From the NCBI RefSeq assembly GCF_018977255.1, contig NW_024704742.1:77440001-77504000 (forward strand): a stretch of 64,000 nt of DNA, given 5' to 3'. The DNA comes from Callorhinchus milii. Its lineage: Eukaryota. Positions within the stretch are counted from its first letter, which is position 1, and every line of letters begins with the position of its first letter. Positions 1 to 64,000 of the stretch are shown here, in pieces. The translations under genes were made by a program, and so were the position numbers. A model generated the notes under the pieces. The model was not told the origin of the DNA. It did not search any database and was given only the letters and a program-made list of their open reading frames with translations.

Positions 1-3000
1 GTAGCTTCCTTCGCAGTACTGAGGATTTTGTGGCAGTTCAGTATAATGCCCTTAATCTTTACTCAGATTGTTACAAAGTGGCAGCTAACCTGTGGAGCTT
101 GTGCATCTAATGAGAGATTACCAATAATTCCTCCTCTCTTGTCCCTTCTCTTGTTGAATGCTGCAAACGGTGTCCAGTGATCAGATAAAAATCACAGTGG
201 TGTGTGATGCTGTTGTGGGTGCAGTTTGACAGTTGATATTGGTGGAATTTATCCCTACGACCAAAATATTTTTTTTCAAAAACAGACAGAAGTTTAAACC
301 TCCTTTTGTTAAATGTAATTGAGTAGGAATACTGGGTGATATGCACTGTCTTGTTAAATTGATTTGATTGATAGCCTCAACTTGCAGTTGGCAACACAGT
401 GCAATAGCATGTATGTCCGTTATTGCTTAACCAATGTGTCTTTGCCAGGAGAACCCTCAGAGTGCTCATTTCTGAACATCTGTGCCCAACCACTAAAGCC
501 ACAAAGTAATAATTAGTGGTTTTTCCTCTCCATCGCTCTTTGTCATATTTATTTGTAGTCATTCCTGGTTTCCTCCTCAATAACAAACATTTCATTAATA
601 ACATTTGTATTTAAACAGACCCCTTTATTTAAAAGAATAATTTGTCACATTCAACTGGAAACATTTGCATTAGAATTTTACGGAATACAACCAAATCAAC
701 AGGTTCAGCAAAAGTGAGTGGTGATCGATCCTGAGGCAGAAACTACTGCAAGTCACTGACTTTCAGGGACTTTGATTGAGTCAATAATGTCAGACTGAAG
801 GTTCCTCAGCCACCCAGTTGTAAAACTACAAGGAACAAAACTTCCATTGTGGAATTGGTCTCGGATTCGCAAATGTGCTAGGAGTTGAGGACATTTCTGA
901 GATTTCCCAGTCTGTCCCCAGCTTCCCTACTCCCCGCCACCACCACCTCGATTTGAACTTGATTTGAATCCAGTGTATCTATAGACAGTTCTCACTCCTT
1001 TCACTGACATTCGGTACCCACAGTGGTCAAGAACAGAACTGTTCTGGACAATCCATGCTGCCATTGCTGTGCCGTTTTTTCACAAACTCCATCAACTGTG
1101 GTCTCGTGTGCAAAAGTTCAAGGCAAAATGTGATCCGATTACATTCTGGCAAGAACTGCTTTGTGCTCAGCTCCTGGGATTCAATGCGCAATTGAGGATA
1201 GTCCAACATATCAATGCCTTTCTTAATTTCCCTCTTGCTCAGAACAACCCAATTCTTTCCAGAACATCAATTATACACAACAAATACAAAGCAACTATGG
1301 TATTACAAATCCCAGTATGAAGGGCTTTTTTAAAAAAAAATGTAACCCTAGAATAATATATACACAATGTATCAGAAGCTTAAACCTCAATAAGTTAAAC
1401 CTACAGTGAGAGGTATCACATTTAATGCCTGTTCTCACTCAGTGTGCAGTAACTGTTGAGTACACTAGTTTACACTTTTCTTTTCCTAGTTAACAAAAAC
1501 TATAATTTTCAATAAGTAATCTATCTTTTCTCGTTCCCCCCCCTCCCCAACAATCTCTTCATCTACTTGTAAACTGAGCATTGCCAAAAGATCTGTGAGT
1601 TTGGAAACCCAGTGGTTTGGTTTGCCTGTCTTGGATTCCGAGGTTTAAGAACACATATTCGGCCCATCAATCCCACTCCTTGTATAGCCACACAAATCAA
1701 CCTAATCATTGACATCCACTCTACCCCCTGCATTGCATTGAATAGCTAATCCCAAAGATTATTGAGCAAACTTTCCAGAATCTTTATCTATCCTCCATTC
1801 TACAATTCAACTGTTGTGCCCAAACCTCCGTGTTCATACGAACAACATGAAAGCCTCTGCAGTTGCTTTTTGTCTTTATCGGTCAAATTTCAGAAAGAAA
1901 TAACCAACAAGACAGCAATGTACACTGCTGCTCCTAAGCACTGTATCTGAACTCCATCCTTGAAGTCCATGTGAATAATGTTCACAATCATTAATAGACA
2001 TGGGCCTCAGATATCTGGGTGCATTTTATGTGATTAACATCCTCTCCTTTTGGCTATGCTAGATTTTATCTCAAAGCTCTCTCCTACCACATGAAACGCC
2101 ATCTTAGAAACTTATTACAAAACACTGCCAGTCAGCGTTTACTTATTATGCATGTATGCGTTTGAATCGTACAAACTAGGTTGACAATACATATTAAAGT
2201 GTTCGGTGAAAGCCGGTGTACTTGTTTGCAGTGTGTGAGCAGCACACGTTGAAGGTGTAATATTAATGGAAATCATAATCAATATGTGGAAGGAGTGGAT
2301 TCAAGATTGGATCAAAGTGTTCCATTTGGTAAATTTTATAGCATTTACCCTCATCCCCAGCATTCGGATTGTCTAAGTTAGGAGCACCACATTATTTGGT
2401 ATTAAATATTGACCGAATTAAAAAAAAACTTTTTGAAACAATTTTACCATTGAAAAAGCACAGGTAATTTTATTTTGTGTTATACACATAATCCATATGA
2501 TGCAGTTTTAATAAAACCAGCTGGAGAGAAGTGGATTGATCACTGACACATTGAATGTGCTTGGCATGCAGAGGGTTAACCTTTCCAGCACATTAATGCG
2601 ATTGTGATTCATTGAAAGCTTTTATCACTTATCTGTTCCACCATGTTAGACCCTTATTTCTTTATACTTATGCAGATTTTTTTAAAAAATGAAAACAGCA
2701 AGCAAGGGTCAAAATAAATCTAGGTGTTTCTCATTTTACATTAGGCAGGCGAAGTTCAAGAGCTGAGTGGAGCAGAGTCCTCTTAACACTATTTTAATAG
2801 GCGATGACCCTTAAAATAAATAATGTTGATCATGGGACCTTTTTCCCTTTGTTATTGCAGCCTGTGTTGTGATTTATGTTTCTGTGGCATGATATCATAG
2901 AAGTATAGATGCTTTCTTATGCTGAGTGGCTTATGTTAAAAAAAAGCTGGAATACATCTACAGATGAATCGTGGACAGTTAATGCTGAACAAGGCGGCCC

Positions 3001-6000
3001 ATTAGTAGCAATGAGTTGTAGCTAATGACTGCTCCTAATACAGCTATTTAATTTCAATGAACGGATGTTAAAGCAGTTTATAAACCAGCAAAATGTAGGA
3101 TTTTGTGCACAATTTAGCTTTATTAATAGGAACTGTGTTGCTCTGACATGTCTGCTTTCCCAAGCTTACATGTGCCTACAAACTTCGCATATAGCAGACT
3201 TAATTTTAAAAGTACAAAACCGCACCACGTTTGCAAAGTTAGGCCACAATGATATAATGATAAATATTGTGGCCAAGAAATTCAAGTGGACAAATAATGT
3301 CCCCAGTGTGTACATGATGGGCCCCAGTCTTGTTGTTTCAACATCTGACACAAAATAACATGATGCATTTGTCTAAACAAAGGATTTGTGTGTGTGTATG
3401 CTTCTCTGGGGTCAGTCTATTAACTTTGGCTAACCATTCCAGTTAATGTTATGCTGTTGTGTACAGCTGCATTAGTCTCTGAAAAGCTGCTCTGTTGAAC
3501 TTGACTGTATTTGTCATACAGCTTGGTTGTATTATTTTACCAAGTTATTGCTAGCTTGTAGCAAAATACAGTGGAGTAATAGAGAAGACGGTTCCAGTTT
3601 CCTAAGTGCTTGGGGTTCTTTCCGTCCCTCCTTATGAATCGAGACTGAATCTCGATTTGAATCTCCATTCATGGTCTCAGTCTGGCATCAGTGACTTTGT
3701 GGTTAATCAAGCAGCATGGGGTAGTTGGTGGCAGTTCGATGTAGTGTCTGTATGTAACTAATTAGACCATGCAGAAAATCATTCTGCAAGCACTGAGGGA
3801 AAAAACAGCAAGCAAACCCAGGACACTGCTTACACCGTCTGAACATGAAGTTAATTGGCCAGTTGGGTTAATGAGCTATTGTGTGTTTGTAATGATTAGA
3901 AACGAATAACATCCGCACATTAAAAACCGCAAGGAATCAAAACAAAAAAAAACCAATTTGCTGAACGTACCTGAGGCAAATTTCATTAGCAACGCAAACT
4001 CTGGGTTGAGAAGCTGAGTTTGTTTTTGGCAGCATGTAGGGATTTTTAAAAAGACATGAAGCAGTATTCCAAGTTGAGAGAAATACGGTGACTGTCCATC
4101 TCTTCCCTCTCTGCTCCGTTCTCCCCCCTGCCCCTCCACCCCCATCCTCCCATTCACTTTCACATTAGAAGTGCTGGGATGATCCCTTTCAATAGGAATG
4201 TTTACATGTTCACTACCCCCTCATCTGTATTGCAATACTTGCGCCCCCCCCCCCCCCCAACCCCGCTTCCATATACTCTTTCCCATATGGACCATGGTGC
4301 CCCATGTCTCCAGTGCTTGAGTTGCCTGGAGCCCTTGATGTTACATACAGATTTTTGTTTAACCCTATTAAGACTATCATAGTATTCTATCTAAAATACC
4401 TGTATTTAATGTAGTCAAAGCCTGGTAATGAAATGTATTGTGGAGTTGGGTATCTCCGACTTTCTATTGTACTGTCATTTGGATCAAGGAAAGCTTTCAG
4501 TTTCCGACGAAGCAAAATACTACATGCAAATAATCTCAACTTCTTGAAAGCAACATGAAGAGCAACATTCAGTAATTGTGGGTTTTACCCTATCCACTTC
4601 AGGTGAAACTGTAATGAAACCAAGACTCGTCCAAATCTACATTGTGAGCTCATAAGTGATGAAATCTGAGCGTTTAATGCTGCAAAGAGCATGGAGAATT
4701 CCGAAGGTTAAATTTAGTTGTTTGTAGCTGGGAAAGCCTCTTTCAAATGATGCACTATCTAGCACTCAGTAAATCAGGATTGCCGCATGCCCATAGATGC
4801 AGACTGCAGAGCAAGCTTAACCCTACAGCTGGCAGGTCAAACTATAAATTAATTGTAGGATTCCCAATACTGTGGCTTAATGCGCCTTTAAAGGGGAACG
4901 TGTCGTCACAATACTTTATCTTGTTTGTAAACGAGGATGATGACTTCACCACCGCTGCTTCTTTATTTAAAACCCTTCCCCCAAAAAAATCTTTCTGCAT
5001 GTTGGACAGACGTATCTCAGCAGGACTCAAACTTTGATGTCTGAGTAGAGTGTATTTGAGACAGGTTGTTTCAGTAGCTTGGGCTGTACAGAAGTTGTCC
5101 CTTCTGTTGTAAAGAACAATACCCCTTTAACAAAAAATGACTTACAACTATTGCAATTACAGTTAGTTACTCCACAACTCAGACCATAGACATTTTCATT
5201 GTTTGCCACACTTAACTCTGACCAAGTTTCTACTATTAATTTTTGTCTTGAATCCAGCCAATGCCAAATTAACATGGGACTTTATATATGATATATATAT
5301 ATATGTATGCAATATATATGATTTTAAACGGAACGTAAATGTACAGATCTGTAAGCTATGGTATCTTATTCATTCATGGCTTTCGTGCTACTCTTTCCTA
5401 ATGCTGGATGCATTTACTTTGATTTAATGGACTCTTTTGCCCTGATTGTGAGGTGCAGTAGCTTGGTGGAAGTGGCAAAGCTTTTGGACTGTAGTGATGA
5501 ATAGAAAAGCAAGCAAATGCTCTACCCCCTTGCCCACCCACCCCCACCCCCCCAACACTGGGAACTCTTAGCACATGGAGGAAATAGGCTTCAGTTAATC
5601 AGGATTCCTCAGGCTCCACAGACTCCTTGTGTCTCTGCCTGTGAATGACAGCTTGAAATAAAGTCCAATCACAAGTCTGGCAAGTCTGAAGGCTGAATGT
5701 ATGGATATGGCGGTGTGTGTGTGTGTGGATGTGGAGGGGGGTGGAGGGGTTGGAGGGAAGCTGGGTCACGTTCCACATACGCTTGATCTGAAGGAAATGG
5801 TGAAAGGAAACTGCAGTCAAAAGTACTGACAGTGCATGGAAACACATGCTTGTTTAAGTTTATCAGCTTCCTGCCCCTTCCAACATCCTAAACAGAGTCT
5901 ATTCTCTCCCTGTCCGCCTTTCTCCAAAGCAAATTATCTTAAATTGTGCTTACATCATAGAATCCCAGTACTTATCTGCAGCATTTCCAAAAGGCATTTT

Positions 6001-9000
6001 CTACAATTATTCCAAGAAACGGCATTTTTAATGTGTATTGCTTGCTGTGTGCTGCTCAAATTAAAAACCACAGCAGTGTGACTAAATCCTAGAGATTGGG
6101 TCCCCACCCAACCTCTAACCCTTGTTTAAAAGCATCAGTATAACGTATAAGCAAAGGAAATGGGAATTTTTTGAATGTAATGCACTTGTTGATTTTAGTG
6201 GATTTATTGCTCCATATATATATTACATATATCTACGTAGCATTCCAAATTAGCTAATGTTTAATGTTGACTATCTCTGGTGGGGTGGAGGGGGGGGTGG
6301 TGGTGGCGGGGGCAGGGGGTTGAGCAGGAGAAATCTTTGAACAGCAACTCCTTTGTGTCCACGGGATTAAAGAGAAGGCAGTATGTGATCACTGTGTGGG
6401 ACATTGCGTTCCTAGACATGTCACAATGATAACTGCTGAGACGGAGCACCTCCCCTCCACCACCCCCACCCAAAGCCTTATTAAAATAGTTTTGCCCAGA
6501 ATGCGCTTGCTGCAGCTGTTGAGCTGGCTGGCGGAGCTTTTGATCCTGCCGCTGAGCAAATCCTGCATTGCCAGTTTGCTTGTTCTTTTTCCCACCTTCT
6601 CCTCCTGAAGACGCAGAATCTTGCTGGGATTTGATTCTAACACCTCCTTCCAACTTGGCAAGCTCGTATTTGCTTTAAAATCAAACTGGCAGACATTAAA
6701 AGTTTGAATCAGCCCAGTGATAATTATCACATCATATACCACAACCCGTTCAGCCAATGAACAGCAACAGGCGATGTTTCTAAGTTGCTTTCTTTCACTT
6801 CACTGTATATTTTGTGAAGCCCTTTGAGACGTCTTAGAGACATGATAAGGCCCTATATCAAATGCAAGGATTGTTATTATTATTAAACATAAGTGTTTTG
6901 GTGTTGTTCTGTGAGGATGCTACACACTGATATCTGTGACGGATAAAAGGGACCAGGTTAAACTGGGCTATTCTAGGGCCTGTTTCTTGCCTCTTCTATC
7001 CAGCTATATGTCAGTGGGCTGAATCCTGGGATAGTTCCTATTGCCTTTGCGCGATGAACATAATTGCAATGTTTGGTTGTGGCTCCAAATAGATTCCTTC
7101 CCAAGCCCTGTAATTTTCAAATGTGAGAGTCCATGAAGATTGTAGGTTTGAGAGAGCTGGAGGCAGGGGAAAGAGGGATTTACAAAAAATGAAGTCTAAA
7201 TGGGTTGGTATGTCGTAATTAAGCTGGTAATTTTTGTGTGGAGATTTGTCCTAAAGAAGTAGGAAATTTCTATTTTCCATAACCTTCTTTGTCCAGTTGT
7301 TTCAAGAGCAACAATATTATGGCCTTTAGTGATATTTTTGATAGGTTTCCATTAACATTTAACACACACGCGTTCAGCTTCTTCTTTCGCCCACTTCTCA
7401 CACTCCTACGGACACCAGCTGCCCTCTTATTACCTCATTCAACCTAGCCATTCATTACTTAATAGGTTAGACAGTGAGTATCAACAGCAACAACAAGATT
7501 ACGTTTGTATAGTGCCTTCAGCAGGCCACCTGACTGTGTAATGTCGCTGCTGAGTGTAATCATAAGCCCATAAATTCCAATATGGGGTTACTGGATTGAG
7601 ATCAGGAATGGATAAGCAGGAATGGTTTCCCCACCTCTTCCCCCCCAAAAAAAAAACTTTGGGTACTGTGGCCAATTGGAGTTTCTTGGCTTATGAGCTA
7701 AACAGATGAGGGATCAAACCTGGGACCATCCTGGTCCCCATTGCCCAGCTATTTGCTACATAAACTCACTCAGCCATGGAAGGCAATAGTTTGTTTTATA
7801 AATTCCACCCTCCCCTATCTCATTCTTTTCCTTCCAAACCTTCTTCCTGGCTTTCTTCAATCACAATAACCAGACGTTCATCAGTGGCACTGCAAACAAG
7901 GAGACAAGATGTCTATTGCAAGACAGAGTAGATCACCCAAATCACCCCTAGATAGAATACAATAGTATTAGGAGGTGTTCTGTCCAGTGACACAGTCAAG
8001 AACTGTCAACAACTTGCCTTTAGAAGGAGATAAAGCTTAGTCCACAACCTCTGAATAGACAGCCTGTTCTTCTGTGACTGCTGCACCATTGTGTTATGGT
8101 GCATTGTACAATATTCAGGCAGCACCTTTCACATTGCTACCATGAGTTTAATACAGCTAATCACTTTCTTAATTAAATGTCATTGATGTGTATTTAAAAA
8201 GAAATGGGCTAATATTGTAGATGCAGGTGGAACAGCAACAACTTGCCTTGGTATAACATCTTTCATGAAGGACAGTTGTCCTTGTTTAACACCTTTCATA
8301 CATGGTGAATGTCTCGAAGCACTTACCAGATTTTGGACCTTGGTTTAACATCTAATCCAAACCACGGTACCAATGAAACATCTTGCTTCCCTGCTGCATT
8401 ACAAATGTTCACGTTGGGAATAGTGAGGGGACAGAAAAGAGTGGCTTCACAAAGTTTTGGCTTAAATCCTGCTTTGTGTCTGTTCGTTTGTGGTGAAGGG
8501 GTTGTGGTTTGGTGGAATTGAGTGGCAGAAGTTTGTGCTCTGGCCTTTTTTTTTAAAAAGAGTAGTTTGCAATCTCAAATAACATTTTCACCCCCCACCC
8601 CCAATCATGATATAGGGACCTTCGCCAAGTACCTACTAGTACACTGCTTCAAGAATAAGCTTGGGACAGAGATCAAGTGATACAGATTAAGTGGAAAAAT
8701 GTATTTCCAGACTTTCGCATTACCTTGTACCTGGAGGCTCAGAAAATCAGTCCTTTTGGGAATGGGAAGTAAAAGAAACTCCTGAAGGATTTGTATAGGT
8801 TTCCTGTTACCTTTTATGATATTAAGATTTGCAAAGCGATACGATTTTTTAAAAAAAAAACTCTTGTTTGGTCTCAATGGCGTTTTATGGGCACGTTTTA
8901 ATGGAATTCGTAAAAAGGTGGAATATTCTTGGCAACGTGGAGGCAAAAACTACTCAGTAGTCAAACCCAAAAGAGAAATCACTTGTTTATTCTGGGGAAG

Positions 9001-9492
9001 AAATGCCTGCGTATTTAAATTAAATTTCAGCTGAAATAGTGCAATCTGTTTAACAAACCAAATGTATTTTAGATGGAAATGTAACGGGCACCTCACACGA
9101 TTTACAGATGTACTGCTTTGTGTGATTTACCCGCCACCTCAGCAATCACAATCGAGGTATTGTTAGTAACTAAATGTGTCTTTGCTATTGACCTAAAGCG
9201 TACTGTGATATTAATTATTTTCTGGTAGTGCATGCTTTTTTTTCTATATTGTTAATATGTCAAACGCAACTTTCTGTGTGTTTTATGCAGTAAAATAGTT
9301 TAAATCCCAGGTTAATAAGCATTGTGATTTATATAAAGAAATGTAAAACATCTATCTATATATAATCTGTCTCACTCTGTTTGCCTTTGTTCCTTTATTC
9401 CCACTCATTATTTACATTGTCTTTCTTGTTCACTCGTTTCCATTTGTAAATCTCTCTCTCTCTCTCGTTCTCCCTTTCAACTACTCCTGTAG

Positions 9493-9518
9493 AGCTTATA
9501 TATTCCTCTCAGTGTTTG
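9493..9518 (+). other. Candidate 26-nt NFIB microexon (SLYIPLSV + 'tg')
   Basis: No AG dinucleotide between 9339 and 9490, a pyrimidine-rich tract at about 9365-9490, acceptor ctgtAG|, and donor TTG|GTATGT at 9519. No transcript evidence is available. Confidence 0.4.
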
Positions 9519-10089
9519 GTATGTTCTGTACACCTGCCCCAAAGATGTTCTGCGGAAAGGTACTTGAAACTGACATTGAAGCTAAGTCTACCCCTGGGGT
9601 GATCCTGCCTAGTGATTCTCTCGGAAGTGCTGTTTACTCTGGAGAAAAGGTCAGGCAAAGTGATTGGAACATTGCTTCCCAGAAGCAGGACTCCTAGGCA
9701 GGGAGCCAGCCATTTGTATTAGAGACTCCCAAAGTCAATCGGCCCACTTCTGCGTCACTTTCTGGTACCCTCGTAGAACGTGTCTTGGGACCGGCAACAC
9801 AGATTACCAGGTGATCTGACTGGATATATAATATATTGTCCCTTTAAGAAAATAGAATTGTGTGCAAAATAAGAAAATGCAGGAAATGAACTTTTTCTCT
9901 TGTTAACCTGAGTTTGTCTCTCTGGAATGTTGAACCAGTGTGGTTAACTCTCTAATATTTCTTGATTGAAACCTGTGTCGCATCTTAATCAGACTAATGC
10001 CTTTCTTAATGGAAGTGAATTTTTTGCATGTGTTCTTGGAGTCTAGTTCTGCTCGATACCCAATCTCACTGATAGGTTTCAATTGACAG

Positions 10090-10178
10090 CTGAGGATTTG
10101 TGACTGGACCATGAATCAAAACGGCAGGCATTTATACCCCAGTGCCAGTGACGATACTTTGGGAATTGCTTGGCAAAG
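10090..10178 (+). CDS. NFIB: NFIB alternative (cassette) coding exon, 89 nt, phase 0 in / phase 2 out
   Basis: Flanked by ttgacAG| (10088-89) and AAG|GTAACA (10179). Translates LRICDWTMNQNGRHLYPSASDDTLGIAWQ plus 'ag'. This closely matches my recollection of the long human NFIB isoform segment LRICDWTMNQNGRHLYPSTSEDTLGITWQ. The 'ag' joins in frame to the terminal exon (ag+t = Ser). Confidence 0.9.
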
Positions 10179-10890
10179 GTAACATTTTAAATATTTCTAA
10201 AATCTACACCTGCATATCAAAACAAAACCGTGAAGCTGCATTATCCCCTCTTGTTGTCCTGCATAAAGACGAATCACTTAAAACTGTCTGGCACAATCTG
10301 CTCAAATCTCGACTGTCAAATCTACTACCTCGACAATTCTTTCCTAACGTTTGTAGTGTGTAGTGGATTTAGAAATCTTCAACTCCTTGTATTTTCCCAC
10401 ATTGCCTGGGATAAACATGGCTGCCGCCCTCTTCAGAGAATTTAATGGAAAACATCTGTTCGGAGTTCTTTAGGGAGGCTGAAGTTATGTTCAAGGAGAG
10501 TTTTTGAACAGGGGAAATGTTTTAACTCTTTCACATCTGGAGGCTGGCTGCCTTCGTGCTTTTCTCAGTGGAACAGTCAAGGCTTTTCCGTCCTTGTGTC
10601 TTTGGCAATTTTTCTAAAAATTGTAAAGAACATGGTGATTTTCTTTTGCAGTAGTTTCACAGCGCACTGGAGCCGCAGCACAGCACACTGTGGAGCTGCG
10701 CACTTGTGGGATACAGGTTTGACCGCCTTTCCCTCCCCCTGTGTACCTCTGTCTCCTCCCTCCACTCTCTCCCCCCGCTGAGTTCCTGTTCTCAGGCATG
10801 CTGTTGTGTGGAGGTGGCGAGCAGAAGCCAGACCTTTCTCCGCAGGAAGGGAGGGCAGATCAGCTGGGAGTCTGCACTGGGCTGCTCCTC

Positions 10891-10905
10891 CTGGCAACTA
10901 GCCAA
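10891..10905. promoter_or_regulatory. NFI palindromic binding site CTGGC-AACTA-GCCAA
   Basis: Matches the established NFI dimer consensus YTGGC(N5)GCCAA. A second degenerate copy TTGGC-ACCAC-TCCAG lies at 10914-10928. Both sit in a GC-rich, repeat-free intronic block. Confidence 0.45.
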
Positions 10906-13900
10906 TTGTGGCATTGGCACCACTCCAGACACAGGTCATCCTCCCGCCTTCTTAGCTGCAGGAAGTACTTGGCTTGTGAAGGACAAGAAAAGCGAAAAAA
11001 CTGGGGAGAGTGGTGATGATGGTGGTGTTTGAAGTGGGGGAGAAAGAGAGGCAAACTTTTGTACCTTTTAAACAGGGCAAATTTCTTTTTTTAAAAGAAG
11101 TTGTTTTCTTTCGATGTGCATGAATGTGCTTTCAGAGGAGAGGAACAAGCTGAGGGTATTTCTAAATGCACTTACAAAACAAAGTGGATGATAAATGTGT
11201 CCAACACCACCGTGTGGAACCCAAATTAAAATTCCATGGAGAAAGTCATCTTTTAACAGTGTTGAAAACTGGACAAATGTTGACCAGCAAAATGGGATAC
11301 TGCAGCCTTAACAGTTACGGTTCTGATTTTTTTTAACAGAAGAATGATTACTTTTCATTAAGTTTGTGCAAAGTAAGTGACAGACCCTGGATAGCTGAGG
11401 TACCTCCTGGTGTCTTTTTAATGAAAATTATGTGAATATATCAAGCAACTTTATAGGCCATGTATGCCGTTAGTGAAATGGTAAACTCCATACTGTACCC
11501 ATTAATAACCAGTCAGGAGCTTTCCTGTCTTTCCCTTCAATATGTTAAAATCAAAGATACTTGAACAATTGTTATCTTTATCAATTTATAAATTGCGCAT
11601 TCAGCTGGTTCACAGTTTGCAAATGCCAGATTATATTTCAGTGTCTCTAGCAAGTTTTGTCCCCCCAAAAACTGGATTGAATTACAGGGGAAATTATGCC
11701 TATTGCACAAACTCAGGCTTTGCATATGTGTCATGTTTCAAGCTATGTTATACAAGGATAACACTTTACAGGGGCTTTTGAACAAGTCACAGTGCCTCAG
11801 CCAAGTCTATTACAGCGTATTGTACAAAGACGTGTGAGCTTTTATGTCTGTGTATAGTTTCTTTGTTTTATGATTTCACATTACTAACTCACTCATTGGC
11901 AGTTAATGCTTCTGGTTCGAGCAATGAGTGTTTGTGGTCAGTATGTGGGGCTTGGCGTTTTGTCCAGATGTGTGTTTCAGATGTATCAGTTCTGTATCCC
12001 ATAGAGGAGGGCCAGCTCTGGTTCCCATCCAATGTCTTGTCACTTTACATGTACGTGCAGGAAGCCTCATACAGTATTTATATCCATTTTTGTACAGTTT
12101 CTAAATTTATCACTGTCCAAGTGTGAAAGGACCTTCCAAATAATGGGTGATGGAAGGCAGGTCCAGACAAATGCAAAGGAAGTTCAGTACCCAACTGGTT
12201 AATCCCTTCACTTCAAGCATCTATACTCCAGTACTTCTCTCCCTTCTAAAAAAAATGTTTCTGTTGGACTATCCTGGAAAATGTACTGGGTCAGCACTTC
12301 CTGCCATAAGTTTATCTTACTGAAGTAACTTACATTCATCTTACAGTGAAGCAGCTGTTTAATGCTACACTCCTGGGGAGGATGTTTAACTCAGTATGTG
12401 AAGAGCTGGAAAGATTGCTCCAGCGTTCCCGAAATGAAGTTTCTTTTCAAAAAAACTACATAAAATGTCTTATTTCTTATGAATTTTCTCAGTTGGAATA
12501 GCTTTCCGGAAGGCCCTGCCTTGATATTATATAACGATGGGCAATAATTATTTAAAAAATCATTGGATACAGGGTGGAGAGGTAAAACTTTGCACATGAC
12601 AAGACTGTGTTTTATAGAAAGTGAGCTTTTGTTGAAACACAAGTTATGTCTGAGTAACTTCATTGGGGTTTAAAGAATAAAAGTGCATAGTCAATGTGTT
12701 TTTCCAAAATTCAAGGCTCTAAACTTTTGGTGATCTTAATTATAGTTTCTTGGAAACTCTTAGAAGCTCACACAGAAATGCACCCTGCCTGCCATGTATC
12801 ACAGGAAATGGGTCAACAATCTATTAAAAAGCCATTTGATAATCTAATTTAAGCCATAAATTAACCACACTGAGTACTTGAGGTGTGCTTGTGAGAAAAG
12901 GGTTATATGAATCGATGGGGAGTTGAGGCATGAAGAAGATTATTTGTTTCTCTCTAATCATGGTCACGTCGCAAGCTGTCTGGTAACCATGGGAAACCAG
13001 ACATGATGTAATTCCAGATTGAACTTGAACTTCAGGGACTTAAAAGGGGGAACAATAGACCATAGCAATCAATAAAGTCTATTTTCCACACGATTATGTT
13101 TGGTGCTTCGAGTTAACCTTTATGGGAATGGTAGATGTAGCAGCTACAGTGCAGAAAGATGATCCATTGACAAAATACTAAAGCAAAGAAACAACTTTGC
13201 ATTGACACTTTCTAGCAAATCCCAAGATTCGAGATGGATTAGAAAGTTTGCACTCTGCAGTAAGCCGTTTCACTGCTCTGTGGGCTCTTTGTTCCCTTAG
13301 GTAGGACAAACTTAATCTTTAGTTTCCTGTCAGATGACTTTGGCAGCGCCTGTATGGGGGGAGAGGAGAGGAGGAGCAGGCAGCACAACACAAAATACAG
13401 CTCCAACTCTGCCCAGTGCAGTGTGAAATAGTTTTAAGGTGGAACCGTTTTACCTGGTTGCAAACTTTTAAGTGGGACAGTCTTTCATTTGTACACTTTG
13501 GGTTGGATTCCAGATGGAAAAAAAGGAGTCCTAGTAGAATAGGATAGGTAAGATGCTGGTTTCATTGCACAATGATTTGGCAGTTCAGTTTCAGAGATAG
13601 CCAATGCCAGTTGTCAGTTAAATTAAGGGTGTCGCAACAGGGGACAAATTCATCCGTCTGGCTTGAAAGTAGCTGGCTCACCAAGTAACAGGATGCCGAC
13701 TGATATGAGTGATGAGAGTCTCGAAGAACTGTGTGGCCCCTTCACCCACTTATCTTGTCGGATGGAAAGATGGAGGGAAATGAGTGGCTGTGATAAGAGA
13801 AACAATTAGGAGGATGAATGGTACCAAATATAAAAATGCTGTGTTTAAAAAAAAGACAGAGCAATGCTATCTAGATTTCCCCTTGATTAAAAACCTCTGC

Positions 13901-14704
13901 AATGAACATAGCAACACTCCAGCCAGACACTGGAGAAGTTCAGAAATAGATGGGGCCATAAAGAATTACCTTAAATGTGTGATTGGCTGAGTTGAAATGG
14001 GAATGTTTGTATTTTCGGATTGTGGATGACATTGGACAGAAAGGATTTATTTTAAAATGTTCAAGCACTTGTATTCTGCACAAAAAAATGAGCATATCAT
14101 TGCTTTCATGTTACACAAATGGCACTTCAGATAGGAAAACACATCAGTCTCCACCACTGACATTAAAGCTGTGTTCTGGCATTCTTTAATGAATGAAAAT
14201 AGTTTCTTACATTCTTTAGCCCCATTCATTTTAGTGATGTTGTTGGTTCTTGGGTAGAGTTTTTTTTAAATACTTCCTTATAGCTGGTAGTTTCTGAGGA
14301 TGGCCTTGTAGATGTAGATTAAATTTATAACTGTAATTATGACTGTAATCCGACTGCAAGATTTAATTAGAAAATATGGTGACTTGGAAACCAGTTACTG
14401 TCAGCATTATGAAACTTATTGGCATTTGGAGACGTAAATGGATTAGTAGCTGCGGAATCCTAGATGTGTGGCTGACCATTACTTCACAGAAGAGGAACAC
14501 AAACAGAGTCCGTAGCGTTCCAGAGAGTCGGCCACGCAGGATAGGTTAATCTAACATGTAGATGTAAAATGGGTCGTCTCTTCAATAGTGCAGTAAGGCA
14601 GCCTTTCATACCATTCCTTTAGTAAGAAAACACCAAGTCCTGTTATCCTCTTAGGGTGCAGGTCATGATGTGTTGGAAAAAACATAGCAAACAGCATAAC
14701 CAAG

Positions 14705-15060
14705 GCTCCCTACCAACCTGCCCGCTCCCTCCATTCATCGGGCTCCGGTCTGCTCCATGTCTCCCACCCGACACGCCCTACCATCGGTGGCCGGGCTTTC
14801 AGCCTCTCTGCCCCCACACTCTGGAACTCCATCCCACGGGCCCTTTGCTTCGCTTCTTCCCTTACCTCCTTCAAGGTCAGTCTCAAGACCATTCTCTTCG
14901 ACCGTGCCTTTGGTCTCCCTCCCACCTCTCTGCCTTCCCTCACCCCTACACCACCCCTCCCCCGTGCTCGGGCCCAGACATCTGACTGGTCAGCGCTTTG
15001 GGACGTCCACCCGATGTGAAAGGCGCTCTATAAATGTAATTTTGGTGTTGTTGTTGTTGT
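14705..15060 (+). mobile_element. L2 3' fragment
   Basis: Colinear with 30595-30964 of the young L2 (CCTACCATCGGTGG, CTCTGGAACTCCATCCC, TTG tail). Confidence 0.88.
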
Positions 15061-15184
15061 AAAGTGTTGATACAATGTAGTTATGAATTGTGTTCAACAC
15101 CTATGCTGTATGTTTAAACAAAATTAAAATGAATGCTCTTCTTAAGGGTGGATTAAAGCAACATCCAATGTGGTTTTAAATCTT

Positions 15185-15440
15185 AGTTTGTGCTGATTTA
15201 GCTGATCTAGGCACGGCATCAGTCCAGACGTTACATTTGGAGGTTCAAGGGGTAAATCAGCTTGGGTCCTGCTCCTGACTGCTGCTCAGTGACCTCAGCT
15301 GGAAAGTGCAGATGTGTTCGGTGATGACATAGTAGTTTTAATGCCCCTTCATGTGTTTGCCTAGACAACTCTCACTTTCTAGGCTCACACATGAAGAAGT
15401 GCTGATTATTTTAAGTATGGGAAGGTATGCAGGAGGGACT
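15185..15440 (+). mobile_element. Ancient SINE, AmnSINE2-like
   Basis: TTAGCTGATCT, CCTGCTCCTGA, CAGTGACCTCAGCTGGAAAG and CTAGGCTCACACATGAAGAA match my recollection of the AmnSINE2 consensus. Related reverse-strand copies at about 7540-7780, 15920-16090, 40065-40440 and 52035-52265. Confidence 0.55.
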
Positions 15441-18184
15441 TCAAGGTCCTCACCTATAAATCCCTTCATGCCCTATCTCTGTGATCCTTTCCTATTCCAC
15501 TCTTCCACTCAGCAAACTCGAGCTTGCTGAGGTCCCCGTCACTCCTGCTTTTTGATGCCACTTGCAGTTAACTAGCTTGCCATGACTCCCTGTCAAGGTT
15601 AACACGTGAATAGTGGTCACATGGGCACAGGCCCTTTGCTATCTGTTCTGTTTTCTTTTTAGCTACACTCCAGCACCATGCTAATGTCCCACAAATTAAA
15701 TGGTCTTCTGCAAGTCAATGAGTCTTGACACCAATTTCCAGAGAGGACTGACTGCCTTGTTTCAAGGGGAGATACAATACAGCTGGATGAGCTGTGGACA
15801 TTTCTGTCTTTTGCCCAACAGCATGTCCATTGATTGTGTATGTTAATAATAATGCTTTATAATATATTGCTACATACTAATAATATATGCATTATTCATG
15901 ACACCGAGTGACTCTTCAACCTCAGATGGCATCAAAGCTGAGCCTGATCTTCCTCTCGGCCCAAGACCACTACATGTAGGGATCAGAAGCGAAAACCTTG
16001 GCTGATATTCCCCACCATAACTTTTCAGTAGTAGAACCAACTGTAGCCCCAAATATCATTTTAGTTGAGATCAGCTAACTCTTCACTGGCCAAAAACGTA
16101 CGTAGATATACATAGACTGTGTAATGCAGAAACAGACCACTCGGCCCAAACCAGTCAATGCTGGTGTTTATACTCCACATGAGTCTCCACCCACTTCTTA
16201 CTCACTCCCATATCCTATTTCCTTCCTGATGTGAAAGTCTAGCTTCCTTTTAAATGCATCCATTCTGTCTAATTCAAACATTGCTTCGAGCAGATTCTCA
16301 CCACCCTCTGGGTGGCCAAGTTCCTTTTCAATTCTCTTTTAAATCCCCTTTCTTAATACTTGTGTCTCCCCTATCTTATAATTGTGTGGACTCCCCAGCA
16401 AGTGGGAACAGCCAATTTACGATATAGAATTCAAGAAGTGAATTTTGAACCTTAACAATCTGCATCTCTCAACTACTCATTTGAAGAAATGCAAGCTAAA
16501 ATTCCTCCAGTTTATCCAATATTTCTTTCACTCGCTTCTCAAGTGACAGTGGAATTTGATGTAAAATGAACCAATTTTCACAGCTATTTTCCCTTATCTC
16601 AGATTTTGTGAGCAAGAGAGAGCCACAGGAAAGTTGTAAGCAACCAACAGTCCCAACAATTTTCTCCCTGAAACCTAACCACAACTCAGTGGATAGATGT
16701 ATCACTTCAGTACTTCCCTCATCGGTTAATAATCACAGTGCTCCCTTCAACTTGCTTTCTCGTTGGTGCTTCTGATGTCATTTGATGCGTCTCTCAGTCC
16801 GCCATCAAACTTAGTTGACTGGGCACTTGGCCCACTGCTGCACAACTCTGAGCGTGTCTGTCTCCAACTCCTGATTAAATGCATATTTGCTGAAAGATGC
16901 TATCAAAGCATAGCCTTAACTGAAAACAAGGGCCTTTTCAAAGTTGCAATTGTACACTTTAAATGGCTTCGATTTTCTTGGAAAGGAATCTTGGAACTGT
17001 AAGATAATAGTCGATGGAGTCCAGCTCTCAGTGTATTCACCTTGAGGTGGCTGAAAATTTTAGGGGAAAAAAATGAAGAGCCTTCATCTTAACGCAGTGT
17101 CATTTTCCCACCTGTAGCACATGATCCAAGCTGTCAGCATAGCTTCCAGTGTCTGGGAGAATGTTCAGATCATGTAATGGTTGATGTGCACCTTTCCCAA
17201 TCCTGAGTGGAGAACTGCTCAAGTCATTTAAGAAACAGCTCGACTCTGGTGGGAAAATGGTAGGAAGGAAGAGACCAAATGAACTGAAGGGGTGATCTAA
17301 ATACCTCTTTTGTAAATTTTTGATCAGGAGAAATTGGGCTACTGTGATTAATCAAAATTTCGAAGGCATTCAATCACTGTCTGAAAGAGGAAAGTGGATT
17401 TGACCTAATAGATTTCCATCATTTCTGTTTTAGCTTCAGTTTCCTGGGTCTGCTGTTTGGGTTTCACTCTTATCCATTGAGAATGCTGCAGGAAGGTAGC
17501 AGGGATTATAGTGGTTGGTTCACTGGCCCTAAGACATGAGGAAGACTTTTCTGAACTTCCTCCGCAATCTGCTTGTGTTTAGTTGGCTTTATTTAGTAGG
17601 TGGTGGTGGATGGGGGGGAGAGAGTAAGAAAGCTTGATACATGGGGTTGTCTGGCAGTAGTGCCAGCCTGCTGCCAGTTTGCTCACATTTGCTGATGCTG
17701 CAGGATATTAATGGAGGTTTATTGTGGAGCAGAAACAGTCAATGTAAATCATGTTTCCAAATTGACTCTCGCAAGTCTGCAGGGCATTATGAGAAGCAAA
17801 AGGCAGGAAATAAACACTTTAGTCTTACTTTGTAGTTTTGTCATTTTTGATCTGCTCACAAATTAAATTTTAATTAATGTGTTGAGCTCAATAAAGTCAA
17901 GCCTTTTAGTCAAGTGAGATATTGCAAATAATTAGTGCGGATTATTCCTTGATCTGCCACTTAATTTCATCGTTCGATTTGTGAATCAAAATAGAGATTT
18001 ATGAAAGCGGCCACTTAATGCAAAGTTCAACACTGGTCAGGAGGTGGGACAGGAACAGGGTAGAGGGTAGGATTTGGGTCTGTGGGGTGGGGTCTCTTTT
18101 CTTCCTTGTGATCAAAATTAATTTGATGTCCTAAATCAGAAGGCAAGTGTTATGGATTTATTTTAATGGTAATCGTTTGCTTTG

Positions 18185-18457
18185 TGGCTTCATCTCTTTG
18201 CAAGCGAGAGACCTGGGTTCGATTCCCGGCAGGGCGAAACCTTGGGCAAGTTTCCTCAAGAAAAAAAAAGAATAATTTGGTCACTTCAATCCACGACTAT
18301 TTGTGGGACATTGCTATGCGCAATTGGCTGCCGCAAATTGTATATTTGCCAAAAATATAGAATCAATTCACTTTTACAGTATATTCTGTGAAGCGCTTTG
18401 AGACATCTACAAGACATGAAAAACACTATATCAAATGCAAGGATTATTATTATTATT
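18185..18457 (+). mobile_element. tRNA-Ala/Deu SINE with damaged head
   Basis: TTTGCAAGCGAGAGACCTGGGTTCGATTCCCGG, then core and GCAAGG(ATT)n tail. Confidence 0.85.
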
Positions 18458-19317
18458 AATTGAGTGCAATGAATGCACTAAATATAACAGCCAAATGTGT
18501 GACCGATGGGAACTTCAATATGACCTGATTGGGTTTGTGCATGAGGACTCTGCAATAGGGAGCAGAGAAATATTAAGCAGAATAGTGCATGTCTGTGCCC
18601 ACAGCTCCCCTCCCTATATCAGCTGAGATGAGTGTTGGTTGAGGGTGGCATAATGAATGAAAAATAAGTGTTTATCCCACAATAAAGGAAAGAGACCGCA
18701 ATGCTGCACCCATTCATCACTAGATGCCCCATAAGAGATTGAAAGTAGAATAAAATTCACATCATTAAAGACAATAATCCCTGAGTTTGATACAGCGCCT
18801 TGCACATTGGGAGGACGGCTCAAAGCGCTTCACAGGATTTACTGTGTAAGTGACTCCGTATTTTGTAGCTAGAGATCAGTAAGATTTAGAAATCCGTGAG
18901 ATAGATCTTGGTGAGCAACACAAAAATATTACACAAAAATACTGAATAACCTCAGAAGCTAAGATTGAATCAATAAAGGAGAATATTCCCATATCTATCT
19001 TACTTAATGTGATTATTTATTCTCACTTTAATAGAAATCCCCCCCAAAACTAATAAATCCTCAAAGGATAGAAACAGAAACTGTTCTTAATGAAAACAAT
19101 TCTATAAAAGTTTTGTGTTTAATGTGTATTTTATGTACGTTTCATTTCTCCATTGTACTATAGTGAATATTAATCATTTAACTGTGTTAGTGGTGTTTCG
19201 CCCCTTGAGTACAGATTTTTTATCTCGCAATTTCTTGCTCTCCGAGCTGCTCAGCTATCCCCCACCCTCCCTCCTTCAGCCAGGAAAGTGAACCTGTGTG
19301 TGTAACAGGCTGCGCAA

Positions 19318-19640
19318 ACAACAACAAAATTACATTCATGTAGCACCTTTCAACAACAACAACTTGTATTTATATAGTGCCCTCCTCACACAGTAACGGA
19401 TCCCGGGACTGAGCCAGGGGGAGGGTGAGGGGGAGGGAGGTGACCAAAGGCCTGGACGAAAAGAAAAGTCTTCAGCAAAGACTTGAATATAGGAAGGGAG
19501 GGAGCGAGGCGAAGGGAGTGAGGAAGGCAGTTCCAGAGCCTCGGGGCATAGTGGCTGAAGGCACAGCTGCCGAGGATAGAGCAGAGTGGACTTTCACGTC
19601 GGGAGGACGTCTCAAGGCGCTGGACAATCAGTGTTTCGGT
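19318..19640 (-). mobile_element. L2 tail with a second L2 3' fragment nested inside
   Basis: Two (CAA)n tails; the inner element 19353-19590 is flanked by CTTTCA at 19347-52 and 19591-96. Confidence 0.8.
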
Positions 19641-22600
19641 GGTTCTCAATGTAACCCCACACTAGGCCAGCAGGAGGTGTAGCTCAAAATGCAGCAAGTC
19701 AGACAAATTTCTTCTGTGAGATGCAACACTGCAAATGAGACCCCTTTTTTTGCCCAGCACTCTAATGGTGACTTGTAAAATGAAGAAAAGTTAGGAAGCC
19801 AGCAATCATCTTACATCAATAGTATTGCGCACACAAAGCAGTTTCACTTTTCAACAGGTTTGTTCCGTGTATATCGCTGCAGTAGTCCTAAGATTGAAGT
19901 AGTAGATTTTCATTTCAAGAGGAGATACGATGCCAAAAAAGGGAATACAGACATTTGATGCTGCTTTTCATTACAAGGTGGCTTTAGAGGCAGGCTTGAC
20001 TCTGTAAGCAAACTTGTAAAGTGAAAGCGTTATCTGCACATATATTCACTGATAATGTTCACAAATAGCTACATATCCAGTTCCTTTTTTGAAGGCTTTA
20101 TACATCCAGTATTATATTACAGTGGTACTCCATTATGACACAGACTCACTTGTAAGTCTGGTGGCCAGCTTCCTTGTGCTGTGCTTGCGCAGGTTGCTGC
20201 ACAAACTAATTTACTTCCGTGGGTAGGTTTGGTTAAGCCAGTGGCTTTCCTCGTGTATGTAAAGTGCAAAATAAGTGCACATTGTCTGTGACCTGATCAC
20301 CCAGAATTCAGCAATTATTTTCGTGTGAGAAGTGAGCTTGCTTTCTGAGTGCAAGTACAATGATGGTGATCAGTGTTACGATATGGAAGTGCTGATCAGC
20401 AGTTGCCTCCCATAATAGGTAGATGGGAATTTCATGGGCCCCACACTACTGCATTATGATGAGGCTGAACTGTATCATTGCCCAAAATGCATTAGCTGAA
20501 GTCTGCTTGGATCATCATCATTTCACCACACCCTTCATCTTTTCCACTTTCAAAACTATGAATCTCAACATTCAAAGAGCCGAAAGCCATAAATTAGCTG
20601 GTAGCTTTTGGCACTTGTGTCATGTATATTTGGATTGGTGCCCAATATAGATGCAAACCACAAGAAAGCATATGACATATAGTCTCAGACATCTGTAAGA
20701 GGAAGCTCCCTAACCTGTTTTTTTAATTAATGCACTTGATACAGAATCTTTCACGTCAGGAGGATATTTCAAAGGAGCTTCACAGAACTTACTGTAAACT
20801 GTAGTGATGGCGCGTTTTTGTAGGCAAGTGTCCTGTGTCAGGATTGGTTCACTTGTAAATTTTGGATTTAGTTCAGACTGTATACAGACAGAGAGGATAC
20901 AACAACAACTTGCATTTATATAGAGCCCTTCAAGCAGGGTAGCGTCCCAGAGGACATCCATAGTGCTGATTGGATGACTCCCATTGCTGCACTGCTCATT
21001 GAAGGAACCACGTATAGTCCTCTATGTTAAGAGTTGCTCTGCCATTTTCATGTGACACACACTTTTGATCAGTTGTGGTTCTGTTCCTAACACGGTCCTG
21101 AATAAGTTCTGAAAAGGCTTGTAATAGCCAAGGCAGCATTGCCCTGCCTCTCCTCAAACTCATTAACAACAACAAAATTACATTTGTGCAGCACTTTCCT
21201 GATTGAAGCATTGTTGGCTGCTAATATTTCACAGGTTACCAGAATTAAAAAGGTGCTTTTTGAGGGGAAAATAAACTTCCTACTTTGCTAATCTAGTGGA
21301 GAGCAGAGAACAATTACCGTTTAATCCTTAACCTAATTGAGGGAACACCCAATTGCGAGCAATATATTTAATTATATATATGTATTTTGAAAAAGAATTC
21401 TTATTCCACATAATGTTTGTAAGATGATATTCTTGAGAGCTTATGGGAGTAATTTACTGTTCGGATGCTTTAAAAGGCAAAGGCAGATTTCATGTGGAAA
21501 TGTGTGTTGTTTCTCTTTATCTACTTGATTATAGTCTTCGCAGGGAGAAAAAGTAATATTATACAGGGCTGCCTTATAGTTTGTGTGGATTATTCAATTC
21601 ACATCTAAATTGTAATTATACCATCCGTCCCAATCCACCAACACAGCCTCAATTACCAATTAGCAGCAATACTTGGCAAACAGTAAGAGCCTTTTAAAAG
21701 TGGAAATTCCGGCTTGGTTTGTGCCTCCTTTTATAAACGTTTCCTTTGCTTTTACTTTAAAATATTGGCAACGAGACATCAAAATCACCATTGAATTTAC
21801 ATAAAATCAATTAGAGGTGACAGTTGATCTTCACTCTGTCACTGTCTTGTGATTTTGTCCACTGAGTTAAGATTAAGGTGGCCGATGTGTCCAGAAATAA
21901 TTGTACTTGTTGGTTTGTGTTCTCAGCTCGTGAATGATTAGCCCAAACCACTTGCTGCTAAACAGAGTTCTGAATGCAGTGTATCTGCTTCCCAGTCCCT
22001 GGAACCATTTGGTTTTTTTAATCTTTCTTCACTCGTCAGTGCTAGACCCACAAAAGAATCTCTAGAGACCTTCCAGGGCATGCTGATTTTCTAAGATAAT
22101 TACAATATAATCCTTGCAATTGATATAGTGCCTTTCAAGTCAGGAGGACATCTCAAAACACTTCACAGGGTTTTACTCTCTGAAGTGTCATATTTGCAGG
22201 CATAGGTGTATTTTAAGCTTTCAAACTCTATACTTTTCCCTTATGCTGGTGGAAACTGGTGGTACACAAAAGAGAGGTCTTCGTAAAACTGAGATCCTTT
22301 TTTTTAAATCTTATTGGCACTGGAAGATTATTTTGACAGTAGAACAAGTAAAATGCTTTGAATATCTGGAAAACCTCGGAGAACTTTATAAAAATTGTGG
22401 TATAGCATGGTTATGACTGTAGACAATAGATAACTTGAGTTCAAAGTCTGCAACAGTTTGGAATGGAAAAAAAACTGCACAGTGATTTTCCAGAAGGGAG
22501 GCATTTGTCGTGTTTTTCAATTGACGTCGACTGTATCAATATTTGAAATGTTTCTCTATTGACATTCACATCACTGAAGAATAAGGCTACCCGACCGTAT

Positions 22601-23203
22601 GCAATTAATGGAAGAGATCAAGGGAATATTTTGAAATACTTCCCTTCTATTAACTTCTTATTCAGTTCTTAGTATTCAAACCTTTAAATTGTGCTGTGCA
22701 GATATTTCTAAACGTTCCGGATGTATTGGCAGCTCAGTGGTGCAGTAGATGATGAATACATTTGATGGATCTCAGAGAGTCGGAACAAGGGCAAGTTCTG
22801 AGTCTTGCCCAGTGAGATATGGAATAGGCACTTTCTTACAAAGATAGGGGGGGAAATGCACAGAGACACCCTTCTCCCCCCAATCCCCCAGCCAATCTCT
22901 ACTGTCCCACTGACAATGAACCACAGAACACCTCTAGCAAAGATCCAGGAGCAAAACTGCTACAAGTAAACATGGGCAGGAAAATAACGTGTGAAATGTA
23001 AGAACCAGGAATGTGAATTCAGGATATCAGTAGAATATTCTTTCATATTAATTATAACATGATCATTTTCAGTCCATGTAAGGACTGCAGCACCTTGAGA
23101 TATCTGTGAAAGGCACTATATAACTGCTGTTGGTGGGAGTGTTATAATCAAATAGAATCGTTAGAAGGGTTCAGATTGGGATCTATCTCACTTTTATATT
23201 TGT

Positions 23204-23503
23204 GGAGTCCTGTAGCTCAGTGGTTAGAGCACTTGCTTTGCAAGTGAGAGACCTGGGTTCCATTCCCGGCAGAGTGAAACCTTGGGCAAGTTTCCTTTCT
23301 CCATACGCCTGATAATAATCCCTCAAAAAAATAATAAATTGGTAATTTCAATCCACGACTGTTTGTGGGACACTGCTGTGCACAATTGGCTGCCACATTT
23401 CGCCCACAAATATACAGTCAATTCACTATACAGTCTATTCTGTTAAGCACTTTGAGACATCTAGAAGATGTGAAAAGTGCTAAATCAAATTTAAGGATTA
23501 TTA
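23204..23503 (+). mobile_element. tRNA-Ala/Deu SINE, more diverged full-length copy
   Basis: GGAGTCCTGTAGCTCAGTGGTTAGAGC head, Deu-like core and ATT tail. Confidence 0.9.
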
Positions 23504-26500
23504 TATATTTAGAAATTCAGAATTGCACTTCTCCACTATGTTCAAGGCACTATATCAGATGCAAGGATTATTATAAGATACAAATGAGTTAGGGCTTCAC
23601 CAGTACATAAAGGTTCAGCTAATTCTATGAAGAACTGAATAATCTAATACTCCATCCACAGTCAATAGCTACAACCAAATGTTATAATTCATTTGAGGCT
23701 GAATTAGCTTTGCCACTTTACTTGAAGTCTGGAGAATGTTTACCTACCCTGCATAATGACTTCTTTACCTGTAACTTAGTGTTTGGTTTTGATCAAGCTA
23801 GCCTGCAGGATTCCAGTAAGTATCTTGCATTCACTTACATTGTGGAACATCTAATATCCAATGTAATTAAATGGATTCCACGATGAGTAATGGAAACTCT
23901 TGGATAATCCAGAGTCCAAAATATTAGTCTGGCACAGTAACGGGCACTACTACAGTACATGGAAAAAAAAGAAACATTTTGTAGTTTTAGTCACTGCTGC
24001 ATCACATGAAGAGAAGGAACATTATTAGGAGAGCAAACTGGTGAAGCCAAGGAGCTAAAAATACATCTTCATCTCTGTTGGTGACAGGCTGTTTTGGTCT
24101 GTAGCAGGAAAGGCACTTTGGTTCCCTTAAATGAAAGTGGTTCCTTTGCCTGCTTCATGCAGGCAAGTTCCAGCCTATGAATACCCCTGTCGTTCCAGCA
24201 ATCAGGAGAACGTGATGTGCTTCACACACAACTTGTGTCCAGGAGCGCAGATCTCTTTTTTTGATTAGAGTCTTGGTTAGGGAATATTTCCACAATGAAT
24301 GAGTCTGATCAGGAGTCAACCTGTGAATTGAATGTGCTATTTAAACCAATTATGAAAGACATTCAAATGGAGTGTCTGGACTTATACTCATCCTGAGTAT
24401 AAAGTTCCTAATTACCATAACACACAAAATGTATGCAGCCAGCTACTACCTGTATTGAATACTATAAATAAAACACCTCGACCCTCAGCTCAGGTCCGAA
24501 ACTCTGTCTGTCCAGCGTCTTGGGATGTTCTCCCGACATGAAAGGTGCTATGTAAATGTAATTCTGTTGTTGTTGTTGCTGAATGGCTACTCCAGGCCTT
24601 CTTGTTCTTGAAAAATATATGGCTCTGGCCAAGATGAGATGGGGGTGGGGGAGGAACAGTCAATGACAGCAACTCCCACCAAACATTTTATCTTGGACCA
24701 ATAGCAAATTGCATTTACACAGCACCAGCTCAGGATTCATCCGTAAAGTGTAGTGGCCGTGCGTTTTGCAGGCGTAGGTGTATTTTAAGATTTCAGAGTC
24801 CATGCTCTTCCCTTACGCAGTGGATAACTGGAGGCACACAAAAGAGAACTCTTTCCATCATCTGTAAAACTAGCTTATAAAATTGAGATACTGTCACAAT
24901 TTTTAAAAAAATGTTAATGGCACTCAAAGATTAGAACAAGTAAAAAGTTCACGGAGGATAAATGAAATTCTAAATTCACGATGCTAAACCACAATTCACA
25001 ATGTAGGCAAAGCTAGAGTTCATCAGGAAGAGAAACCAAGATCTAACAAGATTAAGTCGACAACAACTTGAGACTGTTGACTTGAAATGTAACAGGATGT
25101 GGAATTTGGGAAAACGGTTCTAAATTAGAAGCTGATTTTTAACAGCACCCAAAACGGACTGTGACAAACCAGCTTCCTCATTATGACTGCAGTTAGGCAA
25201 TGTTTTAAAAAAATTTGCACAATTTTATATTTAAAATGAGAGACAAGAATCTTAAGACTAATACTATTCTGTATTTTGTGCCTCTGGTTTCCACTGTCAT
25301 TCATGTTGAACCCTGCAGGGCCTTTAACAGTCCATACAACACCCAAGATGCTGATAAACTCTCTGTAAATTACTTTTTGGAAATAATTACCAACTGAACC
25401 GGCTGCAAGATGTGCTTGGCAGCGGAGTGTCAGAAATGAATGAATCCTCTGGGGCAGTTTTGATAGTCCAAGATGCTACCCTGTGTGAAGGGCACTATAT
25501 AAATGCAAGTTGTTATTGTGGTCTGGTTCCTGAGCCAAGCGGGTCTGCAGTAATCCAAGGAATTGTTGACAACAGACTAGACCTGCCTGGCATGTCAGCA
25601 GGATTTGGAGGGGCAAATAAGTCATAGAGCAGGGATCTTGCCCACTCATTGGTGTTGCAGACTAAAGCTCTAATGGGTGGGTGGTTCTAGCTGGACAACC
25701 AATGGGAAGTTTGCCAGATAGTGCTCTCACCAAACCTTGGTTCTCACCAACCTGTGCCCAATACTATCTGGAATTGTGTAAACTGGGTACTCCAGGGAGA
25801 GAGAGTGCATGAAATTCCAAACACATGGAACACATGGTAAATAGCAGACATGTAGAAATCAGTTTGTTTGGACATTCTTAACATGGTGATGGATTTCTAC
25901 AAGTGTAGATACCAAAAAAATATGTTTAAATAAATAACAACTTAGGACTGTAGTCTACATTTCCAGAGTGAGATTGTTATCAAACTGTACAATGTCTCAG
26001 GATCAGGAGTATTGTTTAATAATGTCCCATGAATATTGCGGTGGATAATCAAGAAGGTGGATGATCAAGGTAGAGAGTGAAAAAGTGGCACTTGGAGTTT
26101 TGACACTTATAGGAATAAATGAGTTTAGCCTCCATTATGTGAGACATCTTTGGAGTTAATCATCAGAGTTGCATGGTCACATGTTGGACTTTGGCTCTGA
26201 CTTGAATAGAATGCATTAGTCCTCAACATTTGATTTCTGAATCAATAGGACAGTGCTTTGAACTGGACATGTCTATGCTGTACTTGCAACACGATTGTAA
26301 GGACCGCCTTAAATTGCTCACCTGAAAATGTAACTTTCGTTTTATTCTTTAATTGGGGCAGGGTACAACTTTATGAGGTACTTGTTGCTTTTTTGTGCTT
26401 TGTAAGCTTGTGCGATGAGTGATAATGGTAATTCATTTTAACTGTGCGCACCAGCAATTTTAGGAAACCACTTACGTAGAAAAAACAATTTGTGGGAGGT

Positions 26501-27099
26501 ATCTGTCGCCCTCCCACAGTGGAGCCCCCAAACAGCCTCGGGTGCTTCAAAGCTGCAACTCTGCATTTTCCTTGCAAACTGGTTCAGACCGGGTTCAAAT
26601 GAAAGCACTGCTGGCTTGTCCACGGCAGCCACACCACCACTTAGCCATCCAGCCCACAGAGCAGCACCCTTAGATTCCTGCTGTTGGTGCTGGAGCTGAG
26701 ATAAAGGAGCTTCTCTGGAGAAGGCTTTAACCACGTAATGGGAAGACACGTTCGCCCACTAAACACACAGTTGCTACACTTTACAGTGAATCCCATGAAG
26801 CATTTTGAGACATCCTGATAATATGGGGCGCCGTATCAAATGCAAGGATTATTATTGTTCTGATTTAATGTCGGGCAGGACACAAGCTAAAATTGGGACT
26901 AAACAATTATATAACAGTGAAGATGGCTATTCTGGGAGGATGAGATCAAATGGTTTCAAAGGGTTTTCTTCATCTATATCTCTCTCTCGTAATCTGCTGA
27001 GACACATTGCTATTGTGCTTGACCTTGAAGGGGAGGACACTTTGAAGCACCTCAAGATAATTGGGACGCAGAAAGGGCACTGTCTGCTGAAATTAATGA

Positions 27100-27768
27100 C
27101 CATCAAACCCATGACCCGCTCCGCCTTTCCCCACCTCTGCAACATTGCTTGAATATGCCACTGTCTCACACCACAGGCCACCAAGACCCTCATACACCCA
27201 TTCATAACATCCAGATTTGACTACGCAAACTGCTTGTTGGCCTCCCCTACTCCTCCCTCCATAGACTGCAGATCATCCAAAACTCTGCAGCCCGTGTTCT
27301 CTCCCATACCCTATCACTCTCATCCTTGCCCAACTCCACTGGCTTCCCATCACACAGAGAATACAGTTCAAGATCCTAGTCCTCACTTTCAAAGCCCTCC
27401 ATGGCCTTGCTCCTTCCTATCTCTGCAACCTCCTAACCCCCTACCAACCTGCCCTCTGCTTCTGCTCAGTGGGCTCTGGCCTGCTTCATGTCCCCCACTT
27501 TGCCTGCCCTACCATTGACGGGCAGGCCTTCAGCCACTCCGCTCCCACCCTCTGGAACTCCAACCTGCAGTTCCTCCATCATGCCCCCTCCCTTGCCTCC
27601 TTCAAGACCCATCTCAAGACCCTCTTCTTTAATTGTGCCTTTGATCACCCTCCTTCCCTCCACCCTGCCCTCCACCCTCCCAGATCCTGACCCCCAGCTC
27701 AGGTCCGAAACACTGATTGTCCGGCGCCTTGGGACATCTTCCCAACGTGAAAGCCGCTATACATGTTA
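27100..27768 (+). mobile_element. Diverged L2 3' fragment
   Basis: Degenerate SRFDYAN, FKILVLTFKALHGLAP and AFSHSAPTLWNS motifs plus an L2 tail. Confidence 0.85.
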
Positions 27769-28447
27769 CGATGATTTGTGGGGCAAGAGGATCATTATCA
27801 ATCCTGCCTGTCATGTTGCACGCACGTAAAGGGAGAACAATTGGTAACGTCCTCACACCTAAGTGTTTATAAATTTCTCCCCACAATTTTTTTTAAACAG
27901 AATCTCACAGTGTGAGAGATTTTACCCATATTGTCTATATTGGCAGAGCTGATTGTCACATACTGACTGGTGATACATAGGAATGCTTAAATAGAGAAGA
28001 CATTGAGTCAGGAGTAGGGAGACTATTCTGAAGAAATTCATGTGCAAAACAATTTTAGTGCTCATTGATTTGGTGCTTATCTCCACACCAAACTCAGATT
28101 CCACATGGTTTTCACTACAGTTCTCACCAGGCTCTACTGCCTCCCTATGGATGAATTTTAAAGTCCTTACCCTCACCTATAAATCCCTTCATGCCCCAGA
28201 AACTCCCTGTCTCCATGTTTTTCTCAAAGAAGGGAATTTCTCCCAGTGTTCTAGCCAACAAATCCCCCCAGATAAAATTGTTTATTCATTCATGGCTGTT
28301 TGTAGGACATTGTTGTCCGCCAATTGGCTGCCAGATTTTTGCCACAAATCCACAGTCAAGACACTTCATAGAAAAATCTTGTGAAGTGCTTTAAGTCATC
28401 TCAACCGCGTGATAAAGTCTTACATAAAATACAGGGATATTGCAATA

Positions 28448-30964
28448 TCGATACTCTTGCCCCCATCACTTCCCGCACTGTCTCCTACTCCCTCTCCTCC
28501 CCCTGGTACACCACCCACCTCCGCTCACTGAAAAGCCAGGTGCGGGCTGCTGAACGCACCTGTGTCAAATCTGGCCTAACGGTCCACCGACAAATCTGGC
28601 TGGACCTCCTCAAAATTTACCGCTCCACTCTAGCCTCGGCCAAGTCGTCCTTCTACTCCAAGACAATAATAATAATAATAATAATAATCCTTGCATTTGA
28701 TATAGCGCTTTTCACGTCGGGAGGACGTCCCAAAGCGCTTCACAGAATAGACTGTAAAGTGAATTGACTGTATATTTGTGGGCGAACGCGGCAGCCAATT
28801 GCGCACAGCAATGTCCCACAAACAGTCGTAGATTGAAAATGACCAATTTATTATTGTTTTTTTTTTTTTTTTGGAGGGATTATTATTAGGCGTGTGGAGT
28901 AAGGAAACTTGCCCAAGGTTTCGCCCTGACCTGCCTGGAATTGAACTCAGGTCTCTCACTTGCAAAGCGAGTGCTCTAACCACTGAGCTACAGGACTCAA
29001 GATAATCTTGGAGGCGAAGAACAACCCCAGGCTACTGTTTTCCACCACAACCCGACTCCTCCGTCCCCCCCGCCACCCCGCGCAGGTCATCTCCTCCAAC
29101 CTTCACTGCGAGGAGATGCTGGATTTCCTTGAATCCAAGATCAAGGGAATTCGCTCCGCGGTCACTTCCCCTCCAACATCCACCAACCCCCCACCCCCTC
29201 ACTCCCACACTCCGACTGCTACCCATCCTCCCCTACTCACTTTTGTACCCGTTTCCCCACCCTCTGTCACCAAACTCATCCTATCCCTGAAACCAACCAC
29301 CTGCTCCCTTGACCCCATCCCCACTCCACTCCTTATCTCCCAGCTCCACTTTCTTGCCCCACATATCACCGACATCGTCAACCTGTCCCTCTCCTCTGGC
29401 TCTGTCCCCATTCCCTTAAAAACTGCCACCATCACGCCCAACCTGAAAAAACCCTCCCTTGATGCGTCGCAGCTATCAAGCTACCGGCCCATCTCCAACC
29501 TCCCCTTTCTCTCCAAGGTCCTGGAAAGAGTTGTCGCCTCCCAACTGCGCTCTTTCCTTTCCACCCATTCACTTTTCGAACCCCTTCAGTCAGGTTTCCG
29601 TGCTGCCCATAGCACAGAAACTGCCCTGGTCAAGGTCACCAATGATATCCTGACCATCTGTGACCAGGGCTCCCTCTGCCTCCTCGTCCTCCTCGACCTA
29701 TCGGCAGCATTCGATACGGTCGACCACGCTATCCTACTCCACCGCTTGTCCTCCCACCTCAACCTTCAAGGCACTGTCCTTGAGTGGTTTAGGTCGTACC
29801 TTTCTCACCGTCTTCACTTTGTCTCCACAAATGGCTTCTCCTCCACCCCCCGCACTGTCTCATGTGGTGTCCCTCAGGGCTCTGTCCTCGGTCCCCTCCT
29901 CTTCACCCTCTATATGCTCCCCCTTGGTGACATCATCCGCAGACATGGAGTTAACTTCCACATGTATGCGGATGACACCCAACTCTACCTTTCCTCCTCT
30001 ACTCTCAACTCCACGACCACCGATGTCCTGACAGCTGCCTGTCCGACATCGAGTCCTGGACGAGAGACAACTTTCTTCAGCTCAACGTGCGAAAAACCGA
30101 GGCCCTCCTGATTGGCTCACGTCAGCGCCTCCGCACCTCAGGCGCCGACACCATCAGCATCCAAGGCTGCACTCTCCACCTCTCAAAGCCAGTCAGGAAC
30201 CTCGGCGTTTTGTTCGACCCTGAGCTGTCCTTTCTCCCTCACATCCGCACCACAACTGGCACCGCCTTCCATCACCTCCGGAACATCGCCAGACTACGGC
30301 ATTACCTCACCCCTCACGCTGCTGAAACCCTGGTCCACGCCTTTGTCACCTCAAGGCTGGACTATGGGAACTCTCTCCTCGCCGGCCTTCCCGCCACCTC
30401 CCTCCACAAGCTGCAGGTCATTCAGAACTCTGCAGCTCGTGTACTGTCCCGCACCAGGCTTCGCGACCACATCACTCCCACCCTCGCTCGCCTCCACTGG
30501 CTCCCCATCCCCCAGAGGATTGATTTCAAGATCCTCATCCTCACCTACAAGGCCATTCACGGCCTTGCTCCCTCCTACCTCTCTGACCTACTATCCCCCT
30601 ACCTACCTGCCCGTACCCTCCGTTCCTCTGGCTCCGGTCTGCTCCACGTCCCCCGCCCCAATCGCCCTACCATCGGTGGTCGGGCCTTCAGCCTCTCAGC
30701 CCCAGGCTCTGGAACTCCATCCCCCAGTGCCTTCGCCGCCTCCTCCCTCTCCTCCTTCAAGGCCGGTCTCAAAACCTTTCTCTTTGACCGTGCCTTCAGC
30801 TCCCCTCTCGACTCTCTTCCCCCTCCTCGCTCCCTCCCTTCCCTCCCCTCACCCTGACCATTTCCCCCCTGCTCGGGTCCTGACCCAACTGTGCAGCGCC
30901 TTGGGACGTCCTCCTGACGTGAAAGGCGCTTTATAAATGGAATCTTGTTGTTGTTGTTGTTGTT
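28448..30964 (+). mobile_element. Young 5'-truncated L2-clade LINE (ORF2 reverse transcriptase, disabled), interrupted by a SINE
   Basis: RT motifs [46 protein letters not shown] and YADD (29965-29976), plus L2-type C-terminal motifs SRLDYGNSLL and LHWLPI. Ends in GGGACGTCCTCCTGACGTGAAAGGCGCTTTATAAATG...(TTG)n. Apparent 1-nt frameshifts near 30032 and 30700. No endonuclease domain is visible. Confidence 0.95.
28668..28997 (-). mobile_element. Young tRNA-Ala-derived Deu-domain SINE inserted in the L2 ORF
   Basis: Reverse complement reads GAGTCCTGTAGCTCAGTGG (A box), GTTCAATTC (B box), Deu-like core GTTTGTGGGACATTGCTGTGCGCAATTGGCTGCCGCG, an L2-like tail and (TTA)n. Target-site duplication caagacaat (28659-67) / caagataat (28998-29006). 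Confidence 0.93.
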
Positions 30965-32170
30965 GCAAGGATAACTATCATTATATTCTCTGGCCCACTC
31001 CTTTGCTTGCCCCTTCCACTCCACCATCAGTGGCCAAGCTTTCAGTAGCTGTGCTCCCATTCTTTGGAACCTCCTCAGTGCCCTCTCCTCTCTATCTATC
31101 TTTAACTCCTCTTTGACGAAGTCTATGGTACCTCCAACTACCGCCTCCCCCTGCCCCCAGCAACACTGTTTCACTGAAGCACACTGAAGCACCCTTCTAT
31201 GTGAAGGGTGTTATATAAATGCAAGTTGTTGTTATTTCATCACCTCACCAACACTCCCCTACAAGCGTAATGGACATGTAGGTTTAGTTGATGTTAGGTT
31301 TATGTTATTTTCAGTAAGGCATTCAAAAACAGACAATTTTTAGCCATTTCAAAACACAAAAGTTTTAGCTTTCTATATGAACAATAGCCAAGTGGTTGAA
31401 CCACAAACTAATTTTCCCCATAGGGAGGTGAGAACAGCCAGCATGCAGTCAGCCATTCCCAGTAGATTAAAACTTCAATTATTCAAACCACATTCACAAT
31501 ATTTCTGTTTAGTAGTGGCCATTTACTGTTAACCCATAGAGATTATGTGGTGTGCCCTTAATGTGGGTAATGTGCTTCTCGTAGTTTGATCTTGAAAAGC
31601 TGTCCCTGAAGTTGACATCATTTTATTTAAAATGAGCACCGTCTCCTTTGGTGTCGTTAGTTTTGTGTAATCTGACTCTCCAGACCTCTTTTGCTCCCTT
31701 TTGCGGATTAGGTCAGTAAGGATACGTTCTTTTTGTGCAGAAATTGAGGTTGAGACATTTTAATGTCTGCTTTTACAGAATAAGAGAAAATAATAATTCT
31801 CACCAACAAAAATATTCCTTTGTGTTGTAGTAGTAAGTACCACCTAGAAATAATCTCTTGGTTCCCAATATATTCTTATATTAATAATATTATATTAATA
31901 AAATATTAGGAGTTTCAAGCAATGATTCAGAAATCGAACTGCATTTCATTGCGATAGACAATGATGTATTGATCAGATTATTTTCTTTTTAAGAATCATA
32001 TCATTGCACCATTGTTTGGGGAATGATGTTTCACTATCCTTTGTTTCCTTTCTCCCTTACTTTTCTTTTCTCTCCTTCCCTCTCTGACCCTCATGCAACA
32101 TTCTGTTCAACTTTTCTTAGTCAAATTTTCTTGGTCAAATCAAAGCAGTCCACGACAAACCAATATGAGT

Positions 32171-32487
32171 GTAGAAATTCCACCCAGGTCTAGATTTATG
32201 CCATTAACATAACAATATTTGTTTCGCCCACAAATGTAGTCAATTCACTTTACAGTATATTGTGTGAAGTGCTTTGAGACATCTAGAAGATGTGAAAAGC
32301 GCTATGCCAAATGCAAGAACATCCAGAATTTGGCAAATTCTTAATACAACCTTAACTTTGAATCCTGTTAAGAACTGCAGAAAAACAACTTCAAAGTTAA
32401 GACTGAATTCAAAAATTTGACAATTTCTACATGTGCCAAAATGCTACATTAATAGAGTAACTTAAGACCAGGTGGAATTTTACCCCA
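32171..32487. mobile_element. Palindromic MITE-like element interrupted by a SINE 3' half (about 32215-32318)
   Basis: GAAATTCCACCCAGGTCTAGATTTA at the left end and AGACCAGGTGGAATTTT at the right end. A related copy lies at about 35895-36118. Confidence 0.55.
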
Positions 32488-34529
32488 ATAGTTTTTTTTT
32501 GTATTTTTTTTAAAAAACGTTTCCACTTTCTTAAGTTTGATTGTTGAGTAGTGACTGGCCAAAAGTCATCGTTATACAGATCGAAAGTGTCATGAACACT
32601 ACCATAGAGGATTTCATTCTCTGCCAAGACATTTCATTTCAAGAATCTCACAAAGTACATTTTGTTCAGAAAGAATTGTTTGAAAAAAAATTCTCTAATT
32701 GAAAGAGGGAATACTCTAGAACCTTTATGTTAAATAAATACAGTTCCCTATTTAGCATCACTGTTATTACTTCTAAAAATCATAGAATATTACAGCACAG
32801 AAGGTGGCCATTTGGCCCATCGTGCCAGTTCCAGCTCTTTGGAAGAGCTACCCAATCAGTCCCACGCCCCCACTCTTTCCCCATGCCTTTTCAAATTTTT
32901 CCTTTTCAAGTACCTATCTAATTCCCTTTTGAAAGTTGTTATTGAGAATATATATATTCTTAAACATTCCCACAAAATCTTGCATCTCAAATATAATCTG
33001 TGCATTTAATTTAAATGATAGTTGGGTTGGTATTTACAAAGATGGGGCTTCAGTTGGGCATGAGAGTAGATAGACTGCTAAACACAAATCTAATATTACA
33101 GTTTTCTCTGTTTCAGAACCATACAAATTTACAGCAAAGAATGCCATTCAGCCCATTCTGTCTGTGTTTGATCTTAGGAGTGATCCATTCAGTTCCATTT
33201 ACCCTACTTTTCTCAACACCCCTGCAAATGACTCCTTTGTATAATAATAATAATCCTTGCAATTGATATAGCTCCTTATCACAGGATTTAATGTAAAGTG
33301 GAGTGACTGTGTTTTGTGAAAGAAATGCAGCAGCTAGTTACAGCATTGACCCACAAACAGCCATGGAGTGAATGAACAATTTTATTTCGGCGATTTTGTT
33401 GGCCAGATTAAGTCCATTCTCATTTTGAATAAGGATCTTCAACATCCACCCGTCACTCACTACAAGCAGTTGCATAGCAGAATAATACCGCTCTGTTACC
33501 TTTGGAATGGTGAAATTCCCCCATCGCTGCCATGATTCCCTGTGGCCTGTGACTTGTCTCAGCAGTTACCCTTCTGCTTTGAACAAGTGGTCGATATCTG
33601 ATGCCAGTTAGTAGTTTGTTGCCCTTATCATTAACTAATTCTTACTTTGATTACTTCTTTCAATCTGCACTCTCTCAACCGGTTTCGCAATGTCCTTTAC
33701 CAAAGTGCCATTCCTCTTCCATTTTACAAGATCTGTCTCCACAAAACATTTTATGCCCAATCAGTTTAAGTATTTGTCAAATTCTGTTTATGTTTCTGTG
33801 ATGTCAGCAATGTAAATATTTTCCCAGACTATGTAGACTTTTATTCACCTACAAAATACACAGTCCTACACTCTACAATAAATCTCATGAAGCACTTTGA
33901 GACATTTTGATACATGCTATATCAAATGCAAAGATTATTATTGATATTATAATTTATTGCTAAAAATCTTTGCATTAGTACAAAAACACTGTTTCTCACT
34001 TCATGGTTGTTTGTGGGGCATTGCTATCCGTAAATTAGTTGCCTCATTCACCTAAAAAATTATAGTCACTACCATTCACAGTAAAACCTTGTGAAGCGTT
34101 TTGAAACGTCTCAATGACGTGATAAGGCTCTATATCAAATGCAAGGATTATTATTTTTTATCAACACATCACCTTGAACAGATTTTCATTCTTTTTCTTA
34201 ACTTTGAACAACTGCCTCTTGAATACCATTAAGTTTTCCAGAATATTTATTTGTCTCCCCCAAATCTATTTTGAAGTAATCTCAATTAGTGTTCCAGTTT
34301 TGATCCCTACCTGGTTATATGTTGACCACCCTTCACTTAGTGACGATTACCACAGGCCTGACTTTGCCACCTGTGTCTTCTTGGAGCCAGTTCAACTGAG
34401 CTATCCAATGAGCTGCATTGACATGGTAGACAATTGAGCAATTTAGCTAAAAGGAACCACTAAGGATTGATTGATCGATCGATCTAGTTAGAAGGAACCA
34501 TTTTGAGGATGTTGAACCCCAACTTGATA

Positions 34530-35305
34530 TTGGGAAACTATGTGATGTAGTGCATCTCAACTTCCAAAAGACCTTCGAATAAACTCCTTTAGGTATGAAG
34601 AGTAAGGCAAGGATGTAGATCAGTAAAGATGGCTAAAGTGAAGGAATGGATCCCATAAATGGCCTGAATTTGCAGACTCAGTACAGGATAGTTGAAAGAG
34701 ACCAAAGTGCATGAGTTGATTCATTGCTCATATGAGTATGAGAGGAACAATAAACATAACAAGCAAAGCAAAAGGGATGCCAAAGTAGTTTAGTTCAAAT
34801 TCCCAGAAGTTGTTTTTTAAGATGTGCACATTTCTTGCCCATCCATCTCTTATTAATCCATGACCCAGAGACAGTGCAGAGGAGACCAATGAGGCTGATC
34901 CCCTATGGGATGAGAAATAAGATCCCCAGCCTTGAAAATGACATTTCGAAAGGGACTTGATGGAAACGTATAAAATACTGTTTAATCTAATTCAGAAAGA
35001 TATACAGCATGCTAAACGGGATAGAAAAAAATACTTTCAGATATGTGTGCCCATCTTGTAGGACACAAAGACACATAACTTCAGGTTATGAATAGCAATT
35101 AAGAACAAACACCAAGACATAGTTCTCAGTGCAGAATGTAATGAACAGCTGGAAAGGGTTACCAGGACAGTAAGAGAGGCCGGATCACTGAGTTCATTTT
35201 AGTAACAGCTGATTGGTATAATCGGAAAGCAATCGGGTGGGTTCACTGGAAGGAAAAGATGAAATAGGCCACAGGGCCTTCTTCATCTAAACCCCTGTTG
35301 TGATC
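34530..35305 (+). mobile_element. Highly degenerate CR1-type LINE fragments
   Basis: GATGTAGTGCATCTCAACTTCCAAAAGACCTTCG resembles DVVYLDFQKAFD, and AGGGACTTGATGGAAACGTATAAAATA resembles GDLIETYKI. Ends in a GGGCCTTCTTCATC-type tail. Confidence 0.55.
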
Positions 35306-36467
35306 TTATCCTGAGGAGCTAATGTTTAAGCTCTTTTGCCCACACCTGCTTTGAGTTTTTATAAACACCAGCTGTGGTTTATCCCATTGAAATGAATAGA
35401 AACTGGAAATTGACAGTGAGAAATGGGTATTGTTGTCTGGAGCGATTGTGCCCAACCTATTAATAATTGCAGAGCATTCTGCAAAGAGGAGTAGCAGCAA
35501 TAATGTATGCATGTACATGCACATATGTGAGAAATCATGTGCGATTATCTCAACACAACTTAAACAAAACTGTTAATGTTTTCTGCAATAGACTGAACAA
35601 GTCCAATTTAACATTGAGGTTGCTATCCAGTGAGATCTACCAGTTAAATTTTCTCTACAAGTGCACGTGTCCAATATTGTGATGCATAATAAACATTGAA
35701 AATCAAGATTTCCTTTGTACACATACCAAAGTAAATTAGAACACTAAACTTGGCAGCATCAAAACACGAGGAGTTTCAGAGGAGAGCGTGCTGAGCAGCA
35801 TGGGCTATCATCTACCAGACTTCGGGGTCTAAGATATGATATTTGTAGGCTAAATTTGTTACATTAATTGTAAATTAGAGGAAGGACACTTTTATGTATC
35901 TAGATTTATTGTTTTTCTTAGCTTTTCTTTGCATTTCAGAGCACCCAGAATTTGGCAATTTCTTAAACAGCGTTAATTTTCAAGTTGTTTTTCAATAAGT
36001 CACTTCCATGAACTACAGAAAACTGGCCTCAGAGGCTGAATTCAACAATTTGCCAAATTCTGCACCCTCTAAAATGTGACATAAATTGAGTAAATCTAGA
36101 CCCAGGTGGAATTTCTCCTCCGTAGTTTGGAGTATTAACCTACAAAATTTGCTGCTTGCAATTTCAAAGTCATCAAACTTTGAGAAAAGAGTGGTGAGCA
36201 AAAGACTGGCCATTTCTCACAGACCTTTTGGCTGACTTTGCCAGCTTGTCCAACCGTGAATTTCTCAAACCGGAAATCACATTTAACCAAACCATCAAAT
36301 CTGGTTTGTAAATATTGCCTTGTAACCTCCTTTGTTTAGAATTAAATTTCAAGAGCATAGGTTTGTCAAAAAAGATGTGGATTACAGATGCACAACACTA
36401 TTAATCTCATTTCCATTTATTCAGGCGAACGTCAGCTAATGTTAAGTGTTAAATTCTAATTTGTGTC

Positions 36468-36850
36468 AAGCCTGGTTCAGTCTTTAGCACACTCACCTCT
36501 GAGCCATAAGGTTTGGATTCATGTTCCGTATTGGGGACTTTGAGTTCATAGTCCAGTCTGCACTTTAGTTAATGCTTGGGACATGATGCATTTGCTATCC
36601 TTTGATGAGATGTTAAACCCATGACACTGTTCAAAATGAGGAGGGAGTTTACCGGTTAACAACCCTCCAGATAAAACTGATCAGTGAGTTCTTGGTTGCT
36701 TGTGGGACATTGCTGAGCAACAAATTGGCTGCTGCATTTGCCTGTGTATTGCACAATCACTGCATTTAACAGTAATTGCAGTACAATGAAGCACTTCAAG
36801 GTATTCCAGTGTGATGAGGCGCTATATTAAATGCTGTGATTAGCATTATA
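36468..36850 (+). mobile_element. Older Deu-domain SINE, about 350 bp upstream of the NFIB terminal exon
   Basis: Head CTCACCTCTGAGCCATAAGG, GATGAGATGTTAAACC, core TTGTGGGACATTGCTG...AATTGGCTGCTGC, tail GAGGCGCTATATTAAATGC. Confidence 0.7.
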
Positions 36851-37194
36851 ACTTAAAATAATCAAACTTATTTACTTCATTGCCTTAGCTCAAGTTCAAG
36901 TAAATAGCTGTGTCTAGGGAAAGATACTGGGCAGAATTCCATCCCCCTGCCTATTCATAGATTCGTAGAAATTTACAGCGCTGAAGGAGACCTTTTGGCC
37001 CATTGAATCTCAAGCTACCCATTCAATTCATAGCAAATGGGATGAAATTCCACTCAGAATTTGTAATACTATTTTATCGTGAGTTGGCTACATAAACTGA
37101 ACGCACATCACTGGAGTAAAACCTAATGGATTTAATCTGTTATCCAGAAGAAAGCTGACCACATTGATTTATTTGTGTTTTTCTTTCTCCACAG

Positions 37195-37212
37195 TCCTGG
37201 TACCTGGGCTAG
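37195..37212 (+). CDS. NFIB: NFIB terminal exon, canonical frame: SWYLG*
   Basis: Strong acceptor tttgtgtttttctttctccacAG| (AG at 37193-94) with a branch-point-like CTGAC at 37155-59. TCC TGG TAC CTG GGC TAG gives SWYLG*, the known C-terminus of NFIA/NFIB. Confidence 0.92.
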   Translation, partial: SWYLG

Positions 37213-37324
37213 CCTGGTCCCATTCCAAGTGTCAAATGGGACGACCATCCTGCCAACGAATGTCCAGAATTACAGTTTAAACTTCATCGGTGAACCCTTC
37301 CTGCAAGCGGAAACGACAAACTGA
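37195..37324 (+). CDS. NFIB: NFIB terminal exon, alternative frame used after a phase-2 exon: (S)PGTWASLVPFQVSNGTTILPTNVQNYSLNFIGEPFLQAETTN*
   Basis: Open frame from 37196 to TGA at 37322-37324 (42 codons). Matches my recollection of the human long NFIB isoform end SPGTWASLVPFQVSNRTPILPANVQNYGLNIIGEPFLQAETSN, which favours NFIB over NFIA. Confidence 0.88.
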
Positions 37325-40064
37325 GGACAAAGAAGATCAAAGCGTGATTCCAAATCGAAAGGAAAAGTCTTCAGAAACAAGACAAGTGATTGCGGGCGCT
37401 CACAATCACTAATTTCTTGCAAGCTTAAAATCTGCGTAAATGGTATTTCATCAGTGACACTGAAGGGTGATTTTAGTACCTGGATGGTGAGGTGACAGAT
37501 CATGTCCCAGCAACCGGCCTTTATTGAACAATGGGATCCACTAGGGGGACAGTTGTTTAATTTCCAGATCTGACAAACTTAATACACTTATTAGCTTTTA
37601 GATGTTTAAGAGTTTGCATGTTTAGACAGTTAGTGGGGTTCAGGTAACTTTTTTTTTAAAAAAAATTGTTTTCACTCAGTTCAAGAGTAGTAAAACTACA
37701 TACAGCCCTGTCCTCCTGGTTTGACAAGGTTTGAATTGCAAGATAAAGGCTGGGTGAGGAATGTATATGTAATTTTGTGTTTTCTACAAAACTGTTGTCT
37801 GAGGGGATGAAAGGCCCGCGAAGCACACATTTAGTCTATGCACACTATGCTACTGCAGAGAGAAAAAAAACATAAGATACAGTTCTGCTGGATTTAGATT
37901 TGACAATTGACTCCACCAACTGTTTCTTGTTACTGAACCCTTTTCCCTTTTAATGCTTAGTGCGCAAATCCGAAGAGAACAAATTTGACACAAGAGCATT
38001 TTGAAAAGCACCAGGGTTATAGATTCAAGGGGGTAAAACTCCCCTTGAATTTCCGGATTCGAATGCCGTCATCTGAATACGAGAATGAAGCTCGGTTGAT
38101 ATTTTTATGTTGCCCTTAAAAAGAAATGTCAGTAAATTTTTTTTTAAATGAAATAAATCACTTAAGAGGCAAGTGCAATTTAAAATTTCTGAGTGAGGGG
38201 ATTTATGTAAGTCCTTTTGCCCTAGGACTCTAAATTGAGGGGACATAATATAATCTTTAACTAATTCTGAACATTTTACCCCTCCCCTCTGATGTGCATT
38301 TATTAAGGGAAAAAAATGCACATGGACACATCCTGCTGTGACATGCTTACTTAAGAAGGCAATTGAACAGAATTGGAAAATGCTGCACTTGGTTCCTTAT
38401 ACTCCATTACCTCAATGGAGTTTAATAAAATATATATGTGTGCATCAGGTGTGTCAAAAATATGAAATATTAAAAAAAATGCATGACGCAAACCGTTTTT
38501 CCAAGGACGTAGACAAAACCATATCACGTGGAGGCTGCTGGTGGGCAGCATCGCAGTTTAAAAATCAATGGCAACAGGGATGGAGGCGCTAGACCTTTTC
38601 GCACTCTCGTGTGTCAATGCTTTTCCTACTCACAGGGTGCCGAGTAATGCATGGTGCTTCTCCTTCACAATTCGCCTTGCTATCCGCCTGACAGTGCTAG
38701 TGGCAGGACTCCAGTGTGCATGGCAAGTCAGTTTTGCCTCTTCTGTTTCTCTGTAACTCTAATAGACCTTTTCTTGATTTGCACGAAGTTATATAGTCCA
38801 CATTACGTGCCTTGCCTTTAAAATAAGAAAAACAGTGACATCACTGCACACGTTTGCTGCGTATATTATAGCTCATCCTATGAAATTTACCATTTGTATG
38901 AAAGAAAAATTATTTTGTACTCCAGAGGACAGTGTGACATCACTAATTGTCAATATTCAAATACTTTTGACTTTGTTAGCTCATTTATAAAAGCGTATCA
39001 TGGCTGTGTATAGTTGGTGCTTAAAAATTTTTTAATCAGCCAGTAATATTTTTCAGTATTTTTGGCAAGTTTTTCTATTAATCTTCATGTTTTTTTTTCA
39101 TCTTTCAATTACTTGTTTGGGGGGTTTTGAATTTGTAAGAATTATGCAATACCACGTTTTTGTCTACATAGGTAAAGCTTTTAGCTACATTGATTATCAC
39201 AAGTTAGTATGCAGAATAGCTGACGTAAGCTTTTTTTCTTTTCCATTTTTAATTGACCAAAGTTGGTGCTGCTTTCTATGCAGTATGATAGGTCCTTTTT
39301 TTTCCTGTATAGAAAGATTAGGGGAGAATGTTTTGGGGAGGGGGGATTTTTTAAAAAAAGAACACTACAGCACCGCTGTGAAGCATAACGCCATTTGCCA
39401 GACACAGGCTGCAAAGTAACTGCTCTGTCTACTGTGACAAACTTTAAACTAGGTCTTTCTATTGACTTTCCACCTGGGGTGCAAGATTAACTCATTTTAT
39501 TAAAAATATATATGTATGAGTTATATACGTATATAAAATACATTGTCATTTTCACTGGAGGCAGGCTTGACTTGAGCTTCAATGTTTATTGAGGAGTTGG
39601 GATTTTTCCCTTGTGAACAATTTGGCATTTTTTTAACATCCTTTTGTTGACCTTATAAAACCGAAGCAGAACAAGGAGTCTAAAATCCTGCTTTCACGTT
39701 CTATCAGTGAAAGCTCACCAGGAATGCTTCCCTCTTCAGCCCTACTGGGGTACCTCATGGTATCTGGCCAGAAAGTGGTCGGCAATGATGTTTGGACAAA
39801 ACTATCTCACTAGCGTTTCTCTCTCGGGATCTGGTTAATTAAAAAAAATAATCTTTCCATCTTTCAGAACACTTATTAATTTTTTATCATCTTGATCAGC
39901 GACTGATCTCTCCCTCTTACTAGCTACCGGCTCAGTCACAAAACCCTTAGTCATCAAGCACAGCAGAGATCTCCACACAACAGTCTGGGTTTAAGTCAGC
40001 TCTTAAAAATACTCATTCTGAGCGGCTTTCAAATGACTCAATGTAACAATGTTTTTTTTTTAAG

Positions 40065-40440
40065 TTTTGCCAATTTGTTCCCCAAAATGCCCACTCAAAG
40101 CTGGGGCAGCGGGTCTATGGGTGCCAACTACGTGCTGTTACAACAACAGCAGCAACAACAAATTGGATTTACATAGTGCCCTTCATGTCGGGAGGATGTC
40201 TCAAGGCACCCAAGTGACCATTGTTCACGTATAAGTTTAGCCATGGAGGGCAATGCAGCTGAGCCTGATCCCGATCTCACTCACTGTGCACAGATGCACA
40301 CATTCCTGCAGAGAGATCACTGGATAGTCACCTCTCGGCTCGTTCAGTCTCCTTCCCCTTTTCCCCTCCACATGCCCCACTCACAAGGGCTCAAAGACAC
40401 TGAAGCCAAATGTAGTGTCAGGGGCTGAGATCTGCTTGTC
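40065..40440 (-). mobile_element. AmnSINE2-like copy inside the NFIB 3' UTR, interrupted by an L2 tail (40140-40209)
   Basis: CCCAAGTGACCATTGTTCACGT, GCTGAGCCTGATCC and TCACTGGATAG blocks; (CAA)n...GTCGGGAGGATGTCTCAAGGCAC is an L2 tail. Confidence 0.55.
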
Positions 40441-42277
40441 CTAATGCTGCTTCCATAAGATTTCCAATTCTAAATCCAAAGGCTGAGAATTGGAATCTCA
40501 ATGTAAACTTTTGTTTTTTTTTAAAAAATGCATGCTTTTAAATAGAAAATTTTAATATTGTTCATTTCTTTTACAAACGATCCAAACATATAACCAATAT
40601 TTACCTTCATGGCACACTACAAAATATTTGACCACTGTCCAGTGATAATCAGATTTTATTTATACCTTGGAGAATCAGCTGAAACTCCTTTCATCCTATA
40701 TCTGAGTCATTTGGGGTAGGATTTTTTTGGTGGGATGATAAAGGAAGATATGTCTGTGTCCTTCTGTTGTGATGATATTGAGATTTCTACAGAAGTGAAC
40801 GTGAAGGGATGGGAGGGGGTTTGTAACTCAAGTCAAGTCTCTGCTCTCCTCCTACACCAGGATGCCAATTCTGACCAAACGAAGCCACCCCGTTCTATGT
40901 GCACTGTTTCTGCCTTTTGCTTAAGTGCTTTGCAGTCTTGGCCAATGGCATTGCCACTGAAGTGCATTTCCCCGTGTGACGTGCAGGTTGAAGACGCAAT
41001 AGATCGGGAAAAAAAATAACTGAGAAGGAGACTTACATTTTGAAAAAAAAACTGGCAAAAACTAATAACTATAGCAATAGCTGTGGGAGTATGATGCAGG
41101 CACGGCAGCTCAGTCAATAAGTGGTTGTGTAATGTGAGGGGAAACAAAAAGGAGGTCCTTAAAATGAACCACCTGCCTTGCAGACTGTAATTTGTACACT
41201 GTATAGTTTTGTTAAGAACATTTTAAAATAATCTACCCTTTTTTGTAACGCTAACATTTTTTAAATGAGTTAATTGGGGAGGATATGACTATACTGGCTT
41301 TTGAAAGACACCGGTATATGATGCCATTTTTAAGAAGAAAAGAACAATTCCTGTCGGAAGCTGGACTTGAGTTAAAACTCTCCAGTAACCTAATTTATAT
41401 ATTAAAAAAAACTGTCCATATGATGAGATTGTGTATTCCTATGCTTAAAAAGTGTAGGTTCCTAATTTTTAATCCAGTTTTAAATGGAGAAAAGTTATAT
41501 TTTATGAAGGTTATTTTGTTGTATTTAGTATTGAAAAGGTTGGTTTTCAGAAACATTTCATATTGTCGGAAGGAATACTGTCTTTTTTTTTATTAGTGTG
41601 TATGGCCTCCAGTAAAAGTCTGTGTGAGTTTTAAATGTTGGTATTTATGATTAGAGAGAGAGAGAGTGTATAAGGGTTTGGCAATGAACCCAGCCTCTGA
41701 CAGACCATCCCTATTAATGAACCCAGGTAGGATCCTGACTCAGTCTTGTATGGTTTTGAAATACAGTACAGTGCTAAGGGGAATCTATCTGAGGTCACTG
41801 GGCTAGGGCATTGGTATGGGTTTTCATTGCACAACACTGAATTGCACTTGCACCATACAAGGTTTCAAAGGTTACAGAAAGATATCCCATATACAGTGTA
41901 CAGTATTCTGTTTTTGAAAGGACAATGCGATGTTGCTGGCAATTAGGTCCCAAGACAGATACCAGACATGGTTTACATATTCCTGTTAAAGTCTGCTGTT
42001 GATAGTAACCAGCTGCATGTTTCCTGAACCCTTTTCTGTTTTGTTTTCTTCACGGAGAACTTGGACCCACATTTCTTTCCAAATGCAGAACGTGGAAAAA
42101 TCCAGTCGGAGTAAACTGAAATAACACTGATCGTGAAATCCACGTCCTGTTTTGCCCCACCTCCTCCAGGTACATATTGGATTGCAGACTTTTTTTTCTG
42201 TTTATTTTCAAGGGCATGCAATTGGCCAAAGTAGGCTTGACTGGAATATGCACAAGATAGGCAACATCATTGGTTTC

Positions 42278-42283
42278 AATAAA
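42278..42283 (+). terminator. Candidate distal polyadenylation signal AATAAA
   Basis: AATAAA followed about 27-40 nt later by a GU/U-rich element (tgttgctttgtttt, 42310-42324). Other AATAAA hexamers at 38152 and 38424 could be proximal sites. Confidence 0.6.
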
Positions 42284-44977
42284 AATCAAGTGAAAACCTA
42301 AAAACCTGATGTTGCTTTGTTTTTACCCTGCGTATTGGCATTCAAATCCGACCCCTCCCAGGGAAGGTGTCAATGCCATTGCAGCAACTTCTTGGACTGT
42401 TTCCATCCCACAGTGCTTTTTGCCACATTGTTAGTAGTTAAAGGGGACACGTTTGGAAATGGTCAATTTTCACATTTTCGTTGCAGTTTTTCCTTACAGG
42501 ATGTATGTAATACAAAAAAAAACTTTCTCTAGGTATGAGTCTCTGGAAATATCTGTGTTTTAAGAGTTTACTGTATGCTAAAGTTGTAAAAATGGTCTCA
42601 ATGTCAATGGTAGTTGGTATTGCCTCCTCAGAACTTAGTTAAGAGCCCTCACAAAAAGCAGCCTGCTAAATCAAGCAATCCTGAATTGAAGGTAAATCAC
42701 AAACAAGATACAAAATCAATTAAGTTCATTTCAAATAATTTTTAATTCCTTTTTGATCTGACAAAAAAAACAGTTTTTATTAAAATTCAAACTCATTAAT
42801 GTAACACAGCAATGATTAACCCACTGTAAAATTGCATTGAGATATAGACACAACATTTGCTGTGGATGCACATTATGAATAATGTGTTATCTGCTTGTAA
42901 AGGACATGCAGACAGTCTCTAAATGTTTTCTGAGTTGTCACAGTCTCCAAATAGCTTAAAACCAGCAGTAAATTGGTATTTTTGGCTATTAAAAATAACC
43001 GAGTGAAAGAATTTTCAAATTTCAATTGCCAGACATGGCACAACAAGAGGCCTTCTTAAATCAAGTTATGTTGGGCTTTCAGTTTAGGCTTTATTTTCGC
43101 AAGTTTGCTTGAGTCAGTCAGACTACATGTGTCAGGAGTTGTCCTTGCTATATTCAACGCTGCAATTAGTTATGCTTGATTGCTGCATCCCAGTGTTAGA
43201 AGATCATTTAATTTCCTCTAAAAGATTCCACTGCAGAGCAAGTCGTGCCATTCCTTTAGCTCTCTAATAGCTGTGCACTTAAATAGCAAGGACTAATCGG
43301 CAGAAATCACAAAACATTTCTAGCATCGGTTGCCCGATTGAAATGAAAAGTCTGGCCTTTTTTGTAGAACTGTGTTAAGTGCTGCAGTGAAGCTTAGCAT
43401 TTCCTGCAGATTAAAAACGGCTGCTGGTTTCTTTTTGCTGAAAGCCGGGAAGGCAGGTCCACTGACATGGAAACCATTTCTGCTTTTCATCACGGAACTG
43501 TTGTGTTTCTAAAGAAATAGCATGATGCATTTTTATTATCAAAACTGTGCTGCAGGGACTGGTGTTCCAAGTATAATAGCAACTAAAGGAACCTTGTTCT
43601 AGCCCTGTTCACTACAGTAATGTATGTTCTATATATGGATACCATGGATGTTACATTGAGTGACGTTAATGCAAAATAAGGATTCAAAACAAAAACCAGC
43701 ATACGTTTACCAAAAATGTCAAACAAGCAGTGCCTGTTTAATCTTGCAGTCTCTGTTGAGTTCAGTTGTAAATCTATTCATTCAGACAACTTGTTTTCTG
43801 CAAAAGTGATCCAACGCGCAGAATGTAAGGGTAAATCCTACCCAGCTGTCAGCTTCCAAGAGCTTGTTTACCTGCTCCGTATTCAGAGAGGCTCTTACGC
43901 ATAACATATATATTCTGCATTCATGTGTGTAACGGCCTGAAATACCATTTAAGTCTTGACACTGCGCACTGTACAGATTCTTTTCATTGTGAGTGTGGCT
44001 CCCCCGGTCTATCTGCAAAAGAGCTCTTTCCAGATGGGAGTTCTGACAAGCTGGGAAAGGAGTCCCCCTGTAATTGTAAGAACGTTTGAGATATTTCTCT
44101 TGAGAACAACTTTTGTAGGACTGTGTGTTTCCATAGATACATGATGCTACGTTTAGTACAGTAGTAGGTAACAAGTAGTCAGTAAGTGCTTTCTAGCCAC
44201 ACACCAGGGTTCTTCCATTTTGTAACTTGTGGCCTCTTAGTCCCTTGCCTACAGCTCTAGTCCTACAGTTGCCAAAAAGCAACTTGAACAGCCTCTATAC
44301 TGGCATGGTCGTACTGTGCTTCGGGTCTGAATGCAGATACCCAGACAGTGATGAGCCTACGTACCTGAGAGCAGCCCATTAACCTGCGACTGCAGGGACT
44401 ATGTGTTTGCAAGTTTCAAACTGGTGTAAATTCAGCTTGACTTATGTGATTGTAACTGTTATATCCAGCCTATACTGCTAGCAGCTGCTCATACTGCAGT
44501 CAATTACTGGAAGTGGATATGTTTCCTATGCAAATAAAGAAAAAAACAGTTTAAAAATAAAAATGAGCTATGCTACAAAGATTGGTCTTCTGTCGATTTG
44601 TTTTAGTCTAGAATTCTTCAAGGTTCTAAGTGCCCAATTCACACCATCAATGCCTCACTATCTGCACTTGAACACAGTCACTGCAAATCGATACATTCAT
44701 ATACCATATTCATTCATAGGTAAGAATAAGAATGATCCTTGTATTTGATACAGTGCCTTATCACTTCATCAAAATGTCTCAAAGCACTTAATTTCACAGG
44801 ATTTTCTGTAAAGTGTAGTAACTGTTTATTTGTAGACAAACACTGATAATACACCAGATGAGCAACAGCTGAATAAAAAAAGGACCATCCACTAATACAG
44901 TCAAACCTGTTCAAGTGATCACCTCCATTCAGCAACCACCCCCAGTTAACAACCATCCTGGGAGATTCCGGTTCGCG

Positions 44978-45690
44978 CACCAACAGCAAAAATTTATATT
45001 TATATAGAGCCCTCCATGCCAGGCCACGTCCTAGGACACTTAACAATGGTGGTACCCGATGCCGAGCCGGGGGAGGGGGAAGGTGAACATTGGTGCAGTC
45101 GAAGAGCAAGGTCTTCAGGCACAACCTGAAATGGGGAAAGAGGGGGCAAGGCGAAGGAATTGAGGGAGGGAGTTCCAAAGCTTCAGGCTGTAGTGTGAAG
45201 GCATGGCTGCCAATAGTGGAGCAGAGGATTTGAGGTACAAGGAGGAGGCCGGAGCTAGTAGACCAGAGACAAAGCGAGTGGGAAGCGAGGAGGTTAAAGA
45301 GATAACCTCCAAGGGATGCCAAGGAATGGAGGGATTTAAACACTCGAGTGAGGATCTTGATGTTGATCCGTTCTGTGACAGGGAGTCAGTGGAGTTTGGC
45401 AAGGACTGGGGTAATTGAGATGGCGGTGTTTGGTGCGGGTGAAAATGCAGGCGGCGAAGTTTTGGATGAGTTGAATTCTGTGAATAGTGGAGGAGGGGAG
45501 ATCGGCGAGGAGGGGGTTAGAGTAGTCCAGTCAAGAGGTGACAAAGGCGTAGATAAGGGTTTTGGCAGCTTGTGGAGTGAGGTATTGTCGGATACAGATA
45601 ATGTGGCGGAGGTGGAGGAAAGCGGTCCTGGCCAGGGCCCGGATGTGGGGGAAGCAGGATAACTGGGGAATGAACCTGATGCCTAAGTTG
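44978..45690 (-). mobile_element. Diverged L2 3' fragment
   Basis: Reverse-strand FKSLHSLA and LWNSLP motifs, homology to 30195-30950, and a tail at 44978-45040. Confidence 0.85.
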
Positions 45691-47954
45691 GGCAAGGATT
45701 CAGAGAGTGTTAAGGACAGTCTGGGGAGATTACCAACGAACTCTTACTCAGATGCCATCCTTACATAAAGCCCATTTTGCCCAGTCCCCTAAGAGGTTGT
45801 TAATGACAGTTTTGAATGTATTTTCTTCTGATTCAGTACCTGCAGCGCCTACACATGGAAAACATTGCCCCTTCATAGAACGCCAGCTTTCTGAAGTCAC
45901 TAACATGTTGTTCTCATTCTAGTTTGGTTTTGCCACCGAACATAAGTGTGGAGACACGGTGATCTGCCTTGTACATTAACTCTGTGTCCACGATGACATA
46001 TTTATTTGTAATATGCATAAATCTATTATTTTCACATTTATCATCTTGTTTTCTATATTATTGCTAACATTTCTCCCATCAGTGCAGCCGTTTAGCATGT
46101 CACATTTCCAACATCAATTTTTCCTAATGTACCTTCAGTAACAGCTCCTGCTTTCAATATGATGGACTAAAAAAAAAATTCTGTTTATATCCTAAACACT
46201 TACAAAGTTAGCTCAGAAGTGGTTGCAATAGTCAATAGAAACAAGTAAAAAAGAAACAAACATTGGCTATTATCCAGGAATCCCACCCCCTTTTCAGCAC
46301 CTTAGGACGTTCAGCACCTTGGGACGTCCTCCCGACGTGAAAGACGCTCTCTAAATGTAATTTTGTTGTTGTTGTTGTTTAGGCTAGCCTCCTGTGTTGC
46401 CTTTCTCTCTGACTCTGAATCGCTCTCACTTCCTCTATCTCCATGCCTATTCTCTTTCTCTGACTCTAGCCCTATCGACCCAGACATTCTCTTTGCTCAG
46501 CAAACATGGCCTGCTTCATATCCCTTGCCATATCTGCCCCACTCTCTGGAACTCCATCCCTCTGACTCACTCCCTCACCTTCAGGATCTGTTTGAAGATA
46601 TACTTCTTCGACCACTCTTTGGGTCATCTTTCCCCTCCACATCTCATTCATCTCACATTCCCAGCTCGGGTGTCCAGCCAGCAGTGTTAAGCACTTTGAG
46701 ATGTCCTCCTGATGTGCAAGGAGCTATGTAAATCGTAGTGTATTGTGCAATGTACGAAAATATCAACAGTTACCTTCAAGCTTCCTGAGAGAAAAAAATC
46801 CAGTTGCTTGTGAGCAAGTGAGGTTACTAATGATATAATTTAGTTGCACAACATGAGAAAATTGCGTCCCTTGTAACCTAGGAACATCACACTTGCCACT
46901 CCTAGGTGTCCAATTGTATTAGATACCTCACCAGATGCAGTGACATTCCATTCTGACAGGCAATAAAAACCAAGTGGTGGTGGCATAGCCTCCCTAAACT
47001 CTGGTGATGAGCTGCCACTCTATAACCTTGTGTCACGCTTATTATATTGAGATACTCAACATGGATAATGCCTCTGCAAAGACTACACTATTTTTCTAAA
47101 TGTGGTGGTCCCACACTCAGCACTGGAAGGATTTCATCGGCTCCTTTGANTTTTTTGCTGCATCTCATCATAAAGGTTTGTTAAACACGCTGTGTGGCTC
47201 TATATAACTAAAGTTTTAATTCTGTCCCGACTAAGCCAGAAAGTACAAGAGTAAGCAATGAGCAACATAAACATGGGCTGATATCCAGCACAACAGATAA
47301 AACTCTGCCATTAAATGTGGCAGAAAGAGTCCAATAAAATGTTAACAACAAAGGAATTCCAGATCTTGGTTCTACTTTTGTTCTTAAACTTGACCTCTGT
47401 TGGTTCCGCGGTTGTGTGAATGAAGTGATGGGTTTAAAGCTGCCGTCAGGGACATAACCAAATGTACACCACTACTTAGTTTTTGGCTGAAATGAAGAAA
47501 TCTGTCTTAGCCAACCTTTTAATTAGATTGGCCCAAGAATCATTACAGATGTCCAACAAGAGAGCCATTTACATCCATCTAAAAATAGAGCTTGGCCATT
47601 AGTTTACATAAATTAGCCAAACAGCGAAGATTATTATTCTGTCCGTCTTAAAATGTGAACTTTACATCCTTTGCAAACTATTTCAGTTTAAATCAATTGT
47701 TTTGTTGAAGTAATCATTGGTATACATACTAACTCAGATGGAGGGAGGGGTGGGCGTTGCAATAAAATTTGTATAGATATTAGGGTTTACAAATCTATCT
47801 TGTCTTACATTCCGTCACTGAAGCAAGGTATCACATATTGCTCTGTTGTTCTCAGTTTGGGGGTCTCTAAACTGCAATGTTTCTTCATATGATTCATTAA
47901 CAATTATTTTGAATTACACACTAGTAGGCATGTTCTGGTAATTGGAACTACATT

Positions 47955-48271
47955 GGAGTCCTGTAGCTCAGTGGTTAGAGCACTCACTTTGCAAGTGAGA
48001 GACCTAAGTTCAATTCCAGGCCGGGCGAAACCTTGGGCAAGTTTCCTTACTCCACACGCCTAATAATAATCCCTCCAAAAAAAACAAAACAATAATAAAT
48101 GGGTCATTTTCAATCCACGACTGTTTGTGGGACATTGCTGTGCGCAATTGGCTGCCGCGTTCGCCCACAAATATACAGTCAATTCACTTACAGTATATTC
48201 TGTGAAGCACTTTGGGACGTCCTCCCGACGTGAAAAGCGCTATATCAAATGCAAGGATTATTATTATTATT
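47955..48271 (+). mobile_element. Young tRNA-Ala/Deu SINE, full length
   Basis: Same head, core and tail as the 54019 copy. Confidence 0.93.
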
Positions 48272-51139
48272 GCATTAATCTGCAAGAACTCCTGATATTG
48301 ACCAATTCAGAGGGGAAGGTTCAGCTGGAATTTTTTGTAATAATAATCCGTATATTTGACCTTTCACTTGGGAGGACATCTCAAAGCACTTCACGGGATA
48401 TATTGCAAATCTTATAGCCGTATGTATTTGTGGGTGAATGTGGCAGCCAATTTTACTAATCCCACTATCCCACTAACTGAATTTAAGAATTTTCCACATT
48501 TATTGACAAAATTGGTCTTAAAGACAAATACTATATGAAATTTCAGGCCTAAGGAAAGATCAGTTAGAAAGTCAAGGTTAAAGAGGGACATCTGACAAAT
48601 AATTTTTGACAAAGAGCAGACAGTTACCAGTGAAGTGTATAGTCTAAATGGGTTTATAGTGCAACTAGATGTGTTTCTGTAGAGCAAAGGAATTGAAGGA
48701 TGTGGTGGCTAGGTAGATAGTCAGATTGAGAAAGAAAGCAATTTGTTGGGAGTCTTAGCCATTTCCTTCTGCTAAAATGTCGCAGATTCATTCAGATCCC
48801 TACAGATTATAGAATTACTTTTTGCCTAATCCGTAACCATTTGGGGCGAAATTAACAATTCCAGGCTGCACTCTGATTAAACCTGTCTGCAGCTTTTATT
48901 CTGTGCCAAAAATATGACTCAGAAATCCAAAGCCGTTTTTTGCAAAGAATGGCAGTGTCACAAACTCCAAAGGGAAAATCCAGAGGAAGAGTCAACACCT
49001 TTTCCATCAGCAGGAAATCACCAACTCCTCACTCGACACCAAGGGATTTCATTCACTCATGCAATGTTGTTACTGTTGCTTCAGAGAGAAATGAAAACAA
49101 GGGCCCATTCATAACTTTCCAAAGGCCATGTGTGAACATGTTGCATTTCTATAGAAAAGGCTTGATGAAAAATGTGCACCGGATTACCAAGTGCATAAAT
49201 CCTTTGAATTCACTGAAAATGGAGAGTGTTTGAACAGTTGGATGGTTATGAGATTATGTACTTCCCTGGAGTTGATGCAACATTTTACTGGTGGTGTTTA
49301 AAAGGGAAAAGGATTGGTACTTTGGAATTAAAAGCTAATATGTAGAAAAGGCAGAGAAATCCCACTAAAATAACGGCTTTTAAATACCCCCAATAATATT
49401 TTGCATCAACTCGAGCTGGAACAAGGAAATATATATTCTCACAATCTTCCATCCATTCAAGCAATTTCCATTTTACATTCAATTCAAAGTATTTTTGCGT
49501 TTGGTAATCTGTTAAACATATAACCAAGATCCCTTCTGACTGTCGAGTTGGGAGTTAAAAATCACATGGCCATATTCAAAAAGAAATGGGCATTTTCCGG
49601 AGATCCTGGCCAACAATCCCCCAAATAAAATTGTCATTCACTTCATTGCAGCTTGTGGGACATTGCGCGTAAATTGGTATTCACCTATAAACTACAGTAC
49701 ATTTTACAGTACTTCCGGAAAGTTGTTAAATCCCACTTCAAGACTTACTTACTCAACAGTTCATATGGTCATCTCCATCTCTCGCTTCTCCCTCTTTTAA
49801 TGTCCAATCCCACAATTCAACATTGTTTTGAGACACAATTCTGCGTGAAGGATGCTATATTACTGCAAGTTGTTATAATGCAATTATTATCATTATTGTA
49901 TGTTCCAGTAGAATAGCAGAACAAGCTTGATGGGCTAACTAGTTTATCTACTTCAATTGCCTTGTTCCAGAAGATTTGGATTTTATATTTTTAATTCCAT
50001 CAAAAAGTCATGTAGAATCCTGGGAACAGATTCAGCCTTTTTTGGCCTCTAAAAGAAAAGCTTGAAAGAAAATATTGAACTTTGCTGTTTTTGTAAATTA
50101 TATTCAATTTCATGGAATCCATTAACGTGTATTTTAGGCCGAGGGAAGAGATTTCGCTGTGAATCTCTTTATATCTTGCACTATTTTCTCTTCCTGTCAA
50201 GCTATTTACAAATAATTTATATTGAAGGATGCCTTGTAATAATATTTACATTTGATATAATGCCTTGTCATGTTGAATTATTTCAAAATATTTCACACAA
50301 TGAGTTACTTTGAAGTATCATTATGCAGGCAAACATGGTACCTAGCCTGCATCAGCAATGTTGCACCAACTGCATTGAAATGGATGACCAAATTCAATCT
50401 CTTCTTTTGGTGAATTTGGATGATGGATGAACAGTGATCAGGGCACAGGTAGAGCTCCCTCCCTTTTTTTAAAATAGCGCAGGCGTTCTTTAACACCGAT
50501 CGTAACCTCCAGAACAAGTAAATGACACCTGGGATCTTTAAAGTCCACCTGAACAGGCAGACGTGCTTTGGTTTAATGTCTCATCCAAAGAATAGCACCT
50601 CCGACAATGCAGCACACTGGGGCTTAAACCCACAATTATTTGACCTAGAGGTGAGTGATATCAACTGAGCCAGGCCCTTTGCCGAAGAATGAATAGCTGG
50701 ATACGATTGAGGCTCTACTCAAAAACCACCTTAACATTTATTGCTGGGAGTTCCAATTTGAAACGAATGTAAAGCCTTCGAGACAAACAGCAGAATAGTG
50801 TGTGGGAGAAGGTTTCACCTGCAGGACACTCACAGCCTGAATCCTGCATTCAACATCTTCCATGCTTCACTCTCTTCTGTTGTGCTTTGCTACATGTCCA
50901 CGTATAGGTTCCGAGTATGAAAAGCCAGCAAACAGCAACCTCCTGAGAGAGTGAGCTGACATCCTCCCAACAGCACTCCTTGGTGCATAAGTGGAGAACA
51001 ATGTGCTGGAGGAAGAGGTAGGTGACATTTGTATTGCATTTATATAGCACCTTTCACACTGGGAGGCACTTCAAGTATCAAATAGCGTATTTTAGAAATT
51101 ACATTGTGAAACCTAATTTACAGTATTCCTTAACAGATT

Positions 51140-51825
51140 TCTTAGTACTCATTCACACTTTTGTCACATCCCACTTAGACTTTTCCAATGCACTCCTCGC
51201 AGGTCTCTCTGGATTCATCACAAGCTGCAATTCATTTTTCCCGAGATCCGACACAAGCTGCATCCTTATCTTATCCACATTGAATTCCACATGGCATCAG
51301 CCTAGTCCTCATTAGGCTCCATGATTTTCCTGCCTCCCAGCAGATCGATCTCAAGGTCTGCATCCTCACCTACAAATCCATCCATTTCCTGGCACCACTT
51401 ATCTCTCTGATCTTCTCCTACCCTACTCTTCTCATCCTCTCTGTTCAGCTAACTTGGTCTTATTAGTGCCCCTGGCCCTCTCTGCTCTACCATTTGTTTC
51501 TATACCCCTAACCTCCGGATCGCCTCCCTCTGCCATTCCATCTCGCCCCCACTCTTTCTGTCTTTAAGTCCTGCCTCATATCTTACCTCTTTGAACATGG
51601 AATGGCCACCTCCCCTTCTCTTTCCTTCCTTGCTTTTTGCCCACAAAATGTACAGTCAATCTACGTTACACTATAATCTTGTGACTATATCCTGTTGAGA
51701 CATCTCAATAATGTGATAAGGTGCAATGTTAAATCCTAGGATTATTATTATAGTGTCCAACTCCTGTAAACCACTCCAAAACGTTACTCTACACAAAGTG
51801 CACTATATGAAGGTAAGATGTTAAT
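51140..51825 (+). mobile_element. Old L2 3' fragment with a SINE tail inserted at about 51635-51752
   Basis: IHTFVTSHLDFSNALLAGL and ILTYKSIH motifs. Confidence 0.75.
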
Positions 51826-52394
51826 TAGAAATATTTAATTATCAAATGCATTCAATAGTGTTTCAGATATTCAATAAAATATTCTTCAGCACATTCAATG
51901 TTTTCAAAATTTGAGAAGTTACAATTTTCTGTTGAAAAAATACTGAACATTAGATTCCAATAATATATGTACTTTGCAGTTAGTGATTTATATCTCTTGT
52001 CAATTTGGTCTCATTACTGCTCTCCTAAAGATGCTCAGACCTGGTGGAGTACAGTTCCACAGGTGCCAATAGCCTCCTTGTGCATGTGTGAGCGCACACA
52101 ATGAATGTCAGCAGGGCAATCAATCACAGTGAGATCGCAGCCAAGACCAATGCTATTCTCACCTGTATCCACACACACACTTTCCACAGGGTTATAAGTC
52201 AGCAAGCAGAAAACCCAGAAAATGTTCTCCTCTGCAGCCCAAAGGCACTGAAACCAATTGTAGACCGAATTTCAGATAGTTTTCCCTACCATAAACCGAA
52301 ATACGATAGCACAGTCTGGGAAGAAAATCTGGTGTCTTAAATATAAAACAGCTACTGTACTCTCACACTACTGTGGTGGTCCTATCTAACAGAG

Positions 52395-52820
52395 AGCTTA
52401 AGAGGAACATCTTCACGCAGAGGGTGGTCAGAATGTGGAACTCACTGTCAGTAGCTGTGGTTAAAGCAAAAACCATCAATGTTTTTAAGAGGAAATGTGA
52501 TGTATACTTGACAGAGAAGGGAATAGAAGGGAATAGGTGAAGGAATTAGATGGGATGCAGTTTGTGTGTCATATAAACATAGCCCAAACTAATTGGGCCT
52601 GTTTCTGTGCTGTAACATTCGCTGTTTAATGTGTGACCAACTCGCAATTAAAAAGTAACCTTCACGTAATTGTATAGATAATTATTTGGGGAGGACAAGT
52701 TTGAAGGGCTATGGGGAGAGAGCGGGAGGAGTGGGATTGAATTGGATAACTCTTTTGAAAGAGCCGACACAGACACGATGGGCCAAATGGCCTCCTTCTG
52801 TGCTGTATAATTCTACGACA
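52395..52820 (+). mobile_element. CR1-type 3' fragments and tails
   Basis: RRNIFTQRVVRMWNSL motif at 52400-52447. Tail ATGGGCCAAATGGCCTCCTTCTGTGCTGTA also occurs reversed at 32780-32945. Confidence 0.7.
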
Positions 52821-53204
52821 TGGGGTAGTGTCTCGGAGTGCTGATGGCGTAGTTTGACCCCGAGCCAGGGAGAAGGGGGAGGTGACCATAGGCACAGTCG
52901 AAGAAGAAAAATTGAAAAACTTAGGTGCGATCTGAAGATGGGCAAAGAGGGGACAAGGCAGAGGTAATGAAGCAGGGAATTCCATACTTCAGGACATAGT
53001 GGTTGAGGATTGGCAGTTAGATGTAGACAGTTCTAGAGGTAAAACTACAGTGTGGGTTGAACTGAAACAGAACAATGAGGGAGCAGCTCAAACTCTTGCG
53101 TTCCCAGCACAAATATAGACATAAGCTTAACATTGACATTGCTCTACTGGTTATGATCTCGAACAGAGGTTTTGTAAGGTTAGCCACATTTCTGTAACAC
53201 AGGA

Positions 53205-53832
53205 GATAATGATAATAGTCCTTATGTCTGATGTAAGATCTTTCACATGTCTCAAAGCACTTCCCAGGATATACTGTAAAATGTATTGACTGCAGTTTTA
53301 CAGACAAAGGTGGCAGCCAATGTTGCTGCAATGTTCCACAATCAGCTGTGAAGTAAATTACCAATTTTATTTGGGAGTTTGTTGGCCAGGGCATGGGGAG
53401 AAACTCCCTTCACTTTTCAAACAGTGGCATGAGATGTTTCATGTCCACCTGAACAGGAAGACATCTCACTTGGTTTAACATCCCATCTGAAGGATGGCAC
53501 CTCCAACAATGTAGTGTTCCCCCAGCACTTTATTGGACTGGCAGTCTAGATTGGCCTGTGGACTGTCAAGAAGTGGCCTGGCAAACGTGAGTAACAGTCT
53601 AGGTGAATCTGTTTTGAATCAATGTTTTGTTTCCATTTTTTTCTTGATTGAATATTTCTTGATTGATGGTATGAATCAAGAAATATTCATTCAAGAAAAT
53701 GTATGTTTGTTGGCTGACCAAAAAGGTTGGCCACCACTGGCTTAGACTATATGAGTTCTAAGTCTCAACTTGGGGCTTGAACCTATAACCTTCTGACTAA
53801 GAGGAGAGAGCGCTACCAACTGAACCAGACTG
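53205..53832 (-). mobile_element. Older Deu-domain SINE, interrupted at about 53560-53740
   Basis: Homologous by eye to 57798-58246 across head, core and tail. Confidence 0.7.
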
Positions 53833-54018
53833 ACACACTGAGATGATGGACTTTGGCATGGTGAAGGCTGTTCTCATTTACATCAGTGGTTTTCCGTGAG
53901 GGAACCCCTTCCGTTAACGGTCTTTTGTTCCTTTCTGCACGTAACCCGCAGCAGTCAACTTCCATTCGGAATTCACAGCTTAAAACTATCGTTTTTTTAT
54001 TACTATGTCCATTATATC

Positions 54019-54342
54019 GGAGTCCTGTAGCTCAGTGGTTAGAGCACTCGCTTTGCAAGCGAGAGACCTGAGTTCAATTCCAGGCAGGTCAGGGCGAAAC
54101 CTTGGGCAAGTTTCCTTACTCCACACGCCTAGTAATAATCCCTCCAAAACCAAAAACAATAATAAATTGGTCATTTTCATTCTACGACTGTTTGTGGGAC
54201 ATTGCTGTGCGCAATTGGCTGCCGCGTTCGCCCACAAATATACAGTCAATTCACTTTACAGTGTGTTCTGTGAAGCGCTTTGGGATGTCCTCCTGACATG
54301 AAAATCGCTATATCAAATGCAAGGATTATTATTATTATTATT
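54019..54342 (+). mobile_element. Young tRNA-Ala/Deu SINE, full length
   Basis: Near-identical to the 28668-28997 copy. Head has CTCGC-TTTGCAA-GCGAG (TGC anticodon loop); tail GCAAGG(ATT)n. Confidence 0.93.
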
Positions 54343-54947
54343 TCTTTTTTGCTTCCTTTGTGCAAGTTCTTCATCCTATTTAATATACATATTTAATAAA
54401 CATATAGAAATCCTGCAGCCTGTTGCCTTTCCAGCCAATATTGATGCAGCTTATATTGGGGGGACAGAGCGTTCCTTAAGTAAGTTAAGGAACATTTGAT
54501 GACCACCAGCAGGTGCTAACACCTGCTGTAAGGTACTGGTTTGCTCCTCTCAGGATCCTGGCACTACCATTTTATTTGACTCTGAGGCGAGCACTTTGGT
54601 TTTATAAACTAAGGCCCTACATCAAGCTCTAATTTCTTATTTGTTCAATGTTTCCCCCGATGTTGATCTGCCAGGCAGATCTGAAACCTAAGCTCTCCTC
54701 AACCCCAAAACATTAACATTTAGCAATTGGCCTGGCGGCTTCAGGCCCCGCCCTCCCTCCTGATTGCTAAAGTGAACTGTTTGGACAAATAAAACCCAGA
54801 TTTCGGGCCCCTTTGGTAGATAATATTCTAAAAGCACAATTGAATTAAAAAAAATACACTCAGAGTTTGATGAAGAGCCTAACATCTACAAAATAAAAGC
54901 ATTATTTATTGATTATTTAAGGAACATACTATCTACTGCAAATATTA

Positions 54948-55540
54948 CCTTTTGTCAGTAATAAATCTTGGCTTAACTGTGGGTAATCATATCGGTGGTG
55001 TATATTACCCCAAAGTAACTCTATCCCAGAATCCCTCCGATTGACTCCCCCTTCCCCTCATTGAGGCTGATTTCAAGACCTATCTCTTTCCCTGGGCTTT
55101 TGGTCATCTTTCTTCACCCCCTACCCCACAACCACCCCATTTTGCCTCCCACCCACAGCTCGCATGCCAAGCCAGCAATGTCAAACTACTTGAGACGTCT
55201 TCGCATCGTGAAAGGACTCCACAAGAATAGTGTGGATGCATATGTTTCCCTGGCTACAGTGCAGTTAGCCTACAAAACACACAGTCACTACACTTTACAA
55301 TAAAGCATTCTGGGACGCTACCATTCGTGAGGGGCACTATATAAATGCAAGTGGTTGTTGTAAATTGTGTGAAGCACTTTGAGACATGTTTTACCAGTGA
55401 CAATGCAACATTGCATTTCTGCTGCAGCACTTTTTAGATGCCTTGGTAACGCAATGCAGCAATAAGGTTTTACATCCCAATGAAGCCTTTTGCCAGTAAT
55501 AAGTCTTGGCTTAACTGTGGCTAATCGTATTGGTGGTGTA
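54948..55540 (+). repeat. 55-bp direct repeat pair (54948-55002 and 55486-55540)
   Basis: 50 of 55 positions identical by manual comparison; the pair brackets L2/SINE tail fragments. Confidence 0.85.
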
Positions 55541-56339
55541 ATGGTTGTGAAATATTGGAATATTCAGGGACTTTGATCCATCCACTAATAATTGGCGAAA
55601 TTATGCATTTTATTTCACTTGTGGTAATTATTTGTAATTATCAACCGCTGTGTCAAGCCTGATTGGAATGTGCAGAATCCTGTAAATGGGCTGAGAAGAC
55701 CTGCGTTGTCAATAGTAATTTTCCCCCTGGTGGTAATTGAGTATAATACTGATGTTCTCGATATATTGCCCCCGCCCCCACCTTCATAAAATTGCGCTGT
55801 ATGAATCTCTGAGTTTTTTTTGCTTTGGCAAAATGTGTGTTTAATTTTTTTTCCACCACATAATAAAATCAACATTTAGGCCTTACTGCAGTTATTCTGA
55901 AACAACGGTTGGACCTAAGCTATAAACTGTGCAACTTCCACTGAAAACCATGTGAAGCCTCCAAAAGGAAATTTATTGCAAACAACATGAAATTTCCCTT
56001 TTTGGGTGGGCAAAGTTGCAGACATGCGGAAATCATGAACTGACATGGTTGCCAATATGTTTCATCTGGATAACGTTATATGGGTACCCGCATTTACTAA
56101 CAACTTATTAGTTCAAATTTCAAACCATGTGTTAACAAAAGTGCCACAGATGTTTGCCACCTAAATTTTCCTGTGTCTGGCAAAAATGTTCACTCTCTGC
56201 TTGGAGAGATACACTATGCTTACTTCGTTCTGGAGAGCGCTTAGGTGCAGTTTGGCAAGAGCCAAGGCTTGGAGATCCTAGATTGTGCATTGGGGTACTG
56301 CTGGAGTTCAACCAACGAAAACCACATAGCTTAACATTG

Positions 56340-56635
56340 AAAGTTCTGCATGGCAACAGACAGTAGAATAAGAGGACACAAGTTTAGAGTTGTAAAGGAC
56401 AATTTCAGGGCAAATACCAGAAAGTTTTTCTTTACGCAGAGGTTAATTTACACAGAGGGAACAGGATTCCAGGAAAGGTGGTTGAGGCCAGGACACTGGA
56501 CTCATTTAAAAACATTTATGCTGAGGCAGGGGTTAGGGATGTGGGGTGGGGGTTGGAAACAGAGGATGGGTGTTCTGGAAGGATGAGATCGGATGGGCTT
56601 TCTTCATCCAGACCAATTTAGTGATCTTGTGATCT
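56340..56635 (+). mobile_element. CR1-type LINE 3' fragment
   Basis: Encodes RGHKFRVVKDNFRANTRKFFFTQR, a typical CR1 ORF2 C-terminus. Confidence 0.75.
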
Positions 56636-57797
56636 TACCTGCACTTCCTAAACATTTACATTTACGTACTGGAAAATCTGTTGGACTGGGCATAAGAATA
56701 TCTAAGATTGGAAGAGAGCTTGATACAAAACAAATGAACAATTTGTATGATGAATGAAAAGTGATAAATAAATGCACTTATTGTTTTTGGCCTTAAATAG
56801 TGTTCAATATGGTGCAGCTTATGCTGGTTTATATAAATTGCTGGCCCTGAGCTTTTTTGACCAAAATAAAAAGTAAATCCATTCAGATTGAGTGAGCATC
56901 AGAAGAGTCTGAACCAAGTATTCAATAATTCCAGAGCCTGGTTTAAAATATGTTCATAAAAAGAAGCAAAGAGCAAGCCCAAAAATCTTGCCTGCATTTT
57001 GTTTCTGTTCCTAATAACCGTATAGTTCATTATGAACAGTGGGCATCCATAAGATAAAGTGCTTACAACATATTCTGAGTAAACTGCTGAAAAGTATTCC
57101 TGAGAAACATACACATTATGGCCACTCCCTCAGAGAATAAGCGCAAATTCTACAAAGGGAAATTTAACTAGGAACGTCATATTCTTGGAATCCCTACCTA
57201 GCAAGTCCTTATTCCATGAAGCCCAGATTCTCGTAAATACACCTGACTCTTATTATTGTTATTGTAAATAAAAGCTGCACATATTCAATCACTTCTTGGG
57301 TCCTTATGGTTAGTAATGAAACCTTTTAAGGAGCAAATTTCAAAGTTATTTAATGTTCAGATGCTGGGAGAAATACCCTTGAAACAGTTACTGTATTATA
57401 ATGCGAACAATTGTATTGCTTCTCTTAACTTCCTTGGGTAACTTTCTGGATGCTACCTTGCATGAAGGGTACTATATAAACGCAAATTGTTGACATCATC
57501 ATTGTGTAATCCCAATAAAAGTGCAACTAAATTTCCATCTTCTCTTCGTAATTCCAACAATACAACACAATTTACATTTATACAACAACAACAAAAAAGT
57601 GCTGAAGAACTCCAGTACAGTCAATGCACCACCAACCTTGATTTGGTATTTCAAATGCATCTGGTTCTGCTGATGTACAGATTATAGATAATAGATATTA
57701 TAGATAACAGATTATAGATAGATATGGGTGCCACAGAGCTGGGAGCAATCCAGGTAAAAGATTGGAATGCAAATCTGCCATGAGCCATCTAGCCAGA

Positions 57798-58246
57798 TAA
57801 TAATAACAATTATCATTGCATTTGGTATAACGCCTTCATCAGAAGGATGTCTCAAAGTGCTTCATAGGTTTTACTGTGAAGTGGAGTGACTGTGTATTCA
57901 TAGACAAATGTGCCAGCACAATTGCGCACAGCAATGTCCCGTAAACAGCCATAAAGTGAATGACCAATTTTATTATGGGGATTGTTGGCCAGGATATCAG
58001 AGGAGAGAAACTCCCTTCTTTCGAATAAAGCTATGGGATCTTTAACGTCACCCGAACAGGCAGATAGTTGTGGGTTCTCTGAGGTTTAACGTCTCATCCA
58101 AAGGATGGCACCTCCAACAATGCAATACACCCCTAGCACTGCATTTGAGTGTCAGTTTAGGCTATGTGAAATGAAATCCCAATGTGTGGGATTTGAACTC
58201 ACAACCTTCTGACTCAAAGGCAAGAGTGTCACCAATGAACCAAGCT
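57798..58246 (-). mobile_element. Older full-length Deu-domain SINE (SacSINE1-like)
   Basis: Different tRNA-like head (reverse complement ACACTCTTGCCTTTGAGTCAGAAGGTTGTGAGTTCAAATCCC), longer Deu region (GATGAGACGTTAAACC, TTAAAGATCCCA) and the same L2-type tail. The family name is from recollection. Confidence 0.8.
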
Positions 58247-58337
58247 TGACATACAGATAAAAGAGGGAGAGAATTGGAAACAGTCCAGCACTGTTGATGA
58301 ACACAAGAACATGTCAGTCATGGATGGAACCCAGGTA

Positions 58338-58525
58338 ATTAATAATAATAATAATCCTTGCATTTGACATGGCACCTTATCACATCTTCTAGACGTCTCA
58401 AAGAGCTTCACAGAATATACTTTAAAATAAATTGACTGTATATTTGTGGGCGAAATGCGGCAGCCAATTGCGCACAGCAGTGTCCCACAAACAGTCGTGG
58501 ATTGAAGTGACCAATTTATTATTTT
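58338..58525 (-). mobile_element. 5'-truncated tRNA-Ala/Deu SINE
   Basis: (AAT)n CCTTGCATTTGA tail and GCAGCCAATTGCGCACAGCA core on the reverse strand. Confidence 0.85.
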
Positions 58526-61500
58526 GGATTGGTATGCATTTTACGACGGTCACAGACCTTATGAATGCCAAGGGAATGTTTATATATCACAACAGATTTG
58601 TAGTTTTACCTAAGGCGCTCTTGTGATCACAAGAGCCCAAGACAGAATGTTTTATGCTTTGGGTTGGCCTGTGGTTGAATTGTTTCTGTCCATCAAGTTG
58701 CAGATGAATAGATTAAATAAATGGGATTGAGATATTGGGGTGTGTGATGTGATCATTCTCATTGTGATCATTTAACATCATATAGCCACATTTTTCATCT
58801 CATGAAGAGATTAATAAAATAATAGTGATAATCCTGGCAGTTGATATTGTGCCTTAAAGTGCAATAAACTGTAGCTCCTGTTCAGATAGAAGTTAAAGAT
58901 CTCCCTGTTCAGATGGACATTAAAGATCCCACTGTACTATCTGAAAAGGGAACAAAGTTTCTCCTGGTGTCCTGGGCAATGATACCCCGGAAAAATCAAT
59001 CACTTTAAGATTGTTTGTGGGATCTTGCTGTGTGCAAATTGGCTGCTGGGTTCACCAACGAATGCACAGTCTCTATATTTTACCTTTCAACATTATAGAT
59101 TCTCTGTCAGCATTATTTATTATTAAGCAGTGGCCTAATCTATGTTGTAGTACCCACCTCTGAAAAAGTTTCTAGCTTGCACTTGAAATGATCCTAGTGC
59201 ATACATAAGAGGTTGATGCTTCAGTAACCCACATAGCAACCAGAGAGCTGAGGGGGACCAAGAGTCCAACAGCCAAATCATTTGCAATTAGCTTATTGAA
59301 TCACAGTATCCCTGGGCGGTCTTTAACAGTGCATGCCCCACTCCTCACTCATGTTGAGTAAAGTCATTCGCAGTCTATAAATTCCCTCCCTATAGGGAAA
59401 CCCAACAGCTGTGAGCCGTCTGTGCAGTTATACCCCCTCCTCACCCTCTGCCGCTGCACGATGGCACAAGCACTGTTCCTTGCTCTTATTCTGCTGGTCA
59501 ATATGAGGGTACAAATCTTAAGCACATCACCCTGCAAACAGGGCTCTTCTGCATCGCATGCCACAAAACCAAATGGTATTTAAAAGTGATCCTAACAAGG
59601 CTCCTGGGAGGAATGGAGAAATGGTCGTTTAGGCAGCATCTGCCTATTAAAATACTCACAACAAGTTTAATTGGCTTGCACTGGCATCTTTGCATTATTG
59701 AAATTGAGACATCAGTATGGTAACAGTTAACAGAGAAGGTCTGAGTCCAGACCATTGGAAAATCCTTCAATTCAGTTTTAATTGGATGCCAATTTTCTGG
59801 GGAGAGAGTACGTATTCCATTCTGGACACAGGAATTTCCACGTGGAGGTGGTACACATGGAACTCTCTGTCTGGTTTGGATACGTTTAATCACTGTGATG
59901 GGTTTCCGCACGTGTCAAGTATTCGGCTGACCAGAAACAGTTTATTTTCTGCAGTAGCCAAATGTAACTGCAGAAAAATAATAAGGAGTGAATTTTCCCA
60001 AATCCTATACATCTTAACATTTTTGACCGCCAATTCACTGTGTGCAACACATTTACGTTACAGTGCGTGATTTCGCCACCATTAGTTGTTTTGTTTCAAA
60101 ATGACCTTTACTTCGAAATTCCAGCAAAAAGCACTTCAAGAAGCAACTCACTTTCTGATGTTTGCCACTGTCAGTGACAAGACAATTTTCAAGCAGCAGG
60201 TAATGCTTGCCAAAATATATATAGAAACCAGAATTTTCTGCATAGATTCAATTCTAGAACTAAACTGGAGCTAGGACCTAAATCACAGAGGAGCTCTCTA
60301 TGTCTTAAGCAGAGAAAGTGCTGAAGTCTGGGCTTCTCCTTTCAGTGCTTTGTCTCTGCTTTAACTCTTGGGAGATATTTTTCAGTATTATTGAAACCAT
60401 CACTTTCTCTTTAATTATTGAGCACTCATAATTCTTGGATGGTTTTTCATAAGCTGCATCTTACCAGTGGGCCTCATGGTTTACCCTGATTTTTAAATTT
60501 AACTGCAGTCAGGATTAACCCATGCAAGAGCAAGGCTCATTAATAGTCCAGATATCTGATCTTACCTAATCACAATGCAATTCACAAGAGGGTAGCAACA
60601 TTAAGCACAAGCTTCAAGTATCTCTGTCTTCATTGATTTTGTTATGAATTATTTAATGAAATAACAGTGTGTGCGCCATTCTTTCCCCTCCCCCCCACCC
60701 CGAAAGTACATTGTCAAAATGTATTCTGATATTAGATTTAATTTAAGGCCCCTTTTACATTAACAGCAGGCAAAAATGAACTAGGTGCTCGTATTTCATC
60801 TAAATAGTTCCCATTTGGGCTGAGGAATGCAATTCGTATCATTAATCATGTGCTTGATAGAAATTTGGCAGCTACTTAGGACTCCAGGCAGTGTAACATA
60901 CAATGAGGCAGGTTTTATACTACATGGCTATTCTGACATGGCTTAAACCAGCTTTTTTAAGTCACTAATGTACATGGCAACGTAGTATCTCAAATCTTCA
61001 GACCCAGAAAAAATCACCTTTATTATCTATATTTTCTTATGAAGTTGCCTCTCTCCTTCCCTTCCAGGATTATACTCAAATGCTCAACTAAAGCTAGAAA
61101 GTAAAGTTCAGTGCGCACATACATACGTAAATACACACTCGATCGCACAAAAAAGCTTAGCAACATATGTAGTTCTTCAGTAAGGTTATTGAAGCCAGAT
61201 GGTGGTTTCACTGGTAACTTCTTTATAAATGGTGTGATGTGTGTTATAAACATATCATTTTAGATCAACACACATGCTTTATTTTAAAACATTCCCAACA
61301 AATCCCAGGACATATACAGTACAACCCAGAGCGCTCGTTGAGCATTGACATTTGGTGGTAGAATGTCTCTCTTTTTAGCCATGTTGAAATATTTCCATAA
61401 TTTTTTTTGAGGTAGTAGAACTAACAGTAAGCATCATGTTAACCCTAATTCTGCATGGCGGGGAGGGAAGGAAGGTTAGAAAACAATAACCAAAACAGCA

Positions 61501-62165
61501 AATGCTCTCAAACTTTTTCAGCAGCCAGACGGCTATTCCTTTGTGTAGAAAGTAGCTCGTGAAACTTACTGCTCCGCATAGAATATTTTGTAGGACTGTT
61601 TCTACCAGACAAGCACATCTGGTTTTATTAAACTACTGTACCAGGACCTGCCCCTATACACAGAGACATGTTTAATTTAACATAGTATTACTCTATGCAC
61701 TGTGCAAAGAGAAAACTAAAAGCAATAAAAAAAAGATGAATTGATGCATTTGTTACAAGTATAGAACAGGGACTTTCTAAACTCCGATGATTCCACTTGC
61801 ATAACAAAGGAGCTGGAAGGTAGTCACACGAGTTACGGTCTCTTTACTCCTGCCTCTACTGAGTATATTATTCTTGGCAAAAGGCAGCGAGCACATCTTG
61901 ACAAGATTACTTATCTGAAAAAGTAGTACACCAAAATAACTAGATATTCCATGCAGTGTGGCCGTGGAGTCGTGATGCCGTGTGCCTTGAGGTGATAGAG
62001 GGTGGGTTTTCTTGTGCGCTTATGTTCCCTAGGACTGGGCTGAGAGTGTGCTTGGTGCCATATCAAATACTGATGAGAAAGACGTGTTACTGAACTGAGA
62101 AAAAAAGCATTATACATATGGAAGATCAGAGACCTGCAATTTCTCATAGTCTCCGCCGTAAGACA

Positions 62166-62296
62166 ATTGTGCAGAATTTGGAAAACTGTCTTAAATTCAA
62201 TTCTAATTGGGAAGCCAATTTTCCGCAGTTATTTTTGAGAAAATAGCTTCCATATTAATACCAAATTTAAGATTGTTTTCCACAATTCTGCACAAT
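62166..62296. repeat. About 32-bp imperfect inverted repeat, MITE-like
   Basis: ATTGTGCAGAATTTGGAAAACTGTCTTAAATT (62166-62197) pairs with AATTTAAGATTGTTTTCCACAATTCTGCACAAT (62264-62296), with 2 mismatches and 1 indel. Confidence 0.75.
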
Positions 62297-62387
62297 CTTG
62301 AATTTTTAGACTATGGTCTTGAGCCTAGAACCATGAGATATTTCAGGACCCAGGAATGTAGTGAAATGGAATTGAGATTTGCAGTTA

Positions 62388-62772
62388 AATAATAATAATC
62401 TTTGCATTTGATAAAGCTCTCATGTCAATTTCGCAAAGCATTTCAGATTGTTTTCTGTAAAGTAGAATGACTGTATATTTGTAGGTGGACACGGCAGCCA
62501 ATTTTCACACAGTAATCTCCCACAAACAGCATGATTATGTTTAAATCTGCACTTGGATTGATGGCTAGGATAACCGAGAGAATCTCCCTTTTCTTTTCAA
62601 ATAAAGACATGGGATTTTTAACATCTAGCCGAACAGGCAGACAAGACCTTGGTTTAACTTCTTATCAAAAGGACAGTATATCCAGCTATGCAACAGTCCC
62701 CCAACACTACAGTGTCAGCCTAAATTATGAGCTCAAAGTCCTGACATGAGGCTTGAATCCATAACCTTCTGA
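62388..62772 (-). mobile_element. Older Deu-domain SINE
   Basis: Tail, GGCAGCCAATT core, GAACAGGCAGAC/GGTTTAAC block and AACCTTCTGA head remnant. Confidence 0.72.
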
Positions 62773-63814
62773 ATCGTATTGCAGCATTCCTCAGGCCACT
62801 TAAAGGCACCTAGAAATATAAAGACTAATAATAGTAATTCATGCATTTGCTATAGCACCTTTTACATCGGAAGGATGTCTCAAAGCGCTTCACAGTATTT
62901 ACTGCAGAATGTGATGTATGTGTTTAGTAGGTGAACAAATTTAAAGAAACCTTGATTTTTTATCCTATAATTAAGAATGACTCGGAATCTGTCCAGCAAA
63001 TCAAGCCAACCCAAATTTGATCAGTCCATTCAATCCAACCAAAAAATACAGCTTTCTTTACTTGAGGCATGAAAACCCAAAACAGACAAACAAAACCTGA
63101 GTTTGGCTATGCTTTAGATTATACTGTCGACAATTCCAGTCAAATACATGTTTGATTGAAACACTGAATTTCAATCAATTCCAATCTGATTCATTCCTTT
63201 CATAACTAGTTCCTGATCCAAGCATGAAGATTAAATAGTAATTCCTGATTCAGAGTAAAATGTTCCTCAATTATCTAAATCTATTGTACATTAAACATAA
63301 TCAGTCTACTGCCAAATCTCAACCAGAAACTACAGGTATTGTTAATGTTAGAAATCTATTTGCTTTTGTTGTAAATTATACCTTTTGGTTAAGTGTTTTT
63401 TTCCTGCTGAGCTGAATTGATTTATGAATTATGATAGGACAAAGATTTGTAAATTGTCTAGACTCTTCTCAGATCTGCAAGCTGTAGATGGAAAGAGTCC
63501 AGACATGTTCAAATCTTTATAATCCTGAACAAAAAAATAGCATTTATTGACAACTAGTAATTTTTTTTCCACAGGAATGAACTGTGGTTCCAACCATTGA
63601 TGGCCATACCATCAGTCACTATCCTCCTAACCTGTGGAACTCCCTGCCTCAACCCCTCTGCCTCAATCTCTCTTTATCTATCTTCAAATACCACTTTAAG
63701 ACTTATCTCCCCTCCCCCTTTTCCCTCGGTCGTGGCCAGTCCCACCATTGTGCAGCGCTCTGAGATGCTATCCTATGTGAAGGGTGCTATATAAATGTAA
63801 ATTGTTTTGGTATC

Positions 63815-64000
63815 AATCTGGATCAGTTAATAACACTCTGTGTCAGAAGGTTGCGATTCAAGCCCCACGTCAGGACTTGGAACTCAGTCCATGTTGAAAT
63901 TCCAATGTAGTACTGGGAGTGTACATTGTCAGATGTACCACCTTTGAATGAGACAATAAACTAATGCCCCATCTCCTTGTTCAAGTGGATGTTAAAGATC
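63815..64000 (+). mobile_element. Older Deu-domain SINE, cut by the window end
   Basis: TCAGAAGGTTGCGATTCAAGCCCCAC head through GTGGATGTTAAAGATC. Confidence 0.65.

Follow-up and report, generated by a model that had tools for sequence, protein, structure and literature searches.

The 3' end of the C. milii (Callorhinchus milii) gene examined here, in which an 89-nt exon is followed 27 kb downstream by a terminal exon that is open in more than one frame, raises the question of how a single terminal exon can give two protein ends, and whether the longer of the two is maintained for what it does as a protein. The window, which is the whole stretch of 64,000 nt that was analysed (contig NW_024704742.1, positions 77,440,001 to 77,504,000), very probably contains the 3' end of NFIB, where inclusion or skipping of the cassette exon swaps a 72-residue ending for the pentapeptide SWYLG; a role for the long tail is proposed below.

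Gene identity and annotation

The best match of the 42-residue tail is the NFIB isoform X3 of C. milii (P0001), with 100% identity (120 matches listed of 234 proteins). Among the matches listed, C. milii is followed by sharks and rays (93–98%), ray-finned fish (81–90%) and tetrapods (86–88%, including human isoform 9; the human tail shares 86% of its terminal 42 residues). All the labels that name a paralogue are NFIB or B-type, the remainder of the 120 listed being unnamed, hypothetical or "Nuclear factor 1". When P0001 is compared with the window by tblastn, the cassette and the terminal exon are matched with 100% identity (E values of 2.9e-15 and 2.2e-21), and no other match below E 1 is found in the rest of the window. 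P0001 is a member of the NFI/CTF family by its Pfam domains (PF10524, PF03165 and PF00859). Its exons are collinear on G000:C1 (77.31–77.48 Mb), the last two being those of the window; the exon that precedes them (G000:C1:77438452-77438537) is 86 nt long, ends in phase 0 and lies about 1.46 kb before the window. The preliminary description had assigned the gene to NFIB and supposed a cartilaginous fish as host. Both assignments hold, since the coding pieces are 100% identical to C. milii and the best matches of the peptides are NFIB, none of those listed being labelled NFIA, NFIC or NFIX.

The two isoforms are already annotated in C. milii and in human, and the feature is therefore known. In RefSeq, the tail is carried by XP_007890184.1/85.1/88.1 in C. 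milii and by NP_001356391.1 and NP_001356398.1 in human, and SWYLG by XP_042188292.1 and NP_001177667.1, respectively. The C. milii cluster consists of predicted models; among the 15 listed of its 17 members, the tail closes 10, SWYLG closes 4, and 1 has another ending. The cassette is the orthologue of human NFIB "exon 11": a primer published for this exon finds its site at 10134, with 2 mismatches against 6 at the next best site. The resemblance of the peptides to the ends of human NFIB isoforms, which the preliminary description had noted, is thus borne out by human RefSeq. On the contrary, the novelty that was implied does not stand, both because the endings are annotated in the two species and because the NFI family already appears in a 2026 preprint, discussed in the last section.

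One terminal exon, two frames

The features are collected in Table 1.

Table 1. Features at the 3' end of NFIB (positions in the window)
Feature	Position	Strand	Remarks
Cassette exon of NFIB, 89 nt (3n+2)	10090..10178	+	AG/GTAAC flanks; 100% to P0001 489-518
Intron, 27,016 nt, GT..AG	10179..37194	+	LINE and tRNA-derived SINE-like repeats inside
Start of terminal exon, frame 0: SWYLG then TAG (37210-37212), skip isoform	37195..37212	+	
Terminal exon, frame +1: 42 codons, TGA 37322-37324, inclusion isoform	37196..37324	+	
Terminal exon, frame +2: open 27 codons	37197..37280	+	annotated once, in turtle NFIB model P0166
3'UTR common to both isoforms	37325..39700 (edge of covered stretch)	+	RNA-like contigs without joints

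The cassette is entered in phase 0 and left in phase 2. Its frame 0 is open over 29 codons plus 2 nt, both other frames being closed, and it supplies the 29 residues at the start of the long ending, which are followed by the junction Ser and the 42 residues of the terminal exon. With phase 0 at the end of the upstream exon, skipping the cassette gives SWYLG and a stop, and including it gives the tail. The two readings of the terminal exon and the role of the 89-nt exon as frameshifter are therefore as originally claimed. The acceptor at 37193-37194 is preceded by a pyrimidine tract, with CAG before 37195.

The same bases are read in two frames by the two splice forms at 37195-37212, so that the dual-coding overlap amounts to 18 nt only; the region from 37213 is 3'UTR in the skip isoform. 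The small size of this overlap and the third open frame are points that the preliminary description did not contain.

It is important to note that stop-free AG-89nt-GT windows are frequent by chance (26/112 in 1-37194), so that the evidence for the cassette is homology and not openness. No further NFIB coding exon was detected in the intron, and an Rfam search returned four tRNA-like matches only.

Transcripts

Four runs, taken from 20 listed whose kind was guessed as RNA (no listed source is recorded as RNA), were examined over 36700-39700. The skip junction is found in 4/4 runs, from two studies: in each, the loose end at the acceptor matches the upstream exon. The presence of this spliced junction indicates that the runs contain transcripts. 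Each of the 4 loose ends found there corresponds to the skip form, and the inclusion junction (10178^37195), which the preliminary description had named for a check in reads, was not directly seen in C. milii in these runs, which were covered around the terminal exon only. In runs X5 and X6, no branching is visible in the contigs that cross the skip junction. The main contig of runs X1 and X2 begins at 37193, a single base past the skip contigs; this break hints at a second predecessor that does not end in CAG. An AAG end is common to the cassette and to an upstream phase-1 exon, either of which could be the predecessor in X1 and X2.

Inclusion is spliced in six contig-called proteins from other vertebrates (P0052, P0067, P0070, P0184, P0187 and P0189), in which the upstream exon, the cassette and the tail are continuous, without introns.

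No joint is seen in the RNA-like contigs from 37193 to 39700, which is consistent with the earlier claim that both stops lie in the last exon. Because of the position of these stops, both mRNAs would escape nonsense-mediated decay (NMD), and the switch would exchange protein ends rather than change the dose. The cassette is not a poison (NMD) exon, whose inclusion would create a stop more than about 50 nt ahead of the last exon junction: it has no in-frame stop, and translation ends 130 nt into the terminal exon.

Selection on the tail

Selection was tested on one pair, by comparing the window to a single orthologous DNA (L069) over tail codons 7-42. The mismatches at codon positions 1, 2 and 3 number 5, 1 and 20, and this excess at the third position argues for selection at the protein level; pS is 0.78 and pN 0.073 (Fisher p=3.6e-12), in a comparison where the synonymous sites are saturated and which therefore gives no reliable dN/dS. 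Between the window and L069 there are no indels up to the TGA, and many directly after. The 18-nt overlap has 0/18 mismatches, and degenerate codons are changed in 0/5 cases in the overlap versus 18/31 beyond it (p=0.045, the same single pair). In this pair, both frames are under purifying selection. In two turtle proteins whose frames differ, we deduce 3 changed residues versus 9-12 synonymous changes (two species). From these alignments, the tail appears to be under protein-level selection; this is what had been suggested, and the frame-specific comparison proposed for the terminal exon gives the same answer for frame +1 within the limits of one saturated pair.

In platypus, identity is 27/29 in the cassette and 38/43 in the tail, versus 172/226 in the mid region, plus 58/76; in frog the values are 27/29 and 37/43, versus 162/226 and 58/76. 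At the protein level, the cassette and the tail thus appear better conserved than the recognised C-terminal region. The carp cassette reaches only 16/29, and differences between isoforms depress some of the conservation counts.

Across 31 distinct tails, 30/72 columns are invariant. In the 120 matches listed, the cassette encodes 29 aa in 93, 28 in 3 and 26 in 6 (18 were not parsed), and cassettes of varying length rejoin the same frame. The end residue is the same in 109/120 of the listed matches, the other 11 being contig gene calls in which TGA is read as Trp.

Chondrichthyans, ray-finned fish and tetrapods all have the tail, in a set of matches that was chosen by similarity to the tail, so that a species that lost it would be invisible. 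The splice switch is common to these three groups, and the long ending has retained its residues, its length and its stop since the jawed-vertebrate ancestor, the age that the preliminary description had given to the switch.

Paralogues

Two other NFI genes, on C5 and C21, are found in the assembly and are putatively NFIA and NFIC by resemblance. Each of the three NFI genes located in the C. milii genome has kept SWYLG and its stop. In C21, frame +1 runs into a stop after 6 codons, and in C5 it is open over 69 codons; the latter is not significantly similar to the tail, 598/5000 shuffles doing as well. A homologue of the cassette was sought in the last introns of the paralogues (about 18 kb), and none was found, as 24/40 and 11/40 shuffles reach the score of the candidates. 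The cassette and the tail, which are short and insensitive queries, have no second significant match in the genome. An origin of the cassette by tandem duplication of the upstream exon (86 nt) is not supported, as 246/2000 shuffles reach the local score.

The cassette and the +1 tail look NFIB-specific in these searches, either gained after the split of the NFI paralogues or lost in the others, a specificity that is to be read as that of one genome, two paralogues and insensitive short queries.

Possible role of the tail

The tail is rich in Thr, Asn, Ser and Leu; it has three Trp and no Lys, and only two Arg in C. milii. It has no match in Pfam or PDB. The AlphaFold2 model of P0001 (38 sequences) has a mean pLDDT of 34, low even in the DNA-binding domain, and is uninformative. 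The best scores of the tail in the ESM Atlas (0.85-0.89) all belong to CTF_NFI clusters and serve as leads only. A HMMER search of 1.84 billion representatives gave 24 matches with E<=0.001, in which no homologue was recognised outside NFIB-like sequences; the two weakest of the 24 are repeats that match by chance.

On skipping, the upstream exon is joined directly to 37195, and the protein ends in the family-wide pentapeptide SWYLG. On inclusion, the ribosome enters the terminal exon one base further on and produces the 72-residue ending. For this swap of C-termini, we propose the following mechanism. The tail may act as a mostly unstructured docking segment, whose invariant aromatic and hydrophobic blocks and fixed C-terminal residue would bind co-regulators, so that inclusion would alter the activation or repression output of NFIB dimers, or their turnover, with DNA binding unchanged. 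We lean, by a modest degree, towards this docking role. More tentatively, and with somewhat less confidence than we would need to favour it, we suggest that the tail is an interaction module found in NFIB only, 3'UTR that turned coding after the vertebrate NFI duplications, with a putative partner of its own, the cassette being a regulated switch of output.

Alternatively, the tail may be made and conserved and yet have a negative role: the loss of SWYLG, or a turnover signal, would give a weaker or dominant-dampening NFIB that keeps DNA binding and dimerisation. The conservation of SWYLG in the three NFI genes suggests that this pentapeptide matters, and late NFIX frameshifts that escape NMD are described as dominant-negative in the accessible part of one report (PMC10241085). 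However, a plain stop would suffice to remove SWYLG, and the invariant columns and the strong third-position bias point to residue-specific contacts; we consider this explanation rather unlikely, and prefer the docking segment.

Full-text literature, which leaves aside older subscription papers (Grunder 2003, NFI-B2), yielded no functional study of the tail. Of two NFI-B2 papers (PMC1942171, PMC99863), one reports in its title that the C-terminal domain of NFI-B2 transactivates, and two reviews count what the different splice forms of NFIB do among the open questions (PMC5552107, PMC13637464).

A third frame and the RNA

Another explanation extends the coding capacity of the terminal exon to three frames: if the 86-nt exon were skipped too, the exon would be read in frame +2, which would be common to the paralogues and under selection. 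This frame is indeed open over 27 codons in the window and in P0167, P0166 and L069, where it ends at the same stop; a 3n+2 length is common to the penultimate exons of the three NFI genes (86, 86 and 92 nt), and the +2 frames of the paralogues are open over 24 and 35 codons. However, synonymous change in frame +1 is not suppressed over the +2 open frame (11/19 versus 7/12 beyond it, p=1), pN exceeds pS in frame +2 (0.26 and 0.12), so that purifying selection on the third frame is not found, and the +1 protein alone predicts an open +2 frame with a chance of 0.56, and that stop with a chance of 0.67. Searches of low sensitivity for the +2 product gave 1 unannotated match and 0. Triple coding is therefore very improbable; the +2 open frame is probably a by-product, and the terminal exon is, as far as these comparisons indicate, dual coding and not demonstrably triple.

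That 37213-37324 is instead conserved as an RNA element of the 3'UTR, with a rarely used cassette and an incidental long protein, would fit the skip junction being the only one seen in 4/4 runs, but this is largely refuted and hardly credible, since 20/26 differences fall at third codon positions and 1 at the second, the indel-free conservation ends at the TGA, and no Rfam family is found there.

Significance and comparison with known systems

The genomic feature itself is of a known and common kind and adds nothing new, since both isoforms already stand in annotation and the NFI family has been counted among those with ancient dual coding. The value of the feature is that of a pointer to a 72-residue segment that is conserved from chimaera to human, and more strongly so than the neighbouring activation region. 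NFIB has a central place in the development of brain and lung and in several cancers, and the interpretation of NFIB experiments may depend on the ending that a given cDNA construct or fusion has. If the tail is an interaction module as suggested above, some of the MYB-NFIB oncoproteins would carry it along, and it may be relevant in them.

The closest known system is that of the annotated NFIB isoforms of C. milii, which are the identical object, with both exons and both endings, and no difference.

Dual coding in the NFI family has also been described at a larger scale. In the accessible part of a preprint (bioRxiv 10.64898/2026.05.28.727796), NFIA, NFIB, NFIC and NFIX are given as a family with ancient dual-coding regions, elephant shark is among the outgroups checked, and 90/537 ancient dual-coding regions are kept across jawed vertebrates. 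The NFI regions are placed there before the duplication; in C. milii, unlike in that view, the +1 tail and the cassette are seen in NFIB only, and it is frame +2 that is open throughout the three genes. Another survey counts, in its accessible text, 1296 human genes with dual-coding regions (PMC13160074); NFIB, NFIA and O00712 are absent from 8 supplementary files of this survey.

The same exons occur in the MYB-NFIB fusions of adenoid cystic carcinoma, where the last exon alone adds SWYLG, according to the part of the source available (PMC7910556), and the exon-11 variants carry the cassette, as the NFIB inclusion isoform does. The human MYB-NFIB fusion protein P0106 ends in the cassette and the tail. 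In the accessible part of one study, MYB exon15-NFIB exon11 transcripts, confirmed by Sanger sequencing, predominated among the fusion transcripts of three tumours, where they accounted for 30-43% of the MYB transcript (PMC6626627). The effect of the fusion is usually credited to the loss of the 3' part of MYB, and not to the NFIB tail, in what is accessible of PMC9103462. Unlike the splice switch of C. milii, MYB-NFIB is a human tumour rearrangement.

NFIB transcript ends and cassette acceptor

The acceptor of the 89-nt cassette exon of NFIB (stretch inspected: window 10025-10065) is preceded by a weak pyrimidine tract, by a branch-point-like CTCAC at -25 and by one copy of the RBFOX-type motif TGCATG at -65. 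As read from the sequence, these features are compatible with the cassette being a regulated, mostly skipped exon.

Another annotated C. milii NFIB ending, that of the UniRef protein model P0134, branches off after the 86-nt upstream exon; a search of the window in its three plus-strand frames did not find the last residues of this ending. The 3'UTR contigs depart from the window by single-base differences and one inserted T (at 38026, 38641, 38772, 39281 and 39295), which are probably alleles or assembly differences.

Repeated elements

The last NFIB intron houses a LINE whose reverse-transcriptase region spans two successive open frames; related fragments lie near 14669, 27265 and 44714. Sequence comparison within the window shows that all four tRNA-Ala-like matches have a long downstream sequence in common, which indicates that they are not tRNA genes but form the heads of SINEs from one tRNA-derived family.

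Repeat-related features of the window
Feature	Position	Strand	Match
LINE reverse-transcriptase region, fairly intact	28987-30857	+	RVT_1, E 2e-31
tRNA-Ala-like 1	23206-23277	+	Rfam
tRNA-Ala-like 2	28926-28997	-	Rfam
tRNA-Ala-like 3	47957-48028	+	Rfam
tRNA-Ala-like 4	54021-54092	+	Rfam

NFI paralogues

Our search of the C. milii assembly found no more than three NFI DNA-binding-domain exons (on C1, which carries NFIB, C5 and C21); a fourth paralogue may be absent from the assembly, lost, or overlooked by the search. In the terminal exon of the C5 paralogue (L059, minus strand), the +1 frame is open for 69 codons and the +2 frame for 24, both running on beyond the SWYLG stop. Human NFIA has an annotated isoform with a +2-frame ending.
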